Below are positions 1 through 46,328 of a stretch of DNA of 46,328 nucleotides, piece after piece; positions within the stretch are counted from its first letter, which is position 1; every line of letters starts with the position of its first letter. The DNA is from Candidatus Nomurabacteria bacterium (GTDB lineage: Bacteria; Patescibacteriota; Minisyncoccia; Phycocordibacterales; UBA9973). Made by a program: the position numbers and the translations under genes. The stretch is taken from positions 1-46,328 of the forward strand of contig JAQBRC010000006.1 in assembly GCA_028286705.1 (NCBI GenBank), written 5' to 3'. The notes under the pieces were generated by a model. That model saw only the letters and a list, made by a program, of their open reading frames with translations. It was not told the origin of the DNA and ran no database searches.

Positions 1-258
1 GAGATTGATATCTCCCTGTCCCTGAAAGACACTATGGCACTGCTTGTTGTTCAGGACCACGGAGCGGGTATTCCTGCTGACAAGAAAGAGCATCTCTTTG
101 AGAAGTTCTTCCGAGCTGAAAATACCGCTCAGCAAGGCACTGGATTGGGCCTATACAGCACCAAGCATATTATTGAGCAGCATGGTGGTACAATCGCCAT
201 AGACAGCATAGAACACCAGGGAACCACTGTCTCAATCACCCTGCCCCTGCAGCAATAG
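1..258 (+). CDS. Sensor histidine kinase, C-terminal HATPase fragment (5' end lies outside the window)
   Basis: Frame 1 is open from base 1. The translation has G1/G2-box-like motifs (DHGAGIP, GTGLGL) typical of the HATPase_c domain and ends at a TAG at 256-258. Confidence 0.85.
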   Translation, partial: EIDISLSLKDTMALLVVQDHGAGIPADKKEHLFEKFFRAENTAQQGTGLGLYSTKHIIEQHGGTIAIDSIEHQGTTVSITLPLQQ

Positions 259-294
259 TTTCCTATTTTCCCTAAAAACGCTATACTTGAGCAT

Positions 295-663
295 ATGAAA
301 AAAATACTAATTATCGAAGACGACACCTTTCTAAAGAACATTGAGGGTTCAAAGTTCACCAAGAGCGGGTTTGAGGTAGCTACAGCAATTACCAAGGCTG
401 ACATTACTCAGAATCTTGCAACCTCAACTCCTGACATTATCCTTTTGGACATGATGCTTCCTGACATTGACGGAGAGCAGGTATTGAAGAACCTTAAGGC
501 AGATGAGAAGACCAAGAACATTCCTGTTATCGTGTTCTCAAATCTTTCAAGTGACGGAGACATGAAGAAGATGATTGATGGCGGTGCAGCTGAATTCCTC
601 ATCAAGTCTAACTTCACTCTAGACGAAGTTGTTGAAAAGATTCACGCTCTCATTGGACAATAG
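295..663 (+). CDS. Single-domain response regulator (CheY-like receiver only)
   Basis: 122 aa with receiver hallmarks (ILIIEDD..., DIILLDMMLPDIDG, VIVFSNL). No output domain. Lies 37 nt downstream of the kinase fragment. Confidence 0.9.
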   Translation: MKKILIIEDDTFLKNIEGSKFTKSGFEVATAITKADITQNLATSTPDIILLDMMLPDIDGEQVLKNLKADEKTKNIPVIVFSNLSSDGDMKKMIDGGAAEFLIKSNFTLDEVVEKIHALIGQ

Positions 664-670
664 TTCAAAC

Positions 671-700
671 AAAAAAGACTCCCTTCTGGGAGTCTTTTTT
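671..700. terminator. Bidirectional rho-independent terminator between convergent genes
   Basis: Perfect hairpin aaaaaagactccc/ttct/gggagtctttttt, with an A-run on one side and a T-run on the other. Confidence 0.8.
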
Positions 701-702
701 GT

Positions 703-2595
703 TTATACCTTGAAGCTTTCTTGCAGGTATCCTTTCTTCACCGTTATCGGTTGTGGCGTCGCAACCTTGGTGTATGTTGCGTCTGCGTTCTTCTTATCAA
801 CCGTCACGCTGTATGTTCCGTTAGGAACAAGACAGTAGTAGTTGCCGAGACGGTCTGCAACCTTGTGGGTAATTTCCTGCCCTGTAGCAAGAGACAGTAC
901 ATGGATAATTGCAAATGGCAGTGGCTGCCCTGTAATGGCATCAGTGATAGAACCCTTGGCCTTGTATGCCGGACTATACTGACGAATAAGGAACATCACA
1001 AGGTATACCACAAACACAATGCTGTTATAGATATTGTTACGTGCAATCAATGAGATTGCCGCGATTGAGAAACCGAGACCAAAGAAGATTGTCGAAATAC
1101 GGGCGATAAGAACGTCAGTTTTCTTGTAGTATGAAAGACGCTTTTGTTCAGTCTTGGCAAACTCATTCCAGTCAAAGTTCAACTGGTCCATAGGAATGTT
1201 CTTGGTGATAACTTCTCCCTCTTCTTTAATGGTAATTACATCTCCGAGATAGAGAGCACCGTAGAGCTCATCTTCTGTCTTGTCGGCCAATTTCTTCGAG
1301 GGGAATTCAAAGTTAGTCTTGTTAGCAATGATTCGATACGTGCCTGGCGATACGTAGAATCCGTATCGTCCGTCGATGTCAGTGATTGAAGTAGCGACTT
1401 CGTTGCCATCAAGGTCAGTCAACATCACATATGCGGGATCAATTGGCTGCTTGGTTACACTATCATATACAGTTCCCCATGGATGGCGTCGCTTCTTGAA
1501 TCCGAAGATAACAAGGAGAAGGGTCCATAATCGAAGCGGCAGAAGAATAAGGTCAACGATGCTGATAGGGTTAGCCAATGCAACTACCGCTACGGTGCCA
1601 ACCAATGTCGCTCCCGCACTAACAGCTGTTGCAACCTGTGCTGTTTTTTCTCCTTCTGGACTACGAACAACATTCAATACCTTGGTTGCAGCAGGTGCCA
1701 ACGTTTTGCCAATATCAGTAATTACTTTTGTCGCAGTGCCCAATGCACCGACAATAGTGTTTGAAATTGTTCCAATAGACTCAAGAAACCCTGGGGGAAG
1801 CTGAAGACCTTTATCAAAAATTCCTGGTGTGGGAGTGTCGGTGGGGGTATCCGTAGGAGGAGTCGTAGGCTCCTGCATGTCACCAGGAAGATTGTTTGCT
1901 GGTGGCTGATCTGCTGGTGGAGTGGTAGGCGGAGTAGGTTGCGGTGGCGTTTCGGGCGGAGGAGTAGTGGGGTTCGGAGGAGGAGTAGTTGGAGTGCCGG
2001 GAGTACCCGGAGCACCTCCCGCACCCCCTCCACCTGAAGTACCACCGTTTGTATCCATTACCCAATTAGTGTGTACACAGGTAGCAGCACTGGCACAGTC
2101 AAAGACAATCCACCCATAGTTCTGACTCCAGGCATATCCAGCAGGACCAGAGGTACCTCCAAAGTTTCCGTTTGTACCAATCTTTACCGTTGAAATACTG
2201 CCATTAGTAAATGGGCCGAAGTTAATCCATCCGGTGTTTTCTCCCCAGGCATATCCTGAGAGTACTCCTGCATTGTTAGCGATCTTAAAATTTCCATTAG
2301 CGGCGGTGCAACCACTACTAGTATTTACACAGTTGGTAACAATATACCCAACTGAAGAACCCCATGCATACCCGCGCAACTCTGTATCAGATATTGTTAT
2401 GTTGTATTGAGACTGTGTAGTGAACTTACCAAAGTTAATGGACGTATCAGTCATCAAGCTAGAGTCCAAAAAGGCTGCTTTGTATTGACCCGTTCCCGCA
2501 GGATCAATGGTACCAGAAGCAGCGATAGCTGCAGTTGTTAGAGCTAAAGCTAGCGTAGCCCCAATAAAAATATTCTTTAGGGGAAAAGATTTCAT
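703..2595 (-). CDS. Large surface/membrane protein: signal peptide, three GYAW(G/S)-x3-GWI repeats, Pro/Thr-rich linker, TM segments, two carboxypeptidase-regulatory-like beta-sandwich domains
   Basis: 630-aa ORF. The N-terminus (MKSFPLKNIFIGATLALALTTAAIAAS) looks like a signal peptide. Repeats are RGYAWGSSVGYI, SGYAWGENTGWINF and AGYAWSQNYGWIVF. The PT-rich run is TPGTPTTPPPNPTTPPPETPPQPTPP. Hydrophobic helices follow. CarboxypepD_reg-like strings are DLDGNEVATSITDIDGRYGFYVSPGTYRI and ATGQEITHKVADRLGNYYCLVPNGTYSV. Confidence 0.8.
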   Translation of the reverse strand: MKSFPLKNIFIGATLALALTTAAIAASGTIDPAGTGQYKAAFLDSSLMTDTSINFGKFTTQSQYNITISDTELRGYAWGSSVGYIVTNCVNTSSGCTAANGNFKIANNAGVLSGYAWGENTGWINFGPFTNGSISTVKIGTNGNFGGTSGPAGYAWSQNYGWIVFDCASAATCVHTNWVMDTNGGTSGGGGAGGAPGTPGTPTTPPPNPTTPPPETPPQPTPPTTPPADQPPANNLPGDMQEPTTPPTDTPTDTPTPGIFDKGLQLPPGFLESIGTISNTIVGALGTATKVITDIGKTLAPAATKVLNVVRSPEGEKTAQVATAVSAGATLVGTVAVVALANPISIVDLILLPLRLWTLLLVIFGFKKRRHPWGTVYDSVTKQPIDPAYVMLTDLDGNEVATSITDIDGRYGFYVSPGTYRIIANKTNFEFPSKKLADKTEDELYGALYLGDVITIKEEGEVITKNIPMDQLNFDWNEFAKTEQKRLSYYKKTDVLIARISTIFFGLGFSIAAISLIARNNIYNSIVFVVYLVMFLIRQYSPAYKAKGSITDAITGQPLPFAIIHVLSLATGQEITHKVADRLGNYYCLVPNGTYSVTVDKKNADATYTKVATPQPITVKKGYLQESFKV

Positions 2596-2630
2596 TACCC
2601 AATTATAGTACGTTTTTTTATAAAGTAATA

Positions 2631-2660
2631 ATGAAAAACCCCAGAGATGGGGGTTTTCAT
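2631..2660 (-). terminator. Rho-independent terminator downstream of the 79-aa gene
   Basis: GC-rich hairpin atgaaaaacccc/agagat/gggggttttcat followed by a T-run on the minus strand. Confidence 0.7.
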
Positions 2661-2678
2661 TATTACCTTCCTCTGATA

Positions 2679-2918
2679 TTAATTAAAGTCTTTTCGTTCG
2701 TTTTCTTTAGGGGAATGAAGGTTGTCCATTTTCTCTTTCCATTCTTCAGCCTTTATATGCGTTCCATCAAAATCAGTTGTATACCATGCACCATCCCCGT
2801 CTTGAGTAAGGGGTCTATTGTAGATGTTATATAACGCTCTTGCATTGGCGACTACTTCTTCTTGGGAGAATTGAGGTACTTTTGGTGCTTCAGGAAATTG
2901 TATGTTTAATTGTTCCAT
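2679..2918 (-). CDS. Hypothetical small protein (79 aa)
   Basis: ORF bracketed by two hairpin terminators (2631-2660 and 2976-3005), so it looks like a monocistronic unit. No recognisable motif. Confidence 0.5.
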   Translation of the reverse strand: MEQLNIQFPEAPKVPQFSQEEVVANARALYNIYNRPLTQDGDGAWYTTDFDGTHIKAEEWKEKMDNLHSPKENERKDFN

Positions 2919-2975
2919 ATATCTATATGATAACAGAATATGGGGTTAGAAACCTAGAAATGCTTTAAGTATTTA

Positions 2976-3005
2976 AAAAGCACACTCAGCTTGAGTGTGC
3001 TTTTT
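2976..3005 (-). terminator. Rho-independent terminator
   Basis: Hairpin aaaaagcacactc/agct/tgagtgtgcttttt immediately downstream of the 3018-3311 gene. Confidence 0.75.
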
Positions 3006-3017
3006 AGCGTAATAAAT

Positions 3018-3311
3018 TTATTGTGCCTGAACAGTTGTTGAGGTTGCTGGGGCAGGGACTGCAGTTGTACCTGCTGCAGGTTGCTGATCGTCCTGTACCT
3101 CTCCGTCGTTAGGGTTGGTATTGTTATCATCGCGCATCATCGATTCCTGACCTTGCTCGTTACGATCGCCATGACCTTCTTCTCGTGAGACAGCAAGACC
3201 AATAGTAGCTGCTGTCATAAGTACCAATGCAATCGCAAGTCCGCAGATAATAGCGTTCTTGCTGATTACTACTGTCTTTGACTCCACCTTTTTGTTTTCA
3301 ATAGTTTCCAT
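3018..3311 (-). CDS. Small membrane-anchored protein with low-complexity acidic/Pro-Ala tail
   Basis: 97 aa with one hydrophobic helix (IICGLAIALVLMTAATIGLAV), then a D/N/Q-rich and PAAGTTAVPAPATS tail. Confidence 0.55.
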   Translation of the reverse strand: METIENKKVESKTVVISKNAIICGLAIALVLMTAATIGLAVSREEGHGDRNEQGQESMMRDDNNTNPNDGEVQDDQQPAAGTTAVPAPATSTTVQAQ

Positions 3312-3379
3312 ATGTATTAATTCGATTATTAGCTGTTACGGGTTAATAGTAATTTCCCTAGATGAAGTTTCGATGAACT

Positions 3380-4159
3380 TTACACAATGACCTTTTCGGT
3401 CGAAACATCCTTCTTCGTCGTCGTTAGGTATATGACAGTCCCCAATATTGCCATAAGGAAAAGGGCGCTTGTAACAACAGTTCCCAACCCCAGACCTCCG
3501 TCAATCTTGTCCTGTGACAGGAAGTCACCAATCGATGCTCCCAATGGGCGCGTAAGGATATAGGCTATCCAGAAAGAAAACACTGCATTCATTTTCATTT
3601 TCTTGTGGGCAAAGTATACGACCGCAATAGCTGCTGCAAACAATGCTGCGGATATAAAGTAGCCAACGTTGAGCGTTTCAGCGATAAGGTCGCCCGCTGC
3701 GGTTCCCAATGCAAAGGTAAACAGGATTGTCAGCCAGTAGAATGCTTCTCTGCTCTTGGTAAAAATCGAATGAATGGAAAGTGTCTTTTCCTTGGCATAC
3801 CAGATAAGAAACGTTATCGCCAGTGCGATAGAAAATACGATTGTCGTTGTTACCAATGAAATGCCAAGATTATCGGTAAGGTTATCCGTAATGAGCGTTC
3901 CAACAATACTGATCAGCACTACTGAAAGCCAGTATATGCTTGGAGTATATTTTTTTGACCGGAACTGAAATATAAGCGCAACAACAAGCAATACTCCCAT
4001 GACGAGACTGGTACCTGTTAGCCCTAGATTAAGATTAGTATTTAAAAAGTCAGCAGCTGTCTCCCCTACCGTTGTACAAAGGATCTTGATGATCCAAAAA
4101 TAAAGGGTTATCTCAGGGACTTTGTTCAGTAATTGCCTTCCGATATTTTTTGTATTCAT
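3380..4159 (-). CDS. Polytopic membrane protein with internal duplication (resembles the COG4705-type 'membrane-anchored protein' family)
   Basis: 259 aa with about 8 hydrophobic helices. The two halves share a motif (LYFWIIKILCTTVGETAADFL and FSFWIAYILTRPLGASIGDFL). Family assignment is from memory of that motif only. Confidence 0.7.
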   Translation of the reverse strand: MNTKNIGRQLLNKVPEITLYFWIIKILCTTVGETAADFLNTNLNLGLTGTSLVMGVLLVVALIFQFRSKKYTPSIYWLSVVLISIVGTLITDNLTDNLGISLVTTTIVFSIALAITFLIWYAKEKTLSIHSIFTKSREAFYWLTILFTFALGTAAGDLIAETLNVGYFISAALFAAAIAVVYFAHKKMKMNAVFSFWIAYILTRPLGASIGDFLSQDKIDGGLGLGTVVTSALFLMAILGTVIYLTTTKKDVSTEKVIV

Positions 4160-4207
4160 ATGCTAAAAGAATACAAATCATATATGAAGCCTTCATGAAG
4201 AAGCCTG

Positions 4208-4864
4208 TTAATAAGTGATTCCCGGTATGACGAAGAATCCGTACAGCACGGCATAAAAGTTAAGGAGCGAATGACTCAGAATAATAAGTGGCAAGCTAGG
4301 ATAACGATAGTACATAATCGCAAAACCGAGTCCCCCGACAAGCGCAACCGGCAGCCCTACCAACGGATTAGGAAAGATCGTATGGAGAAAGACAAACAAA
4401 GCAGTATTTAGCGCGATAATGAAAAGAGGGTTTTTGAACAGCCTTCCAAGGGCAGGCATAAGGTATCCCCTGTATATTATTTCCTGAAATACTGAGACAA
4501 CGAAGAATGTATACAGGAAGTGCTGATGGTTCCACCACGCACTGAGTTCCTCAACCTTCGTAATGCTTTCGCCAAACTGTGTGATGAGAAGGGTCATGAC
4601 AAGGGTGAAGATGGCGTAGGGCAAGAGGTATTTCTTGAAGGTAGACTTCTGAACACCGAGCATTCGCCAGCTCCACTTTTCCACAAAAAGTACTACAAGA
4701 AATACAACTACAATTATCGCCATCAGCAACACTCTCCTGTTTAAGGGGATAAATCCTAAGTGTACGAGAAGTATGGGGAGAATGAATACCAATAAAATCT
4801 GAAGGGTGATTTCCTTTCTTGTGTTTTTTATATTCTCAATCGAATATTTTAGATGTTCATTCAT
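4208..4864 (-). CDS. CPBP-family intramembrane metalloprotease (CAAX protease-like)
   Basis: Polytopic 218-aa protein with the family motifs (Q/E)ExxxR (FQEIIYRGYL), FxxxH (FVFLH) and HxxxN (HSLLN). Confidence 0.8.
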   Translation of the reverse strand: MNEHLKYSIENIKNTRKEITLQILLVFILPILLVHLGFIPLNRRVLLMAIIVVVFLVVLFVEKWSWRMLGVQKSTFKKYLLPYAIFTLVMTLLITQFGESITKVEELSAWWNHQHFLYTFFVVSVFQEIIYRGYLMPALGRLFKNPLFIIALNTALFVFLHTIFPNPLVGLPVALVGGLGFAIMYYRYPSLPLIILSHSLLNFYAVLYGFFVIPGITY

Positions 4865-4882
4865 TGTCCTAATGATATCATC

Positions 4883-5659
4883 TTATACTAATATCAGAGA
4901 AACGGGGTCGTGATCAGAAAGTGCTGGCTCAATGTACAAGGGTTCATTGCTTTTAATACTCAACCCTAATTGTTCTATATCCTTGGTAAGGATATAGTCA
5001 TACCGTTCAGACAAAAGAACCCTGTTTATCCAATTGTTAACATGAGGATTTTCCTTACGATATGATGGGAACACACCTTCGAAACCATCATGATGACCAA
5101 ACCCATTCTTGTTGAGCATCTTTCCCAACGGACTATCTTTCATCATGTCATGTTCGTTGAAGTCCCCTGCTAACACAGTGGGCAAATCAGGCTCATGCTT
5201 CATTGTGGCGAAAAGCGTATGCAATTGTCGTATGCGAATTCTATTGGTGTTTATGAACTTACTCGACTGATGATGAAGGTGAATATTGAGTATACGCAAA
5301 AGCCCTTTTGGCGTTTCCAAGATAGTCTCAAGCACGCCCTTGTTTCCGATAATCTCGCTGACCGATATGCCCCACCTGCCAAAAGGAATGAACCGTACCG
5401 ATCTGATGGGGTACTTTGAAAACGTAAGCAGTCCACCATTGTTTCGTCGTATTCCTGCCTCTGATACAGCATCATAATATCCCTGACTTCTCATATATTC
5501 AGACAACAATGACCGGTGTTTGAGACTCCATGATTCTTGCAGACAAATAATATCTGTTTTCCTGTCTGCCAAGAACTTACCAATCTGCAATAGTCGTCTT
5601 TCCCTGTCTCGAACAAACCATAACGGCAAGTCCCAAATGTTGTAGGTGATTATTTCCAT
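4883..5659 (-). CDS. Endonuclease/exonuclease/phosphatase (EEP) family protein
   Basis: Motifs ITYNIWDLP, DIICLQESW, LAGDFN and LSDHDPV match the EEP (sphingomyelinase/DNase I-like) catalytic set. Confidence 0.85.
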   Translation of the reverse strand: MEIITYNIWDLPLWFVRDRERRLLQIGKFLADRKTDIICLQESWSLKHRSLLSEYMRSQGYYDAVSEAGIRRNNGGLLTFSKYPIRSVRFIPFGRWGISVSEIIGNKGVLETILETPKGLLRILNIHLHHQSSKFINTNRIRIRQLHTLFATMKHEPDLPTVLAGDFNEHDMMKDSPLGKMLNKNGFGHHDGFEGVFPSYRKENPHVNNWINRVLLSERYDYILTKDIEQLGLSIKSNEPLYIEPALSDHDPVSLILV

Positions 5660-5662
5660 AGG

Positions 5663-6403
5663 CTATCGCGGATGAACTATTTCAGCACTTTGTTCGCTTG
5701 AATAAGTCCGACCAATAGCAAGGCTGAAGAATGCCTTGTAATAGTTCATTGAGGTAGTAAAAAATCCCTGCGTGGCAAATCTGCGATGAGACGTTTTCAT
5801 GACCAGTCCCGTATCAAAGACAATCTTTCCAAATGGGACAATTCTTTTTGCTGTATCAGTATCCTCAGCATAAAACTGCAAGGCGGTATTGTATCCGCCA
5901 GCTTTCTCTAATGCCGTTTTTCTGATAAAAGCATTCCCTCCAATAAGCAGTGCTCCCCTCTTTTTCTTTTGAAGATACCAGCTAAAAAATCGGTAAAGGG
6001 TTTTCTGACTCGCTAAGGCAAAAAATTTGAAATACCAAGAACCGTCATAGTAATCATATGGACCGGTCACCCCTACTACATGCGGGTCTTTGAAATAAGG
6101 TGATGCAATAGAAAGCCAATGTTTGTTTGGAAGACAGTCTGCATCCAGTTGCGCTAGAACTGCCCCAGTAGCCGCAGCAAGCCCCGCACTTCGAGCAAAG
6201 AGTAATCCCTGTCTCGATTCCTCAACCAGTCGCACCCTTTCATCGCCAAGGTACAAGCGCACTATATTTGCCGTATTGTCAGAGGAATTGTTGTTAACAA
6301 CGACAACTTCAAAATCTGAATACTCTTGGGCAAGAACAGCATCAATTGTCTTGGCAATATACTTTTCTTCATTATAGGCGGGAATGACTACTGATATCTT
6401 CAT
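5663..6403 (-). CDS. Family 2 glycosyltransferase
   Basis: N-terminal ISVVIPAYNEEKYI and a DxD-type motif (QLDADC), typical of GT-A/GT2. Overlaps the upstream PAP2 gene by 4 nt. Confidence 0.9.
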   Translation of the reverse strand: MKISVVIPAYNEEKYIAKTIDAVLAQEYSDFEVVVVNNNSSDNTANIVRLYLGDERVRLVEESRQGLLFARSAGLAAATGAVLAQLDADCLPNKHWLSIASPYFKDPHVVGVTGPYDYYDGSWYFKFFALASQKTLYRFFSWYLQKKKRGALLIGGNAFIRKTALEKAGGYNTALQFYAEDTDTAKRIVPFGKIVFDTGLVMKTSHRRFATQGFFTTSMNYYKAFFSLAIGRTYSSEQSAEIVHPR

Positions 6404-6903
6404 AGGAATGTCATACCAATTAAAACACCTAAGCTTCCTATTACAAACCCCGCTATAACGTCAGTGAAGTAATGAACGCCTAGATATAGCCTACTTATTC
6501 CAATGAGCAGAATGATTAGTATTGCGACAAGGGCAATTACTATTCTTAAGTTTTTTGAAACCTGTTTCTTCATCAGCATGATAGCAATGAAACCATAGAA
6601 TGCCACGGCGATAGTTGCGTGCCCGCTAGGGAAAGAGTAATCGGTTTCTGTTAATAGCGCATTGAGAGGACGAGCGCGGTGGAACACTATTTTTCCAATA
6701 TATGTAATAGGTTCAGATACTGCCAGAGCAATAACAAATGCCTTTAGGTATCGATAGTTTCGGTTGTACACGAGTATTCCCGCAACTAGTATAAAAAGTA
6801 TCCCTATTGTTTTTAAGTCACCGAGGGAAGTGGCTACTTTAAAGAATGCTGTTCTGTCTAGAGAACGAAGGCTGAAGAAAAACTGACTTATTGCTATATC
6901 CAT
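6400..6903 (-). CDS. PAP2-superfamily phosphatase (undecaprenyl-diphosphatase / lipid phosphatase type)
   Basis: All three PAP2 motifs are present: KIVFHRARP, PSGH and SRLYLGVHYFTD. Polytopic membrane protein. Confidence 0.9.
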   Translation of the reverse strand: MDIAISQFFFSLRSLDRTAFFKVATSLGDLKTIGILFILVAGILVYNRNYRYLKAFVIALAVSEPITYIGKIVFHRARPLNALLTETDYSFPSGHATIAVAFYGFIAIMLMKKQVSKNLRIVIALVAILIILLIGISRLYLGVHYFTDVIAGFVIGSLGVLIGMTFL

Positions 6904-6948
6904 ATGCTTTATTTAACTAAAATCATATGAAGAAAAGATGAAGATAGC

Positions 6949-7956
6949 TTACTGCTTTACAGGAAGCGTAACAACAACAATTGTTCCATTGCCAAGTTCG
7001 CTCTTTATATTAATCGTTCCGTGGTACTGCTCAACAATATCCTTGGTGAGAGCAAGTCCTAGCCCTGTTCCGCTACCGCTACGCGCGTTGTCTGCCTTAT
7101 AGAATCTTTTGAAAATATGTGGCAGATCCTTTTCGCTTATGCCGATACCGTTGTCTACTATGGTTACAAGCACGTCTTTGTAACTACGTTCTACCGAAAC
7201 AGTAACCAATCCCCCTTCACGAGTATAGGTAAGGGCGTTCGCAATGATGTTCTTGAATATTCTTCCTAGTGCCTGCTTCTCGCCATTAATAACAGCCTCC
7301 TTGGAAGCTAGCGATGCAGTAAAAGAAAGTTCTATTTTTTTCTGAACTGCTAAACCTTGCAATTGGCTTACCTGCTGCTGCACTATCGTACTTAGTATCA
7401 ATGGCCCTGCCTTTACAGACTTTCCTCTTGAAAGCTCTAAAAGATCGCTTGTCATTGTAGTGAGGTTATTTAGTTCTTCAAGATTACTCCTTAAGACATT
7501 TTTTACGTTTTCTGAGAGCATTTCCTTGCTTCTTAGAAGCACTTCAATTTCAGTCTTCATGACCGCCAATGGCGTACGGAGTTCGTGCGAAGCGTCTGCA
7601 CTAAAAGCCTCTTGTGCTTCGAGTGAACGCTTCACAGGTTTTAGTGTCACCCCTGCCAATATGTAGCTTCCAATTGACGCAAAAAGAAAGATAACGATAT
7701 CGATCGTAATAATCTGAAACTGGATATGGTCAACTGCCGCCTCGTATACCTGGTGACGAATGACTTGGTCAGCAGTCTCGACAAACTCATGTCGAACATT
7801 GTTAATCAAGGAAAAGTACATGGCAGCGCTATAAATTGCCAGCGTCAAAATAATGATCAGCAAGTATAATGCAGTCAGTTTGATACGCGTCCAAACAAAG
7901 ATGTTAGACCGTAAGGCGATAGCCCATTCCTCGAAGTGTTTCCAAGCTTTTTTCAT
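6949..7956 (-). CDS. Sensor histidine kinase
   Basis: Two N-terminal TM helices, H-box SHELRTPL, N-box NIIANALTY, G-boxes DNGIGI and GTGLGL. The ATG at 7956 overlaps the response-regulator gene by 53 nt, and no alternative start codon exists downstream in frame. Confidence 0.9.
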   Translation of the reverse strand: MKKAWKHFEEWAIALRSNIFVWTRIKLTALYLLIIILTLAIYSAAMYFSLINNVRHEFVETADQVIRHQVYEAAVDHIQFQIITIDIVIFLFASIGSYILAGVTLKPVKRSLEAQEAFSADASHELRTPLAVMKTEIEVLLRSKEMLSENVKNVLRSNLEELNNLTTMTSDLLELSRGKSVKAGPLILSTIVQQQVSQLQGLAVQKKIELSFTASLASKEAVINGEKQALGRIFKNIIANALTYTREGGLVTVSVERSYKDVLVTIVDNGIGISEKDLPHIFKRFYKADNARSGSGTGLGLALTKDIVEQYHGTINIKSELGNGTIVVVTLPVKQ

Positions 7957-8572
7957 AGTGTGATAATTTCTTTCTTAGGTTCTTAATGTGAACGTCGACG
8001 ACGTTGCTGAATGAATCAAATGAGTAGTCCCAGACATGGGCAAGTATCTGCTCTCGACTAATGACTTGGTTGGGGTGACGTAAAAGGTATTCCAGTATGC
8101 CGAATTCGCGCAAGGTTAGCAATAACGGAATGCCATCTACCGTTATAGCCTTTGTAGTCGTATTAAGCTCAAGGTTGTTTGCTCTTAGTATCAAGGGTGA
8201 AACTTCTTGAGGTCGCCGCAGTACGGCTCGAATGCGAGCCAGCAATTCTTCAAATGAAAACGGCTTGATGAGATAGTCATCGGCACCCGCATCCAGACCA
8301 GCGATCTTGTCCGAAACGGTGTCTTTCGCAGTCAGCATTATGATTGGAGTCATTATATTCCCCTCTCGCAGAGCTGAGCACACTGAAACTCCATCCTTGC
8401 CCGGAAGCATCACATCCAAGATCATTGCGTCATAATCCTGAGAACTCGCGATCATGCGACGTTCGGCCTCTTCTCCATTAAAGAGGACATCAACTGTATA
8501 ACCCTCCTGTTCGAGGCCCTTTTTTGTTGAAAGTGCCAGTTTTTCATTATCTTCTGTAAGAAGTATCTTCAT
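7904..8572 (-). CDS. OmpR/PhoB-family response regulator
   Basis: Receiver motifs (ILLTEDN, ILDVMLPGKDG, LTAKD) plus a C-terminal winged-helix region (LTLREFGILEYLL...GMGYRL). Confidence 0.92.
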   Translation of the reverse strand: MKILLTEDNEKLALSTKKGLEQEGYTVDVLFNGEEAERRMIASSQDYDAMILDVMLPGKDGVSVCSALREGNIMTPIIMLTAKDTVSDKIAGLDAGADDYLIKPFSFEELLARIRAVLRRPQEVSPLILRANNLELNTTTKAITVDGIPLLLTLREFGILEYLLRHPNQVISREQILAHVWDYSFDSFSNVVDVHIKNLRKKLSHYEKSLETLRGMGYRLTV

Positions 8573-8716
8573 ACCCTATTAACTATAGCATTTAGAATGA
8601 AGATATGATGAAGTACTCCTCTTCATGTAGACCTCATAATTGGATCGTATGTACTAGTGTATCCCAATGCAAAAGAATTGATTGGGGTACGCCCTACAAG
8701 CATAAATGAGTACCAT

Positions 8717-9022
8717 ATGAATAAAAAATACCTTATTGGCGCGACAGGATTGCTAGCAGTTGGAGCAATTAGCTCTATTGCAGTGCAATCATTCGCGCAA
8801 AGTACACCATCGCCATCTCAGGCAGTGGTTGCTCCCTCTAGCGTTGTTTCTAGTACTACCCAAGTAGATACTGAGACCAATGATGACGCTAGCATCTCTT
8901 CTACAGAACAGACAAATACTGTAGAAAAGGATACTGACGTTGAGGTTGCTGATGATGGAGGTACTGCCCTATCACCACACAGCATTGTCAGCGATGGTGC
9001 CGGTGAAAACCCAAACGATTAA
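8717..9022 (+). CDS. Small secreted acidic protein (hypothetical)
   Basis: From the ATG at 8717 the product begins MNKKYLIGATGLLAVGAISSIAVQSFAQS (signal-peptide-like). The track's longer form starts at a GTG at 8657. A hairpin terminator follows. Confidence 0.55.
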   Translation: MNKKYLIGATGLLAVGAISSIAVQSFAQSTPSPSQAVVAPSSVVSSTTQVDTETNDDASISSTEQTNTVEKDTDVEVADDGGTALSPHSIVSDGAGENPND

Positions 9023-9031
9023 GTTGCTACT

Positions 9032-9060
9032 ATAAGACGCCTTACGAGAAGGCGTCTTAT
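9032..9060 (+). terminator. Rho-independent terminator
   Basis: Hairpin ataagacgcctt/acga/gaaggcgtcttat followed by ttgtttc. Confidence 0.7.
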
Positions 9061-9100
9061 TTGTTTCTTCTTAGGAGATAGCGTACCAAGTACATTAATG

Positions 9101-9171
9101 TGCGGGTACAGGGAATCGAACCCTGGTCTACACATTGGAAGTGTGTCATTCTACCACTAAACTATACCCGC
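9101..9171 (-). tRNA. tRNA-Gly (anticodon UCC)
   Basis: The reverse complement, GCGGGTATAGTTTAGTGGTAGAATGACACACTTCCAATGTGTAGACCAGGGTTCGATTCCCTGTACCCGCA, folds as a cloverleaf. Anticodon loop is CTTCCAA and T-loop is GGTTCGATTCC. No CCA is encoded (3' flank is CAT). Confidence 0.9.
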
Positions 9172-9242
9172 TTTTTGTCTAACCTTGTTATGCTAACAGA
9201 AATACGGCTCTAAATCAATTACACTCTTTCTATTTAGAATCA

Positions 9243-9270
9243 TTGACAAATAATATAAAATGTGTATAAT
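9243..9270 (+). promoter_or_regulatory. Near-consensus sigma70-type promoter (TTGACA-16 nt-TATAAT)
   Basis: TTGACA at 9243-9248 and TATAAT at 9265-9270, 26 nt upstream of the ATG at 9297. Confidence 0.5.
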
Positions 9271-9296
9271 ATACATCGAAACCTTAAATATAAGAA

Positions 9297-9593
9297 ATGT
9301 ACGAAATAATTACTGAATTCTTGTGGAACATACACACGAATCGATTAGCTGGGCTGGAGTCTGCCGAGAAAGAGGAAACTGACGCTATAAAAAATATTAG
9401 CCTCAGCAAACTACTGTTTGAACACACCCTTTTATCTACAGAATTCAAGGCAAAGCCTAAGAAATCTGTACTGAAAAATTTGGTAACACAAACATTAGAA
9501 AAGTTTTCCTCTGTGGCCACATGGTTAAAGAATGAAAGAAAAGAAACTATTCTTTATACCCTGTTGGTTAACTATCGTATTGTAAATATGTAA
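9297..9593 (+). CDS. Hypothetical protein (98 aa) in an AT-rich islet
   Basis: The ORF is bracketed by the consensus promoter (9243-9270) and a hairpin plus T-run (9603-9632). A competing minus-strand ORF (9284-9520) has no such signals. No recognisable motifs. Confidence 0.4.
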   Translation: MYEIITEFLWNIHTNRLAGLESAEKEETDAIKNISLSKLLFEHTLLSTEFKAKPKKSVLKNLVTQTLEKFSSVATWLKNERKETILYTLLVNYRIVNM

Positions 9594-9602
9594 TCCCCTA
9601 TT

Positions 9603-9632
9603 GGATGTAGCAACTATGCTGCATCCTTTTTT
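9603..9632 (+). terminator. Rho-independent terminator (plus strand) overlapping the stop codon of the convergent gene
   Basis: Stem ggatgtagca/tgctgcatcc (one G-U pair), loop acta, then TTTTTT at 9627-9632. The stop codon of the minus-strand gene (cta, 9614-9616) spans the loop and the first base of the 3' stem arm. Confidence 0.6.
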
Positions 9633-10405
9633 GTTTGGGTGTTTTTGTATTCCTGTAGGAGAGAATCAACGAACTGATCTACCTTTCTAAGGTCGATCTG
9701 ATCGATAATATCAAGCCCTTGCGCAGTGCCCCAGTTATTTCCAATATTAGTATGAAAACCGGTTCCATTCTGAGTTCGTACACGAACAAGGTAAAGATAT
9801 CGAGGATTTTTAACTCTATACAAATGCTCATAATCAAAACTAAAATATGCCATTTTCTTGTCATCAAAGCGATGATCCATTTCCGTACCGTTAATCTTCC
9901 AGGAATCAACCCATTCAACATTCTGTCCGGTAAACTCTTTTTTAGAAGTAGCTGTTATATTCTCGTCTGAACAATGGTATGCAACCTCAAAACCAAACTG
10001 ATCAGATAATCTTTTTAGCGTATCAACAAGATCTGAAGCCGGTAGCCCCTGCTTCTCCATTCGCTCCTTAAATGTTCGCAATACACGATTTTTAGTTTCA
10101 TGGGTAAGCGAAAGAATTCTTTTCTTTTCTTCAACAGAAAAATCATCGAGGTGCTCTCGTATCTCATCAATTTCTTCAGGAGAATACCCATTATCATTGA
10201 GACCTTCCTCGAACAATAAATATATTCTACTTTCAATAAACGACTTAAAGACCATTTCTTGAGCGGAAATAAGATTATCCTTTTCTTCAAGATTTACACC
10301 CTGAACTTGCTCCTTAACATTTGAGTGCTCAAATTCCTTCTCATTAATATCGATTGTACCGATATTCTCCTCAGCATTATTTAGGGAGCTTGGCATCTTT
10401 TCCAT
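9614..10405 (-). CDS. Hypothetical protein (263 aa); acidic N-terminal half, C-terminal globular domain of unknown family
   Basis: Long ORF. The first 18 codons of the track ORF (to 10459) are the tRNA-Pro gene read as protein, so the start is moved to the ATG at 10405 (or the ATG 9 nt downstream). It lies on the same strand as the tRNA, 4 nt beyond its 3' end. Confidence 0.65.
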   Translation of the reverse strand: MEKMPSSLNNAEENIGTIDINEKEFEHSNVKEQVQGVNLEEKDNLISAQEMVFKSFIESRIYLLFEEGLNDNGYSPEEIDEIREHLDDFSVEEKKRILSLTHETKNRVLRTFKERMEKQGLPASDLVDTLKRLSDQFGFEVAYHCSDENITATSKKEFTGQNVEWVDSWKINGTEMDHRFDDKKMAYFSFDYEHLYRVKNPRYLYLVRVRTQNGTGFHTNIGNNWGTAQGLDIIDQIDLRKVDQFVDSLLQEYKNTQTKKDAA

Positions 10406-10409
10406 ATTG

Positions 10410-10482
10410 TCGGGATGCAGGGATTCGAACCCTGAGTCACCTCTTCCCAAAAGAGGCATGTTAGCCGTTACACCACATCCCG
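10410..10482 (-). tRNA. tRNA-Pro (anticodon UGG)
   Basis: The reverse complement, CGGGATGTGGTGTAACGGCTAACATGCCTCTTTTGGGAAGAGGTGACTCAGGGTTCGAATCCCTGCATCCCGA, folds as a cloverleaf. Anticodon loop is TTTGGGA. The 3' flank is CAA, so no CCA is encoded. Confidence 0.9.
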
Positions 10483-10870
10483 GTGTTTGTTCTAGACCTT
10501 TGCCTAGTCAACGTATAGTACTACGAACCGCTTATTATTTCAATGAATATAGAGATCCTTCAATTTATAGTTACACGGGGTAGAAACCTTTGTTTTTAAG
10601 GTGCATAACTTAAAAGTGTTTCACGTGGCACACTATTTCTCTATTCTATTTATATGTATATGAAATAAAGGGAAATTGAAAAAGACATGATTTTTTCTTT
10701 ATAAAAGCCAGTCTCTTATCCATCTTACACACACAGTTATCCACAGTTTTGTCAAAAGTTGAGGATTTCCAATGTCATTGCGACCATATTCGACTCATTC
10801 TGTCTAAAAGACTGTTGACCTATTATATTAGACGTTCCATAAAACGAGGTTCTAGAGAGCTATTACACAA

Positions 10871-10903
10871 TAGTAAAAGCCCCACACTGTGGGGCTTTTA
10901 CTA
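10871..10903. terminator. Strong hairpin terminator downstream of tRNA-Gly(GCC)
   Basis: About a 15-bp stem tagtaaaagccccac/act/gtggggcttttacta, with T-runs on both strands. Confidence 0.7.
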
Positions 10904-10906
10904 TTG

Positions 10907-10977
10907 TGCGGCTACCGGGAATCGGACCCGAGCCTCATTCTTGGCAAGAACGTATTCTGCCACTAAACTATAACCGC
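10907..10977 (-). tRNA. tRNA-Gly (anticodon GCC)
   Basis: The reverse complement, GCGGTTATAGTTTAGTGGCAGAATACGTTCTTGCCAAGAATGAGGCTCGGGTCCGATTCCCGGTAGCCGCA, has anticodon loop TTGCCA A. The 3' flank is CAA, so no CCA is encoded. Confidence 0.9.
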
Positions 10978-11631
10978 AAAAGATTCTTCCTGGGCAAGTT
11001 CTAGCCACTTAAGTAGCTTCTTCTTGAGTCCAGTATTCGTCATTATAGTGATACCTACACCATATTGCAAGCGTTTTATTGGTTCTTTTCCTTGTAAAAA
11101 CTGTGTCTTGTGAAACTGATCTGTATTGATAAACAATTGCTGAGACCAATATTCCTTGCAGATTAGCTCGTTGTTATCAGGATATAGTAATAACGCACAT
11201 CTTAATAAGTTTCTTGGGGAGGACAGGTACCGTGCTAAAAAATCACAAAAAATGCGATGAATATAGGCTTCCGAATTGCTAACGCGGATTATATGTCGAC
11301 TTCTCTTATCCCCTTCTCCTGCATAAACCATCAATCCAGCCCAAAAAAGTGGGTCTTTCCTAAATAGCTTATATTCTTCAGCTGCCTCAGATTCTTGTAG
11401 GGAGTAAAAGCTTTCAAGCTTGAGACTTCGCGCCGCATTCATCTGAATAACCCGCTTTGTTGAGCGTTCAACTTGTGCACCTGTATTTATCTGCTTTAAA
11501 TGAAGAGACCATTCTTCGTTCTTAAACCACTTCGTTAAGGTTGCACGTGAAACACCTGTTTCTTTCTCAATAGCCCTATATGTCATGCCACTTTTTCGCA
11601 TATTAAATATTTTTTCTTTGTCCTTTCTCAT
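10963..11631 (-). CDS. HTH-domain protein with a LAGLIDADG-like motif (possible free-standing homing-endonuclease-like gene)
   Basis: 222 aa. The N-terminal HTH region is MRKSGMTYRAIEKETGVSRATLTKWFKN. The central motif FWAGLMVYAGEGDK resembles LAGLIDADG/GxxxGEG, recognised by eye only. The last five codons and the TAG stop lie inside the tRNA-Gly(GCC) gene. Confidence 0.55.
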   Translation of the reverse strand: MRKDKEKIFNMRKSGMTYRAIEKETGVSRATLTKWFKNEEWSLHLKQINTGAQVERSTKRVIQMNAARSLKLESFYSLQESEAAEEYKLFRKDPLFWAGLMVYAGEGDKRSRHIIRVSNSEAYIHRIFCDFLARYLSSPRNLLRCALLLYPDNNELICKEYWSQQLFINTDQFHKTQFLQGKEPIKRLQYGVGITIMTNTGLKKKLLKWLELAQEESFAVIV

Positions 11632-11699
11632 GCAAGTATAAGTATACTACCGTGGTTTATTTTTTACAAAACCCTATCAAAGTGATACAGTACTGTTAC

Positions 11700-11772
11700 G
11701 CACCTGTAGCTCAATGGATAGAGCACTTGTCTTCGGAACAAGGGGTTGTGGGTTCGACTCCTGCCAGGTGCA
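11700..11772 (+). tRNA. tRNA-Arg (anticodon UCG)
   Basis: GCACCTGTAGCTCAATGGATAGAGCACTTGTCTTCGGAACAAGGGGTTGTGGGTTCGACTCCTGCCAGGTGCA forms a cloverleaf with anticodon loop CTTCGGA. The 3' flank is CAA, so no CCA is encoded. Confidence 0.9.
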
Positions 11773-11788
11773 CAACAATCATATTCTC

Positions 11789-13294
11789 ATGAATACCATA
11801 GACAATACAAAGATCCCCTCTTTCGTTTCACATGTAACCAAAACACTTCAAGATGCAGGCTATGAAGCGTATCTTGTTGGCGGCTGCGTTCGAGATCTAT
11901 TACTGGGCAAGGCTCCTAAGGATTGGGATGTAACCACAAATGCCCATCCAGAGCAGATTGAAGCTGCCTTCCCTACCATTAAGACCGTATACGAAAACAC
12001 CTTTGGTACAGTCACCGTTATTGACCTTTCTGCTGATGAAACACTTCGAGATGTTACACATGTAACAAAACCAGAAGAAGTTCAGGTTACAACATACCGT
12101 TCTGAAGGCACTTATACTGATAATCGCCGTCCTGACAGTGTTACATATGAAACAAAGCTGGAAAAAGACCTAGAACGTCGTGACTTTACTATCAATGCCA
12201 TGGCTTATAACCCTCATAATGGACAGATTATCGATATATTTAAAGGACAGTCCGATATAAAGGACAAAATAATTAGATGTGTCCTTGATGCAGACATACG
12301 CTTTGAGGAGGATGCTTTGCGCATGATGCGCGCTATTCGGTTTTCCACAACCCTTCATTTCGCTATTGCCACAGAAACTCTAGCCGCCTTAACAGCTAAG
12401 TCTTCCCTATTAGCCCGTATTTCACAGGAACGTATCCGAGACGAATTCCTTAAAATCATCCAATCTGACCAACCAGCTCTGGGCATAGATCTTTTGCAGA
12501 AGACTGGCCTGTTACACATTATCGCTCCAGAGTTCGAAGAAGGCATTGGATGCGAGCAAAAAGGTGCCCACTTGTACGATGTATACAATCACCTGTTACA
12601 CGCTCTTCAGCATGCTGCAGACAAGAATTTCTCTCTTGAAGTACGCCTTGCTGCCCTGTTTCATGACATCGGCAAGCCTGCTACCCGTCGATATGACAAA
12701 ACCAAGGATAAATATACCTTCTTTGGACACGAGGTCGTTGGGGCTCGAATGACCAAGAAAATCCTTGAAAGAATGAGGCTTTCACGTGAAACAAGCGAAT
12801 TGGTTGTTTCATTGGTGAGAAACCACATGTTTTTCTCTGACACTGAACAAATCACCCTTTCTGCTGTTCGACGCATCATCCAGAAGGTTACACGTGAAAA
12901 CATTTGGCTGCTTATGGAGGTTCGCGAATGCGACCGCGTAGGTATGGCAAAGGTTGAAGCCCCATACAGATTGCGTAAATATCACGCAATGATTGAAGAA
13001 GCGCTTCGAGATCCTATTAGTGTTTCTCAACTAGCTATTGATGGTGAATACCTTATAAAGACGTTACACATGAAACCAGGACCTCGAATGGGCTGGACAT
13101 TACACGCTTTATTAGAAGAAGTATTGGATAATCCTGAAATAAACACTGTGGAACAGCTAACAGAACGTGTTTCTGCCCTAGATTCCCTAGCAGACAATGA
13201 TTTAAAGGCTTTGGGTGAAAAAGCTAAGGATAAGAAGGAAGAAGCCAATGAAGCTGAGGTTGGCCAACTGCGTCAAAAACACCGAGTAAAGTAG
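11789..13294 (+). CDS. cca: CCA-adding enzyme / tRNA nucleotidyltransferase with HD domain
   Basis: Motifs GGCVRDLLLG..DWD and RDFTINA (polymerase beta-type NTase head), plus an HD-domain HDIGK. The track ORF's first 25 codons are the tRNA-Arg gene, so the start is moved to the ATG at 11789. Confidence 0.9.
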   Translation: MNTIDNTKIPSFVSHVTKTLQDAGYEAYLVGGCVRDLLLGKAPKDWDVTTNAHPEQIEAAFPTIKTVYENTFGTVTVIDLSADETLRDVTHVTKPEEVQVTTYRSEGTYTDNRRPDSVTYETKLEKDLERRDFTINAMAYNPHNGQIIDIFKGQSDIKDKIIRCVLDADIRFEEDALRMMRAIRFSTTLHFAIATETLAALTAKSSLLARISQERIRDEFLKIIQSDQPALGIDLLQKTGLLHIIAPEFEEGIGCEQKGAHLYDVYNHLLHALQHAADKNFSLEVRLAALFHDIGKPATRRYDKTKDKYTFFGHEVVGARMTKKILERMRLSRETSELVVSLVRNHMFFSDTEQITLSAVRRIIQKVTRENIWLLMEVRECDRVGMAKVEAPYRLRKYHAMIEEALRDPISVSQLAIDGEYLIKTLHMKPGPRMGWTLHALLEEVLDNPEINTVEQLTERVSALDSLADNDLKALGEKAKDKKEEANEAEVGQLRQKHRVK

Positions 13295-13316
13295 TATTTA
13301 GTCATTATTTGCTTAA

Positions 13317-13343
13317 CTTTACACTTTACTGTAAAGTGTAAAG
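13317..13343. promoter_or_regulatory. Perfect 13-bp inverted repeat (candidate operator) abutting the start codon of the wHTH-NTase gene
   Basis: ctttacactttac-t-gtaaagtgtaaag. The right arm contains a -10-like TAAAGT (13332-13337) 7 nt upstream of the ATG at 13345. Confidence 0.5.
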
Positions 13344-13344
13344 T

Positions 13345-13848
13345 ATGGAAGAAATAGCATATAAACTAGTGTTTCACTACATTCAAGACAGTGAAACTCC
13401 AGTTACACCTCATGAACTTTCACGTGTAACAGGGAAAAGTAGGGTATCCATACATACAGCCCTTAAAAAGCTCCTTTTGAACGGGGATATAGAGAAAATG
13501 GGCGCTTCGCCTCGTGTAACCTATGCAATTAAAGGATTTACCCCGATTCCGCCTAGTGACCTGACTTTAGAGGATATTAAGCAGAGAATTGAGCCAATTC
13601 TTAAGAAATATCCCATATTCTATGCAGGTATCTTTGGGAACGTGGCAGATGGGGAAGTACAAGCAGAACAGGTAGATATAATGATTAGTCCGAATGGGAT
13701 ATTGCCCATTATTAGCCTCAAGGCATTGGAACAAAGCTTGGCAGAAGCCTTAGGAAAGAAGATTAATCTCGCTACAGACCAAGGAGCAAACAAGTTCATC
13801 AAGGCGAGCATGTTGAAGGGATTGAAAGTGTTGTACGGCAAGATATAG
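13345..13848 (+). CDS. Winged-HTH plus nucleotidyltransferase-domain protein (MNT-like, degenerate)
   Basis: The N-terminus resembles a MarR/Lrp-like wHTH (HELSRVTGKSRVSIHTALKKLLLNGDIEK). The C-terminus resembles a minimal NTase (IFYAGIFGNVADGEVQAEQVDIMI). The canonical GS...DxD is not fully preserved. Confidence 0.6.
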   Translation: MEEIAYKLVFHYIQDSETPVTPHELSRVTGKSRVSIHTALKKLLLNGDIEKMGASPRVTYAIKGFTPIPPSDLTLEDIKQRIEPILKKYPIFYAGIFGNVADGEVQAEQVDIMISPNGILPIISLKALEQSLAEALGKKINLATDQGANKFIKASMLKGLKVLYGKI

Positions 13849-14071
13849 TTGCCTTTTGGTGAAAGGTCTTGTACTCTTAAAGAAACCAATCTTATATTCA
13901 ATATGAGCAATCTTCCTTTAAGAAGTAAGACCAAAGAGTCTGAATCCTATGCTGCGCAATCACAATCAGTACCCGTTGGACATATCCGCGGAAAGAAGCA
14001 AAAAGTTGTTAAAGTGTACAGAGGTCGACAGACTGGTGCATACAAACATTAAATTCCTCAGGAACGAAATC

Positions 14072-14105
14072 AAAAATGCCATAACTATTTAGTTATGGCA
14101 TTTTC
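14072..14105. terminator. Bidirectional terminator
   Basis: Hairpin aaaaatgccataact/attt/agttatggcatttt just downstream of xth on the minus strand. Confidence 0.75.
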
Positions 14106-14107
14106 TT

Positions 14108-14878
14108 TTAGAGCTCTATATCAAGCATGATGGGGCAGTGGTCACTGCCATAATAGTCTTTTAGGGTATCGAGCTCTGTAACTTTGTCTGCTATATCCGC
14201 AGAAACAAAGAAATAATCGATACGCCAGCCAACATTTCGTTCTCGAGAGGCTGTTTTCTGATCCCAGTATGTATATACATCCTTTTTATCAGGATACAGC
14301 GCACGAAATGTATCTACCCATCCCTGCTTCACCAACTTATCCATCCACGCACGTTCAACGGGAAGGAAGCCGGTATTCATGACATTTTCCTTGGGACGAG
14401 CAAGGTCTATCTCATTATGTGCAGTATTTATATCTCCGCAGAAAATAACAGGTTTAGACTTCTGAAGTGTAGTTATATATTTTAAAAATTGATCATAGAA
14501 GCGCAGCTTGTAGTCTAAACGCTCAGGACCGCCTCCGCCGTTAGGGAAGTAGCAGGTGATAAGGTAGAAAGTTTCGTATTCAGCAGTAATGGTACGGCCT
14601 TCGTCATCAAGACCTTTCAATCCAATACCAAGCGTTACATTCAAAGGGGTTTCTCTAGTATAGATAGCGACACCGCTATATCCTTTCTTCACCTCAGGCC
14701 AAGAGAAATAGCTGTCGTAGCCAAAGACGTCTCGTGCGCCTTCAGGCAATTGCTCTGGAAGTGCCTTTGTTTCTTGCAAACAAAGGATATCTGGCTTGTA
14801 TTGGGTAAAAAGGGGATCAAAGTTGCCTTGCTTGTAGGTAGCACGCAAGCCGTTGGTATTCCAAGAGATAATTTTCAT
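14108..14878 (-). CDS. xth: Exodeoxyribonuclease III (AP endonuclease, EEP family)
   Basis: MKIISWNTNGLR..., DILCLQETK, CGDINTAHNEIDL and GSDHCP. The start is set at the ATG at 14878 because a TATACT box sits 6 nt upstream. The track's 14899 start would lie upstream of that box and next to a terminator. Confidence 0.92.
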   Translation of the reverse strand: MKIISWNTNGLRATYKQGNFDPLFTQYKPDILCLQETKALPEQLPEGARDVFGYDSYFSWPEVKKGYSGVAIYTRETPLNVTLGIGLKGLDDEGRTITAEYETFYLITCYFPNGGGGPERLDYKLRFYDQFLKYITTLQKSKPVIFCGDINTAHNEIDLARPKENVMNTGFLPVERAWMDKLVKQGWVDTFRALYPDKKDVYTYWDQKTASRERNVGWRIDYFFVSADIADKVTELDTLKDYYGSDHCPIMLDIEL

Positions 14879-14892
14879 GCCTATAGTATAGC

Positions 14893-14926
14893 AAAACAAA
14901 AACCGCCTCTATAGTAGAAAGCGGTT
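14893..14926 (-). terminator. Weak rho-independent terminator on the minus strand, just upstream of the xth promoter
   Basis: Stem aaccgc/gcggtt with a 14-nt loop, followed on the minus strand by TTTTTGTTTT. Confidence 0.5.
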
Positions 14927-15210
14927 ATATATGGGGGGTAATGTTTTAAATAAACATTACAGAGAAGGGTATTTTTTAAGAGAAATTAAGTTAGTTTTGT
15001 TTGAAGTTTTAAAGAACATCTAATGTGTGCGAGTTCTTTTATACACTTTAATTATAATCGGTTTGAAAAGATTATGGGATTTGTGTTGGCATAATGCCGT
15101 AAGGATGATCGCTGTTAAGCGAGCGGTTGGGAAACTATTCAGTTAACAACGATCATCTGACATAAGTATAGAGCACTAGCGAAGTTATGCAAAGAAGAAG
15201 CAGTGGATAA

Positions 15211-16116
15211 CTACCGCTTGCTATGGAATTTCTTGTGCACATCACGCAATTGCTTGTCAGTGATGTGCGTATAGATCTGTGTAGTAGAGATGTTGGCATG
15301 CCCTAACATCATCTGTACGCTACGAATATCAGCACCGTTTGAAAGAAGGTCAGTAGCAAAGGAGTGACGTAGTACGTGAGGAGTCACTTTCTTTGATATA
15401 CCAGCCTTAATCGCATACTCCTGCACGATACGCTCAATAGAGCGGGGAGTAAGGCGACCAGTTGCACTGTTGCGTGAAATATTTACAAACATGGCATCTT
15501 CCATATCCTTGCGAGCCTTAAGATAGGTACGAATAGCATCCTTGGCTTCCTCAGACAGAAAGACAACGCGAACCTTTTCTCCCTTTCCACGAATAGAGAA
15601 TTCATCTCGACTAAGGTCAAGATCTCTATTGAGTGAACAGAGTTCTGCCAAACGCAGCCCTGTTGAGAAAAAGAGTTCAAGCAGTGCCTTATCTCGCATA
15701 CCTTTGATTTCTTTTAGGTCTGGAGCCTTCATCAGACGACTAAGTTCCCCTATAGATATAAGGTCGAGATGACGAGCACCAACCTTGGCTAGTTCTATAG
15801 CATCTGGTGCAAGGGAACTGAATCCTCGCTTAAGGCAGTACTTTAAAAAGGAACGCAGGGCAATCAGATAATAGTTCTGGGTACTTTTCTTCATCGTACC
15901 AGCCGTTTGACCCTTGATTTTGACCCCTGGAGCACGGTTAAGGCGTAAGCGGAACTCTCTGAGCTTGTCCTCATTGATATCAGATACCTTTTTTATGCCC
16001 ATATCCCCAAAGGATTTGGTCAAATAGTGCTCATAGTTACGAACCGTATTGAGACTACGGCCTTTTTCGATTTCGATGTATTCTAGGAACTGACGTTGGG
16101 CTGTAGCTATATCCAT
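15211..16116 (-). CDS. xerC: Tyrosine recombinase, XerC/XerD-like
   Basis: N-terminal SAM-like core-binding domain and a C-terminal catalytic set (ARHLDL.., [26 protein letters not shown]). XerC versus XerD cannot be resolved by eye. Confidence 0.88.
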
Positions 16117-16208
16117 ATATAGACATAGTATATAGTACTGTGGTCATATTGTGCGACTATAGGGCACCGCTTGCTTTTTTAAGCTGGTTGTGGTATGATA
16201 CTTTCATC

Positions 16209-16469
16209 ATGTTAACGACCAAGAAAAAACAATCTGTAATTAAGAAGCACCAGGAACACGCCACTGATACTGGCTCAAAGGTGGTTCAGGTAGGAGTACT
16301 TACTCAGCGCATCGAATCTCTTGCTGATCACTTGAAGAAGCACAAGAAGGACAACCACTCTCGTCGCGGACTTATCAAGATGGTAGCGGATCGTCGCGGA
16401 CACCTTAAGATTCTTGAAAAGACTAGCCCTGATAAGCACAAGGCTGCACTAAAAATTATCAAAGCCTAA
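16209..16469 (+). CDS. rpsO: 30S ribosomal protein S15
   Basis: The 86-aa product aligns along its length with S15 (DTGS..VQV..LT.RI..L..HLK.HKKD.HSRRGL..MV..RR). The start is at the ATG at 16209. The track's upstream extension from the GTG at 16140 is not S15-like. Confidence 0.93.
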
Positions 16470-16477
16470 CTTTCGTC

Positions 16478-16499
16478 AATATCGCCTTCGGGCGATATT
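16478..16499 (+). terminator. Rho-independent terminator after rpsO
   Basis: Hairpin aatatcgcc/ttcg/ggcgatatt followed by a T-rich tail. Confidence 0.75.
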
Positions 16500-16524
16500 T
16501 TCGTGTATGGGGTATACTGAATGT

Positions 16525-17034
16525 ATGGCAGTTATAAAACAAAAAGATCAGCGTGTGGGAATTTTCATAGATACCCAAAACTTGTACCACACTGCTAAGA
16601 ATCTATACAAAAGAAAAGTAAATTTTGCGAACGTAGTGAAAGACGCATTAGCGGGACGAAACCTTATTCGTTCCATTGCATACGTTATCACAACAGAGAA
16701 CGAGGATGAGAAAGCATTTTTGAGCGCATTAACAAAGGCGGGAATTGAGACTAAGGCCAAGGACCTACAAATTTTTTATGATGGCAGCAAGAAGGCGGAC
16801 TGGGATATTGGACTGGCAATCGATGCAGTATCAATGGCACCAAAGCTGGATGCGATTATCATCGTGTCTGGAGACGGGGATTTCGTACCGCTCTGCAACT
16901 ACCTTCGATACCATCACGGTGTGCAGGTAGAGGCATGTACATTCGGCAAGTCAGCATCAGCTGCATTAAAGGAAGTGGTGGATGAATTCGTTGATCTTTC
17001 AGACAACCCTCGAAAATATCTCCTAGGCTATTAA
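16525..17034 (+). CDS. NYN-domain (LabA/DUF88-like) protein, putative RNase
   Basis: VGIFIDTQNLYHTAKNLY and IIIVSGDGDFVPL are NYN/LabA hallmarks. The ATG at 16525 is preferred because a TATACT box (16513-16518) lies 6 nt upstream. The alternative ATG is at 16507. Confidence 0.85.
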   Translation: MAVIKQKDQRVGIFIDTQNLYHTAKNLYKRKVNFANVVKDALAGRNLIRSIAYVITTENEDEKAFLSALTKAGIETKAKDLQIFYDGSKKADWDIGLAIDAVSMAPKLDAIIIVSGDGDFVPLCNYLRYHHGVQVEACTFGKSASAALKEVVDEFVDLSDNPRKYLLGY

Positions 17035-17039
17035 TACCA

Positions 17040-17984
17040 ATGGAACCAGAGCAAACAACCCCACAACCCGAAACAGAGCAGCATTTTGCGCATACGTACC
17101 AAGACGATATGTCTAAGGCAATGAATGCGACTGATGTAACAGAGGTGCAGTCATTGCTGACACAGGCACGGGAACAAGAGGCAGAGGAGATAATAACAGT
17201 GACGGAGCGCAGGGAGAAAAGTTGGTATAGCACAACAAGTTTTTTGCTGATTGTTCTAACATTAGCAGTACTTGCGTATGGTGCATACTATTATATGCAC
17301 CTTACCGTACCAATACAGCCAGTGGTGTCAGTTGGAGTATTTTCAAATACTGATCCTATTGCTACAAGTAACTCTAGTATTGGCAGTGTCATGGCAACGC
17401 TACGCGCTTCAACTACACTACCTGCAGGGAAGCCTGTTTTGGTTAACCTTGTTGGGGAGAACAATGTTGCCCTTACCAATACCCAGCTATATTCCTTCAT
17501 TGGAGCAGAGCTTTCACAACCCCTGCAGACAGCTATTGAGTCTGCGCGGCTAGGAGTTGTTAACACAGGGAAGGATATCCTGCCATTCGTTATTGTTTCC
17601 GTTCCTAATCCAGAAAAGGCATCTAATGCCTTCACTTCTGAAGAACCGCTACTCTTTAGCGAGTTTTCACAGCTGTTTAACACTACGGAAAAACCAGTTG
17701 CTGCTGCACCAGCAGAGAACTCTCAGCAAGCCGCCTTGTCAGCATTGGTGGCAAGCCAAAAGACTAGCACACCTGCCGTTACCGCCATGCCAGTGACTTC
17801 CTCTACATTTCAGAGTCAGTATTTCTATAATCTTCCCGTCCGCAGCTTAACCGGAACTGATACTGCAACAGGGGAGCAGCGCATCGTATTCCTCTATGGA
17901 TATGCCAATAACAATGTCATTGTTATCACCTCAACGCCTGAAGTTTTAAAGGCCGTTTACGACACACTTATCACCCAGCACTAA
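17040..17984 (+). CDS. Hypothetical single-pass membrane protein
   Basis: 314 aa with an acidic N-terminus, one TM helix (SFLLIVLTLAVLAYGAYYYM) and an extracytoplasmic domain of unknown family. Separated from the NYN gene by a 5-nt gap. Confidence 0.65.
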   Translation: MEPEQTTPQPETEQHFAHTYQDDMSKAMNATDVTEVQSLLTQAREQEAEEIITVTERREKSWYSTTSFLLIVLTLAVLAYGAYYYMHLTVPIQPVVSVGVFSNTDPIATSNSSIGSVMATLRASTTLPAGKPVLVNLVGENNVALTNTQLYSFIGAELSQPLQTAIESARLGVVNTGKDILPFVIVSVPNPEKASNAFTSEEPLLFSEFSQLFNTTEKPVAAAPAENSQQAALSALVASQKTSTPAVTAMPVTSSTFQSQYFYNLPVRSLTGTDTATGEQRIVFLYGYANNNVIVITSTPEVLKAVYDTLITQH

Positions 17985-18034
17985 TCAACAGGGGGCTTCT
18001 TGTGCTTTTGTCCTAGCATGCTAGTATACGGGGT

Positions 18035-18391
18035 ATGAATACAAAGTCGTTCAAAGAAAAGCTAGAAATCGAGAAGAAAGGGTTAGAGGAAGAACTCGGC
18101 CAGATCGCTATTTTTAACACTGAAACTAACATGTGGGACGCTACTCCGGACCAAGACATGATGGGCGAAATTGATGACAATGACGCTGCTGATCGTTTTG
18201 AGAATTTCGAAGAACGTTCTGCAATGGTAACTACGCTTCAGGCTCGTCTTATTGATATCAACATTGCCCTAGGCAAAATTGAATCAAATACATTCGGACT
18301 ATGCGAAGTATGTAACCAACCTATTGAAGCAGACCGTCTTGAAGCAAATCCTGCAGCTCGCAAGGACAAGACACACATGAACGAGCAATAG
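18035..18391 (+). CDS. DksA/TraR-family protein with a degenerate zinc finger
   Basis: Coiled-coil N-terminal part and a C-terminal GLCEVCNQPIEADRLEANPAA segment, which is DksA/TraR-like. Only the first CxxC pair is present. Confidence 0.7.
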   Translation: MNTKSFKEKLEIEKKGLEEELGQIAIFNTETNMWDATPDQDMMGEIDDNDAADRFENFEERSAMVTTLQARLIDINIALGKIESNTFGLCEVCNQPIEADRLEANPAARKDKTHMNEQ

Positions 18392-18400
18392 ACATTCTCT

Positions 18401-18432
18401 AAAAGTGCCACTAGAAATCTAGTGGCACTTTT
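18401..18432 (+). terminator. Rho-independent terminator
   Basis: Hairpin aaaagtgccactag/aaat/ctagtggcactttt. Confidence 0.8.
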
Positions 18433-18491
18433 GTTTGATAGATTTAAAAAATAAAGTTTCCCTTAGAAATTCTTCAGATAATCTTGATAAC

Positions 18492-18522
18492 GAAAATGCC
18501 ATACTACGTGTATGGCATTTTC
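18492..18522 (-). terminator. Rho-independent terminator downstream of the LysM-M23 gene
   Basis: Hairpin gaaaatgccata/ctacgtg/tatggcattttc. Confidence 0.7.
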
Positions 18523-18581
18523 TGTTTATGTCATTTTGAGAAAGGCCATAAAATAAAAACACTGCATCGATTGCAGTATTC

Positions 18582-19766
18582 CTAGATACTGTATATTGTT
18601 CCCTTATCATCCGCTCCCCAAGGATTGGTTGCTCCACGGATTTCGAAGTGAAGGTGAGCGCCGGTTACCTTTCCTGTTTTTCCTGACATACCGATTGGCT
18701 GACCTTGTGTTACTACCTGACCGAGATCAACAGTTACAGTATTAAGGTGTGCGTATAGTGTCTGTGTTCCGTTCGGATGAGAGACAACGATATAACTTCC
18801 GTATCCTCCGTTGTACTTTCCATCACCCTTGGCAACGATTACTGTACCCTCTGCAGCAGCGTGCACTGTTGTACCAACTGGAGTTGCAATATCAATTGCA
18901 TTCACGTCATGAATACCCTGACTCAATTTTCCAGAAACTGGTTGAGAGTAGTATCCGCGAATATCTGCAGCTGGGATTGCGTATGAAGTTGCAGCAGCGG
19001 GAACAGTAACATTGATTGAATAGGTATCCTTAGTCACAGGATTAGTTACTGTCATCACAGTACCTGGTGCAGGAGTTAGAATCTGTGTGATAGGGGACAC
19101 TGCTGGAGTCTGAGTTATTGTTGTTGGAACTTCGACAGGAGAAATATTTTCTACTGGGGTTGTTTCGTCATGAGTTACTTCTGCAGCAGCGGCACTGTTA
19201 AGTGGTTCAACATTTGGAATTGTCAGCTTCATGCCAACTTTCAAACTGTTGGCATTATCAAGATTGTTAGCATTCAAAATATCATCCTGATCAGCTTCGA
19301 ACTTTACTGCAATACCACTCAATGTGTCACCGGACTTCACGGTGTAAATTACTCCACTGGTAGGAAGGATAGTGAGTTTCTGTCCGACATTAATTGCTGA
19401 CTTGCTTGTCAGATCGTTTGACCAACGAAGTGTGTTTACTGAGATATCAAACTTAAGCGCGATACTTGAAAGTGTGTCGCCCTTCTTAACAGTGTATGTA
19501 GAAATAGTATTGTTACCAACAACAGAAATTTTGTTGGCAGTAATTTTTTCTCCCTTAACTACAATTGTAGCTTTTTTGACAGGCGTAGTTGTTGCCTTCT
19601 TAGCAGTTGCCGATTTTACAGCAACAGTCTTCTTTGTAGTAGTAGCTGCCTTTTTTGCAACAGTAGTTTTAGTCGCTGCCAAGGCAGGACTAGCGCTATA
19701 ACTAAGGAGTGTGATTGTTATAATGAGGAACGCAATGCGTTTCCTCGGTGTATCAATGGGTACCAT
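18582..19766 (-). CDS. LysM-domain M23 family metallopeptidase (peptidoglycan hydrolase)
   Basis: N-terminal anchor, then LysM repeats (YTVKKGDTLSSIALKF..., YTVKSGDTLSGIAVKF...). The C-terminal M23 region has the HLHFEIR motif. Confidence 0.9.
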   Translation of the reverse strand: MVPIDTPRKRIAFLIITITLLSYSASPALAATKTTVAKKAATTTKKTVAVKSATAKKATTTPVKKATIVVKGEKITANKISVVGNNTISTYTVKKGDTLSSIALKFDISVNTLRWSNDLTSKSAINVGQKLTILPTSGVIYTVKSGDTLSGIAVKFEADQDDILNANNLDNANSLKVGMKLTIPNVEPLNSAAAAEVTHDETTPVENISPVEVPTTITQTPAVSPITQILTPAPGTVMTVTNPVTKDTYSINVTVPAAATSYAIPAADIRGYYSQPVSGKLSQGIHDVNAIDIATPVGTTVHAAAEGTVIVAKGDGKYNGGYGSYIVVSHPNGTQTLYAHLNTVTVDLGQVVTQGQPIGMSGKTGKVTGAHLHFEIRGATNPWGADDKGTIYSI

Positions 19767-19985
19767 AAGGTTAGACGATAATCATACCAAGAAAAGAAGA
19801 CCCTATTAGATTTCACAACGTCTCAGTGGTAACGTCAATGTATTTTGTTGATTATATGCTGTATTTACTACACGTTGACAATAGTTGACTTGTTTCGCCT
19901 AATCAAAAAAATCATACAACCCTTGTAGAGCAAGGGCGGTTTTGGCATCCCATTTTTGCGATGACCGTCATGTTACACTACAGTC

Positions 19986-21935
19986 ATGCAATTTCTAGAA
20001 GGACTTAATGAGGCGCAACAAAAAGCAGTGCTATCGAAAGATGGTCCGCTACTTATCGTTGCCGGAGCAGGCGCAGGAAAGACAAAAACAATTGTTCATC
20101 GTATCTGCAACTTAGTTGAAGAAGGTATTACACCAACTGCAATCTTGGCAGTTACATTCACGAATAAGGCTGCAAAAGAAATGAGAGAGCGAGTATTGGT
20201 GCAGTTAGAAACTCTTCCGGCCGCTCTTCGACCAAACGGCATACCGTTTGTCAGTACGTTTCATAGTCTCGGCGTATTTTTGCTGAGAAGGTTTGGTGCG
20301 TATGGAGGGGAAGTGAAACGCTTCACCATCCTTGATGATGCAGATACTATGTCACTCATTAAAGAATCCCTGCAATACTTTGGACTCGACCCAAAGACCA
20401 ACGAACCTCGTGCAATTCGTAGCACTATCAGTCGCGCAGCGAATGCGTTGCAAACTCCTGACCAATTGCTAAAGGACAGTAATCCGCGTAACCGCATGGC
20501 GGGACAGGTCTGGAAGCGTTACACAGCACTTAAGCGAGAGCAGAAGTCACTCGACTTCGATGACTTGTTGTTGGAAACGGTGAAACTGTTGGAGGAGAAT
20601 GAAACAGTGCGGGCGTGGTGTCATGATACTTGGCACTATATCCACGTCGACGAATACCAAGACACGAACGAAGTGCAGTATCGTATTGCCAAGGCGTTGG
20701 CTGGCGCAAGAAAAAACTTGTGCGTAGTTGGCGACTCAGACCAGAGCATCTACTCATGGCGCGGGGCGAATATCAAAAACATTTTGGAATTTGAGCGTGA
20801 CTATCCGGAAGCGACAGTTGTGTTGCTCGAAGAAAACTATCGTTCCACAAAAACTGTCATCGCTGCAGCAAATGTAATCGTAAACAAAAACACATACCGC
20901 ACTCCAAAGCAGCTCTTCACCAACAACGAGGAAGGAGAACTAATTTCAGTGTACGCGGCATATGACGAAAACGATGAAGCAAAGTTCATCGCGGAACGCT
21001 GCATTGAAATTATGGATGGCGGAGCGAAAGCGGATGACATTGCGATTTTGTTTCGCACAAACTTTCAGTCTCGCGCAATCGAAGAAGCACTGCTTTCATA
21101 CAGTGTTCCGTATCAGGTGTTGGGTGTGAAGTTCTTCGAGCGAAAAGAAGTGAAGGACGTACTGTCATACATTCGTGCTGCACAAAATCCTGACAGCATT
21201 GTTGATCTCAAGCGCATCATCAACACACCGGTACGAGGAATCGGAAAGGTGACTATCGACAAATATTTCGTACATGGAATCGAGGGGCTTTCCGGCAAGG
21301 CTGCAATTTCTGTAAGAAACTTTTTTGATATGCTCGAAAAAATTCGGGATTTCGCTGACCTTCATTCTGTTTCAGAAACTATCAAATACATCATCGTTGA
21401 GAGCGGCATGCAGCGCGCATACAAGGAAGACAAAATTGATGGGGAAGAGCGTTTGGAAAACTTGGAAGAGTTGGTGACATTGGGATTGCGATACGACCAT
21501 CTTGAAGGATACGAAGGTTTGGAAAAACTTTTGGAAGACGCGACACTGATGAGTGACCAAGACAACCTCGATAAGGATAGTGGTAGTGGCAAAAATAAAA
21601 AAGGTGCGGAGAAGCATGGAGTAAAGTTGATGACGATTCACGCAGCGAAAGGACTTGAGTTCGGCACGGTGTTTGTCACAGGACTTGAACACGGATTGTT
21701 TCCGCACCAACGCGATGCAAACTTAACTGGAGCAGATGCAGAAGAAGAACGACGACTTATGTATGTTGCCGTAACTCGTGCTCGAAGAAAATTATATTTG
21801 ACCTACGCAAGCATGCGAACTATTTTCGGCATGCGTGATGTTCGATTGCCATCAGAATTTTTAATGGATGTTCCTGACGAATATATCCAGAGAGAAAGCC
21901 GCAGCGGGGAGGCGGGCTTTACTGTCTTCCTGTAG
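19986..21935 (+). CDS. uvrD: UvrD/PcrA-type ATP-dependent DNA helicase
   Basis: Superfamily-1 helicase motifs AGAGAGKTKT, DEYQDTN, YRS, TIHAAKGLEF and VAVTRAR. Confidence 0.92.
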   Translation: MQFLEGLNEAQQKAVLSKDGPLLIVAGAGAGKTKTIVHRICNLVEEGITPTAILAVTFTNKAAKEMRERVLVQLETLPAALRPNGIPFVSTFHSLGVFLLRRFGAYGGEVKRFTILDDADTMSLIKESLQYFGLDPKTNEPRAIRSTISRAANALQTPDQLLKDSNPRNRMAGQVWKRYTALKREQKSLDFDDLLLETVKLLEENETVRAWCHDTWHYIHVDEYQDTNEVQYRIAKALAGARKNLCVVGDSDQSIYSWRGANIKNILEFERDYPEATVVLLEENYRSTKTVIAAANVIVNKNTYRTPKQLFTNNEEGELISVYAAYDENDEAKFIAERCIEIMDGGAKADDIAILFRTNFQSRAIEEALLSYSVPYQVLGVKFFERKEVKDVLSYIRAAQNPDSIVDLKRIINTPVRGIGKVTIDKYFVHGIEGLSGKAAISVRNFFDMLEKIRDFADLHSVSETIKYIIVESGMQRAYKEDKIDGEERLENLEELVTLGLRYDHLEGYEGLEKLLEDATLMSDQDNLDKDSGSGKNKKGAEKHGVKLMTIHAAKGLEFGTVFVTGLEHGLFPHQRDANLTGADAEEERRLMYVAVTRARRKLYLTYASMRTIFGMRDVRLPSEFLMDVPDEYIQRESRSGEAGFTVFL

Positions 21936-21952
21936 TAGTGCACTATTGAATT

Positions 21953-22741
21953 ATGAAAGCGAAAAAACATCTCGGGCAGCACTTCTTGAAATCACAAAGT
22001 GCGCTTAATAAAATTAATGAGGCCGGCGATATCAAGACTAACGATATCGTACTTGAGGTGGGACCGGGAATGGGAGCACTAACGGAAATACTATTAGCAT
22101 CCGCAGGGAAGGTTATCGCCATCGAAAAAGATCGCGACATGATCCCAGTATTGGAAGAAGCATTTGCCAAGGAAATTGATGCGGGGGTATTCGAGCTAAT
22201 TGAACAGGATATTTTAAAGTTTGATCCTGTAACTCTTCCTTTCTATGGAAAGCAGGAGTATAAGGTAGTGGCAAACATTCCATACTATATAACTGGCGCT
22301 ATCATCGAAAAGTTTTTGAGTACTCCATTCCAGCCAACAAGAATGGTTGTATTGATTCAAAAGGAAGTTGCGGAACGTATCCTAGCTCGAGACAAGAAGG
22401 AAAGCATTCTTTCTATAGCGGTTAAGGCCTATGGCATACCAAAAATTATTGCAAAGGTTCCTCCCGGAGCATTTGTGCCCCCACCAACAGTTGATTCAGC
22501 AATACTCTCTATAGAAGACATTAATAGAGACTTCTTTGCAAACCTAGATGAAGCACTATTCTTCAGGGTATTGAAGGGTGTATTCGGGAAAAAGAGAAAG
22601 CAGATAGGAGGGAGTCTGTCTGAAGTTATAGAAAACAAGGAAAAAGCATTGAACGCATTGGAAAAAAGCGGTATTGATGCAAAAACAAGACCAGAAGACA
22701 TTGCTCTTGCGACATGGAAGACCCTGGTGCAGGCTCTCTAG
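21953..22741 (+). CDS. rsmA: 16S rRNA (adenine1518/1519-N6)-dimethyltransferase
   Basis: HLGQHFL start, SAM-binding VLEVGPGMGALT, and NIPYYIT, all characteristic of KsgA/RsmA. Confidence 0.93.
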   Translation: MKAKKHLGQHFLKSQSALNKINEAGDIKTNDIVLEVGPGMGALTEILLASAGKVIAIEKDRDMIPVLEEAFAKEIDAGVFELIEQDILKFDPVTLPFYGKQEYKVVANIPYYITGAIIEKFLSTPFQPTRMVVLIQKEVAERILARDKKESILSIAVKAYGIPKIIAKVPPGAFVPPPTVDSAILSIEDINRDFFANLDEALFFRVLKGVFGKKRKQIGGSLSEVIENKEKALNALEKSGIDAKTRPEDIALATWKTLVQAL

Positions 22742-22773
22742 GTTGAACAGAACTGGCAATGTATACTAGAGAT

Positions 22774-23148
22774 ATGAAAAGACATATGATCATCTCTTTT
22801 ATAATGATAGCGATATTTATTGCTATTCCATTGATTACAAATGCGTCGACACTAACATCAGTATTACTCACCAAGTCTTTCGGGGGAAGAGTGATAGCAA
22901 CAAGCCTTCCAATTGTTACCTGTATCGGTACAGGAACAGGTCCTATAACTCTTACAAAAATAAATGAACTGTCCTTATATACAACCGACATTACCAAAAG
23001 ACCAAAAGTTGGAGACTATATCTTGGGAAGAGTAAATATCATTCCGAACTTTAGTACCTGTACAATATATGACATTCCATACCCTGTACGAACCACAAAC
23101 GGCAGTAATTACAGAATTTCTACACCTAATACGGGTCTAGGCTATTAA
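22774..23148 (+). CDS. Small secreted/anchored protein, first gene of the T4SS-like locus (unknown function)
   Basis: From the ATG at 22774 the product starts MKRHMIISFIMIAIFIAIPLITNAS (signal-like). A TATACT box (22762-22767) lies 6 nt upstream. The track start at 22759 would place that box inside the coding sequence. Confidence 0.6.
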   Translation: MKRHMIISFIMIAIFIAIPLITNASTLTSVLLTKSFGGRVIATSLPIVTCIGTGTGPITLTKINELSLYTTDITKRPKVGDYILGRVNIIPNFSTCTIYDIPYPVRTTNGSNYRISTPNTGLGY

Positions 23149-23159
23149 ATTTCACCCAT

Positions 23160-24050
23160 ATGCCTCCATCATCTGTTCCAAGCAAACAATTCCTGATTCG
23201 CGGAGGAATCGCCCTCGGTATAGTGGCGGTTATTTTGGTTGCGCAGACTAACTGGTTTCATAACATCTTTCACAAAACAAAGAAAACAGACACCGTTGCT
23301 GACAACACTACTATTACAGACATAACTTCTAAGGATACAAACGGCAACGGTATTGCAGACTGGGAAGAAAAGCTCTGGGGACTTGATCCTGCGGTGTTGT
23401 ACACCGATGGGAAGCCTAATGCTGAAATCATTAAGGAAAAGAAGCTTGCTTTGGGGATAAGCACTGCAACAAGTTCAGCCAATGAGACTGATGCTATTGC
23501 CCAGAAACTCTTTACTATCACCACAGCACTTAGTCAGAATGACAATATTGATGATTCAACACTACAGGATGTTGCCAATCAGCTTGGATCGTCTGTAAAC
23601 GTTGCGTCTATTAGCAACAAGTATTCTCTGAAGAATATTACGACTGTTCGAACTTCTACTGCCTCATTAACTGCGTACTATAATTCATTTCAAAAGATCA
23701 TGGGCAAGTATAACTTGAGTCAAAACGATACAGCAATCATCGTACAGGCTACCGAGACAGGGGATTATAGTCAGCTTCCACAGCTCGATGCGACAAAAGA
23801 CACTTATGCGGCATTGGCAAAGGAGCTAAGTACCATCAAGGTTCCTGTTGGCGTTGCTCAATACCATCTTGATATCATCAACAGCTTTGCCGGAACAGCA
23901 GCATCATTTTCATACCTACAGCAAATGGCAGACAACGGTACTCAAGCAATTGTCGGTATTGCTCTCTACAAGATATACACAACTCGTGGACAAACTGCAC
24001 TGTATGATCTTAACGACTATTTAACAAAATACGGTATACTTAACGTGTAA
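23160..24050 (+). CDS. Membrane-anchored protein with a Ca-binding-like DxNGNGIxDxEE motif (unknown function)
   Basis: 296 aa with an N-terminal TM helix (GGIALGIVAVILVAQ). The motif DTNGNGIADWEEKLWGLDP resembles thrombospondin type-3 or dockerin-like loops. Confidence 0.65.
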   Translation: MPPSSVPSKQFLIRGGIALGIVAVILVAQTNWFHNIFHKTKKTDTVADNTTITDITSKDTNGNGIADWEEKLWGLDPAVLYTDGKPNAEIIKEKKLALGISTATSSANETDAIAQKLFTITTALSQNDNIDDSTLQDVANQLGSSVNVASISNKYSLKNITTVRTSTASLTAYYNSFQKIMGKYNLSQNDTAIIVQATETGDYSQLPQLDATKDTYAALAKELSTIKVPVGVAQYHLDIINSFAGTAASFSYLQQMADNGTQAIVGIALYKIYTTRGQTALYDLNDYLTKYGILNV

Positions 24051-24051
24051 C

Positions 24052-26238
24052 ATGTCACACTGGAAAAAAATACTTACATTCTTTCTCTCTGCTGCTACAG
24101 TAGCTTCTTTGCTGGCTACTCCTGCACTCGCAGCTCCTATCACCAGCTCTCCAACAACAGGTCCTTGTAAGGGATTAATTGGTAGCACGCTTAGTAGATG
24201 TCAGGCTGCTCAAGCATCTAGCACTACAGTTCAGAAATTTAATCCCAACGTTAATGTAGGGTCAGGCAATAGCTATTCAGGAGCATCCATTAGTGGTGTC
24301 GGCGGAGCAATTGCCAGCTGTACTAACGTGGGATCATTTTTGACAAATACTGCAAGCAGCCTGCTTTCAGCAACGGTATTCGGAAAGGCTGCCAAACCAG
24401 CTTCTTCATTTAACGGAAATGGTGACGCTGTAAAGGTTTCAGACGAAGTAGCTCAAAAAAAACTTGCCAGTATAGACAAAACCAGTCAGTGTCTTGATGG
24501 TATTGCATATGCAGTTGCAAAGAATACCTTGGCTCAGGTGACAAACAAAACGTTGAATTGGGTAAATACAGGGCTTAATGGCAACCCTCTCTATGTACAG
24601 AATGTAGACTCATACCTAAAAACAGTTGCAAACCAACAAATCAGAGCGTACCTGCAAACCGCACAAGGATCTGATCCAATATTTGGAAATGCATTGAAGT
24701 CAACAATCTTCAGAAGTATTACAGGACAATCAGATGGCTTGCTGAACGTATCTCCTAATACTCCAGAGGCACACGCATACAACTCATTCCTTGGTGACTT
24801 CACCAGTGGGGGATGGAGTTCATTGCTTAATCCTGCAAACAACCCTATCGGCGCCTTGTTTACAGCAAACGACAATCTTGCGGGAAAAATAAGTAGCTCT
24901 ACCGAAAGCTCAAAAGCTGAAATTCAGCGTAACAACGGTTTCTTGGACATGAAGCACTGTGTAGAGACAGCGCCAGTAGATACCTCGACCACAGCAAAAG
25001 CTATCAGCAACGGTCTTTCTCAAAATCCAACCTGTTTGCAGTGGGTAACTGATACACCGGGATCAATCATTGCCAGTCAGGTACAGACAATCACCAATTC
25101 TCCAGTTCGTCAGCTTGAATACGCAAACAAGATTAATGAAGTATTAGGAGGATTCTTTGATAGTTTCGTTAACAGCCTGCTATCAAAAGGATTGCGGGGT
25201 AGCGGTATGAATGGCGGTATTGATTTTGGCTTTAGTTCTCAAGGAGACAATATTATTCTTGATTCAAGCGGCAATGCGCTTAATCTTAACGGTGCAAATC
25301 TTGGATACCAAAGTACAACGGGAGGCAACGCGCTCGATCAAAGCTTTGATATCTCTCGACCACAGCAGTTCCGAGCAGTGCTACAAGCACAGGTTAACTA
25401 TGTTAACAGAGCAAAAGATGCTCAGATTGCCCTTAATCGAGTCGTTCCTACGGTTGGCGCTTTGGACTATTGTATTCCTGGACCGAACCCAACATGGGCA
25501 GGAAATTCTGCAAGCAATTTAAATAATTTTGTTAGTTCTCTGCAGCAGGCGGATCCTAAAAACCCTAGCCTTGTACAAAAAATTCTCGGAGCACTTCCTG
25601 TTATCGGAGGGCTATTGAGCCTGTTCTCAAGCAGTGCTCCTCCACAAGTCTGGTCAACAGACGGGCTTCTTGGAGATCCCGCTACAGGATTAACTGTGCA
25701 GGTACCTCGAGTATTTCAGAACAAGGGTACTGATTTTTCTGGAGGCACAGGACAACTGGTCAAGGGCCTTACTGGTGCATACAATGTAATCGCAACTCAA
25801 TACCACTTCTATGACAACAATACAGAAGTTGCAAAAGCGTTCACTGATGCAGCAAAAAATGATACTGATGGATCATACGTGGGAGTCTTTCTAAGAGAGG
25901 AGTACAACGAAACATCAAGTTTGTTGAGTTATAACCAAGCTTCTAGTCAGATTGATACGCAGTATGATAACAATATCGGGCAAACTGAATCAAGCATTGA
26001 CCAAATGAAGATTATCCAAAAGCAGGTTAATGCTATCGTTGCCACAGCCAAGGCTGACTATATTAAGAAGCGTGCAGCGGCAGGAAATCCAGTTGATATG
26101 GCATGTATAAATAGTGCATACCAAATCGACAGCTCACCTATTGTCGGCGTTGCTCGCCAAGAAAGTGATAAGCCAGATGCAATCGTGCAGCATTCTGCTG
26201 ATTCAGCAAGTTATTTCTATAACGATGTAATCAATTAG
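24052..26238 (+). CDS. Large secreted protein (728 aa, unknown function)
   Basis: Signal peptide (MSHWKKILTFFLSAATVASLLATPALAAP) and several spaced Cys residues. No recognisable catalytic motif. The start codon follows the previous stop after 1 nt. Confidence 0.7.
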   Translation: MSHWKKILTFFLSAATVASLLATPALAAPITSSPTTGPCKGLIGSTLSRCQAAQASSTTVQKFNPNVNVGSGNSYSGASISGVGGAIASCTNVGSFLTNTASSLLSATVFGKAAKPASSFNGNGDAVKVSDEVAQKKLASIDKTSQCLDGIAYAVAKNTLAQVTNKTLNWVNTGLNGNPLYVQNVDSYLKTVANQQIRAYLQTAQGSDPIFGNALKSTIFRSITGQSDGLLNVSPNTPEAHAYNSFLGDFTSGGWSSLLNPANNPIGALFTANDNLAGKISSSTESSKAEIQRNNGFLDMKHCVETAPVDTSTTAKAISNGLSQNPTCLQWVTDTPGSIIASQVQTITNSPVRQLEYANKINEVLGGFFDSFVNSLLSKGLRGSGMNGGIDFGFSSQGDNIILDSSGNALNLNGANLGYQSTTGGNALDQSFDISRPQQFRAVLQAQVNYVNRAKDAQIALNRVVPTVGALDYCIPGPNPTWAGNSASNLNNFVSSLQQADPKNPSLVQKILGALPVIGGLLSLFSSSAPPQVWSTDGLLGDPATGLTVQVPRVFQNKGTDFSGGTGQLVKGLTGAYNVIATQYHFYDNNTEVAKAFTDAAKNDTDGSYVGVFLREEYNETSSLLSYNQASSQIDTQYDNNIGQTESSIDQMKIIQKQVNAIVATAKADYIKKRAAAGNPVDMACINSAYQIDSSPIVGVARQESDKPDAIVQHSADSASYFYNDVIN

Positions 26239-26244
26239 CCCCAT

Positions 26245-27267
26245 ATGAACAAAATTTTAAAAATCATCCTCATACTCATCGGCGCATTCTTCCTTATCCT
26301 AGGAATCATATGGCTTATCGGGCGCAACAGCGCGTTAAAAAACGGCAAAGAACCTTTGACGTTCAGACAATTTCTGGGGTTGAGTACTAAGAAAGCTCCT
26401 GTGGAAACAGTACCGGGAGAAGGATCATCTTCATTTAATGGCGGTGGGACAACAACTGGGGGAAGCACTAATGGCGGAGACGGCACTGCGGGGACTGGTA
26501 CGAATGGCGGTGGTTCAAACGCTGGAGCAGGGGGTATTAGTGTTGATGGCAACGGCAACGTTGCTGTTAGCCAGTTTACCAATGGAGCAACAGGCTTAGG
26601 TACAAACGGTATCGGGGGAAGTGGTATAAGTAACGGTACTGGAACATCTGGGGGGCTCAATAGCGCAGGAAATCCTAATGCATCAACTGGAACAATAGGG
26701 AATGGCAATTCAATCAATATTTCAGGAATTGGCAATTCAAGTAGTACTAGTCAGCCGGTATGTAGCGATGAAGACCTTAATATCGACTTTACTCCCGCAC
26801 AGCTTGCTCAGCTTAATATCCTGCAAAGCCGCTTCTATGCACTTGCACAGACATTGCATAGTGACGCGGATGTAGAGACAGAGGTAGCAAACCACGATGC
26901 CTTTACCCTTAAAGCAGATAGCGTACTTGAACTATATAGCTATTGCGAGTCAAAGCTACCTTATATAAATGCAGCAGCTGATAGCAGACTGAGAGTACAT
27001 GTAGCCACTCCATTCTGGACAGCATATGACTCAAACCCTGCAGTACCAAGCTATGTTAATGCAAAAACAGGCCTAAACTTTCTTACGGCATCAGATCCTG
27101 CCAAGGCAGGATTCTCAATCCTTACCTACGCACAAGGCAACAAAACTAAGTACGGATTGCTTGACCTTACACAGCGTCAATTCATTGAAGTCAACGGATC
27201 TGCATTGCAAGACTGGCCAATTCTAACTCCTGCAGTTGAAAACATTTTACGCATTAATTTGTGGTAA
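26245..27267 (+). CDS. Membrane-anchored protein with a Gly/Asn/Thr/Ser-rich low-complexity stalk and a C-terminal globular domain
   Basis: N-terminal TM helix (ILILIGAFFLILGIIWLIG), then about 110 aa of GGTTTGGSTNGG/GTNGIGGSGISNGTG-type repeats, then about 170 aa of ordinary sequence. Confidence 0.65.
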   Translation: MNKILKIILILIGAFFLILGIIWLIGRNSALKNGKEPLTFRQFLGLSTKKAPVETVPGEGSSSFNGGGTTTGGSTNGGDGTAGTGTNGGGSNAGAGGISVDGNGNVAVSQFTNGATGLGTNGIGGSGISNGTGTSGGLNSAGNPNASTGTIGNGNSINISGIGNSSSTSQPVCSDEDLNIDFTPAQLAQLNILQSRFYALAQTLHSDADVETEVANHDAFTLKADSVLELYSYCESKLPYINAAADSRLRVHVATPFWTAYDSNPAVPSYVNAKTGLNFLTASDPAKAGFSILTYAQGNKTKYGLLDLTQRQFIEVNGSALQDWPILTPAVENILRINLW

Positions 27268-27297
27268 AAAAGTAGCGCTCCGTGATACAATGTACGA

Positions 27298-30200
27298 GTG
27301 TCCGCACGTCTATTTCGTCGCATTAAATCATCTTTTTCTCGTTTGAACAAAACATTCTTTTTCTCTGTAGCATTGGGGTTGGTTGTTGTGTTTTTTTCTG
27401 TTAGTCACGTGCTTGCTGACGCTGCCACAGACTACAGGTATTATCTAAAAAATTTTACTACTTCTAATGATGGCAAGTTAACTAGTGGGATTGGTGGCGG
27501 AACAGTAGCCGCAGCAAGTAAAAATGGTACAGGGGGTGATGGGCTAGTCTTCGTGGCCAATCTTGGAGTTGATACTTCTTCTCCTCATATTAACGCTAGC
27601 GTAAATGAGCCAGACAGTATTGCTCTGCACTGGGGTAGAGTAGCTCACATCAACGAAGCCTTTGTTATAAAAGTATGTCAGAATGGTACGACTCAGTGTT
27701 ATCTTAATACGGTCGCATACACCAATAATAGAGCAGACCCTGGGGTCCAAGCATTTTCTGAAACAGATACAGACGGCAACATTGCCGACAAGCAAGCTCT
27801 TCCTGTTGTTGCTTTCACAAAAACAGATCCAAGAAATACCGGTAACATATACGGATACGATGCGACAAATAAAACTGTCAGTACTAGCAACGGTATAACA
27901 TTTGGAAACGGCAGTTCACTTACGGCGACATTTTGGTACTGTGCCGTGAAAGGAACGGGGGATCCAGCCCCTCAGGACTATCTAAAAGCCAATCCTTCGG
28001 CAACTGACGCAGCAGTATTTGGAAATCTTTGTGGAGGCAGTACGTATTTTCAGATTGGAGGCCCTCTTTCAATAACAATTCCCTTAAATGCAAATGCAAT
28101 AAATCAGCAGGTGACACAATCTAGCCAGACTGTTGCAGCTGGATCAAGCGCAAGCTCATCAGACAACAGCAATATTCCAACTTGTGGAGTTACCAGTGGT
28201 ACAAAACTGTATGGCTGTGTGGCTTATCTCGCATATGGTATCTATGTTCTAGTTGCATGGGTTGCCGGTATCTTGGGCAGCCTCTTTGATTTCTTCTTGG
28301 GATATTCTGTTAGCGATGCCTCATATCGATATGGTTTTGCTGTTAACGGCTGGAAGCTGGTGCGTGATATCTCAAATATCTTTTTTATAATTATTATGGT
28401 GTGGACAGGTTTTTCTGCTGTCTTTGATACCAGCAAGAGCGGATCAATGCGTAAGATTGTTCCTGCACTTATCATCAACGCACTGCTCATCAACTTCAGT
28501 CTTTTTGCAACGAGGGTGGTCATTGATATTTCTAATATCACCGCACGTATGTTCTATAGTCAGATGGTGGTATGTGACAAGGTAAATATCGATACCAATA
28601 CTGGGAAGTGTGATCCGCTACAGGCAAGGCGAGGACCGGGGGGGTATTGGCCTTTGTCAGAAAAGATCATTTCTTCATTCAATCCTCAACAGCTGTTTAA
28701 GACTGCAACATTGCAACCTACGACAGCTCCTAGCAATACTTCTACAACCAATAGTTCTCAGCCCGGATTCTTGCCTGGCGCAACAGCAGGGACAGCAGGG
28801 ACTAGCGAGGTAGACTATGTGAACTATTTTATGGTGGTATGTATTGTTGCGGCAATCATTATGGGCTTTGCCGGAGTTATCTTTTTCAAGGTGGCATTCT
28901 TGTTCATTGCCCGAGTTGTCGGCCTGTATATTTGTATGATCTTCTCTCCGTTTGCTTTCCTTAGTCGTGATATTCCGATGCTCGGAAAGATTAAGCAACT
29001 GAGATGGGAAGACTGGCTTGGTGACCTTACTAATTATGCCTTGATGGCTCCAGTGTTTACATTTTTCCTCTACGTTATCTTCACTGTTATCTCTAGCGAC
29101 TTTGCTCAGCAGATAGGATACATGGATAGCAGCGGTACCTTTATGGGCACAGTACTATCCATTGTTATTCCTATGGCACTTATATACTTCCTTCTTGATG
29201 CAGCGAAAAGTGCTGCTACTAAGCTTTCAGGAAGTGTCGGACAAAAAATACAAGGGTTCGGAGAACAGATAACAGGCATGGCAGCTGGTACAGCCCTGGG
29301 CTTAGCAACTGGTGGTGCTGGTTTCTTGGGAAGAAATGTAGTGGGGCGTGCAGCAAAGAGTTTCGGGGAAGGGAAGACTGGCAGACAAATTGAGATAGAC
29401 GGCAAGATGGTAGATGAAACACGGGCAATGAGTATTGCATCACGATCAGCAACAAGTTGGTCTGCGAGACAAAAGAACAAGCTCTTGCGCGCAACACAGG
29501 TAGGAAGTTTCAATGTTGGGAATGCCGGCGTGAATATTGGAGGAAAGGACTACAAGCTTAATGATACTATCGGAAGAAGTCTTGGTCTTATGGGCGTAAA
29601 AACAAATAATCTGCTAAAAAATGCAGACTATGTTGGAGATGACGCAGGCAAAGGCGGGATTGTAGCCGTTGATAAAAAGCGTACTGAGGAACGCCAGAAA
29701 GAACTTGAGAATCGTATTCAATTCGATCATCTTAGCGATGACGAAGCTAAGGCAACATGGGAAGCACATAAAAGAAATGCTGCGCTAAAGAACGCAGAAG
29801 GTAACTGGAAGAACAATGATAATATCGATAAGGAAGATGGTGTAAAAGAAACAGCTGAATTACTAAAGACAGCAACTGAAAAAGAAGTGGCCTTGAGTAA
29901 AGAAAATGCTGATCTCGAACAGAAACTAGCTACCGCAACAGCTGCTGGAAGCACTGCGGAAATAGCTGCTCTGACTGCATCAAAAACAGCAAAGGAGAAA
30001 GAGGTCAGCGACAATCAGACCCGGAAGAATGCACTTACAACTACAATTGAAACCGAGCGTAAAAATAAAATCACAGAGCTTGAAAAAGGCAAGTACATGG
30101 AATCAGAAGCGTACAAAGCGGCAGAAAAAACTGAAAGGGAACGCCTTGATAAATTTGGAAAAATCAAAAATGGCAAAATGCTCACCGCTGCAATGCGCTC

Positions 30201-30831
30201 AGAATATGGTGAAGATTTGCGTAAGAATTCATTCTGGCTTAAGGACGGTAAGCCTCGATATGATCAAGCAGCTCTTGTTGCAGAAGGCGGTGTAATTGGT
30301 GGCGCAGCTGGTGCCGCAGCAATGGCGAGTCTGCTACCAGGAATTACTATTGCTATAGGCACAATGTTAGGGGTGAGCGGAGGAGTTATCGACAACAGAT
30401 TTGGTGATATCAACAGCAAGGCAACAAAGGCTATGGTTGATTCGTTTAAGAAGACACAAGGAAAGGGGAACAAGGAAACAAGGTTGGCTGGAGAAATTGA
30501 TGCAATCAATGATCAGATCAAGCAGGCAGCAGAAGCGCATGGCACGGTTCCTAGTGGCGGGGTAGACAGCTGGTCGGAAGAAGATGTAGAAACAGCAATC
30601 GCAGGACATACATATATCCTTCAACAAGAAAAAGAAGCTCTACACAGAGAAGCATCCGCTAGGGGCGTATCGGAGGAAGTTAAGAGAGCAAAAACTATCG
30701 AGGCACAATTGAAACAGAAGAAGATTGATAAGTTGAATAAGGCTATGGAAGAAAAGCGCAGAATTCAAAATGAGCTAGACAAGATAAAAACTGCAGCAGA
30801 TAATGCAAAGAAGGATGAACCTAAAAAATAA
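27298..30831 (+). CDS. Giant polytopic membrane protein, VirB6/TrbL-like by architecture and context (1177 aa)
   Basis: GTG start. About 290 aa of extracytoplasmic N-domain, at least 7 central TM helices (for example LYGCVAYLAYGIYVLVAWVAGILG, IFFIIIMVWTGFSAVF, VVCIVAAIIMGFAGVIFFKVAFLFIARVVGLYICMIF), then about 500 aa of K/E/A-rich coiled-coil tail. Positioned upstream of the PrgI-like and VirB4 genes, as in Gram-positive T4SS loci. Confidence 0.6.
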   Translation: MSARLFRRIKSSFSRLNKTFFFSVALGLVVVFFSVSHVLADAATDYRYYLKNFTTSNDGKLTSGIGGGTVAAASKNGTGGDGLVFVANLGVDTSSPHINASVNEPDSIALHWGRVAHINEAFVIKVCQNGTTQCYLNTVAYTNNRADPGVQAFSETDTDGNIADKQALPVVAFTKTDPRNTGNIYGYDATNKTVSTSNGITFGNGSSLTATFWYCAVKGTGDPAPQDYLKANPSATDAAVFGNLCGGSTYFQIGGPLSITIPLNANAINQQVTQSSQTVAAGSSASSSDNSNIPTCGVTSGTKLYGCVAYLAYGIYVLVAWVAGILGSLFDFFLGYSVSDASYRYGFAVNGWKLVRDISNIFFIIIMVWTGFSAVFDTSKSGSMRKIVPALIINALLINFSLFATRVVIDISNITARMFYSQMVVCDKVNIDTNTGKCDPLQARRGPGGYWPLSEKIISSFNPQQLFKTATLQPTTAPSNTSTTNSSQPGFLPGATAGTAGTSEVDYVNYFMVVCIVAAIIMGFAGVIFFKVAFLFIARVVGLYICMIFSPFAFLSRDIPMLGKIKQLRWEDWLGDLTNYALMAPVFTFFLYVIFTVISSDFAQQIGYMDSSGTFMGTVLSIVIPMALIYFLLDAAKSAATKLSGSVGQKIQGFGEQITGMAAGTALGLATGGAGFLGRNVVGRAAKSFGEGKTGRQIEIDGKMVDETRAMSIASRSATSWSARQKNKLLRATQVGSFNVGNAGVNIGGKDYKLNDTIGRSLGLMGVKTNNLLKNADYVGDDAGKGGIVAVDKKRTEERQKELENRIQFDHLSDDEAKATWEAHKRNAALKNAEGNWKNNDNIDKEDGVKETAELLKTATEKEVALSKENADLEQKLATATAAGSTAEIAALTASKTAKEKEVSDNQTRKNALTTTIETERKNKITELEKGKYMESEAYKAAEKTERERLDKFGKIKNGKMLTAAMRSEYGEDLRKNSFWLKDGKPRYDQAALVAEGGVIGGAAGAAAMASLLPGITIAIGTMLGVSGGVIDNRFGDINSKATKAMVDSFKKTQGKGNKETRLAGEIDAINDQIKQAAEAHGTVPSGGVDSWSEEDVETAIAGHTYILQQEKEALHREASARGVSEEVKRAKTIEAQLKQKKIDKLNKAMEEKRRIQNELDKIKTAADNAKKDEPKK

Positions 30832-30833
30832 CT

Positions 30834-31439
30834 ATGGAATCAACACCTAAAACAACAGAAGAATTATGGGCAGAAGATGGGCTGAAGAACGTACCGAGTG
30901 AAGTAGTAGACTTTATGACAAGTCCTTTGTATGAAGTAATCATTAGTGCTGCTCAGCAGGCTCTTTCTCTGACTGCAGAACAAAAGAATTGGATGAGGCT
31001 GCTCTCATATGAATTACTTATGACCACCATAACTGAGAAGGGGGCCTACCAATTCTTGATTGACCATAGTGTGTCAGCAGAAACTGCTATTAAAATACTC
31101 TATGTAATTGACACCGAAATCCTCACGCGTGCAGAAAATATTACAGAATTCTTTACTGACGATTCTGAGGTAACAGATGAAGAGGTTGCTAGCTATGCAG
31201 CACCAAAGCCAGTTAACTTCGCACCGACAAGTCTGCAATCTCTGGCAGACCGACTCAAACAACCTTCATTTTCTGCTAACACATCTCACAGTTATATTCC
31301 TGCACAGGGAACAGTACCAGCAAATCTTCCTGTTACCGAACTGATTCTCACTCCAGATACAGCAGCGGATGCGCCAGTTGCTCCGGCATCAAATCCTATA
31401 AAAACTATCGACCCGTATCACGAACCAATAGAAAAATAA
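30834..31439 (+). CDS. Acidic cytoplasmic protein (201 aa, unknown function) within the T4SS-like locus
   Basis: No TM helix or signal peptide. Its ATG is 2 nt after the VirB6-like stop, within an 18-nt junction sequence that recurs at 31872-31889. Confidence 0.6.
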   Translation: MESTPKTTEELWAEDGLKNVPSEVVDFMTSPLYEVIISAAQQALSLTAEQKNWMRLLSYELLMTTITEKGAYQFLIDHSVSAETAIKILYVIDTEILTRAENITEFFTDDSEVTDEEVASYAAPKPVNFAPTSLQSLADRLKQPSFSANTSHSYIPAQGTVPANLPVTELILTPDTAADAPVAPASNPIKTIDPYHEPIEK

Positions 31440-31463
31440 TATCTGCTATACTTGTAGCAGCAT

Positions 31464-31883
31464 ATGCAGTTCAAGGTCCCACAATTTATTGATATTGAAG
31501 ACAAAGTCTTTGGACCGCTTACCTTCAAACAGTTCGCATACCTTGCAGGGGGAGCGGGCCTTGGCTATTTGGCGTTTCGTTTCTTGCCGACAATTATTGC
31601 GATTGTTGTGGGGCCATTGCTGGTAGCGTTCGCATTAGCGTTGGCATTTATGAAATACAACGACAAGCCGTTTGTTAACGTAGTTGAATCATTTATTCGA
31701 TACTATTCACATTCTCGACTATACCTTTGGCACAAGCAGCCATCTGGAAATGTTACAACCGCTCGTCCTCGAGACGATATGCCTCAGCTCATCGCCCATA
31801 CAGGACAAGGCCGTGATACAATGAACGAGAGTAAGCTGAAGACACTTTCATGGAGTGTTGATGTCATTGACCCTAAAAAATAA
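31464..31883 (+). CDS. PrgI-family (VirB3-like) small membrane protein
   Basis: The N-terminus MQFKVPQFIDIEDKVFGPLTFKQFAYLAGGAGLGYLAF followed by two TM helices matches the remembered PrgI-family pattern. It sits immediately upstream of VirB4, as expected for this family. Confidence 0.7.
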   Translation: MQFKVPQFIDIEDKVFGPLTFKQFAYLAGGAGLGYLAFRFLPTIIAIVVGPLLVAFALALAFMKYNDKPFVNVVESFIRYYSHSRLYLWHKQPSGNVTTARPRDDMPQLIAHTGQGRDTMNESKLKTLSWSVDVIDPKK

Positions 31884-31885
31884 CT

Positions 31886-32521
31886 ATGGCCACTATCGGA
31901 ACACCCGCCCAACAATTTATTCCCGTCCAGGACGTTCGTGACGGCATTGTCGTATTGAAAGACGGCACCCTTTGCACCATTGTATTGGTTTCTTCCGTCA
32001 ACCTTAGCCTAAAGTCATACGACGAACAGCGCGCAACACTGTCTCAGTTCCAGAACTTTTTAAATACTCTTGATTTTCCAGTACAGATTGTCGTTCAGTC
32101 TCGTAAATATGATGTTCGTCCTTATATTTTAACGCTAGAAAACCGTCTGAAAGAGCAGACAGAGCAGCTGTTGCAGGTACAGACTCGCGAATATATCCAG
32201 TTTATCCAAACTTTTACCGACCAAGTGAACGTTATGCGCAAGTCTTTTTTTGTAGTTATTCCGTATGTTCCAGCAGTATTGAAACAAAGTTCTGGCATTG
32301 GAAAATTCTTTTCGTTCCTACGAAGTACTCCTAAGTCTGATTCTGGAGTTATCAGCGACTTTGAGGAAGAGCGTACGCAGCTTGAGCAACGCGTTAGCGT
32401 TGTTGAACAGGGACTATCAAGCGTTGGTCTTCGACTGGTGCAGCTTGGTACGCAGGAGGTGATTGAAGTGCTGTATAAGACCTTCAACCCTGGAGAAACC
32501 ACCAGCCAATCTAACGCCTAG
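31886..32521 (+). CDS. VirB4 N-terminal segment encoded as a separate 211-aa ORF
   Basis: QQFIPVQDVRDGIVVLKDGTLCTIVLVSSVNLSLKSYDEQRATLSQFQNFLNTLDFPVQIVVQS resembles the extreme N-terminus of Gram-positive VirB4-type ATPases (Tn916 Orf16/TcpF/PrgJ class), which are normally about 800-aa single polypeptides. Confidence 0.6.
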   Translation: MATIGTPAQQFIPVQDVRDGIVVLKDGTLCTIVLVSSVNLSLKSYDEQRATLSQFQNFLNTLDFPVQIVVQSRKYDVRPYILTLENRLKEQTEQLLQVQTREYIQFIQTFTDQVNVMRKSFFVVIPYVPAVLKQSSGIGKFFSFLRSTPKSDSGVISDFEEERTQLEQRVSVVEQGLSSVGLRLVQLGTQEVIEVLYKTFNPGETTSQSNA

Positions 32522-32546
32522 CGATAAACTGAGGTATACTGTATCC

Positions 32547-34334
32547 ATGAAAGACAACGGAGGGCTTCTACCAATCTCCTCATCACAAGTTCACGAATGG
32601 GAAACAATGGAACTAGCAGACAAGATTGCTCCTTCTGCTATTGAAATCACTTCCAAGTCCATGCGTATCGGCGATAAGATCGTTCGTACCTTCTTTGTTA
32701 TTTCTTATCCTCGATACCTTACCGACAATTGGCTGACTCCAATTATCAATCTTGATAAGATTTTTGATATTGCCATCTATGTTAACCCTATTGAAACAGC
32801 AGAATTGCTGAAGCATTTCCAGAAGAAGATTGCCGAAGTGGAGAGTCAGATCATCGTTCGCCAGCAAAAGGGATTAGTTCGCGACCCAATGCTTGATACT
32901 GCGAGAGAAGACTTGGAAGAGCTTCGTGACAACCTGACACAGGCACAGGAAAAGATGTTTGACCTTGGCATGTACATCACCATCTACGCTGACAACGAAA
33001 CAGACTTGTTCCGCACTGAAAGTGAAATCAAGTCACTGCTTGAGTCAAAGCTTATTTATATGAAGCCAACGCTCTTTCAAGAAGAGGATGGGTTCAAGAC
33101 TGTTGCCCCACTTGGTACAGACAAACTCAATGTCACACAAAAGCTTAACTCTGAGCCTATTTCTAGTATGTTTCCATTCGTTTCATTCGACCTTACAAGC
33201 GAAACAGGAATCTTGTACGGTGTTAACCGACACAACTCTAGTCTTGTTATCTTTGATCGTTTCAGTCTTGAAAACTATAACTCTATTATCTTTGCCAAGT
33301 CTGGTGCCGGAAAGAGTTACGCGACAAAGTTGGAAATCATTCGTACGTTGATGTTTGATACAGACGTTATCGTTATTGACCCTGAACGAGAATACGAATA
33401 TCTCGCAGAAGCTATTGGCGGACGTTATTTTAATATTTCATTGTCTTCAGAACACCACATTAATCCGTTTGACCTTCCTATTCCTCGTGAAGACGAGTCA
33501 GCAGCAGATGTGTTGCGCAGCAACATCATCAACCTTGTTGGGTTGTTCCGTATCATGCTTGGAGGGTTAAGTCCTGAGGAAGACTCAATCATTGACCGTG
33601 CCATTACAGAAACCTATTCTCTTAAAGACATTAGTGCCGAGTCAGACTTTAGCAGCATTGAACCACCATTGCTGTCAGACTTTGAAATGGTATTGTCAGG
33701 GATGGAGGGAACTGACTCTGTCTTGCAGCGTCTCACTAAATATACCCATGGCTCATGGTCTAACTTTATCAACCAGCCAACAAACGTTGATATCAACAAG
33801 AAGTTCGTTGTCTTTTCAGTGCGAGACATGGAAGACGACCTTAAGCCTGCTGCTATGTATATAGTGACGCACTTTATTTGGAATGCTGTCCGCAAGGAAC
33901 TGAAGAAGCGCCTATTGGTTGTTGACGAGGCATGGTGGATGATGAAGTCAGAAGACACAGCAAGCTTCCTATACTCCATCGCAAAGCGAGGACGTAAGTA
34001 TTATTTGGGCCTTTGTACCATTACTCAAGACGTTGGGGACTTCATGAAGAGCCCATATGGTGTGCCAATTATCACCAACTCTTCTATCCAGCTATTGCTG
34101 AAGCAATCTCCATCAACTATGGATGTCTTGCAAAAGACCTTTAACCTGACTGACGAGGAGAAGTATCTATTGTTGGAGTCTGGGGTAGGGGAAGGAATCT
34201 TCTTTGCCGGACTGAAGCATGTGGCTATCAAGATCATCGCTTCCTATACAGAAGACCAAATCATCACCTCTGACCCTTCACAGGTTATTTCTATCAAGAA
34301 AGCCAAACAGGAATTCTCCGAACAGAGAGCGTAA
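32547..34334 (+). CDS. virB4: VirB4-type T4SS ATPase (C-terminal 595 aa including the P-loop domain)
   Basis: Walker A is FAKSGAGKSYATK and Walker B is LLVVDEAWWMM. The upstream VirB4 middle region is KIAPSAIEI...RTFFVISYPRYLTDNWL. The ATG at 32547 is chosen over the track's 32463, which overlaps the previous ORF in another frame. Confidence 0.85.
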   Translation: MKDNGGLLPISSSQVHEWETMELADKIAPSAIEITSKSMRIGDKIVRTFFVISYPRYLTDNWLTPIINLDKIFDIAIYVNPIETAELLKHFQKKIAEVESQIIVRQQKGLVRDPMLDTAREDLEELRDNLTQAQEKMFDLGMYITIYADNETDLFRTESEIKSLLESKLIYMKPTLFQEEDGFKTVAPLGTDKLNVTQKLNSEPISSMFPFVSFDLTSETGILYGVNRHNSSLVIFDRFSLENYNSIIFAKSGAGKSYATKLEIIRTLMFDTDVIVIDPEREYEYLAEAIGGRYFNISLSSEHHINPFDLPIPREDESAADVLRSNIINLVGLFRIMLGGLSPEEDSIIDRAITETYSLKDISAESDFSSIEPPLLSDFEMVLSGMEGTDSVLQRLTKYTHGSWSNFINQPTNVDINKKFVVFSVRDMEDDLKPAAMYIVTHFIWNAVRKELKKRLLVVDEAWWMMKSEDTASFLYSIAKRGRKYYLGLCTITQDVGDFMKSPYGVPIITNSSIQLLLKQSPSTMDVLQKTFNLTDEEKYLLLESGVGEGIFFAGLKHVAIKIIASYTEDQIITSDPSQVISIKKAKQEFSEQRA

Positions 34335-34361
34335 AGCACTGCTGTTTGCTATACTTATAGC

Positions 34362-35327
34362 GTGAAATCTATCTTAAAAAGAATCAGTGTCATAACTATT
34401 GCAGCAATACTTTCAATTGTTGTGTTTAGTATGGTACATGCGCAGTCTGCTTCTGTTGATCTCTCTATCACGAGCAGTCCTATAAACCCCGCTCCGGGGG
34501 AGAAGGTAACACTTACACTGCAGAGCTTTAGTGCCGACCTCAGTCAAGCCAATATTGTTTGGGACTATAACGGCAAAAACATTGCCTCAGGAAAAGGAAG
34601 GACGACTATTTCAGTTATTGCTCCGGGTAGCGGGATATCAGGTTCCATTACTGCCAGCGCAACAGGAGGATTTAATGCGGCTAGTGCGACACTGATATTG
34701 CGGCCTGCCAGCGTTGATCTGCTCTTTGAAGGAGCAGACAGTTATACTGCTCCCTTTTATAAAGGCTTAGCGCTACCCTCAACAGGAGGAATTGTTCGCG
34801 TTACAGCAATTCCATCAATTACAGCACCAAAAGGATTGAGCTTTAACTGGAAAAGAAACGGTGAGGCGCAACAGACTGCTTCAGGCTACGGCAAATCAAC
34901 ACTATTGTTCAAGCACGACGAGCTAACCCCGACAGAAACCATTGATGTTACAGAAAACAATGGCGGTTTTAGCGGGGCTGGCAGTATCAGTGTTACTCCA
35001 GGAAAACCTATCATTGCAGGATATTTCAACAATGACGGCTATGTGGATTATGCTAACGGATCAACGGGTATCCTTAGTACAACTGGTACCGGTGCATTGA
35101 TACACTTCGAACCCTATTTTATTTCTTCTCCGAACAGCCTGGCTCGTGACTTAACATTTTCATACACTGATGACAGCGGCAATGCGCTTAATCCTTCTAG
35201 GATAAAGAACGAACTAGGATTATCTCGCCCTGACAATGGGGGAGGGTCTGATTTCAGCACCGCAGTAAGTACTGTAGTATTCACCCTTCAGAACATCACC
35301 AAACGATTCACAGTCAATTTCAATTAG
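34362..35327 (+). CDS. Secreted protein, probably beta-sandwich/Ig-like (unknown function)
   Basis: GTG start and a signal peptide (MKSILKRISVITIAAILSIVVFSMVHAQS). The beta-rich composition lacks Cys or catalytic motifs. Confidence 0.6.
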   Translation: MKSILKRISVITIAAILSIVVFSMVHAQSASVDLSITSSPINPAPGEKVTLTLQSFSADLSQANIVWDYNGKNIASGKGRTTISVIAPGSGISGSITASATGGFNAASATLILRPASVDLLFEGADSYTAPFYKGLALPSTGGIVRVTAIPSITAPKGLSFNWKRNGEAQQTASGYGKSTLLFKHDELTPTETIDVTENNGGFSGAGSISVTPGKPIIAGYFNNDGYVDYANGSTGILSTTGTGALIHFEPYFISSPNSLARDLTFSYTDDSGNALNPSRIKNELGLSRPDNGGGSDFSTAVSTVVFTLQNITKRFTVNFN

Positions 35328-35348
35328 GATTCGTGATAAACTAAAGGT

Positions 35349-37085
35349 ATGAAAAAAATACTGTGGCTAACATTTATCTTTACGCTGTTGTTCGTCAGCC
35401 ACAGTTTTGCTGACTACAACCTTACAGCTAAGCCAACCGGTACAACTATTAATGCCACCCTTGTAGGGGGCTTGAATAACTATCAATACCAATTAGTTGT
35501 CCAAACAACTCCCTTTGATTCAACAACTACCTATAGCGGGAAGAAACCAGGAGCGCAGGCATATATAAGTGATCCAATAACATTCAAGAGGGTAGTTGCA
35601 ACCCCACCCCTCACAACCGGAACTGCAACATGGTCAATTATCGGCAACAAAGCCAATACTCTTTACTACATACGGGTATTGGAAATTCCTTCTACTTCTG
35701 CTCCTGCAAAATATGTAACCGAACAGGCTTCCGTTACTACAGGGGCGGTCACTATTTCTTTTGACACACTCAAGACAGAAAAGGTGGCAGATGGGGAAGT
35801 TATTGTTAAGGGAAAAATTACAGATCAACCGTTTAACCCTAGCCAATACAAGGCTATATTGTATTTCACTAAAGAAGTACCCCGGAATGGCGCAACAACA
35901 ATAACAAGCAATACTGGCGCTATTCAAAGCAGCAAGACAGCTGCTCTTGGTGGACCAGAAGGCATCAACGATGATGGCACGTACTATTGGCACCTTTCTG
36001 GCCTGAGTCCAAGTACTACATACTACATCCAGCAGACAATTTCTGCGGGTGTTAATTCAAAGGTTGGATCAATTGACCACTTCGACAGCAGTACAGGAAA
36101 TATTGTTGCATCTGCAACGGATCAAGTTTCATACGACAAAGAGCACAGCTATACGCTGCTGTCTCCATTTCCTAACTTCAGTGTTCTTCCTGATCCTGAC
36201 CTTTGTGCCCAAAAGATAGCGGCAAATGGCGGGGTACGGCCTGCCAATCTTCCTTTCTGTGACATGAACGATGTTATTAACTATTTTCTTAAATTGCTAA
36301 TTGGTCTATCTGCGGTCGTGCTGGTATTCCGTCTAATGTATGAGGGATACGTATACATGACCAGCGATATGCCGTTTAAGCTAGCCAGCTCAAAAGGATC
36401 ATTCTTTGCGGCGCTCGGTGGACTGCTACTAGCACTTACTTCATACATTATTTTAAATACGATTAATCCGAAGTTAGTAAATAACAATATTGGCATAACT
36501 CAACTAGCTATTGGTATTGATGGCGATGCCAACATTCCAACTATCTTTATTCCAACAGGACAAATGCCTAAGGATATATACTGTCCGGGAAGCGGAAAAA
36601 GTGCAGCAATTGCCAAGATTGCTCAAAGCTACAAAGGAAAGGTTACATACAGTCAGACGAATAAAAGTGCGGCTGCACAGTCTGATGGATATGCTCGTCT
36701 CGACTGTTCTAGTTTTGTAAACACAGTATTGAACTGTGCTGGATATAAGGCAGGAACTGATTTCATTAATGAAGGTACTTCATCCATTTTTGGCAATTCA
36801 GAAAAACTCAGCATGTCGACAGACTTTGTTATTAATGGTGGTTCTGTCTCTGTTAAGGGAAAAGTGTTAAATCCTGGAGATTTAGTTGGGTGGCCACCTG
36901 CAGGAGGCGCTGGTCACGTGTTGATATATGTTGGAAACGCAACCTTTATGGATTCTCATGGGGGAGCGGCGGGAAGACAGCCAGGAAACGCCATTGGTGT
37001 CTATACAGCTACTCAGATCAAAACCTTATACGGAGGAAGCGCCGCTTCAAAGACAATAAATTCTATAAAGAGAATACCTGTATAG
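35349..37085 (+). CDS. Fusion protein: signal peptide, two FN3-like domains, T4SS-pilin-like (TrbC/VirB2-like) TM hairpin and a C-terminal NlpC/P60 cell-wall hydrolase
   Basis: FN3-like strings are KANTLYYIRVLE and LSGLSPSTTYYIQQT. The two-helix hairpin is VINYFLKLLIGLSAVVLVFRLMYEGYVYMTSD...FFAALGGLLLALTSYIILNTINPKL. NlpC/P60 catalytic residues are in RLDCSSFVNTVL (Cys), AGHVLIYVG (His) and MDSHG. Confidence 0.75.
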   Translation: MKKILWLTFIFTLLFVSHSFADYNLTAKPTGTTINATLVGGLNNYQYQLVVQTTPFDSTTTYSGKKPGAQAYISDPITFKRVVATPPLTTGTATWSIIGNKANTLYYIRVLEIPSTSAPAKYVTEQASVTTGAVTISFDTLKTEKVADGEVIVKGKITDQPFNPSQYKAILYFTKEVPRNGATTITSNTGAIQSSKTAALGGPEGINDDGTYYWHLSGLSPSTTYYIQQTISAGVNSKVGSIDHFDSSTGNIVASATDQVSYDKEHSYTLLSPFPNFSVLPDPDLCAQKIAANGGVRPANLPFCDMNDVINYFLKLLIGLSAVVLVFRLMYEGYVYMTSDMPFKLASSKGSFFAALGGLLLALTSYIILNTINPKLVNNNIGITQLAIGIDGDANIPTIFIPTGQMPKDIYCPGSGKSAAIAKIAQSYKGKVTYSQTNKSAAAQSDGYARLDCSSFVNTVLNCAGYKAGTDFINEGTSSIFGNSEKLSMSTDFVINGGSVSVKGKVLNPGDLVGWPPAGGAGHVLIYVGNATFMDSHGGAAGRQPGNAIGVYTATQIKTLYGGSAASKTINSIKRIPV

Positions 37086-37097
37086 TACAATACTGAT

Positions 37098-38345
37098 ATG
37101 CGAAAGATTCTCATTATTACTTTGATTTCACTAGTACTCATTATCGGGGGAGTGTATTTCTTCTATTTCAGACCACGAGTGTTGAGTGGTCAACCTGTAC
37201 CAAATGTCCTCACATCATTTTTCCCGAAAGTAACTAGTTCCGGCAATTCTTTTGGAGCTGACGATACAGCAGTTAATCCTGACGGAACACCTGTAACTGC
37301 TACAGCATCTAAGCTTAAGCAGCTTACACCGCGCCCTATAGCGGGCTACACGGCCTTTGATATCTCAACTGCAGTATCTATACCTTCAATTGACCCTAAG
37401 GTAAAACCAACCGTAACAACAAAGACTGACTATTATGTTCGGTATGTTGGAAGAACGAATGGATATGTATATGAAATAAAGAACAACGAGATTCCGTTGC
37501 AGATCAGTAATATCCTTATACCCAATGTCTACGAAGCCTTCTTTGCAGACAGCAACAATACTGCGCTGTTGCGATTCCTTCGTCCGGATGGTCAAACGAT
37601 AGCAACATACAGTGTTCCTGTCCCTCCATTAAATCCAGACAATACACGAACACAGTTGTCTGGCGTATACCTTCCGGACAATATCTTTTCACTCGCTGTT
37701 TCTCCTGACCAGAAACAGATTGCTCGTATCACCGCTGATGACACAGGTACAACACTCAGTGCTTCAACAGCTGCGGGGAAGAACATTAAGGCGCTATACA
37801 AGTCTCCTTTTAATTCATGGATACCTCAATGGAATGCTTCTGGTATCTATCTTCAGACAAAGGCAGCAGCTAGTGCCAACGGATATGTGTATGCAGTTGA
37901 CCAGACTGCCGCACGCTTGAGAAGAATAGTTGGAAACGTGAATGGATTAACAACATCTGTTAGTCCATCAGGTGCATATGTGTTGTATTCTGAAAGTGCT
38001 AATTCATCCTTTGTTACCAAGGTATTTAATACCAAACTGGGTACAACAACAACGCTTAGCCTGAAGATACTGCCTGAAAAATGTACTTGGCTACAAAACG
38101 AAGATTTAATTTGTGCGGGAAATAACAGTGTTGATAACGGGGCGTATCCTGATGCATGGTATGCAGGTACAACACACTTTGTTGATGAGCTATACCGCAT
38201 AACTCCTAATACCAATACATACAGTGTTGTATTTAATGACGGTGCAAGATCATTTGATATGACTAACCTGCAGGTTGATGAAAGCCAGCAATATCTGTAC
38301 TTTGTTGATAAGAACACTGGCATACTCTGGAAATATTCATACTAA
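37098..38345 (+). CDS. Membrane-anchored protein with TolB/PD40-like beta-propeller repeats (last gene of the locus)
   Basis: N-terminal TM helix (ILIITLISLVLIIGGVYFFYF). Repeated strings resemble PD40 blades (LAVSPDQKQIARI, SVSPSGAYVLYSE, LRFLRPDGQTIATY). Confidence 0.6.
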   Translation: MRKILIITLISLVLIIGGVYFFYFRPRVLSGQPVPNVLTSFFPKVTSSGNSFGADDTAVNPDGTPVTATASKLKQLTPRPIAGYTAFDISTAVSIPSIDPKVKPTVTTKTDYYVRYVGRTNGYVYEIKNNEIPLQISNILIPNVYEAFFADSNNTALLRFLRPDGQTIATYSVPVPPLNPDNTRTQLSGVYLPDNIFSLAVSPDQKQIARITADDTGTTLSASTAAGKNIKALYKSPFNSWIPQWNASGIYLQTKAAASANGYVYAVDQTAARLRRIVGNVNGLTTSVSPSGAYVLYSESANSSFVTKVFNTKLGTTTTLSLKILPEKCTWLQNEDLICAGNNSVDNGAYPDAWYAGTTHFVDELYRITPNTNTYSVVFNDGARSFDMTNLQVDESQQYLYFVDKNTGILWKYSY

Positions 38346-38346
38346 T

Positions 38347-38377
38347 AAAAAGACCGAGACATAGTCTCGGTCTTTTT
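38347..38377. terminator. Strong bidirectional terminator closing the T4SS-like locus and yidC
   Basis: Hairpin aaaaagaccgagac/ata/gtctcggtcttttt between convergent genes. Confidence 0.85.
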
Positions 38378-38385
38378 ATTAGTAT

Positions 38386-39099
38386 CTATTGATTCATCTT
38401 GCTGCGAACTGTTCTTCGTAGGTATAGTTCCTGAAGGATAGAGAAGAGATTAGCAACAGTCCAATATAGAGATACGGCTGCAGCTAGGCGACTAGCAATG
38501 AAAATGATGATGATAGGGAGGATGTACTTAGTCTGCACTGACAAACTTTGTGCCAATTGATTCTGCATGTTCTTCTCTCCATTGCTAGGAGCAGTTGGAG
38601 CTGGTGCAAGAAACGCTTGGATGGCTTGAGTAACACCGGCAAGGATGGCGAGAGGGAGAAACGGCTTGGTGATATCAATAAGACCGAGGAATAGATTCTT
38701 TAGGTTTTCTGTTGAGAGGAAACTGTATAGGTGCTCAGGCTGGCTAATACCATGCGAGAAGACACTGTAGAGGGCCAAGAGGATAGGGAGCTGGATAAGG
38801 AGATACAGACATCCAGAGAAGGGGTTAATCTTCTCATCCTTGTACAGAGCCATAGTTGCCTGTGCTTCAGCTTCCTTTGTTAGTCCTTGAGACTTAATAG
38901 CCTGAAGCTTTGGCTCCAATGCCTTCATACGGTATTGTCCGACAATACTCTTCTTGCTGAGAGGGTATAGGGCAAGACGGATAATGATAGTTACAACAAC
39001 CACCGCCAAACCAACGTCTTGGAACGTTATGTGCTGAGCAATGAAGATAAGTGCGTTATAGATCGGCTGGTATATAAGTATGTTCCAAAGGTAAATCAT
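38386..39099 (-). CDS. yidC: Membrane protein insertase YidC (short form)
   Basis: 237 aa, polytopic, with YidC/Oxa1 core strings (YNALIFI, ALYPLSKKS, MKALEPKLQAIK, NPFSGCL.LLIQLPILLALY). Canonical position after rnpA-yidD. Confidence 0.9.
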   Translation of the reverse strand: MIYLWNILIYQPIYNALIFIAQHITFQDVGLAVVVVTIIIRLALYPLSKKSIVGQYRMKALEPKLQAIKSQGLTKEAEAQATMALYKDEKINPFSGCLYLLIQLPILLALYSVFSHGISQPEHLYSFLSTENLKNLFLGLIDITKPFLPLAILAGVTQAIQAFLAPAPTAPSNGEKNMQNQLAQSLSVQTKYILPIIIIFIASRLAAAVSLYWTVANLFSILQELYLRRTVRSKMNQ

Positions 39100-39118
39100 G
39101 ACTGTGATTATAGCATTA

Positions 39119-39358
39119 TTATGGCAGATCTACCTGTGGTTCATTGCCCGGATGACAGCGGCCGATTCTATTAGCTGATTTTCGCAGAGCGGTGAAAAAA
39201 GGGTACTTTTTAAAGACTTCTTGGGCATATTGAGAGCAGGTAGGGTAGAAAATACAGTGTGAACGGGTATAAAAGGGACTTATAAAGGTCCGATACAGCC
39301 AAATAACGCTTAAAGCTATGTAATTAGGTATTTTTTTGAGCTTTTTCAAGTAATGCAT
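39119..39358 (-). CDS. yidD: Membrane protein insertion efficiency factor YidD
   Basis: LYRTFISPF...CIFYPTCSQYAQEVFKKY...RIGRCHPG is the YidD signature. Overlaps the rnpA 3' end by 35 nt. Confidence 0.88.
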   Translation of the reverse strand: MHYLKKLKKIPNYIALSVIWLYRTFISPFYTRSHCIFYPTCSQYAQEVFKKYPFFTALRKSANRIGRCHPGNEPQVDLP

Positions 39359-39656
39359 TGAGGTTCTGCTGTAATTCGCTATATGTCATATCATATACCT
39401 GTTTTGAGACATATAATATAGCTTCTGCTGAAAAACCCTTATATTGCTTGAATAGGGTATATAACTGACGGCGTACTTTGTTGCGCAATACAGCTTTTTT
39501 CTGGTGTTTTGAGCCTGTAACGACGGTAAAACCGTTGTTTTCCAAGGAATTAGCGTATTTTAGGGTACCTACACGGTTAAAAACCACCTTTAAATCGTTA
39601 TTTAATAGGAGATTTGCAACTTGAGAACGAGAAAGCCGTGTGTGTGACGGCAGCAT
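39324..39656 (-). CDS. rnpA: Ribonuclease P protein component
   Basis: The product from the ATG at 39656 (MLPSHTRLSRSQV...AVLRNKVRRQLY) is RnpA-like, with an RNR-type motif. It starts 4 nt after the rpmH stop. The track's longer N-terminus overlaps rpmH. Confidence 0.85.
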   Translation of the reverse strand: MLPSHTRLSRSQVANLLLNNDLKVVFNRVGTLKYANSLENNGFTVVTGSKHQKKAVLRNKVRRQLYTLFKQYKGFSAEAILYVSKQVYDMTYSELQQNLNALLEKAQKNT

Positions 39657-39660
39657 AAAG

Positions 39661-39798
39661 CTAAACAGTTGAGAGCTGGGCGCGGCCCTTACGGCGACGA
39701 GCGAGCAATACTTTTCGGCCAGTAGCAGTAGCACTGCGGACTAGAAATCCGTGTGTTGTTGCTCGCTTCTTCTTTTTTGGCTGATATGTTTGAGACAT
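39661..39798 (-). CDS. rpmH: 50S ribosomal protein L34 (45 aa; too short for the ORF track)
   Basis: Manual translation of the minus strand gives [45 protein letters not shown], a clear L34 sequence. The 61-aa track ORF at 39689-39874 is a wrong-frame shadow. Confidence 0.92.
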
Positions 39799-39865
39799 AG
39801 AGTAGGTGCACTATACACAAAAATATTCTATTAATCAAGTAGTCTTTTTTCCCTCCGTTTCTGCT

Positions 39866-39895
39866 ATAATCCACTCAATCCACAGCTTATCCACT
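39866..39895 (+). promoter_or_regulatory. Three tandem DnaA-box-like 9-mers upstream of dnaA (oriC/dnaA-promoter region)
   Basis: TAATCCACT (39867-39875), CAATCCACA (39876-39884) and TTATCCACT (39887-39895), compared with the consensus TTATCCACA. -10-like boxes are TATAAT (39865-39870) and TATGAT (39921-39926). Confidence 0.65.
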
Positions 39896-39933
39896 TTTAT
39901 TAGATATTGGGAAAAGTCTGTATGATGTAATCA

Positions 39934-41292
39934 ATGGAAACCACTCTTACTCAACTTTGGGACACATGCCTTGGTGTGATTGAATCGCAGCTTACAAAAG
40001 CTACGTTTACTACTTGGTTTAAGAATACTGGTATCAACAAGGAAGAAGAAGGTATCATCTACATCAGCGTACCAAACGAATTCGTTCGCGAATGGCTAAT
40101 GACTAAATACAACAAGCTTATCCTTAAGGCCATTGTTGAACACGCTTCACACATTCGCGCTATTGAGTTTGTCATTAGTCGCCTTCCAGCACCTGCAGTC
40201 TCTCCAGACACTTCCTTGTTCGCTGTACCAGCTAATCAGCCATCTACACTTCCTCTGCAGAACGTCTATATTAACCGAGACGACAATTTAAACCCTCGCT
40301 ATACCTTTAACACCTTTATCGTTGGTCAGTTCAATGAGCTGGCGTATGCATCCGCACAGGGTGTGGTGAAGCGACTGCAAAATGCATACAACCCATTGTT
40401 TATTTATGGTGCAAGTGGATTAGGAAAGACACACCTTATCCAAGCCATTGGAAATGAAATCAAGAAATTGTATCCAGACAAGAAAGTCTTGTATACAAGT
40501 CTTGAAAAATTCATGAATGAATATGTTTCATCGGTGCAGAACAATCGCCAGCAGGCGTTTCAGGATAAATACTGCAAGTTTGATGTGTTAATCATGGATG
40601 ATATTCAGTTTATCTCTGGAAAAGAGGGAACACAGAACGCATTGTTCCATATCTTTAATGTTCTTTATGAGCAGAACAAGAATATTATCTTTTCATCTGA
40701 TAAGCACCCTAACCATATTATTGGTCTTGAGGATCGTCTAAAGACTCGTTTCAATGCAGGTATGACTATCGACATTCAAGAACCAGATCTTGAATCTCGT
40801 ATGGCTATTATTCAGGAAAAAGCACTATCTCAGGAATTCCCATTGGAACCAGAAGTACTTTCATATATTGCTTCTGTCATTACAGGCAGTATTCGTGAGA
40901 TAGAAGGGGTATTGAACCTTATAGCCATGCAGTCTGACATGAAGCAGAAGGCTATTAGTCTGACTGAAATCAAAGGATTGATTAAGAACAGTGTTAAACC
41001 AAAACGTGTTATTTCTATTGATTCAGTAGTTAAGATGGTTTCTGACTATTACAATCTCGATGAACAGGTTATATATGAAAAGACTCGCAGAAAAGAGATC
41101 GTACGTGCTCGTCAGATTATCATGTTCGTTCTTCGAGAAGACTTTAATGAGTCATATCCTTCTATTGGTGCAAAACTAGGAGGAAAGGATCATACAACGG
41201 TGATTCACTCCTATGAAAAGATTAAAGGAGAGCTTGTCAGTGACCCTCATCTGATGAAAGAGTTGGAAGATATTAGAATCCTTTTCAAATAG
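39934..41292 (+). CDS. dnaA: Chromosomal replication initiator protein DnaA
   Basis: Walker A is GASGLGKTHL, Walker B is LIMDDIQF, and the C-terminal DNA-binding signature is GGKDHTTVIHSYEKI. Confidence 0.95.
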   Translation: METTLTQLWDTCLGVIESQLTKATFTTWFKNTGINKEEEGIIYISVPNEFVREWLMTKYNKLILKAIVEHASHIRAIEFVISRLPAPAVSPDTSLFAVPANQPSTLPLQNVYINRDDNLNPRYTFNTFIVGQFNELAYASAQGVVKRLQNAYNPLFIYGASGLGKTHLIQAIGNEIKKLYPDKKVLYTSLEKFMNEYVSSVQNNRQQAFQDKYCKFDVLIMDDIQFISGKEGTQNALFHIFNVLYEQNKNIIFSSDKHPNHIIGLEDRLKTRFNAGMTIDIQEPDLESRMAIIQEKALSQEFPLEPEVLSYIASVITGSIREIEGVLNLIAMQSDMKQKAISLTEIKGLIKNSVKPKRVISIDSVVKMVSDYYNLDEQVIYEKTRRKEIVRARQIIMFVLREDFNESYPSIGAKLGGKDHTTVIHSYEKIKGELVSDPHLMKELEDIRILFK

Positions 41293-41382
41293 TTGGGGAT
41301 ACGTGGGGAAAACGATTGCATAACTCTATGAAAACTTTTAGCAAAAAATACAAACTCAAAAACTCTGCATATTCAGTATCCT

Positions 41383-41489
41383 CAATCCACAATGCCTCTG
41401 TCAAAAACCAATTGCAAATACACGCTCAATCGAACTTATCCACAATCCACACCCTATATACGAATACTTTAAAGAATAGATAAAAATTT
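41383..41489 (+). promoter_or_regulatory. oriC-like element: DnaA-box cluster plus AT-rich stretch in the dnaA-dnaN spacer
   Basis: CAATCCACA (41383-41391), a perfect TTATCCACA (41436-41444) and an overlapping CAATCCACA (41443-41451). These are followed by the AT-rich stretch ccctatatacgaatactttaaagaatagataaaaattt up to the dnaN ATG. Confidence 0.6.
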
Positions 41490-42587
41490 ATGAATATAAC
41501 ATGTACAACAGAAAAGTTGAAAAACGCAGTCAGTCTTGCAGAAAGAATGACAGGGAAGGCATTAACATTACCGACACTGCATGCAATCCTTTTGATTGCA
41601 TCAGGTAACTCAATTAAGATTCGCTCGACTAACCTTAACCTTGGTATTGAGATAGAAATTCCTGCAACTGTTGAAGAAGAAGGACAGGTATTGATTAAGG
41701 GAGAAATTCTGGCGAATGTCTGCAATCATCTTAGTGACGCTAGTGAAGTACGCCTCACACTTGATCACGATAATTTAACTATTCAAACACCTCAACACAC
41801 GACAGTTATCAAGTCATTGCCGGCTGATGATTTTCCAACACTCCCTATCGTAGAAGGGGAACAGATTGAGCTTAAGACTAGTGTGCTTCAGGAAGGTATA
41901 CGTTCCGTATACTTCTGTGCAGCTATAACAGATATTAAGCCTGAAATTGCTAGTATCTTTATGTACAGTGAAGGAAGTAACCTTTGTTTTGTAGCGACAG
42001 ACTCGTTTCGTCTAGCTGAAAAGAAAATTCAAGTTAAGGGCATTCCTGAAATTTCTAAGATTCTCATACCTTTCAAGAATATTGCTGACATTCTTCGAGT
42101 GCTCGATGCTGCCCCTGACACTATACGTATTACATACAGCCGCAATCAGATAGCCTTTTATGCCAACGGACTATATCTAACCTCTCGTTTGATTGATGGA
42201 GGTTTTCCCCCATATCAGCTTATTATCCCCAAAGAGACACTTACCAAAGTTGTTCTGTTAAAACAGGAACTGCTTAATACTCTTCGTCTCTCAACAATAT
42301 TTGCTGACAAGTTCTTCCAAGTGTCATTTGCCATTCCTGAGGATATGAAGAACATTACCCTTAGCTCAAAGAACAGTGACGTTGGCTCCTCAGTGTCGAT
42401 TGTAGATGCTGCAGTTGAAGGTGCGGCCATTGAGGTGGATTTCAACCTAAAGTACTTCCTTGATGTATTTCAGGCCCTTACAGGGGATAGTGTATCTATT
42501 TCCTTCACTCAACCTAACAAGCCTATTGTTGTTAAGAGTGTCAGTGACAATTCCTTCCTTTATCTACTGATGCCAACCAATCGCTAA
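41490..42587 (+). CDS. dnaN: DNA polymerase III beta subunit (sliding clamp)
   Basis: 365 aa in the canonical position after dnaA. Typical clamp strings (ATDSFRLAE, LIDGGFPPYQLIIP, YLLMP) are present. Confidence 0.93.
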   Translation: MNITCTTEKLKNAVSLAERMTGKALTLPTLHAILLIASGNSIKIRSTNLNLGIEIEIPATVEEEGQVLIKGEILANVCNHLSDASEVRLTLDHDNLTIQTPQHTTVIKSLPADDFPTLPIVEGEQIELKTSVLQEGIRSVYFCAAITDIKPEIASIFMYSEGSNLCFVATDSFRLAEKKIQVKGIPEISKILIPFKNIADILRVLDAAPDTIRITYSRNQIAFYANGLYLTSRLIDGGFPPYQLIIPKETLTKVVLLKQELLNTLRLSTIFADKFFQVSFAIPEDMKNITLSSKNSDVGSSVSIVDAAVEGAAIEVDFNLKYFLDVFQALTGDSVSISFTQPNKPIVVKSVSDNSFLYLLMPTNR

Positions 42588-42588
42588 T

Positions 42589-42840
42589 ATGGATCTGTTT
42601 CAATCCATTCTCTCTCAGTTAAAGGATAAGATTGATAAGGACAGCTCTGTTACTGTTGATGCTGCCAAGATAATTAGCGATATAACTAAGACGACAATTC
42701 TTCCAGATCAGATAACTATTGTTAAGGGGGTGTTGAGAATCAAAGCGTCTCCGACGCTTAAGATGGTATTAATGCTTAATAATGCAAAGATACTGAAGGC
42801 ACTGCAGGATAGCGGGGTGAAGATACACCAGGTGCAATAA
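42589..42840 (+). CDS. Small DUF721/DciA-like protein
   Basis: 83 aa, starting 1 nt after the dnaN stop. The pattern ...IVKGVLRIKASPTLKMVLMLNNAKILKALQ... resembles the DUF721 core (x-G-x-L-x-V-x-V-x-S-x-W/L...EL...IL..L). The call rests on the position next to dnaN plus that pattern only. Confidence 0.5.
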   Translation: MDLFQSILSQLKDKIDKDSSVTVDAAKIISDITKTTILPDQITIVKGVLRIKASPTLKMVLMLNNAKILKALQDSGVKIHQVQ

Positions 42841-42870
42841 AAAAGACCCCATATAGAGGGGTCTTTTTTT
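42839..42870. terminator. Bidirectional terminator
   Basis: Hairpin aaaaaagacccc/atataga/ggggtcttttttt between convergent genes. Confidence 0.8.
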
Positions 42871-42877
42871 ATGAGTA

Positions 42878-45394
42878 TTATGTTCCTTGAACGAATGTAA
42901 CTAACTTGTTAATAGTACTCTTTGCAAAGACACTATTAGTTGCATTGAATGTGATTGAATGCGAACCGGCTTTTAGTTTGTAATCATCAGGAGTGAAGAC
43001 AAAATGGAACGGGTCGGGAAGTGTAGCGATATAGCTGTTATCAATCAGGACATCAACTGATGTTAATGGATATTGTCCTGTAGTTGATACTGTTACTTCC
43101 GCATTATCTGCTAGATTCATTCTATCCGGCAATCCACTAAGCGTTAATGGTGATGCTGTTGTACCAGATGTTGTATCAGATCCTGCTGGTATGTCTGCTG
43201 TAGTGACATTGGGATAGTTGTGAGCATTAGCTGCCCACCATGTCTGCACTGACGGTTCCCAGAGACGGAACTGAGGATCGCTTGCAGGATTGCTTGGTAC
43301 TGGTCCTTTAGGGTCTGTTTTGTTAACCCAGTAGAGAATGTCATGAACGTCAGTGATAACCTTTTCGATGATTGCGTCCTGTGGGGTTGAGGCTGTTGCA
43401 CGCAATCCTGTCACTCTATCAATTTTAACTGTCTCATTGCCCATCCACACGCCTCTCAATATTGGTTTCAGTGTTGATTGGTCAACAGGCACCGGTTGTT
43501 CAAATGGAGTCTCTGGATACTTGGTTAATGCATATTGCATAAACTGTTTCCATGTCGGTCCGGAAATTGCAGAACCACCGCTTTTCATGGACTTATTGTC
43601 ATTGTTTCCAGACCATACACCCACTGAAATGTTTGGAGTATATCCAACAGTCCACGCGTCGCGGTCATTGTTGGTGGTACCAGTCTTCACCGCAACACCA
43701 GGGATGGTGATAAGTGTTGTGCCGAATGTTGGGATACGAGCAGTTGCATCAGCTAGGACATCGTCCATAGTCAGTGCAACATTTTTGTCCATAACCCCAG
43801 TTGGATTTGGCTGGTATTGTTCCAATATATTTCCTTCATGATCCTGCACTTCAAGAATACCTGTCGTTGGATTACGAATACCTGCATTGGCAAATACTCC
43901 ATATGCACTCGTCATATCGAGCAATTTCACCTCTCCTCCTCCGAGCACGAGTGACAGGCCGATTTCTTGAGGGTTGGTGAGTGTGGTGATACCTAGAGCG
44001 TGAGCGGTATCAACTGCAGACTGCACCCCAACAAGATAGAGCAATTTAACTGACGGCACGTTACGAGATTCAGCAATTGCTGAACGAAGTGATATAGGAC
44101 CCTTAAACTTGTTATCAAAGTTAGCAGGGTTGTAACAGTCCTTGGCTGTGTATCCAGGAAGAGGCTGTTGGTTGGCAGTACAGTTTGTTGAGAACTCTGT
44201 TGGCACGTCAAAGACAACAGTCTCGGGCGTATAGCCCTCTGCAAAACCAGTTGCATAGACGAATGGCTTGAATGCAGAACCTGGTTGACGCTGCGCTGTT
44301 GCAACGTTGTATGCGCCATCGATGTTCTTGTCGAAATAGTTACGAGAACCAACCATTGTCAGGATCTGTCCTGTTGCAGGATCGATTGCAACCAATGCAG
44401 AGTTCGATGCGGCATACTGCTTTTCATTTGCTGCTGCCTGCTTTGCAACGATTTCTTCTGCCTTCTGCTGAAGGTCATAATCCAATGTTGTCTTGATGGT
44501 ATATCCTCCGTTATCAAGTACGTCCTTTCCATACTTTTGCTCTAGCTGGTCGAGAATATAGAAGACAAAGTGAGGAGCTTTCACACCAGTATTTGAGGAT
44601 GGCTTGAACACAACCTCTTCTGCCTTTGCAGTGTCATATTGTTCCTGGGTGATATAGCCATACTGCTTCATCTTTGAAAGCACAAGGTTCTTTCTGTTAT
44701 CCAATTCTTTCTTGTGTGAGCCGAACGGAGAATAGTATGTTGGAGCTGGAAGCATAGCTGCGATGTATGCAGCTTGTGCAGTATCAAGCTGAGCAGAAGG
44801 AATACCAAAGTATGACTGAGATGCCTGTTCAACTCCATACACAGTTCCTCCTAGAGGAGCGTCATTCAGGTAGATTTCAAGAATCTGGTCCTTGCTGAAC
44901 TGACGAGTCAGGCGAATAGCCAATACCCATTCCTTGAGCTTACGAGTTACAGACTTGTCTCCATTAAGGAGCGTGTTCTTAACAATCTGCTGGGTGATAG
45001 TTGATCCTCCTTGTACGTAGCCAAGGTGAATGATGTTGGTGAAGATTGCGCGAAGAATAGAAGTTGGACGAATACCGCTATTGTTATAGAAGTCTTGGTC
45101 TTCAATTGAGATCACCGCCTTCTGGATAGGGTCACCCATACTAGCCAATGGAATCTGTGTTCTCTTCACTGACTTGTGCGCGTCATACAACACAATTTGT
45201 CCTGTACGGTCAGTTATTTTTGAAGAGTTAGCGACCTGACGTGCTTCGAATGTCGAGATGTCCGGGAGTTTGATAAAGCTTGCCCATACGAGGACTGCTC
45301 CAATGGCTAATAAACCTAGTGCAAGAACTCCAAGGAGGATTTTTTTCCAAGGAATTCTATTATGTTGTGTATGATCTTTCATACCATCCATCAT
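42878..45394 (-). CDS. Class A penicillin-binding protein (PBP1A-type glycosyltransferase/transpeptidase) with a C-terminal extension
   Basis: GT51 motifs are EDQDFYNNSGI, GGSTITQQ and RKLKEW. Transpeptidase motifs are SAFKP (SxxK), ESRN (SxN) and KTGTT. The N-terminal TM anchor is present. An alternative leaderless start exists at 45382 (Met5). Confidence 0.92.
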   Translation of the reverse strand: MMDGMKDHTQHNRIPWKKILLGVLALGLLAIGAVLVWASFIKLPDISTFEARQVANSSKITDRTGQIVLYDAHKSVKRTQIPLASMGDPIQKAVISIEDQDFYNNSGIRPTSILRAIFTNIIHLGYVQGGSTITQQIVKNTLLNGDKSVTRKLKEWVLAIRLTRQFSKDQILEIYLNDAPLGGTVYGVEQASQSYFGIPSAQLDTAQAAYIAAMLPAPTYYSPFGSHKKELDNRKNLVLSKMKQYGYITQEQYDTAKAEEVVFKPSSNTGVKAPHFVFYILDQLEQKYGKDVLDNGGYTIKTTLDYDLQQKAEEIVAKQAAANEKQYAASNSALVAIDPATGQILTMVGSRNYFDKNIDGAYNVATAQRQPGSAFKPFVYATGFAEGYTPETVVFDVPTEFSTNCTANQQPLPGYTAKDCYNPANFDNKFKGPISLRSAIAESRNVPSVKLLYLVGVQSAVDTAHALGITTLTNPQEIGLSLVLGGGEVKLLDMTSAYGVFANAGIRNPTTGILEVQDHEGNILEQYQPNPTGVMDKNVALTMDDVLADATARIPTFGTTLITIPGVAVKTGTTNNDRDAWTVGYTPNISVGVWSGNNDNKSMKSGGSAISGPTWKQFMQYALTKYPETPFEQPVPVDQSTLKPILRGVWMGNETVKIDRVTGLRATASTPQDAIIEKVITDVHDILYWVNKTDPKGPVPSNPASDPQFRLWEPSVQTWWAANAHNYPNVTTADIPAGSDTTSGTTASPLTLSGLPDRMNLADNAEVTVSTTGQYPLTSVDVLIDNSYIATLPDPFHFVFTPDDYKLKAGSHSITFNATNSVFAKSTINKLVTFVQGT

Positions 45395-45438
45395 AATAAA
45401 AATCCTTTAAAAAACAAAGGAAAATGGTACAATCTCGG

Positions 45439-46328
45439 AATGGACAACAATCTTGATAAAAATGAATTAACAGACATCTTGCTGCACAAGGGGGTGGCGG
45501 ATATTTTACCGAGCAAAGGATTTCTTGAAAAAGAACTAGCCTCAGGCAAAAAGCTTTCAGTTTATGCCGGATTTGATCCGACAGCTCCAACTCTTCATAT
45601 TGGGCACACTATTCAGTTACGCAAACTGCGTCATTTTCAAGACCTCGGACACAAGATTATTTTCCTTGTTGGCGACTTCACCGCTCGCGTTGGCGATCCA
45701 ACTGACAAGGGAACTGCCCGCAAGCAGCTCACCGAAAAGGAAATCAAGATAAACCTTAAAAAGTACAAGCAGCAGGCGGGAAAGTTTATTCGCTTTTCTG
45801 GCAAGAACGCTGCTGCAATTAAATTCAACAACGATTGGTTGGGTAAGATGAAGTTTGCCGATGTTCTTGCACTTGCATCAAACATGACTGTTGATCAGAT
45901 GCTGAAGCGTGATATGTTTGCTCGTCGTATCGAGGAAGAGAAGCCGATTTATATTCATGAATTCATGTATCCGTTGATGCAGGGGTATGACAGTGTGGCT
46001 ATGGATGTTGATGGGGAAGTTGGAGGCAACGATCAGCTGTTTAACATGCTGGCAGGACGAACACTCCTCAAGCAATTAAAAAACAAAGAGAAGTTTGTTA
46101 TTACCACCAAACTGCTTGAAGACAACAATGGCAAGAAGATGGGCAAGAGCGAAGGAAACATGGTTTCTCTTATCGACACTCCTGAAGACATGTATGGAAA
46201 GATCATGAGCTGGACTGACGGCCTTATCATTCCTGGCTTTGAACTCTGCACTGACTACACTCCTTCTCAAGTACAAGCTGTTCAGGAAGAATTACATGGC
46301 GAAGTTAACCCTCGCAACATCAAGATTC
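45439..46328 (+). CDS. tyrS: Tyrosine--tRNA ligase (5' portion; continues beyond the window)
   Basis: Manual translation gives MDNNLDKNELTDILLHKGVADILP...YAGFDPTAPTLHIGH (HIGH), FMYPLMQGYDS, GGNDQLFNM and KMGKSEGN (KMSKS). There is no stop before the window end, so the gene is absent from the ORF track. Confidence 0.85.

Follow-up and report, generated by a model that had tools for sequence, protein, structure and literature searches.

The window analysed here, a stretch of 46,328 nt, derives from an uncultured ultra-small bacterium (Paceibacteria/Nomurabacteria, candidate phyla radiation, CPR) with a tiny, AT-rich genome. Upstream of many of its start codons a TAnnnT hexamer was found at a short distance, often preceded by TGn (Table 1). 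The initial annotation listed 18 such hexamers (12 on the plus and six on the minus strand), and for all of them hexamer, spacer and start codon were verified in the sequence. A single position had to be corrected, as the tyrS box is present with TACAAT at 45428-45433 and TG at 45425-45426, the quoted 45427 being the g between them. About 10 further box-bearing starts were identified. The box-at-start pattern fitted 26 of the 34 independently initiated genes of the window (about three quarters), and two more carried the box at 11 nt. Both boxes of the divergent gene pair PBP/tyrS fit into the 57 nt that separate the two start codons.

Table 1. Box-bearing starts, tRNA-associated features, coupled junctions and the dnaN upstream region in the window (number after the hexamer, nt to the start codon; new, absent from the initial annotation).
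Feature	Positions	Strand	Remarks
TATACT-7-ATG, response regulator (295-663)	282-297	+	Pfam Response_reg from residue 4
TATAAT-6-ATG 2595, 630-aa surface protein	2593-2607	-	terminator 2634-2658 ahead (hairpin -19.3 kcal/mol, z -6.3)
TGtTATCAT-8-ATG 2918, 79-aa ORF	2916-2935	-	new
TATTCT-8-ATG 4159, DUF347 membrane protein	4157-4173	-	weak match; new
TGaTATCAT-7-ATG 4864, CAAX/Rce1-like protease	4862-4880	-	inside 18-nt same-strand gap
TGcTATAGT-9-ATG 8572, OmpR-type response regulator	8570-8590	-	Pfam domain from residue 3
tRNA-Pro(tgg), discriminator A, CAAT, ATG 10405 (263-aa ORF)	10403-10482	-	ORF without own -10 box
tRNA-Pro promoter TTGAAA-17-TACTAT	10515-10543	-	~32 nt before tRNA 5' end
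TTGTAA-17-TATACT-9-ATG 11631	11629-11669	-	full two-box promoter; new
tRNA-Arg promoter TTTACA-17-TGaTACAGT	11663-11699	+	8 nt before mature 5' end (11700)
TAAAGT-7-ATG 13345, 167-aa protein	13332-13347	+	weak match
TGcTATACT-6-ATG 14878, xth (short form)	14876-14926	-	after terminator hairpin 14901-14926; Pfam Exo_endo_phos profile begins at residue 4
TACTAT-8 / TATACT-10-ATG 16116, XerC/D-like recombinase	16114-16132	-	new
TGgTATGAT-9-ATG, rpsO (S15, 86 aa)	16191-16211	+	Pfam S15 profile position 1 = residue 7
TATACT (16513-16518)-6-ATG 16525, NYN	16478-16527	+	after rpsO terminator 16478-16499 (9-bp stem, UUCG loop, z -3.4)
TGcTAGTAT-7-ATG 18035, DksA/TraR-type zinc-finger protein	18019-18037	+	
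TATCGT-8-ATG 19766, LysM/M23 peptidase	19764-19780	-	weak; alternative TGgTATGAT 14 nt upstream; new
TGtTACACT-6-ATG, UvrD/PcrA helicase	19971-19988	+	Pfam domain from residue 7
TATACT-6-ATG 22774, first gene of T4SS-like cluster	22762-22776	+	
TAAATT-8-ATG 23160			weak match; new
TGaTACAAT-6-GTG 27298, 1177-aa membrane protein	27283-27300	+	
TGcTATACT-11-ATG 31464, PrgI-like protein	31444-31466	+	box within palindrome CTGCTATACTTGTAGCAG; expected leader 4-5 nt; new
TATACT-6-ATG 32547, VirB4/TraG-like ATPase	32535-32549	+	new
TGcTATACT-6-GTG 34362, 321-aa protein	34347-34364	+	GTG at spacer 6 also in L001 and L002 orthologs
TGaTAAACT-6-ATG 35349, NlpC/P60 protein	35334-35351	+	new
TACAAT-6-ATG 37098	37086-37100	+	12-nt gap, the minimum able to hold box and spacer
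TGcTATAAT-7-ATG 39099, yidC	39097-39115	-	
TTGATT-17-TATAGT-11-ATG 39798, rpmH (L34, 45 aa, 39661-39798)	39796-39838	-	canonical two-box promoter; expected leader 4-5 nt; new
TATGAT-7-ATG, dnaA	39921-39936	+	
TATGAT-7-ATG 45382, class A PBP	45380-45395	-	Met5 of longest ORF
TGgTACAAT-6-ATG, tyrS	45425-45442	+	
Coupled junction TAA-c-ATG (example)	24048-24054	+	
Further coupled junctions, gap 1-6 nt or 4-nt overlap	5659, 6403, 17040, 26245, 30834, 31886, 39656 (rnpA), 42589		
dnaN, 197-nt upstream region	41293-41492	+	exception; A-rich leader, no SD

Enrichment of the box at gene starts and absence of Shine-Dalgarno motifs

Among the 33 window genes with at least 15 nt of upstream intergenic DNA, whose starts were called blind to the motif, 17 carried TAnnnT at a spacer of 6-9 nt, in comparison with 4.5±1.9 after a composition-preserving shuffle of each intergenic spacer (z = 6.5). 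None of 2000 shuffles gave more than 12 box-bearing genes, and z reached 12 in relatives. With motif-blind longest-ORF starts, 20 hexamers at this spacing were detected in 44 genes, a four-fold excess over the 5.1 expected from the hexamer rate at -45 to -21. The hexamer also preceded N-terminal ATG/GTG codons more often than internal in-frame ones (17/85 versus 15/330 in the window; OR 5.2, p = 2e-5), the odds ratios in two other sets being 10.3 and 6.7 and the lowest p value 1e-79. In 14 related genomes it occurred 52 times at offset -12 (spacer 6) and 25 times at -13, on a background of about 8 per position, and in 80 independent metagenome contigs centred on a different gene the count at -12 was 140 versus about 35. 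The peak at spacer 6 was sharp and seen in every identity bin and GC bin; no such peak was seen in the E. coli and non-CPR controls. In the more distant relatives L011-L013 the signal at spacers of 6-9 nt was weak and the spacers were often 10-19 nt long. The enrichment over shuffled and internal-ATG controls, on which the initial annotation had made its reading depend, was strong in the window, the related genomes and the independent contigs alike.

Chance could produce such a pattern if start codons in AT-rich intergenic DNA were picked to match the motif. The hexamer is short and degenerate (115 TGNTANNNT copies in the window, mostly away from gene starts), individual matches such as TAAAGT, TATTCT, TATCGT and TAAATT are weak, and some starts had earlier been selected using the motif. 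The shuffle, internal-ATG, motif-blind and E. coli/non-CPR controls refute this reading, and its probability is practically nil. The starts picked by the box for xth, rpsO, NYN and PBP were backed by Pfam domain boundaries and ortholog N-termini. The same kind of evidence supported ATG 32547 of the VirB4-like gene, for which a longer form from TTG 32463 was rejected as spurious.

The box and its spacing were kept in relatives at dnaA, yidC, PBP, tyrS, VirB4 and the gene starting at 35349, forming phylogenetic footprints within diverged flanks. The sequence cTGTATGAT-7-ATG was kept at dnaA in L001-L007 and L014 with divergent flanks, and 11 of the 13 yidC orthologs found had TA(T/C)AAT 6-7 nt before the start. 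Most rpmH orthologs had TATAGT about 11 nt before ATG, most of those with a -35-like TTGATT. For the PrgI-like gene, the orthologs in L008, L009 and L011 had a spacer of 6.

The near-absence of Shine-Dalgarno (SD) sequences, also claimed initially, was borne out. GGAG, GAGG or AGGA at -20 to -4 was detected at 3 of 44 naive and 1 of 47 curated window starts, which is at or below chance, and at 23/41 and 17/41 annotated starts in control regions of E. coli K-12 and D. radiodurans MP1, respectively. In the pooled relatives, GGAG was observed 9 times (16.5 expected) and GAGG 8 times (15.9 expected), with zero occurrences of either upstream of coupled genes.

Nature of the box

As judged from the sequence, the box is a promoter element and not a ribosome-binding site. 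Positions outside the selected ones yielded the extended -10 consensus TGnTA(T/C)A(A/C)T, with T at 0.60 and G at 0.44 at -15/-14 and A-rich positions -9/-8. Of the spacer-6 cases, 45% had TG at -15/-14 (about 5% by composition), as did 13 of the 28 window cases. Canonical -35 boxes lie 17 nt from the -10 box at rpmH, tRNA-Arg, tRNA-Pro and gene 11631, and Pfam domain starts agreed with the box-implied start codons. Three terminator/-10/ATG modules (starts 2595, 14878 and 16525) had only 22-38 nt between hairpin and start. The untranslated tRNA genes were preceded by the same motif; TGNTANNNT was found upstream of 63 of 208 of them versus 20.7±4.1 in shuffles, at a variable distance of 8-25 nt. 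The 8-nt spacing at tRNA-Arg was identical in L013 and L020, and the orthologous tRNA-Pro promoter in relatives reads TTGTAA-17-TAATAT. A pyrimidine at -1 was about equally common in coupled (77%) and box-bearing (83%) genes and so did not discriminate between them.

The motif could alternatively act in RNA, as a lineage-specific non-SD ribosome-binding site or AU-rich enhancer UAnnnU on leadered or polycistronic mRNAs, comparable to GeneMarkS-2 'group B'. A changed anti-SD would be compatible with this, some SD-independent leadered initiation is needed in the lineage in any case (e.g., at dnaN), and the box was present in 53 of 75 same-strand gaps of 12-59 nt (71%; 2/75 at control offsets), which have no room for a terminator, so that read-through is expected. 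However, in gaps shorter than 12 nt (mostly 1-3 nt) the box was at background level (8/94), although genes starting this close to a stop codon would most need a ribosome-binding site. The TG placed exactly at -15/-14, the tRNA genes and the -35 boxes at 17 nt also argue against an RNA element, as does the peak at exactly 6 nt, a spacing that matches the -10-to-TSS distance and is more sharply defined than that of usual ribosome-binding sites. An RNA element is accordingly rated as very improbable.

Proposed mode of expression

The hexamers are most probably sigma-70-type -10 elements placed for leaderless or near-leaderless, SD-independent expression. They would be mostly of the extended -10 type, with a -35 box usually dispensable. 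The modal spacer of 6 nt puts the expected TSS on the A of ATG, which supports the leaderless reading proposed initially. RNA polymerase would initiate on the A/G of the start codon or 1-3 nt ahead of it, and the 5'-terminal AUG/GUG would be recognised directly by the ribosome, independently of SD pairing. Most genes combine a -10 box at a spacer of 6-9 nt with the lack of an SD, which makes leaderless mRNAs their most likely mode of expression; the start points of transcription and the way of translation are what we infer here. The leaders are not strictly zero, as spacers of 8-11 nt in 10 of 28 window cases imply leaders of 1-5 nt.

Many boxes lie in 12-30-nt same-strand gaps without a terminator, so read-through polycistronic RNA must exist too. 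Alternatively, the boxes might be real but minor promoters, with long polycistronic transcripts dominating, internal starts being SD-independent and leaderless mRNAs a by-product. Tight same-strand arrays with few terminators (e.g., 22774-38345) and the polycistronic translation evidenced by coupled junctions would suit this, but the box and spacing are conserved among genomes with diverged flanks, gaps are reduced to the box-holding minimum (12 nt at 37098) and the terminator/-10/ATG modules look like stand-alone units. A minor role for the boxes is therefore considered unlikely.

Leaderless expression would be complemented by other routes. The box-less genes beginning 1-6 nt past the upstream stop suggest translational coupling, and such genes, including those with a 4-nt overlap, are probably translated by termination-reinitiation. 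For dnaN and about five other genes with neither a nearby box nor an SD, another SD-independent, leadered mechanism must operate; upstream of dnaN, some 30 nt from its ATG, CTATATAG is conserved.

A further route may involve tRNA-Pro, as 7 of 7 loci had an ORF starting 4 nt past its discriminator base, and these ORFs belong to at least six unrelated families. Such a fixed start before unrelated genes means that tRNA 3' processing would yield a near-leaderless mRNA, and ATG 10405 probably acquires its 4-nt leader in this way from the co-transcribed tRNA-Pro. The arrangement resembles mammalian mitochondrial tRNA punctuation, but it concerns one tRNA species only and the processing is predicted; ORFs after tRNA-Arg and tRNA-Gly started at variable distances of 2-22 nt.

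Comparison with known systems

In Haloarchaea and Sulfolobus ('group D'), leaderless transcripts form the majority and internal genes need no SD, which is similar to the situation proposed here, whereas their TATA box is located some 26 nt upstream and their transcription machinery differs. For gene pairs that overlap or lie close together, termination-reinitiation was reportedly described by Huber et al. in 2019. Bacteroidota ('group B'), with SD unused and A-rich leaders, likewise exemplify SD-independent initiation in bacteria, and the dnaN leader is also A-rich. However, their mRNAs are leadered and their motif also precedes operon-internal genes, whereas the present motif is missing from tightly coupled genes and fits a promoter consensus.

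About half of Parcubacteria lack CCTCCT at the 16S 3' end, and SD helices were inferred not to form in this anti-SD-less subgroup (PMC9297842, Tsurumaki et al. 2022, RNA 28:1041). The lineage is broadly the same, and this finding fits the SD-free upstream regions of the window, described here from the mRNA side; leaderless mRNAs or an alternative initiation signal are not mentioned in that report. No account of leaderless gene expression in CPR, Patescibacteria, Parcubacteria or Saccharibacteria turned up in a search of the literature, in agreement with the initial annotation, which knew of no such established property. Leaderless mRNA is a known expression mode, apparently undescribed until now for this lineage.

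A close parallel is provided by the leaderless 'group C' genomes (Actinobacteria, Deinococcus), whose defining feature is a Pribnow box at a distance of 6-8 nt to the start (PMC6028130). In Mycobacterium, Streptomyces, Corynebacterium and Deinococcus, a Pribnow/TANNNT box likewise precedes many starts by 6-8 nt, ATG/GTG coincides with the predicted +1 and the pattern corrects mis-annotated starts (PMC6028130, PMC4633059). These genomes retain SD for leadered and operon-internal genes, whereas here SD was at or below chance everywhere, and the box fraction was higher (55% of all curated starts versus 15% in the D. radiodurans MP1 control region). In contrast to 'group C', the putative promoters are of the extended -10 (TGn) type, packed into 12-30-nt same-strand gaps of a tiny, AT-rich CPR genome. 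The window would represent the GeneMarkS-2 "group C" architecture in a new lineage, here without any SD.

Box frequency in the window and in related genomes

In the window (46.3 kb, 43% G+C), about 47 protein genes are credible and four tRNA genes are present. Pfam searches identified dnaA, dnaN, rpmH-rnpA-yidD-yidC, rpsO, xth, uvrD, rsmA and tyrS, as well as a class A PBP, the CCA-adding enzyme and two-component systems. The DnaA protein is 90–91% identical to proteins from MAGs labelled Candidatus Paceibacterota or Nomurabacteria and therefore the organism was placed within the Parcubacteria part of the CPR. The 61-aa ORF 39689–39874, overlapping rpmH, is probably not a gene, and the same applies to ORFs 10749–10973, 13849–14052 and 18419–18637. 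Several large products of the T4SS-like cluster matched nothing in Pfam, and in some of them the N-terminus is hydrophobic; nearly all genes of the cluster are boxed or coupled to the preceding gene, and its layout is kept across relatives.

The initial annotation had listed TAnnnT hexamers (boxes) at a short distance from many start codons. All the hexamers, spacers and start codons of that list were found in the window sequence; its sole slip concerned tyrS, for which the box exists but lies at 45428–45433. Systematic scanning brought about ten more cases, including 2918, 4159, 11631, 16116, rpmH and two genes given in the table. A box separated from the start codon by a spacer of 6–9 nt was present at 26 of the 47 curated starts, the choice of which was partly guided by the motif, and two more starts had a box at spacer 11; the TGn extension occurred in 13 of these 28.

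All significance tests used annotated starts or starts that had been called without regard to the motif. With blind longest-ORF starts, the offsets corresponding to spacers 6–9 held 20 hexamers in 44 genes, compared with 5.1 predicted from the rate further upstream. The enrichment withstood both controls proposed in the initial annotation. When each intergenic spacer was shuffled separately, with its AT-richness retained, the box was found in 17/33 genes versus 4.5 ± 1.9 (2000 shuffles, maximum 12). Candidate starts within the first 30 codons carried it in 17/85 cases and internal in-frame ATG/GTG codons in 15/330 (OR 5.2, p = 2e-5).

Features of the window
Feature	Position	Strand	Details
Terminator-box-start module, NYN			rpsO terminator before NYN
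Terminator-box-start module, xth	14901–14926		terminator before xth
Terminator-box-start module, ATG 2595	2634–2658		terminator before ATG 2595
VirB4-like gene	32547		TATACT-6-ATG; added by systematic scan
Gene 35349	35349		TGaTAAACT-6; added by systematic scan
T4SS-like cluster	22774–38345		PrgI, VirB4/TraG-type ATPase, NlpC/P60 protein (Pfam)
rpmH	39661–39798	-	L34, 45 aa; shorter than usual ORF length cut-offs
rnpA	39324–39656
rnpA/yidD overlap	39324–39358		35 nt, same strand
Response regulator/histidine kinase overlap	7904–7956		53 nt, same strand
Palindrome at prgI-like gene	31443–31460		CTGCTATACTTGTAGCAG, perfect
dnaN upstream region	41293–41489
tRNA-Pro(tgg)	10403–10482	-
tRNA-Arg(tcg) with its promoter	11663–11773	+	TTTACA-17-TGaTACAGT; box ends 8 nt before mature 5' end
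Gene-free stretch	14927–15210	-	285 nt; ends at terminator 14901–14926
Promoter of gene-free stretch	15193–15165		TTTGCA-17-TATACT
Hairpin	38339–38385		20 bp, perfect; between convergent 37098–38345 (+) and yidC (-)

The neighbourhood of dnaA was scanned in 14 related Paceibacteria loci (L001–L014) and four non-CPR control loci (L015–L018). Among 283 genes of the related loci, 52 had the hexamer at offset -12 (spacer 6) and 25 at offset -13 (spacer 7), over a background of about 8 per position. In the eleven closest loci (L001–L010 and L014) the odds ratio against internal ATG/GTG codons reached 10.3 (p = 1e-38). The loci around dnaA are partly syntenic with the window and thus not fully independent of it. 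As an independent set, 80 metagenome contigs were collected via the CCA-adding enzyme (55–80% identity); they represent another neighbourhood. Here, 140 of 875 genes scored had the hexamer at offset -12 versus about 35 at neighbouring offsets, the odds ratio against internal ATG/GTG codons was 6.7 (929 genes, p = 1e-79), and the peak was seen in every identity bin and every GC bin. Over the 94 related loci together, a distance histogram of the kind suggested in the initial annotation peaks sharply at spacer 6.

The signal was weaker in L011–L013, the loci with a DnaA 43–50% identical, where spacers were often 10–19 nt; a box at spacer 6–9 was not significant there by shuffles (7/31 versus 4.5), but the box signal was nonetheless visible against internal ATGs. 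No comparable peak was detected in the non-CPR loci or in the E. coli control. Relatives whose flanking intergenic sequence had diverged kept both the box and its spacing at dnaA, yidC, PBP, tyrS, VirB4 and g35349.

The box as a probable promoter element

In the logo, hexamers were chosen by TAnnnT alone and aligned, all other positions being left unselected. At these unselected positions T (0.60) and G (0.44) stood out at -15/-14, and -9/-8 were A-rich; TG at -15/-14 was present in 45% of the spacer-6 cases, compared with about 5% from base composition. The box consensus is TGnTA(T/C)A(A/C)T, an extended -10 element. As in sigma-70 extended -10 promoters, TG stands one base before the hexamer and the motif is shared with non-coding genes: 63/208 tRNA genes had TGNTANNNT upstream, 8–25 nt away, compared with 20.7 ± 4.1 after shuffling. 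A distance that is fixed for ORFs and variable for tRNAs is the outcome expected of selection for transcription start at the initiation codon.

Canonical -35 hexamers at 17 nt, within the 16–18 nt typical of sigma-70 promoters, were identified for rpmH (TTGATT-17-TATAGT, retained by the majority of orthologs), gene 11631 (TTGTAA-17-TATACT-9-ATG), tRNA-Pro and tRNA-Arg. Matches to both hexamers were not enriched (49 versus 42.7 and 25 versus 37.8 expected) and the logo had no -35 signal; therefore, the -35 element was rejected as a general feature. A pyrimidine at -1, considered as a mark of the transcription start, did not discriminate, as it was found in 83% of box-bearing and 77% of coupled genes, that is, genes starting 1–6 nt after the upstream stop codon or overlapping it by 4 nt.

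The motif might instead act in the RNA as a non-SD ribosome-binding site of the group B type (GeneMarkS-2 genome classes). The distribution over gene junctions spoke against this reading, since the motif is missing at tightly packed starts, where a ribosome-binding site would be most needed: of the genes starting less than 12 nt past the preceding stop, 8/94 had the box, the same as at control offsets, whereas in same-strand gaps of 12–59 nt it was present in 53/75 versus 2/75 at control offsets. Taken together, the logo, the tRNA genes, the -35 boxes and the junction distribution point to the box being a promoter and not an RNA signal.

The arrangement of such promoters is compact. In three genes a terminator hairpin, the box and the start codon follow one another within 22–38 nt. 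A stretch of 57 nt separates the divergent start codons of PBP and tyrS and contains both boxes, and the 12-nt gap in front of 37098 is exactly the hexamer plus six. In the prgI-like gene, the -10 box lies within the palindrome CTGCTATACTTGTAGCAG, a possible operator or RNA hairpin; the spacer from box to ATG is 11 nt, and 6 nt in orthologs. The hairpin between the convergent gene 37098–38345 and yidC looks like a bidirectional terminator. The gene-free stretch, which has its own promoter, folds far better than shuffles (z -6.2), with a 15-bp 5' hairpin included; it matched no Rfam family and had no similarity among 98 related loci, and it may be a small RNA of unknown type.

The box position also settled the ambiguous starts of xth, rpsO and NYN, as the initial annotation had claimed. 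Pfam profiles begin at residues 1–10 of their short forms, likewise for UvrD, RsmA, L34 and response regulators, and ortholog alignments begin at the methionines chosen by the box, among them Met5 in the PBP. For VirB4, the long TTG form, the only start with GGAGG nearby, was rejected as nonexistent in relatives. In this window alone, longest-ORF calls were wrong for xth, rpsO, NYN, VirB4, PBP and tyrS, and the box position offers a simple rule for correcting CPR gene starts.

Genes lacking a box and the absence of Shine–Dalgarno sequences

The claim that Shine–Dalgarno (SD) sequences are lacking was borne out. GGAG, GAGG or AGGA occurred at -20 to -4 in 1/47 curated starts, compared with 23/41 annotated starts of E. 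coli and 17/41 of a Deinococcus radiodurans replicon, and a purine-rich GGAGG-like motif 5–12 nt upstream, the mark of SD-led initiation, is not a feature of these starts. In pooled relatives the upstream motifs were under-represented (GGAG 9 versus 16.5 expected, GAGG 8 versus 15.9), both were absent from coupled genes, and in the logo G was scarce at -13 to -4. Neither the window nor the 98 fetched loci contained an rRNA gene by universal 16S/23S site patterns; a weak match in L085 corresponded to tRNAs only.

At nine window junctions the gaps ranged from -4 to +6 nt, a spacing that would suit termination–reinitiation, and gaps of 1, 2 and 3 nt predominate in the pooled data. The boxed and coupled modes interchange in evolution: orthologs of prgI and g42589 were coupled in some genomes and had their own box in others.

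A long ORF was found within 80 nt downstream of tRNA-Pro(tgg) in seven loci (the window, L019, L038, L052, L058, L067 and L091). In all seven the ATG stands 3 nt past the end called by ARAGORN, which is 4 nt past the discriminator (A-C-N-N-T-ATG). These ORFs have no box of their own. They include ZIP-like, peroxiredoxin-like, kinase-like and transglycosylase-like proteins as well as unknowns, at least six unrelated families in all, so that a minimal distance is kept whatever gene follows, as in tRNA-punctuated mRNA. From its sequence, the junction looks like tRNA punctuation yielding a near-leaderless mRNA; 3' processing of the tRNA would give the following mRNA a 4-nt leader.

The 8-nt spacing of the tRNA-Arg box from the mature 5' end is shared by L013 (5422) and L020 (268), and with such spacing the tRNA would have a leader of 0–1 nt; rnpA is nevertheless present in the window. 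CCA is encoded in none of the four window tRNA genes, and the gene of the CCA-adding enzyme begins 15 nt past tRNA-Arg.

About six genes, dnaN among them, lack both an SD and a box close to the start. Upstream, dnaN has a conserved CTATATAG and an A-rich leader with no SD, and ATCCACAcCCTATATAG, DnaA-box-like plus -10-like, is conserved about 30 nt upstream in the window and L001–L014; dnaN is the clearest putative leadered exception. Neither box nor SD was found at the two same-strand overlaps, response regulator/histidine kinase and rnpA/yidD.

The cumulative GC skew has its minimum near 11–12 kb, about 28 kb from dnaA (regions ~8600–11700 and 39874–41490), and gene orientation flips there from minus-strand on the left to plus-strand on the right. 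Perfect DnaA boxes are located at 10737 and 41436, with near-perfect ones directly upstream of dnaA; their clustering was discarded as an origin marker, being weak (19 matches versus 12.9 expected). The replication origin may lie away from dnaA.

Proposed expression model and comparison with known systems

By established promoter geometry and the published description of group C (PMC6028130), a -10 hexamer ending 6–7 nt before an ATG would place the usual transcription start on its A. Of the 34 genes with independent initiation, about 26 would then be leaderless or have leaders of 1–3 nt, and rpmH and prgI would have leaders of 4–5 nt; nine to eleven genes are coupled to the upstream gene and two follow tRNAs. 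In the first route, a gene would be expressed from its own leaderless transcript, with an extended -10 promoter packed into a 12–30-nt spacer; in the second, translation would reinitiate 1–6 nt past the upstream stop codon; in the third, the 5' end would come from tRNA processing (tRNA-Pro plus 4 nt). We hold it tentatively, at somewhat less than an even chance for the whole, that a whole clade of Paceibacteria abandoned SD initiation entirely and expresses nearly all its genes by these three routes. If true, this bacterial regime would resemble that of an archaeon or a mitochondrion and would provide an mRNA-side explanation for the anti-SD loss reported in the group. The data also suggest that most genes of these minimal genomes form separate transcription units, which matters when operons and regulation are inferred from metagenomic data.

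According to Tsurumaki et al. (2022), the 16S anti-SD motif is missing in about half of Parcubacteria; leaderless mRNAs were not mentioned and no alternative initiation signal was proposed (PMC9297842). Leaderless initiation would explain how translation starts in Parcubacteria lacking the anti-SD sequence. Full-text literature searches found no report of leaderless expression in CPR, Patescibacteria, Parcubacteria or Saccharibacteria, and the initial annotation likewise was not aware of it as an established property of this lineage.

The known leaderless-rich bacteria, Actinobacteria and Deinococcus-Thermus, form group C (PMC6028130), with mycobacteria as the best-studied case (PMC4633059). 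Group C is marked by a -10 box about 6–8 nt upstream of the start codon in more than 25% of first-in-unit genes, and the window, with a box at 26 of its 47 curated starts, shares this mark. Unlike in group C, genes outside this pattern, leadered or internal, do not carry an SD-type ribosome-binding site, SD being wholly lacking here apart from that single start. The lineage further differs in the larger fraction of genes involved, in its extended -10 promoters and in their packing into minimal same-strand gaps, and it would represent a bacterial system with leaderless initiation as the rule and not the exception.

Follow-up and report, generated by a model that had tools for sequence, protein, structure and literature searches.

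A probable chromosomally fixed type IV secretion system near dnaA in a Candidatus Nomurabacteria genome

The window (the whole stretch of 46,328 nucleotides analysed) carries a single block of co-directional ORFs on the + strand, spanning 22759-38345 between rsmA and a hairpin that precedes yidC (Table 1); the block begins just after rsmA, as the original prediction had stated. It consists of 12 ORFs, g01 to g12, all intact and separated by gaps of 1-30 nt, the range given previously. Fourteen genes had been counted at first, however with gaps this short two additional genes would not fit; likewise, nine genes had been placed outside the recognisable core where seven are found, six signal-peptide or TM-anchored and one acidic and TM-free. 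The flanks are as described earlier: uvrD and rsmA lie upstream, and yidC, yidD and rnpA (- strand), followed by dnaA, dnaN and PBP1, lie downstream. The g12 stop codon occupies 38343-38345 and the yidC stop lies at 38386; the palindrome between them is likely a bidirectional terminator closing the operon, in line with the strong terminator proposed there. The locus is origin-proximal either way; its description as oriC-adjacent relies on dnaA synteny, and the cumulative GC-skew minimum and strand switch in the window are at ~11.7-12.7 kb.

Table 1. Features of the locus, in window coordinates
Feature	Position	Strand	Description
g01	22759-23148	+	129 aa; N-terminal signal/TM segment, variable accessory gene
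g02	23160-24050	+	296 aa; N-terminal anchor, TSP3-like motif, conserved accessory
g03	24052-26238	+	728 aa; secreted, cysteine-containing, mostly long helices, conserved accessory
g04	26245-27267	+	340 aa; N-terminal TM helix, Gly-rich linker, C-terminal domain, variable accessory
g05	27298-30831	+	1177 aa; 'extended VirB6-like' polytopic protein
g06	30834-31439	+	201 aa; acidic, TM-free (cytoplasmic), C-terminal DPY[RH]E motif
g07	31464-31883	+	139 aa; PrgI/VirB3-like small membrane protein
g08	31886-32521	+	211 aa; TrsD-like, VirB4 N-terminal domain as own gene
g09	32547-34334	+	595 aa; VirB4 ATPase, CD1110 / monoderm MPF-FATA type
g10	34362-35327	+	321 aa; exported, conserved accessory gene
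g11	35349-37085	+	578 aa; T4SS pilin module fused to NlpC/P60 hydrolase
g12	37098-38345	+	415 aa; N-terminal anchor, probable TolB/PD40-like beta-propeller, conserved accessory
Palindromic hairpin	38339-38385	.	20-bp stem (terminator scan), between convergent g12 and yidC

The ATPase g09 matches the NCBIfam family conju_CD1110 (5e-116; score 388.8 bits, cutoff 325) over profile positions 153-733 and Pfam P-loop_TraG (7.4e-26), and contains the Walker A motif GAGKS (253-257) and the Walker B motif VVDE (458-461). It is 100% identical to protein P0001, annotated 'VirB4 component-like, Ca. Nomurabacteria'. VirB4 relatives were located in 584 candidate stretches of a species-representative genome collection, and the best 80 were compared; across these 80 species-level genomes g09 is 74-93% identical. 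The preceding ORF, g08, matches VirB4_plasma (positions 107-284, 7.2e-12), TrsD/TraD (5.8e-7) and CD1110 (positions 1-114) in NCBIfam, and stands as its own ORF ahead of VirB4 in 79 of the 80 loci, with all three relative frames represented; a stop codon and a 25-nt spacer come before the g09 ATG at 32547. A frameshift or overlapping frames were rejected as the source of the split on the basis of this conserved two-gene arrangement, so that the VirB4 ATPase first reported in two ORFs is confirmed as an ATPase, while the split is a conserved separate TrsD-like gene. g07 matches PrgI (PF12666; E 2.6e-11; score 44.3 bits, cutoff 27), which bears out its assignment as PrgI/VirB3-like, and is found in 74/80 related loci.

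g05 begins with a signal/TM segment, followed by an extracellular N-domain (~40-300), a TM core and a ~530-aa hydrophilic coiled-coil-like C-terminal extension; the TM core (residues ~296-650, window 28183-29247) is conserved, and the long extension is confined to the closest relatives. The protein matches the NCBIfam CD3337/EF1877 mobilome membrane protein below cutoff (6.6e-5), and its orthologues match the mycoplasma ICE families MMCAP2_0566 (9/46) and Mbov_0396 (3/46); the families matched below threshold are polytopic membrane proteins of monoderm ICEs. Pfam TrbL/VirB6 is matched by 6 of 32 relatives, the best at 5.8e-5. Structure prediction covered g03 and the g05 core; the AF2 model of the latter (pLDDT 76) has its best Foldseek PDB matches in R388 TrwI/VirB6 (E = 0.12, probability 0.95). 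With sub-threshold matches and this Foldseek E value, g05 is considered VirB6-like with moderate confidence and at the family level only, and to that extent the predicted VirB6-like polytopic giant is upheld.

g11 comprises a signal peptide, a variable N-terminal extension, a VirB2-type pilin module and an NlpC/P60 peptidoglycan endopeptidase domain, in that order. The pilin module (residues ~263-382, window 36135-36494) has two TM helices, at 309-327 and 351-369; the window's own g11 falls below the Pfam reporting level for the pilin family and has the near-invariant residues of T4SS_pilin. Among 46 orthologues, 40 match T4SS_pilin (PF18895) and 14 match TrbC/VirB2 in Pfam. The hydrolase domain (residues ~425-540, window 36621-36968) matches PF00877 at 29.2 bits (cutoff 23), and displays the catalytic motifs DCSSF (452-456) and GHV (522-524) with Cys452/His523; both the pilin-like TM hairpin and the NlpC/P60 hydrolase had been recognised previously and are corroborated. 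Orthologues of g11 bear interchangeable cell-wall hydrolase domains. With extra flanking domains of ~240 aa and 200 aa the pilin module may not be able to form polymers as VirB2 does, and it may be a membrane anchor for the hydrolase only.

Among the accessory proteins, g02, g03, g06, g10 and g12 are conserved across loci and g01 and g04 are variable. g01 has a hydrophobic segment at residues 9-27, has no match in the Pfam scan and is present in only ~9/80 related loci by iterative HMM; g04 has one TM segment and a C-terminal domain found in 17/80 loci, with no match in Pfam, NCBIfam or PDB. g02 contains one TM segment and a Ca-binding TSP3-like motif, DTNGNGIADWEE, at residues 59-70; a bacterial TSP3 repeat occurs in 11 of 34 orthologues, the Ca-binding motif is the sole match of the g02 profile to PDB, and the region after it is probably helical, as judged by eye. 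BLAST places g02 in 36 loci, many of the loci having an incomplete upstream flank. g03 has a signal-peptide-like N-terminus and 212 homologues, none with a functional family name apart from a single stray annotation as 'spore coat protein CotF'; no Pfam domain is present on those listed. Its AF2 model (pLDDT 68.6, pTM 0.46) has no significant fold match in PDB or BFVD, and its profile has none among PDB sequences; cysteines at 90, 147, 303, 474 and 685 are invariant in the alignment of 77 closer homologues. g06 is TM-free and has 30 Asp+Glu to 12 Lys+Arg. It was searched by iterative HMM together with 92 ORFs that lie between the VirB6-like gene and prgI in 63 loci; of these 93 sequences, 74 are joined around a domain of ~110 aa that is frequently duplicated and has no Pfam or PDB match. 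g10 has a signal/TM segment at residues 8-26 and lies directly 3' of virB4 in 76-78/80 loci; it has weak Ig_3 matches only and none to PDB sequences, and by eye it appears to contain three Ig-like repeats. g12, with one TM segment, is found in 66-68/80 loci; its profile retrieves only TolB chains from PDB (best E 0.0086), its orthologues have a PD40 repeat in 5/46 cases and an extra PG_binding_1 domain in 4/46, and it is probably a TolB/PD40-like beta-propeller. No VirB8-like (NTF2) component was found by sequence.

The best 80 loci are all from Nomurabacteria/Paceibacteria-type MAGs and share the order uvrD-rsmA-g02-g03-g05-g06-g07-g08-g09-g10-g11-g12-yidC-yidD-dnaA-dnaN-PBP1; the rsmA-yidC slot and gene order are identical in every one of these fetched loci with enough flank. 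The occurrence of the locus at the same site in 80 related genomes indicates that it is vertically inherited and not an ICE. It has a GC content of 0.433, its two flanks having 0.424 and 0.420; the same slot and matching GC strongly support the earlier argument against a conjugative element. VirB4 has a median identity of 78%, DnaA of 56% and DnaN of 49%, and VirB4 exceeds DnaA in all 53 loci having both; the exported proteins of the locus are just 26-32% identical. This pattern fits a core machine with host-facing parts; high VirB4 conservation as such shows constraint and is silent on the task of the machine.

Pfam scans of the locus and of all flank ORFs with 100 aa or more within the 46 kb, other than frame-overlapping ones, gave no match to a relaxase, a coupling protein or VirB11, in agreement with the predicted absence of relaxase, VirD4-type coupling protein and VirB11. 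Many VirD4 homologues sit far from virB4 (PMC12102498), and a relaxase or coupling protein could be encoded elsewhere in the genome, beyond the 46-kb window. An Xer-type tyrosine recombinase lies at 15211-16116 (- strand), 6.6 kb upstream and adjoining rpsO; the statement that no integrase lies next to the locus is therefore valid for the immediate flanks only.

The locus most probably belongs to a Patescibacteria-specific, chromosomally fixed T4SS derived from monoderm MPF-FATA conjugation machinery, represented here by the Paceibacteria/Nomurabacteria form, which would serve as a host-contact machine. It is hypothesised that VirB4/TrsD hexamers dock on a membrane platform of VirB3 and the VirB6-like protein, by analogy with the R388 structures 8rt9 and 7o3v. 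Driven by ATP, VirB4/TrsD would pull the pilin-module protein out of the membrane to form a filament or short conduit, and the hydrolase domain on that protein would open the peptidoglycan of the cell itself or of its host. The exported, fast-evolving g02, g03, g10 and g12 may build or decorate the wall-crossing, host-touching part; g06 may serve the ATPase as an adaptor or chaperone. The proposed role is host contact and macromolecule movement across the epibiont-host interface, inward or outward, rather than conjugative DNA export.

ComB-type uptake systems combine VirB2, VirB3, VirB4 and VirB6 and lack a relaxase, a T4CP and VirB11. A matching composition is seen here, and an inward-running T4SS that feeds host or environmental DNA or nucleotide polymers to a cell unable to make nucleotides, like Helicobacter ComB or the archaeal Ced system, is a possible though rather unlikely reading; it is compatible with the host-contact machine, which fixes neither direction nor cargo. 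VirB4 weakly matches CedB (4.2e-9) and CedD in NCBIfam, however the CedB score of 35.6 bits, where the cutoff is 700, means that g09 is not a Ced orthologue, and neither Pfam nor NCBIfam reveals a recognisable DNA-binding protein or nuclease among the products of the locus. Import of DNA or other macromolecules is favoured by the authors of PMC12102498; in Southlakia epibionticum, however, a homologous locus is required for epibiotic growth, while DNA uptake needs ComEC and comEC is dispensable (PMC10633639, PMC12857230), so that ComEC-dependent transformation is not what makes the T4SS essential.

Slightly less likely still is a contact-dependent injector, likened to the bacteria-killing X-T4SS of Xanthomonas or the 89K system of Streptococcus suis, which would deliver effectors or toxins encoded elsewhere into the host cell. 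Given the lack of a coupling protein and a relaxase, Wang et al. proposed protein export as a possibility (PMC10633639); an attack apparatus would be suited by the cell-wall hydrolase and by surface proteins that evolve fast, and lytic parasites exist among Patescibacteria (PMC11880426). Against this, known effector-translocating T4SSs are mostly T4CP-dependent (exceptions include Ptl and Brucella VirB) and no T4CP is linked here, and toxin/immunity pairs and recognisable effector domains are absent from the locus and its conserved flanks. A degenerate or domesticated ICE remnant, either non-functional or mobilisable by genes elsewhere, is very improbable and largely refuted. The closest annotated families of the VirB4, TrsD, PrgI and VirB6-like proteins are in Firmicutes and Mycoplasma ICEs, the tyrosine recombinase is present upstream, and monoderm conjugative systems have been proposed as the ancient source, by horizontal transfer, of the machinery (PMC12102498); however, the slot and gene order are constant in all fetched loci with enough flank, VirB4 is under greater constraint than DnaA, the ORFs are intact and tightly spaced, locus GC equals flank GC, and the window lacks a relaxase or T4CP. 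The recombinase itself has an Xer-type domain pair, and housekeeping genes lie between it and the locus.

The preferred reading, a chromosomally fixed host-contact T4SS, supports the earlier interpretation as a dedicated machine, although that was framed around Saccharibacteria/CPR and an epibiont-host pair, and the DNA is from a MAG of an ultra-small bacterium of the Nomurabacteria/Paceibacteria lineage. The system class, its dnaA-adjacent position and the absence of DNA-transfer genes are known from papers of 2023-2025: Wang et al. (2023) demonstrated T4SS essentiality in a saccharibacterium (PMC10633639), and Quinonero-Coronel et al. (2025) described the same system class with TrsD, proximity to dnaA/ksgA/rnpA, a missing relaxase and VirB2-like pilins (PMC12102498). 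In Paceibacterales with archaeal hosts, T4SS-pilin-domain proteins are among the top-expressed unknown genes (PMC10936435). Apparently unreported for this system class are the interchangeable hydrolase domains on pilin-protein orthologues, the five further conserved proteins, and the greater conservation of VirB4 than of DnaA.

The T4SS-like locus is a co-directional block of 12 forward-strand ORFs (g01-g12), which by the ORF listing are separated by gaps of 1-30 nt as the original prediction had stated; gaps of this size are too small for two further genes, and the count is therefore 12 rather than the 14 first proposed. The block converges with yidC, beside which it had been placed, and the terminator expected at its end is found as a long-stemmed palindrome. 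The 3' flank comprises yidC, yidD and rnpA, all on the reverse strand, and beyond them dnaA, dnaN and a class A PBP. The GC content of the locus is 0.433, and that of its flanks 0.424 and 0.420. Three left-flank ORFs (222-314 aa) match no Pfam family at E <= 0.001. A wall hydrolase with two LysM domains and Peptidase_M23 is encoded 3 kb upstream of the locus; VirB1-like hits in Patescibacteria include M23/LysM domains (PMC12102498).

Features of the window (forward-strand coordinates) and annotation of five accessory proteins of the T4SS-like locus
Feature	Position (nt)	Strand	Remarks
Candidate origin region	8573-12750		possible
Left-flank ORF	9614-10459	-	
DnaA box, perfect	10737		within 503-bp intergenic region
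Left-flank ORF	10963-11631	-	
Gene orientation switch	11632-11713		- to +
Xer-type tyrosine recombinase	15211-16116	-	Phage_integrase + SAM_1; adjoins rpsO
Left-flank ORF	17040-17984	+	
LysM/Peptidase_M23 wall hydrolase	18582-19766	-	
uvrD	19986-21935		5' of block
rsmA/ksgA	21953-22741		5' of block, after uvrD
T4SS-like block, g01-g12	22759-38345	+	
g09 start codon (ATG)	32547	+	
Palindrome, 20-bp stem	38339-38385		3' end of block, facing convergent yidC
DnaA box, 1 mismatch	39887		dnaA flank
DnaA box, perfect	41436		dnaA flank
g02			TM anchor; bacterial TSP3 Ca-binding motif in 11/34 orthologues
g03			212 homologues, all lacking a functional family name; no Pfam domain among matches listed
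g06			no match in Pfam or PDB
g10			weak Ig-like signals only
g12			PDB profile matches to TolB chains only (best E 0.0086); PD40 in 5/46 orthologues; PG_binding_1 added in 4/46

A scan of species-representative genomes returned 584 candidate stretches with VirB4 relatives, of which the best 80 loci, from Nomurabacteria/Paceibacteria-type MAGs, were kept; across these 80 of 584, VirB4 is 74-93% identical to that of the window. The synteny check suggested at the outset was run through tblastn, ORF mapping and iterative HMM, and the chromosomal site and gene order are the same in every one of the best 80 of 584 loci with enough flank: uvrD, rsmA, g02, g03, (g04), g05, g06, g07, g08, g09, g10, g11 and g12, followed by yidC, yidD and (rnpA) on the reverse strand, dnaA, dnaN and a reverse-strand PBP1, with the locus bordering rsmA and yidC throughout. 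The locus is accordingly inherited vertically, at one constant place in the chromosome, and is not an integrative element. Median identity to the window is 78% for VirB4, 56% for TrsD and 43% for PrgI; the corresponding values are 56% for DnaA, 49% for DnaN, 43% for YidC and 50% for RsmA, and 26-32% for the exported T4SS proteins. VirB4 identity exceeds DnaA identity in all 53 loci having both (from the best 80 of 584), and the motor is more constrained than its housekeeping neighbors; the pairing of an ultra-conserved motor with fast-evolving exported parts would be expected were the latter to track hosts.

Many of the related loci come from records titled 'uncultured Candidatus Saccharibacteria bacterium' (e.g. 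L002-L004, L010, L013 and L017) that carry a Paceibacteria-type locus, fully syntenic with Nomurabacteria/Paceibacteria and with VirB4 75-92% identical; the taxonomy attached to these third-party assemblies seems unreliable. For the window itself a saccharibacterial origin is ruled out by a 100%-identical Nomurabacteria protein and by closest loci that belong to Nomurabacteria/Paceibacteria.

The VirB4 ATPase of the original prediction is borne out by g09, which scores 388.8 bits against NCBIfam conju_CD1110 (cutoff 325; profile positions 153-733), matches Pfam P-loop_TraG at 7.4e-26 and has intact Walker A and Walker B motifs; the protein is assigned on these profiles to the CD1110 family, with monoderm MPF-FATA ancestry. 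It is 100% identical to a database protein annotated from a Candidatus Nomurabacteria MAG, and its homologues with an organism name, among the matches listed, belong to Nomurabacteria, Paceibacterota, Minisyncoccia or the Patescibacteria group. The adjoining g08 is TrsD-like and supplies the N-terminal part missing from VirB4, as it matches NCBIfam VirB4_plasma at positions 107-284 (7.2e-12) and CD1110 at positions 1-114; its TrsD/TraD match (5.8e-7) lies under the family cutoff. VirB4 had been described as split into two ORFs; both ORFs are confirmed, and they are two genes in a conserved TrsD and VirB4 arrangement described for Patescibacteria (PMC12102498). A frameshifted VirB4 is ruled out because a stop codon and a 25-nt spacer precede the ATG of g09, because homologues of g09 are 587-631 aa long in all of the best 120, and because g08 adjoins virB4 as a separate gene in 79 of the 80 loci (best 80 of 584), in all three relative frames. 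The PrgI/VirB3-like protein also stands, g07 scoring 44.3 bits against Pfam PrgI PF12666 (cutoff 27).

g05 (1177 aa) starts with a signal/TM segment and an extracellular N-domain, followed by a conserved core of about six helices (residues ~296-650) and, at the end, by a hydrophilic tail of some length; it is probably VirB6-like, on evidence that is consistent and sub-threshold. The protein itself has no Pfam match, and its NCBIfam match to CD3337/EF1877 (6.6e-5) reaches 21.9 bits against a cutoff of 120. The AF2 model of the core (pLDDT 76) finds R388 TrwI/VirB6 as its top Foldseek matches in the PDB (E 0.12, probability 0.95). At the level of the family, Pfam TrbL/VirB6 is found in 6 of 32 relatives and mycoplasma ICE membrane (TM) families are matched by 12 of 46 orthologues; the polytopic VirB6-like giant originally predicted has support at family level only, the single sequence staying under the cutoffs. 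The C-terminal extension of ~530 aa is hydrophilic and coiled-coil-like with a hydrophobic segment at residues 1002-1027, and is confined to the closest relatives, whose proteins have 1136-1305 aa; orthologues further away are 630-1030 aa long.

g11, encoded two genes downstream of virB4, was predicted to join a pilin-like hairpin to an NlpC/P60 hydrolase, and both halves are recovered. The hydrolase domain scores 29.2 bits against PF00877 (cutoff 23), with DCSSF (452-456) and GHV (522-524) motifs; an NlpC/P60 domain with catalytic Cys/His inside a T4SS operon, the test for a VirB1 analogue, is thereby found. Upstream of it, residues ~263-382 form a pilin-type two-helix hydrophobic module. The window's g11 alone is below Pfam reporting for pilin families, yet it shares the near-invariant core residues, and among 46 aligned orthologues T4SS_pilin PF18895 is found in 40 and TrbC/VirB2 PF04956 in 14. 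A pilin-core HMM matches g11 alone in the window, with no further pilin gene there; across the best 80 of 584 loci it finds one protein per locus in 71 and two paralogues in four. Proteins of this slot are 140-733 aa long in related loci: some lineages have a free-standing pilin of ~140-220 aa, while in others, including the window, the module lies between an extension on its N-terminal side and a wall hydrolase at the C-terminus, the longer forms (400-730 aa) having Ig/TIG-like extensions. The hydrolase type varies among orthologues between NlpC/P60 (13), VanY (8), Peptidase_M15_4 (3), SLT types (~7), YkuD (2) and Amidase_2 (1); the pilin slot is modular across Paceibacteria, with the hydrolase domain swapped between orthologues. 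A pilin module fused to interchangeable wall hydrolases suggests that the site of pilin assembly either delivers the hydrolase or anchors it. The fusion is unmentioned in the accessible portion of PMC12102498, which gives VirB2-like and VirB1-like hits separately, and in the only other paper citing PF18895. When Paceibacterales grow with archaeal hosts, genes for proteins with the T4SS-pilin domain rank among their unknown genes of highest expression (PMC10936435).

The accessory proteins g02, g03, g10 and g12 are each found by BLAST in most loci covering their position, and g01 and g04 in only ~9 and ~17 loci, respectively (best 80 of 584). The AF2 model of g03, of moderate confidence, consists of long helices (pLDDT 68.6, pTM 0.46), for which Foldseek gives no significant match in PDB or BFVD, only generic long-helix noise. 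By BLAST g06 is seemingly lineage-specific, with 4 loci only; an iterative HMM joins in one family 74 of 93 sequences, which are g06 of the window and the 92 ORFs that occupy, in 63 loci, the stretch from the VirB6-like gene to prgI. Nearly all members are net-acidic and TM-free and share a ~110-aa domain with a C-terminal DPY[RH]E motif; this domain is often duplicated, with the tandem copies either in a single protein or shared between two neighboring genes. For g06 and g10, profile searches of Pfam and PDB gave nothing usable beyond weak Ig matches. A VirB8-like (NTF2) component was not found in profile searches of g02, g04 and g12 against PDB sequences; g02 matched only its Ca-binding motif and g04 gave no match. 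The conserved set comprises ten genes, nine detectable by BLAST and the tenth, g06, through the iterative HMM; this set, which includes five proteins without an assigned T4SS role, is a testable lead.

Pfam scans of the locus ORFs and of flank ORFs >= 100 aa in the 46-kb window, with frame-overlapping ORFs excluded, find no relaxase, T4CP or VirB11, in agreement with the absence of relaxase, VirD4-type T4CP and VirB11 first noted; VirD4 homologues of Patescibacteria are usually far from virB4 (PMC12102498). The best family matches of the locus lie among conjugative elements, as would be expected of an integrative and conjugative element (ICE) or its remnant, and the claim that no integrase lies in or next to the locus has to be qualified: its borders are rsmA and yidC, and an Xer-type tyrosine recombinase is encoded 6.6 kb upstream. 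Housekeeping genes separate this recombinase from the locus, and it is probably a housekeeping dimer-resolution enzyme. An ICE is ruled out by the fixed rsmA/yidC borders, the flank-like GC content and the lack of relaxase and T4CP in the scanned 46-kb window, and an ICE remnant is effectively excluded; the original argument against a conjugative element holds, given the fixed site in relatives and the lack of linked transfer genes.

The position of the replication origin is a separate matter. Enrichment of DnaA boxes as proof of an oriC beside the locus is not decisive: the 19 matches compare with an expectation of 12.9, and 2 of 100 shuffles attain that count. The dnaA-dnaN spacer contains one perfect DnaA box, and the dnaA flanks have in all one perfect and one 1-mismatch box. 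The cumulative GC skew has its minimum at ~12.2-12.7 kb, gene orientation switches close by, the lowest GC of the window (0.37-0.39) is at 9-11 kb, and a perfect DnaA box lies near the skew minimum; because of these four features the origin may lie in this region, ~10 kb 5' of the T4SS genes, instead of the dnaA flanks.

Beyond component identities, conserved context and the lack of linked transfer genes, a mechanism can be drawn by analogy, in part with R388 structures. VirB4 and TrsD, on a platform of VirB3 and the VirB6-like protein, would pull the pilin-module protein out of the membrane, and the extracted protein would form a filament or short conduit whose fused hydrolase opens peptidoglycan; g02, g03, g10 and g12 would form or decorate the wall-crossing, host-facing part, and g06 would be a cytoplasmic adaptor. 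The purpose would be host contact and macromolecule transfer in one direction or the other. Two less likely rivals regard the machine as a DNA import system or as an effector injector. Import is known for VirB4-driven systems: Helicobacter ComB and archaeal Ced are, like the locus, without relaxase or T4CP. However, g09 is not orthologous to the Ced proteins, scoring 35.6 bits against CedB (cutoff 700) and 20.4 bits against CedD (cutoff 600), and the outer-membrane components of ComB are irrelevant to a monoderm such as this organism; judged from sequence, the locus fails the defining features of both ICE and Ced-type importers. A wall hydrolase and fast-evolving surface proteins would fit an injector.

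A bolder version of host contact and transfer, which we consider very unlikely, starts from the pilin. The known conjugative pili, such as the F and T pili, expose both ends of the pilin on their outside. Were every subunit of a monoderm VirB2-type filament, or a tip or base subset, to bear a wall hydrolase and an Ig-like domain, with the hydrolase type (NlpC/P60, VanY/M15, SLT, YkuD, amidase) swapped from lineage to lineage to fit the host wall and g03 serving as wall conduit, the filament would therefore be a self-drilling feeding or contact tube.

Among known systems, the best family matches are to monoderm MPF-FATA T4SSs (Tn916/CTn2 CD1110, pCF10 Prg, ICEBs1 Con, Mycoplasma ICE Mbov_0396/0397), covering VirB4 (above cutoff), the TrsD/VirB4 N-domain, PrgI and the polytopic membrane protein; an NlpC/P60 hydrolase after virB4 is common to the window, Tn916 Orf14 and CD419. 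Unlike these conjugative systems, the locus is chromosomally fixed and vertically inherited, and relaxase, FtsK/VirD4-type T4CP and border integrase are not found in the 46-kb window; it also has a pilin of VirB2 type, a component absent from the conjugative systems of Gram-positives (PMC12857230).

In R388-type systems VirB2, VirB3, VirB4 and VirB6, whose counterparts (a probable one for VirB6) are encoded in the locus, make up the inner-membrane part for pilus biogenesis. For the g05 core the best structural matches are TrwI/VirB6 chains of the R388/pKM101 platform (PDB 8rt9, 7o3v), with neither the TM-score of 0.30-0.40 nor the E-value being significant; in contrast to that platform the window has no VirB5 and no outer-membrane core, its pilin has large extra domains, and its VirB6-like protein is 3-4x longer.

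The T4SS of Southlakia epibionticum ML1 (SEML1_0006-0019; PMC10633639) comes from a lineage of a different class, yet like the window it has a small hypothetical gene before VirB4, PrgI, PF18895 pilins and no linked relaxase or T4CP, and its VirB6-like protein of ~1000 aa has a probable counterpart in g05; this locus is essential for epibiotic growth while comEC is dispensable, and the T4SS of Patescibacteria is the first on which the growth of its owner has been shown to depend (PMC10633639, PMC12857230). In Saccharibacteria the pilins are an array of six small, free-standing proteins, peptidase and lysozyme are separate, and an NTF2-like (VirB8-like) protein is present. In the window there is one pilin module, fused to NlpC/P60, and no detected NTF2-like protein, and g02, g03, g10 and g12 are seemingly additional.

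The closest likeness is to the Patescibacteria-clade T4SS (PMC12102498), with which the locus shares VirB4 and adjacent TrsD, PrgI/VirB3, a PF18895 VirB2-like pilin, a CD419-type VirB1 hydrolase, a site near dnaA, dnaN, rnpA and ksgA with no relaxase nearby and, probably, a VirB6-like protein; on these predicted components the locus matches that system. The details absent from the accessible portion of that account are the pilin and hydrolase in a single polypeptide with domain swap, the accessory proteins g02, g03, g06, g10 and g12, and the higher conservation of VirB4 than of DnaA. Since the class, its monoderm ancestry, TrsD, VirB2-like pilins, missing relaxase and, in Paceibacteria, proximity to dnaA/dnaN/rnpA/ksgA are already published there, the kind of system is already known; the original prediction was essentially correct and overestimated the novelty. 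What interest remains lies in the modularity of pilin and hydrolase, in g03 with its orphan fold, in the conservation of g06 and in the contrast between motor and exported parts. The leads could steer work on structure and by cryo-ET in those few Paceibacteria-host pairs that can be cultivated; Patescibacteria are a large share of uncultivated bacterial diversity. The window differs in no way in kind from the published Patescibacteria system; it adds no new kind of system and provides a clean, complete Paceibacteria example of it.

Follow-up and report, generated by a model that had tools for sequence, protein, structure and literature searches.

A trsD-like gene and virB4 as two separate genes in a chromosomal type IV secretion locus of Candidatus Nomurabacteria

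Introduction

When a VirB4 ATPase is found spread over two open reading frames (ORFs) that lie in different frames, is the gene broken, is it recoded, or is it two genes? We met this question in a window of 46,328 nucleotides from Candidatus Nomurabacteria bacterium (assembly GCA_028286705.1, contig JAQBRC010000006.1; all positions are those of this window), where a 211-aa ORF (ORF1) precedes a 595-aa ORF (ORF2). A first-pass annotation made from the sequence alone had offered a genuine split into two subunits, a frameshift pseudogene or sequencing error, and recoding as the three possible explanations.

The question has a precedent in this phylum. In their account of TrsD, Quinonero-Coronel et al. 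(2025, Microb Genom, PMC12102498) describe it as a remote homologue of the VirB4 N-terminal portion that adjoins virB4 across Patescibacteria. There it is the most abundant type IV secretion system (T4SS) component in Patescibacteria, with 1,664 of 2,272 copies near virB4, and nearly all ultra-small Patescibacteria carry a T4SS with the two-gene form. TrsD is also listed there as essential in Southlakia epibionticum (essentiality from Wang et al. 2023, PMC10633639).

Results

The two ORFs and their surroundings

The ORF list and the translations reproduced the coordinates, the lengths and the +1 frame relation that had been reported for the two ORFs (Table 1). The ORF2 reading frame is open from a TTG at 32463 to 34334 (623 aa), of which 595 aa follow the ATG at 32547, and it overlaps the open frame of ORF1 by 59 nt. 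Our reading of the sequence agrees with the first-pass annotation that there is no slippery heptamer in this overlap, and we found no inverted repeat or mobile element at the ORF1/ORF2 junction in the window. The Walker A and Walker B motifs are both intact in ORF2. Upstream, the product of the PrgI-family gene matches its Pfam model with an E-value of 2.6e-11 (44.3 bits against a cut-off of 27), and the TAA stop of this gene is separated from the ATG of ORF1 by a 2-nt gap. An NlpC/P60 hydrolase is encoded along with PrgI within the T4SS cluster, which has RrnaAD (rsmA/ksgA) at 21953-22741 on its upstream side and DnaA (39934-41292) and DnaN (41490-42587) on its downstream side; the genome size is 0.58 Mb.

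Table 1. Positions of the two VirB4-related genes, their motifs and the adjoining features in the window.
Feature	Position	Strand	Description
PrgI-family (VirB3-like) membrane protein gene	31464..31883	+	139 aa; Pfam PF12666 PrgI
trsD-like gene (ORF1)	31886..32521	+	211 aa; ATG start; TAG stop at 32519-32521; without P-loop
Intergenic spacer	32522..32546	+	25 nt; -10-like box TATACT at 32535-32540
virB4 gene (ORF2)	32547..34334	+	595 aa; second part of the N-domain and RecA-like ATPase domain
Walker A motif of VirB4, AKSGAGKSY	33294..33320	+	read from the translation; ORF2 residues 250-258
Walker B motif of VirB4, VVDEAW	33918..33935	+	read from the translation; ORF2 residues 458-463

ORF1 and ORF2 are complementary parts of VirB4

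We found that ORF1 corresponds to the N-terminal ~200 residues of VirB4 and ORF2 to the remainder, with the P-loop ATPase intact. On NF045975, a model of full-length VirB4 with 894 positions, ORF1 residues 11-209 match positions 107-284 (E 7e-12) and ORF2 residues 21-573 match positions 293-893 (E 4e-77), so that the two matches adjoin each other on the model. The 211-aa protein, which the first-pass annotation had allowed might prove unrelated to the VirB4 N-domain, is thus related to it by profile alignment. On NF045971, the CD1110-family VirB4 model of 752 positions, ORF1 residues 8-120 match positions 1-114 and ORF2 residues 14-560 match positions 179-733 (386.2 bits, E 3.1e-115). The score of ORF2 exceeds the curated cut-off of 325 bits for this family; however, the ~180 N-terminal positions of the model are not on the ATPase polypeptide, and positions 1-114 are matched by the separate ORF1. 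In Pfam, ORF2 matches P-loop_TraG (E 6.7e-26), AAA_10 and DUF87, and the search with ORF1 returned no family.

A naturally fused VirB4 of 796 aa is encoded in a single genome of the class (G136). ORF1 aligns to residues 6-202 of this protein (35% identity, E 3e-40) and ORF2 to residues 224-779 (53% identity), and the break between the ORFs falls in a poorly conserved linker of the fused protein. At first sight, the ~240 residues that precede Walker A in ORF2 could be an N-domain of its own, in which case ORF1 would merely duplicate the N-domain next to a complete VirB4 and would not supply a missing piece. We consider this very improbable: ORF2 aligns only from position 179 of 752 in NF045971 and from position 293 of 894 in NF045975, ORF1 covers the earlier positions without overlap, and on the fused relative, too, the two ORFs align to complementary segments that do not overlap.

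We also compared ORF1 with solved structures. An AlphaFold2 model of ORF1 (pLDDT 73) was used in a Foldseek search of the PDB, in which the 14 best matches, at E-values of 2e-3 to 5e-2 and probabilities of 0.90-1.00, were without exception TrwK/VirB4 chains of R388; the fold match is modest, with TM scores of 0.35-0.44 on the query, and the aligned TrwK segment is not specified by the output. When 41 ORF1 homologues were combined into a profile and searched against PDB sequences, nothing meaningful was retrieved, the best match being a fructosamine kinase at E 0.57. It was the fold search, not the sequence search, that tied ORF1 to solved VirB4 structures.

The assignment of ORF1 to the N-terminal segment and of ORF2 to the rest of VirB4 with its P-loop, proposed at first from the sequence, is therefore borne out by the profiles, the fused relative and the fold search.

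ORF1 is a distant relative of TrsD/TraD

As a proxy for the MPF-FATA TrsD profile (CONJScan/MacSyFinder) of PMC12102498, we used the NCBIfam TrsD/TraD model NF041427. ORF1 residues 17-125 match positions 24-142 of its 201 positions with an E-value of 5.8e-7. Because its score of 29.5 bits falls far short of the curated cut-off (200 bits), we place ORF1 among the distant relatives: judged by this profile, the homology to TrsD/TraD is significant, yet ORF1 falls outside the family as NCBI delimits it. In its organization, ORF1 is a stand-alone homologue of the VirB4 N-terminus of ~200 aa that lies beside an N-terminally short VirB4.

The split is conserved across the phylum

Comparison of orthologous loci, which had been suggested as a check when the split was first noticed, showed that it is conserved among close relatives, the class and the phylum. 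In 39 of 41 close relatives, the ORF1 homologue occupies an open frame of ~205-270 aa; homologues are likewise present in 146 of 151 genomes of the class, with one exception that has an 816-aa open frame, and in 239 of 251 genomes of the phylum, where the open frames are at most 389 aa among the 150 matches listed. The junction itself was scored at 117 of 119 loci (100 distinct ORF1 sequences and 19 duplicates), which come from many independent assemblies and studies, and we found that 116 of the 117 junctions are split and one is fused. ORF2 is in frame 0, +1 or +2 relative to ORF1 at 36, 35 and 46 loci, ORF1 ends at TAA in 77, TAG in 35 and TGA in 5, and the gap between the ORFs ranges from -4 to 541 nt, with inserted cassettes in some gaps and tandem stops at some junctions. 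In the closest independent assembly (91% identity), the TAG stop, the +1 frame and the 25-nt gap are the same as here. Even where identity has fallen to ~33%, both reading frames are uninterrupted and conserved. In classes other than this one, long disordered tails extend the two proteins where the chain is broken. Some ORF1 homologues there occupy longer open frames (374-389 aa); we examined these as possible PrgI-TrsD fusions and rejected this, as they have long low-complexity C-terminal tails instead.

With nearly all junctions split, all frame relations represented, three stops in use and variable gaps, we therefore rule out that the split reflects a sequencing error, pseudogenisation or programmed frameshifting. 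Judged from these comparisons, the two genes arose by an ancient fission that selection has maintained throughout the phylum, and the boundary is neither a lesion nor a recoding site.

Programmed recoding would yield a single-chain VirB4 by a +1 ribosomal frameshift here, or by stop read-through in same-frame relatives. The ORF2 frame is indeed open for 59 nt ahead of the ORF1 stop, and the 36 relatives with both ORFs in the same frame have them parted by one stop; however, one recoding mechanism could not have been maintained across frames so mixed and gaps that vary and in places hold cassettes. The commonest stop, TAA, is also the least leaky, tandem stops occur, there is neither a slippery site nor a structure at the junction, and in other classes the two proteins have disordered tails at the break, so that we give recoding almost no credence. 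A frameshift pseudogene or an assembly or sequencing error, in which a 1-nt indel near 32460-32550 would have broken a virB4 of ~810 aa, is equally hard to credit: it would account for the different frames, the overlap of open frame and a summed length equal to that of a normal VirB4, but not for a stop between the parts at related junctions from independent assemblies across class and phylum, for the conservation of both open parts, for the identical junction architecture of the 91%-identical relative, or for an ORF2 that begins at a proper ATG with an upstream box conserved throughout the genus (described below).

Of the three explanations first offered, the genuine split stands, and pseudogene or sequencing error and recoding fall to the scored junctions, their frames and gaps, and the phylum-wide presence of ORF1. 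We are thus highly confident that the locus consists of two separate, co-oriented genes, a trsD-like gene and virB4, of a chromosomal Patescibacteria (Nomurabacteria/Paceibacteria) T4SS.

A conserved box precedes virB4

The spacer between the two genes contains a TATACT hexamer that ends 6 nt ahead of the virB4 ATG. The motif TA[TC]A[AC]T is found 6-11 nt before the virB4 ATG in 59 of 59 loci whose ORF1 homologue is at least 66% identical, but in only 7 of 58 more distant loci. Genome-wide, 61 of 373 TATACT sites precede the ATG of an ORF of at least 100 codons by 5-10 nt (mode 6), as compared to a mean of 1.8% for permuted hexamers by the same ATG-spacing measure. A scan for consensus sigma-70 -35/-10 promoters did not call the site at 32535 because it has no acceptable -35, and it is therefore conservation and genome-wide enrichment only that speak for a promoter.

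The spacer box matches a putative genome-wide signature of leaderless-mRNA promoters, which makes the spacer a candidate internal promoter. In this genus virB4 would have its own -10 box, and because this box lies 6 nt before the ATG, a leaderless transcript is probably one source of VirB4. Since about one sixth of the TATACT boxes lie just before start codons, these data further hint that leaderless translation may be a major expression mode in this Paceibacteria lineage. A more far-reaching reading, which we hold only tentatively and think rather unlikely, is that, through leaderless virB4 mRNA started in the spacer, the ATPase is made independently of the TrsD-like piece and PrgI and probably in excess of them. 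Our search of the literature on leaderless mRNAs in CPR found nothing specific, and the conserved TATACT box before the virB4 ATG in this genus is possibly an undescribed detail.

Discussion

The two-gene TrsD and VirB4 arrangement is already published, and there is little new here for discovery. In the T4SS of Patescibacteria as presented in PMC12102498, a stand-alone ~200-aa homologue of the VirB4 N-terminus lies directly upstream of virB4 and is itself preceded by a PrgI/VirB3-like gene, and the locus is chromosomal, near rsmA/ksgA, dnaA, dnaN and the replication origin; all of this is found here, in a host that is also of class Paceibacteria, and nothing substantive differs from that description. 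The presence of ORF1 homologues throughout the phylum would also fit a VirB4 placed within the Patescibacteria clade of the VirB4 phylogeny. Its treatment of TrsD is that of a separate component, and the complementary shortening of VirB4 at its N-terminus, the rare, possibly re-fused form and the genus-specific -10 box are not part of that treatment.

Other VirB4 forms share some of these features. The TrsD/TraD and TrsE/TraE (VirB4) proteins of pGO1-type systems, a subclass of the monoderm MPF-FATA group (NF041427; Guglielmini et al. 2014, PMC4027160, cited through PMC12102498), likewise have the VirB4-N homologue encoded apart from the ATPase, although these are plasmid-borne conjugation machines with a relaxase, whereas the locus here belongs to the chromosomal core and adjoins the origin. 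Single-chain VirB4 proteins (NF045971; the Mbov_0397 family NF045975; R388 TrwK, PDB 7O42/8RTD) have the same domain content and order as ORF1 and ORF2 together; however, their first ~200 residues are attached, and here these form a separate polypeptide. Megaplasmids of Pontibacillus sp. (NZ_CP062975.1) and Paenibacillus polymyxa (pSC2, NC_014628.2) encode PrgI, a hypothetical protein and a short VirB4 in the same order and with the same split. In these Bacillota, a 274-aa or 332-aa 'hypothetical protein' matches ORF1 over 95-97% of its length and is followed by a VirB4 of 621-641 aa; in contrast to the locus here, these triads are plasmid-borne, and they are only 26-28% identical, with the ORF1 homologue annotated as hypothetical.

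The TrsD-like protein would bind the VirB4 ATPase non-covalently and, together with the PrgI/VirB3-like protein encoded upstream, may dock the ATPase hexamer to the membrane translocon, a role that would parallel that of the covalently attached N-domain of single-chain VirB4. The 2-nt gap between prgI and trsD points to likely translational coupling of the two genes.

For annotation, such loci should not be flagged as a frameshifted or pseudogenised virB4, and the label 'hypothetical protein' on the gene upstream should give way to TrsD-like (VirB4 N-terminal segment). On the more tentative reading of the spacer, a detached TrsD present in sub-stoichiometric amounts would leave only part of the VirB4 subunits of the motor docked at the membrane, and such partial docking, if true, would recall the arrangement of VirB4 in an inner and an outer layer in the R388 machine. 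Taken together, the natural fused relative and the phylum-wide fission provide a natural experiment on which part of VirB4 works in trans.

Two adjacent genes together span one VirB4

The trsD-like gene ORF1 is followed by the virB4 gene ORF2 in a different frame, with 25 nt separating the TAG of ORF1 from the ATG of ORF2; the ORF listing and the sequence of the window bear out the coordinates, lengths and frame relation given for both in the first-pass annotation. That annotation had read the 211-aa product as the N-terminal segment of VirB4 and the next ORF as the remainder with the P-loop, and NCBIfam model positions agree with both readings, as does Pfam for the P-loop. When we searched NCBIfam, we found that ORF1 and ORF2 fall on successive stretches of full-length VirB4 models without overlap. 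On NF045975 (894 positions), ORF1 residues 11-209 match positions 107-284 and ORF2 residues 21-573 match positions 293-893; on NF045971 (CD1110 family, 752 positions), ORF1 residues 8-120 match positions 1-114 and ORF2 residues 14-560 match positions 179-733, and the ORF2 score of 386 bits exceeds the curated cut-off of 325. ORF1 also matches the stand-alone TrsD/TraD family NF041427 (E 5.8e-7), far under the curated cut-off. Pfam finds P-loop_TraG, AAA_10 and DUF87 domains in ORF2, where Walker A (AKSGAGKSY) and Walker B (VVDEAW) are both intact, and returns no family match for ORF1.

We compared an AlphaFold2 model of ORF1, built from 41 homologues (mean pLDDT 73), with the PDB using Foldseek. 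The best 14 matches are all R388 TrwK/VirB4 chains (E 2e-3 to 5e-2, probability 0.90-1.00, query TM 0.35-0.44), a predicted fold likeness that is modest but specific. A PDB search with the ORF1 sequence profile alone found no chain.

Features of the trsD-virB4 locus and its gene cluster in the window
Feature	Position	Strand	Size	Remarks
ORF1 (trsD-like)	31886-32521	+	211 aa	ATG start, TAG stop
ORF2 (virB4)	open frame 32463-34334, first ATG 32547	+	595 aa	+1 frame relative to ORF1
TATACT box	32535-32540			6 nt before virB4 ATG
Other -10-like hexamers, T4SS cluster	27285-27290, 31448-31453, 34350-34355, 35337-35342, 37086-37091			
Exact repeat CCTAAAAAATAACTATGG	30820-30837, 31872-31889		18 nt	two stop-start junctions
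Putative VirB6-like ORF	cluster		1177 aa	no Pfam match
Protein of unknown family	cluster		201 aa	
PrgI (VirB3-like)	directly upstream of ORF1, 2-nt gap			Pfam E 2.6e-11
321-aa protein	after virB4		321 aa	sub-threshold Ig_3 match only
NlpC/P60 hydrolase	after virB4			

The split is conserved across the phylum

VirB4 in two ORFs had been given three possible explanations: a genuine split into two subunits, recoding, or a frameshift pseudogene or sequencing error. An ORF1 homologue is present in 39 of 41 close relatives. Full-length matches there occupy open frames of 210-244 aa, and the three shorter ones are truncated, two of them at contig ends. The homologue is also found in 146 of the 151 class genomes sampled (full-length matches in frames of 205-270 aa, apart from a single 816-aa frame) and in 239 of the 251 phylum genomes sampled, where open frames are at most 389 aa among the 150 matches listed. 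We took 119 loci, representing 100 distinct ORF1 sequences as the retrieved sets overlap, and were able to score 117 junctions; 116 are split and 1 is fused. The window comes from a genome of 0.58 Mb in 44 contigs, and the nearest independent assembly, 91% identical, shares the window's TAG stop, +1 frame and 25-nt gap. Taken together, these data show two conserved genes that equal one VirB4 with its ATPase motifs intact, and the VirB4 split is a genuine two-subunit arrangement.

Recoding would join the two frames during translation. At the scored junctions, the second gene lies in frame 0, +1 or +2 relative to the first in 36, 35 and 46 loci, the ORF1 homologues end in TAA (77), TAG (35) or TGA (5), and stop and ATG lie between -4 nt (overlapping as ATGA) and 541 nt apart. 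We looked for a slippery site or an inverted repeat at the window junction and neither is present, as had been noted earlier for a slippery heptamer. Because the second frame is set in an effectively random way and spacers can reach half a kilobase, there is no conserved programmed frameshift or read-through, and recoding is excluded. A sequencing error or recent pseudogene is likewise excluded, since the split is common to the whole phylum and both parts are open and conserved.

Some spacers between trsD and virB4 are long. At L018:1172-1712 (G027:C3, a relative within the same order), the genes are set apart by an insert of 541 nt, which holds a 119-aa ORF between 45-nt inverted repeats that are 78% complementary; in three other loci (L008, L020 and L029), spacers are 70-120 nt and repeat-rich.

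A fused VirB4 locates the break point

In G136, which belongs to the same class, VirB4 is one chain of 796 aa encoded immediately after PrgI (L116:1222-3612, G136:C5), the sole fused form among the 151 class genomes sampled. ORF1 residues 2-202 align with residues 6-202 of this protein (35% identity, E 3e-40) and ORF2 residues 24-579 with residues 224-779 (53% identity), and from these alignments the break point falls in a poorly conserved linker of ~20 residues in the fused VirB4. Because the split is found across the phylum, the G136 form is probably a secondary re-fusion rather than an ancestral fused form. We also considered an extra duplicated N-domain beside a complete VirB4 and rejected it, as the ORF1 segment does not recur in ORF2.

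Low-complexity tails occur on both sides of the break in three genomes of the phylum beyond the window's class (G217, G361 and G328; loci L117, L118 and L119): the TrsD homologue ends in an acidic one of ~150 aa, and VirB4 begins with one of ~100 aa. Disordered extensions have thus arisen in both proteins precisely where the ancient break lies, which is what long separate evolution of two proteins would give.

Putative expression signals in the gene cluster

The trsD-virB4 pair lies within a co-directional gene cluster flanked by rsmA/ksgA upstream and by dnaA and dnaN downstream. The string CCTAAAAAATAACTATGG occurs where the 1177-aa gene meets the 201-aa gene and where prgI meets trsD, in both cases with a TAA stop and an ATG 2 nt on. 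The repeat likely reflects a shared translational-coupling context, and translation of trsD is probably coupled to that of prgI.

Every one of the 59 loci with an ORF1 homologue of 66% identity or more has a -10-like box 6-11 nt before the virB4 ATG, against only 7 of 58 more distant loci, most of which have a tight junction of 1-10 nt instead. Genome-wide, 61 of 373 TATACT sites (16%) have an ATG 5-10 nt downstream (mode 6) that starts an ORF of 100 codons or more, as do 13% of TATAAT sites, compared to a mean of 1.8% for permuted hexamers. Six of the 11 T4SS cluster junctions are 12-30 nt long with a -10-like hexamer (TATACT, TACAAT or TAAACT), which is 6 nt from the start at five of them and 11 nt before prgI. 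A scan for consensus -35/-10 elements did not call the site ahead of virB4. Because the box is conserved in close loci, is enriched genome-wide and has counterparts at five other cluster junctions, we infer that TATACT acts as an internal -10 promoter for a leaderless virB4 mRNA. The sequence patterns suggest that leaderless mRNAs are widespread in this Paceibacteria genome; we found no paper describing leaderless mRNAs of this kind in CPR.

Comparison with known systems

The Patescibacteria T4SS survey by Quinonero-Coronel et al. (2025; PMC12102498) treats TrsD as a remote homologue of the VirB4 N-terminus and counts 2,272 TrsD homologues, 1,664 of them close to virB4, with PrgI/VirB3 usually adjacent and the Paceibacteria locus close to dnaA, dnaN and ksgA. 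It limits TrsD elsewhere to the pGO1-type subclass of monoderm conjugation systems and lists the Southlakia epibionticum TrsD homologue as essential. The window locus agrees with every point of this description, and the two-gene TrsD and VirB4 arrangement is therefore already known. The T4SS cluster is essential to epibiotic growth (Wang et al., 2023; PMC10633639).

Bacillota megaplasmids (Pontibacillus NZ_CP062975.1, L120; Paenibacillus polymyxa pSC2, L122) have the same order of PrgI, ORF1-like protein (274-332 aa, annotated only 'hypothetical protein') and short VirB4 (621-641 aa), whereas on a Rubrobacter marinus plasmid (L121) the ORF1-like segment lies inside a 1,344-aa 'ATP-binding protein'. 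With tblastn, we also observed weak matches on haloarchaeal plasmids (Salinibaculum, Halarchaeum, Halobacterium).

In cryo-EM structures of the R388 system (PDB 7O41-7O43, 8RTB/8RTD), VirB4 touches VirB3 through its N-terminal part, which tethers the ATPase to the inner-membrane complex. By analogy with these contacts, the detached TrsD-like protein probably does the job of the VirB4 N-terminus in trans, as a bridge between PrgI and the VirB4 hexamer.

Follow-up and report, generated by a model that had tools for sequence, protein, structure and literature searches.

A protein fusing FN3 domains, a VirB2-like hairpin and an NlpC/P60 endopeptidase in a Patescibacterial T4SS operon

The operon and the modules of the fusion protein

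The window, that is, the whole stretch of DNA analysed here, comprises 46,328 nt of a Candidatus Nomurabacteria bacterium (GCA_028286705.1, contig JAQBRC010000006.1, forward strand). It carries a chromosomal T4SS operon of the Gram-positive type adjoining yidC/rnpA/dnaA. The gene order is PrgI, TrsD, VirB4, an Ig-like protein, the fusion protein that is our subject, and a propeller-like protein, followed by yidC/rnpA/dnaA. The T4SS core (31464..34334, + strand) lies a short way 5' of the fusion gene, which is the second gene past VirB4, and a VirB6-like protein is encoded at 27298-30831. The operon features are:

31464-31883, + strand: PrgI/VirB3-like gene (PrgI, 2.6e-11)
31886-32521, + strand: TrsD-like VirB4 N-domain protein
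32463-34334, + strand: ORF of the VirB4 ATPase (VirB4 of the CD1110 family, 5e-116)
34362..35327, + strand: secreted Ig-like protein of 321 aa, the conserved upstream partner (weak Ig_3 match)
35349..37085, + strand: fusion gene, 578 aa, with an ATG start and an AAAGG ribosome-binding site 5' of it
37098..38345, + strand: membrane-anchored protein of 415 aa, the conserved downstream partner and last operon gene (weak TolB/beta-propeller matches)
38339-38385: terminator-like hairpin at the 3' end of the operon

Between the operon genes no terminator-like site was found before 38339, and the intragenic matches on the + strand are short stems of 5-7 pairs only, not above shuffles. The 211-aa TrsD ORF was considered as a piece of a frameshifted VirB4. 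This was rejected, as a separately encoded TraC-like/TrsD ORF has been described (PMC12102498) and is kept in loci L008-L015.

The position of the fusion gene within the T4SS operon near VirB4 is kept in seven other loci. A gene of 311-338 aa is found 5' of the fusion gene or genes in L008, L009, L010, L011, L012/L014 and L017, and one of 416-548 aa 3' of them in L008, L009, L011, L012/L014 and L017. The core order VirB4, Ig-like protein, fusion is repeated in L008, L010, L011, L012/L014 and L017, and L009 has the same genes in a rearranged order. A prophage holin-endolysin origin was also considered, and was rejected because every locus examined has the gene at a fixed place in the T4SS operon, next to dnaA.

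The modules of the protein, all on the + strand, are:

35349..35411: signal peptide, residues 1-21 (MKKILWLTFIFTLLFVSHSFA, followed by D); the first hydrophobic segment ends in SFA, and the N-terminus is conserved among homologues
35418..35738: FN3-like domain 1, residues 24-130 (AlphaFold2 beta-sandwich, pLDDT ~90; Foldseek)
35772..36086: FN3-like domain 2, residues 142-246, with GLSPSTTYYIQQT (AlphaFold2 and Foldseek)
36114..36263: pre-hairpin segment, residues 256-305, with the motif SYTLLSPFP in two family alignments
36264..36479: two-helix hairpin, residues 306-377, VirB2/PF18895-like (PF18895 match at 36270-36464)
36480..36575: junction and linker, residues 378-409, where the cassette breakpoints of relatives fall
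36576..37085: NlpC/P60 endopeptidase head, residues 410-578 and stop (PF00877)

The order signal peptide, two FN3 domains, VirB2-like hairpin and NlpC/P60 endopeptidase in one chain had been proposed in a preliminary description of this DNA, and the ORF, Pfam, AlphaFold2 and Foldseek results agree with it. The motifs KANTLYYIRVLE, GLSPSTTYYIQQT, FLKLLIGLSAVVLVFRLMYEGYVYMTSD, ALGGLLLALTSYIILNTINPKL, DCSSF, GHVLIY and DSHG are all present in the ORF translation. Hydropathy gives exactly three hydrophobic segments, at 4-22 (the signal peptide, ending SFA before D), 308-335 and 350-372. The AlphaFold2 model of the whole protein (mean pLDDT 84.9) displays the modules: two beta-sandwiches (24-130 and 142-246), helices at 306-338 and 342-371, a disordered linker (373-390, pLDDT <50) and a compact C-terminal domain (410-578, pLDDT >90). 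In a Foldseek search with the whole model as query, tandem FN3 pairs come out on top (E 5e-7, ~235-245 aligned columns) and dominate the matches. The signal peptide and the two FN3-like modules of the preliminary description both hold. The target protein itself has no match to Pfam fn3 or to NCBIfam, and some homologues match Pfam fn3 or Pur_ac_phosph_N in FN3-like domain 2. In the pre-hairpin segment, Y268 and L271 are invariant and C286/C304 nearly invariant in the family alignments. The hairpin loop carries an invariant K349, and the module terminates in the invariant LNTINPKL (LNTINPKLV).

The head matches Pfam NLPC_P60 (PF00877) at residues 450-537 with 29.2 bits against a cut-off of 23. 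Its Cys-His-His set is intact, as had been claimed, the predicted catalytic residues being C453 (in DCS), H523 and H537. Among 74 related heads, C453, H523, C412 and C463 are invariant (74/74), and H537 is present in 55, the remainder having mostly Q or N. C412 and C463 are a probable disulfide. A weak match to structures of the DL-endopeptidase CwlO aligns the DCSSF and GHV motifs to it. A wall-hydrolase domain thus lies inside a T4SS operon near VirB4, as in the VirB1 functional class; VirB1 proper is a lytic transglycosylase or lysozyme-like domain, for which the target has no Pfam match (SLT).

Most simply, both large flanking parts would be extracytoplasmic, because a cleavable signal peptide is combined with two transmembrane passes, Lys residues lie in the inter-helix loop, and the Cys pairs C286/C304 and C412/C463 fit disulfides of an exported protein. 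This is the placement that the preliminary description had suggested.

Relation of the hairpin to T4SS pilins

The protein has the layout of a pilin, with a signal peptide, two hydrophobic helices and a short basic loop, and not the size of a small one: it is 578 aa long, the hairpin being preceded by ~300 aa and followed by ~200 aa. The resemblance to T4SS pilins noted in the preliminary description stood at the level of family profiles and did not at the level of the target's own Pfam score. The target matches PF18895 over profile positions 7-71 of 71 with 14.8-15.9 bits, under the cut-off of 26.6, and its score with DUF4199 is similar. The pilin link is therefore drawn from matches of the family and of profiles within the same genome. 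Among homologues, 9 of 26 (E<=0.01) and 23 of 56 (E<=0.001), 32 together, match PF18895, over the full profile length and with a best E of 3.7e-9, and there are two homologue matches to TrbC/VirB2 (PF04956).

The genome itself has five separate pilin genes, in an array on another contig (C10), and one of these free pilins passes the TrbC/VirB2 cut-off. An hhalign comparison of the family hairpin profile with these pilins gives a probability of 94.4% (E 8.5e-8), the reversed-sequence control giving 0.4%, and aligns the invariant loop Lys of the hairpin with a Lys of the free pilins. When all 1974 ORFs of the genome are searched with the hairpin profile, the free-standing pilins are the only matches. 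Applied to 300 other genomes, this profile finds long fusions as well as short, pilin-sized ORFs of 112-250 aa, at E<=1e-10. These results support homology of the hairpin with the VirB2-like T4SS pilins of PF18895, as far as profile and family comparisons can carry it.

The hairpin could instead be an ordinary hydrophobic anchor that looks like a pilin by convergence or composition. The sub-threshold score of the target and the similar DUF4199 score would fit such a chance resemblance, as would the structure search: the isolated hairpin, modelled by AlphaFold2 (pLDDT 71) and submitted to Foldseek, found generic helical hairpins, with no pilin and no match at E<=0.001. A search of PDB sequences with the hairpin profile likewise gave no pilin, only a chance match to RNA polymerase. 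However, chance would have to account for a profile that picks out pilins alone from 1974 ORFs and fails when reversed, for the many family members that pass PF18895 along its full length, and for the fusions and pilin-sized ORFs that the profile finds in other genomes. We consider it extremely unlikely.

The module has also diverged from the free pilins. Its mean column identity is 52%, far above that of the free pilins, and the invariant LNTINPKLV motif is absent from the free pilins of this genome. Its strong conservation and the large domains on either side make it an unlikely bulk subunit of the pilus. The module may dock, polymerise or simply anchor.

Carriers and heads across the family

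A survey of the distribution of the fusion brought up a widespread Patescibacterial family, with 155 matching clusters (50% identity) at E<=1e-30; 170 of 171 retrieved proteins have the hairpin followed by a tail of ~170-240 aa. The tails, or heads, are of at least 13 types among the relatives. They include NlpC/P60, SLT (in 33 relatives), VanY, YkuD, other M15 types, Amidase_2, M74 and 3D, and several match no Pfam family; PDB searches with two of the family-less heads gave nothing usable. This is a large family in which a conserved carrier, its hairpin ending in LNTINPKLV, bears interchangeable cell-wall enzymes. The fusion is not discussed in the searchable literature, and one supplementary table of 2025 lists an instance.

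Heads are exchanged between close relatives. Loci L017 and L018 have flanks of 98.2% and 99.3% DNA identity and non-homologous heads of 644 and 461 nt (SLT and VanY), and an allelic head swap is established for P0067/P0071. In five pairs with 97-100% identical carriers, identity falls sharply at the junction, past the invariant motif, and the DNA breakpoints of the exchanges are located there. The conserved carrier extends ~15-18 residues past NPKLV. Within one GTDB family, three genomes bear three different heads, and elsewhere a genome contains tandem copies whose carriers are identical over 820 nt. The pair P0030/P0151 was rejected as a strain-level swap, as the two are tandem genes on one contig. 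When head and carrier are compared between the same two proteins, the head is often the more conserved, which is compatible with fast-evolving FN3 regions.

A conserved N-terminal part, a sharp junction and non-homologous C-termini in close relatives make up the layout of a polymorphic effector. The head-specific immunity gene that polymorphic toxins have directly downstream is missing: at the loci examined no immunity-like gene specific to the head lies directly 3' of it, the downstream gene is kept behind all head types, and it is 99.3% identical in DNA behind SLT and VanY heads. Mapped by parsimony on a FastTree of the hairpin alone, the head types require 64 changes, against 69-86 with shuffled labels, a weak structure. 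As this tree is short and noisy, we rely on the pairwise and DNA comparisons.

Related systems and possible roles

VirB1-type hydrolases of Gram-positive systems include PrgK of pCF10, TraG of pIP501, CwlT of ICEBs1 and TcpG of pCW3. Like the fusion, they are membrane-anchored wall hydrolases encoded in a T4SS operon near VirB4; they often contain an NlpC/P60 or CHAP peptidase and are needed to cross the thick wall (PMC12102498). The preliminary description had compared the fusion with classical systems, in which VirB2 and VirB1/PrgK/TcpG are separate proteins, and the comparison is apt because the gene stands two past VirB4 in a T4SS operon. The VirB1-type proteins are held by a simple anchor at the N-terminus and usually unite a glycosidase with a peptidase in a single chain. 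The fusion, by contrast, has a pilin-homologue anchor in mid-chain, FN3 domains before it and a single exchangeable head after it. Some genomes of the family supply two activities by two genes with identical carriers. In Southlakia epibionticum, SEML1_0006 (two lysozyme-like domains and a Cys peptidase) and SEML1_0007 (M15B-like) are also wall hydrolases adjacent to virB4, but have no pilin module in the supplementary annotation, and the pilins of Southlakia are separate small genes. The free VirB2-like pilins of Patescibacteria (PF18895; Southlakia SEML1_0014-0019) share with the fusion the signal peptide, the two hydrophobic helices, the basic loop and the tie to the same T4SS. They are ~110-270 aa long and highly variable, with 25% mean identity (PMC12102498), unlike the strongly conserved fused module, which ends in LNTINPKLV and has ~300 aa before and ~200 aa after it.

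The fusion family also resembles polymorphic toxin and effector systems (CdiA-CT, Rhs, LXG) in having a conserved delivery part, a junction motif and a variable C-terminal enzyme, and in the exchange of heads between close strains. It differs from them in that no cognate immunity gene lies behind the head, in that the recognisable heads are without exception cell-wall enzymes, with no nuclease or pore-former among them, and in that a membrane pilin module, not a soluble protein bearing its secretion signal at the C-terminus, forms the carrier.

We think it fairly probable, if well short of certain, that the fusion is the wall-cutting subunit of the chromosomal Gram-positive-type (MPF-FATA-like) T4SS of this Patescibacterium, docked by its pilin-like anchor. 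The protein would be exported by Sec and its signal peptide removed. The two-helix hairpin, which probably diverged from the VirB2-like pilin of the same system, would anchor it in the membrane and leave both ends outside, so that the FN3 domains as well as the NlpC/P60 endopeptidase would face the wall. We infer that the hairpin may bring the enzyme where VirB4, VirB6 and VirB3 handle pilins, and that stem peptides of the wall would be cut at the very point through which a secretion channel or pilus must pass. The head would be a replaceable cassette attached past the invariant LNTINPKLV motif. Cutting of the cell's own wall for channel and pilus assembly is rated as the minimum role the protein would have. 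Gram-positive T4SSs require a membrane-anchored peptidoglycan hydrolase (PrgK, TraG; cited in PMC12102498), and in Southlakia the peptidase and lysozyme homologue beside virB4, SEML1_0006 and SEML1_0007, are reported essential for epibiotic growth. Less easily squared with this reading are the heads: they differ between strains with 98-99% identical flanks, and some of them, VanY and YkuD, are not classical hole-punchers, a pattern that is odd for a pure housekeeping assembly factor.

The fusion might instead be an armed minor pilin, its hairpin extracted by VirB4 into the pilus or onto its tip. The FN3 domains and hydrolase would then ride outward and the head would cut the host wall, different heads matching host wall chemistries or evading host inhibitors. 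The non-homologous heads between near-identical flanks at L017/L018, the three heads in one GTDB family, the variety of head types overall, the sharp junction past the invariant motif and the tandem copies with identical carriers would all suit this proposal, and free pilins can bear N-terminal extensions too, as in paralogues of 272 aa and 248 aa in this genome. An 8.6-nm tube links parasite and host in another Patescibacterium (cryo-ET, PMC11880426), and there are T4SSs by which wall hydrolases reach rival bacteria: effectors of the X-T4SS of Xanthomonas/Stenotrophomonas are antibacterial and include wall hydrolases. However, nothing observed places the protein on a pilus, end domains of ~300 and ~200 aa would clash in a packed filament, and pilins exposed at the surface are far less conserved than the hairpin. 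Nor is there a head-specific immunity-like gene, the downstream DNA being 99% identical whichever head precedes it, and the swaps could be neutral, because any wall hydrolase may open the self wall equally well. We therefore regard a pilus-borne enzyme as possible but doubtful. The same tentative standing is given to the broader proposal of a polymorphic pilus-borne arsenal, in which the T4SS would extract and display a universal VirB2-like carrier whose exchangeable heads breach the host wall for the epibiotic connection. If true, polymorphic effectors would gain a new class, and the essential, unexplained Patescibacterial T4SS a function. A general autolysin, remodelling the wall in growth or division with a two-pass anchor and only incidentally adjacent to the T4SS, seems very unlikely to us. 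NlpC/P60, VanY, YkuD and SLT are indeed common housekeeping wall enzymes, and the operon is part of the conserved origin region, beside yidC, dnaA and a PBP. Yet divergent genomes retain the gene directly past VirB4 and the Ig-like gene, T4SS pilins are the only membrane proteins of the genome to which the anchor is specifically related, and unrelated catalytic types between near-identical strains are not normal for housekeeping enzymes.

The sole Patescibacterium tested cannot grow as an epibiont without its T4SS, and reviews describe what the system does as wholly unknown. Most pilin-bearing genomes in a 2025 survey were without VirB1, which was taken to mean that pilus biogenesis may not need one. 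The wall-cutting function appears instead to be present but hidden, fused to the pilin module and of catalytic types missed by VirB1 profiles. What is new here, at the level of sequence comparison, is a large Patescibacterial family with interchangeable heads on a conserved carrier. It ties pilins physically to wall breaching and gives a lead on how host-dependent, ultra-small Patescibacteria open cell walls. The conserved carrier and junction offer a profile for searches, a site for tags and a boundary for recombination, the family-less head domains are candidate new wall enzymes, and the exchange of heads between near-identical strains offers a testable prediction of host range.

The fusion protein and its operon

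The preliminary description proposed a signal peptide, FN3 domains, a pilin-like hairpin and an NlpC/P60 hydrolase in one chain. The ORF concerned (35349..37085, + strand) has an ATG start with an AAAGG ribosome-binding site upstream, and its 578-aa translation contains all the motifs then quoted. Hydropathy gives three hydrophobic segments, 4-22 (ending SFA, before D), 308-335 and 350-372. AlphaFold2, given 41 homologues, yields a model (mean pLDDT 84.9) with the following parts:

Residues 24-130 and 142-246: two beta-sandwiches
Residues 256-292: small alpha/beta piece
Residues 306-338 and 342-371: two long helices
Residues 373-390: disordered linker
Residues 410-578: compact C-terminal domain (pLDDT above 90)

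The top Foldseek matches to the whole model are tandem FN3 pairs (E 5e-7). Motifs, Pfam, AlphaFold2/Foldseek and profile comparison bear out the proposed fusion and show a genuine, conserved and intact protein. Its gene belongs to a co-directional T4SS operon of six genes:

31464-31883, + strand: PrgI/VirB3-like
31886-32521, + strand: TraC-like/TrsD protein, 211 aa
32463-34334, + strand: VirB4 ATPase of the CD1110 family, P-loop ORF of ~595 aa (E 5e-116)
34362-35327, + strand: secreted Ig-like protein, 321 aa, directly upstream of the fusion gene
35349-37085, + strand: pilin-hydrolase fusion
37098-38345, + strand: membrane-anchored protein, 415 aa, weak TolB/propeller similarity, directly downstream of the fusion gene
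38339-38385: long hairpin with a 20-bp perfect stem, between yidC and the end of the operon convergent with it

Beyond the operon lie yidC and rnpA on the opposite strand, then dnaA. No terminator-like site was found between the operon genes before the hairpin at 38339-38385, which lies past the propeller-like gene and, by its sequence, looks like a bidirectional terminator; + strand matches inside the genes are short stems of 5-7 pairs only, about as many as in shuffled sequence. The 211-aa ORF was considered as a frameshifted or split VirB4 N-domain, and this was rejected: it is the separately encoded homologue of TrsD, described as the most abundant Patescibacterial T4SS component (PMC12102498), so VirB4 is not frameshifted. 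The two-gene TrsD/VirB4 layout recurs at every related locus examined, on opposite strands in L009, where the same genes are rearranged.

The order VirB4, Ig-like, fusion is also found around homologues with other C-terminal wall enzymes (heads), at loci L008 (VanY), L010 (SLT), L011 (a short NlpC/P60 form without FN3), L012/L014 and L017. On longer contigs the conserved stretch extends to PrgI/TrsD on the upstream side and, on the downstream side, to the propeller-like gene, yidC/rnpA and dnaA. The Ig-like and propeller-like proteins are likely functional partners of the fusion. Both genes are unassigned and invariably flank the fusion, with lengths across loci of ~320 aa upstream and ~415-550 aa downstream.

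The pilin-like hairpin

Taken alone, the protein scores 14.8-15.9 bits against PF18895, the Pfam family of VirB2-like T4SS pilins, below the cut-off of 26.6, with the match covering profile positions 7-71 of 71. PF18895 is matched by 9/26 and 23/56 homologues in two sets (best E 3.7e-9), and a few match TrbC/VirB2 as well. The same genome has free-standing pilins on another contig, away from the T4SS operon:

C10:6653-9519: five PF18895 pilin genes in tandem (272, 150, 248, 138 and 114 aa)

These are highly divergent, and one of the five exceeds both the PF18895 and TrbC/VirB2 cut-offs. N-terminal extensions are present in the first gene (~170 aa) and in the third, where the extension is Cys-rich; another, weak match lies at C4:5126-5293. 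The fused-hairpin profile matches the five pilins with 94.4% probability (E 8.5e-8) over both helices and the loop, whose invariant Lys has a Lys counterpart in the pilins; the reversed-sequence control gives 0.4%. Searched against the genome's full set of 1974 ORFs, the fused-hairpin HMM matches these pilins only. Foldseek of the isolated hairpin was uninformative. The pilin likeness proposed earlier therefore holds for the family and in comparison with the cell's own pilins, although the protein alone stays below the PF18895 cut-off. We conclude from these sequence comparisons that the hairpin is a diverged VirB2-like pilin.

At E<=1e-10, the profile has matches in 127 of 301 genomes (300 others of the phylum and this one); among the 150 matches listed, ~82 lie in open frames of at least 300 aa and the remainder in pilin-sized frames. 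Mean column identity of the fused hairpin is 52%, much above the 25% of free Patescibacterial pilins (PMC12102498). In another genome, two separate matches (G238:C1:130697-131386) fall within a single 610-aa open frame, which may encode a protein with two pilin hairpins.

Heads and their exchange

The head passes the Pfam NLPC_P60 cut-off (29.2 bits against 23, residues 450-537), and its only PDB sequence matches, weak ones, are to the CwlO DL-endopeptidase, in an alignment running through DCSSF and GHV. Among 74 related heads, C453, H523, C412 and C463 are invariant, and H537 is kept in 55, being mostly Gln or Asn elsewhere; the active site is therefore intact, as had been claimed. The non-catalytic C412 and C463, with C286 and C304 before the hairpin, fit an exported, disulfide-bonded protein.

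Exhaustive search of a 50%-identity representative library gave 3396 matches at E<=1e-3 and 155 at E<=1e-30. The hairpin is present in 170 of the 171 proteins retrieved, and in nearly all of them 167-239 aa follow it as a tail.

Head types in the family (number of proteins)
NlpC/P60: 74
SLT, SLT_2 or SLT_4: 33
VanY: 29
YkuD: 7
Peptidase_M15_4: 6
His/Asp-motif groups without Pfam family: 6 and 2
NNPGNI-motif group: 2
Amidase_2, M15_3-like, M74, 3D, one unassigned: 1 each

One SLT-headed member has an extra GDSL domain. Three genomes from the window's own GTDB family each have a different head: NlpC/P60, NNPGNI type and SLT_2. No Pfam or PDB sequence match was obtained for the heads of P0007, P0040, P0074, P0086, P0121 and P0163; P0072 and P0082; P0151, P0152 and G256:C7 (L019 898-2643); and P0117. 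In two of these groups, His/Asp motifs recall those of zinc peptidases, and in another the motif NNPGNI is conserved; such heads may represent new wall-enzyme families.

Heads are exchanged as cassettes. In pairs with identical carriers (the conserved part through the hairpin), identity falls from 100% to background ~15-18 residues past the invariant LNTINPKLV motif. Tandem paralogues with different heads, P0151 (unassigned) and P0030 (NlpC/P60), adjoin on one contig, in assemblies from three samples, and have 100% DNA identity over the whole carrier:

L014:9995-10814 and 11463-12282: 820-nt perfect direct repeat

This repeat suggests a recent event, either duplication or gene conversion. Allelic replacement is seen at a single-copy locus, with an SLT head in L017 and a VanY head in L018: the 1835 nt leading to the junction are 98.2% identical, the heads are non-homologous over 644 and 461 nt, respectively, and 99.3% identity resumes 3 nt past the stop codon.

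Proposed role and published accounts

Modular build, module homology, operon membership, conservation and cassette exchange are established, and there is good support for a general role as a pilin-anchored wall hydrolase associated with the T4SS, in keeping with the first reading of the protein. It would be exported by Sec, with the hairpin probably N-out/C-out in the membrane, so that the two large parts would lie at the wall. Gram-positive T4SSs require an anchored wall hydrolase (cited in PMC12102498), and by analogy the fusion is probably the wall-cutting subunit of the T4SS. Southlakia epibionticum has a peptidase and a lysozyme homologue encoded next to virB4, which are reported to be essential (PMC12102498). 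Given an anchor homologous to pilins, the most economical further assumption is docking at the site of pilin handling; the enzyme would then sit at the point in the wall through which the channel or pilus passes.

A host-directed role, in which the enzyme is carried out on the pilus and cuts the host wall, stays a live alternative: heads exchange rapidly, and their catalytic types are also seen in lysins and antibacterial effectors. The 8.6-nm tube seen by cryo-ET between another Patescibacterium and its host (PMC11880426) is compatible with this role, but unspecific. Interchangeable heads also recall classical polymorphic toxins; however, the L017/L018 downstream flank has no head-specific immunity gene after the head, and all recognisable heads are wall enzymes, both of which argue against that reading.

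The 2025 survey of Patescibacterial T4SS components searched VirB1 and VirB2 separately, found few VirB1 homologues and suggested that VirB1 is possibly dispensable for pilus biogenesis; its main text mentions neither NlpC nor a pilin fusion (PMC12102498). Pilins appear only as small, separate proteins, unlike the fusion, in a 2025 review of the T4SS and in Wang et al., and other literature searches for pilin-hydrolase fusions were without result. In one row of the survey's supplementary table, a protein two genes after VirB4, named VirB2, also has PF00877, so the fusion is already in published data, though undiscussed. Going by the literature searched, the novelty is that a T4SS hydrolase and a T4SS pilin, each of a known kind, are joined here in one protein.
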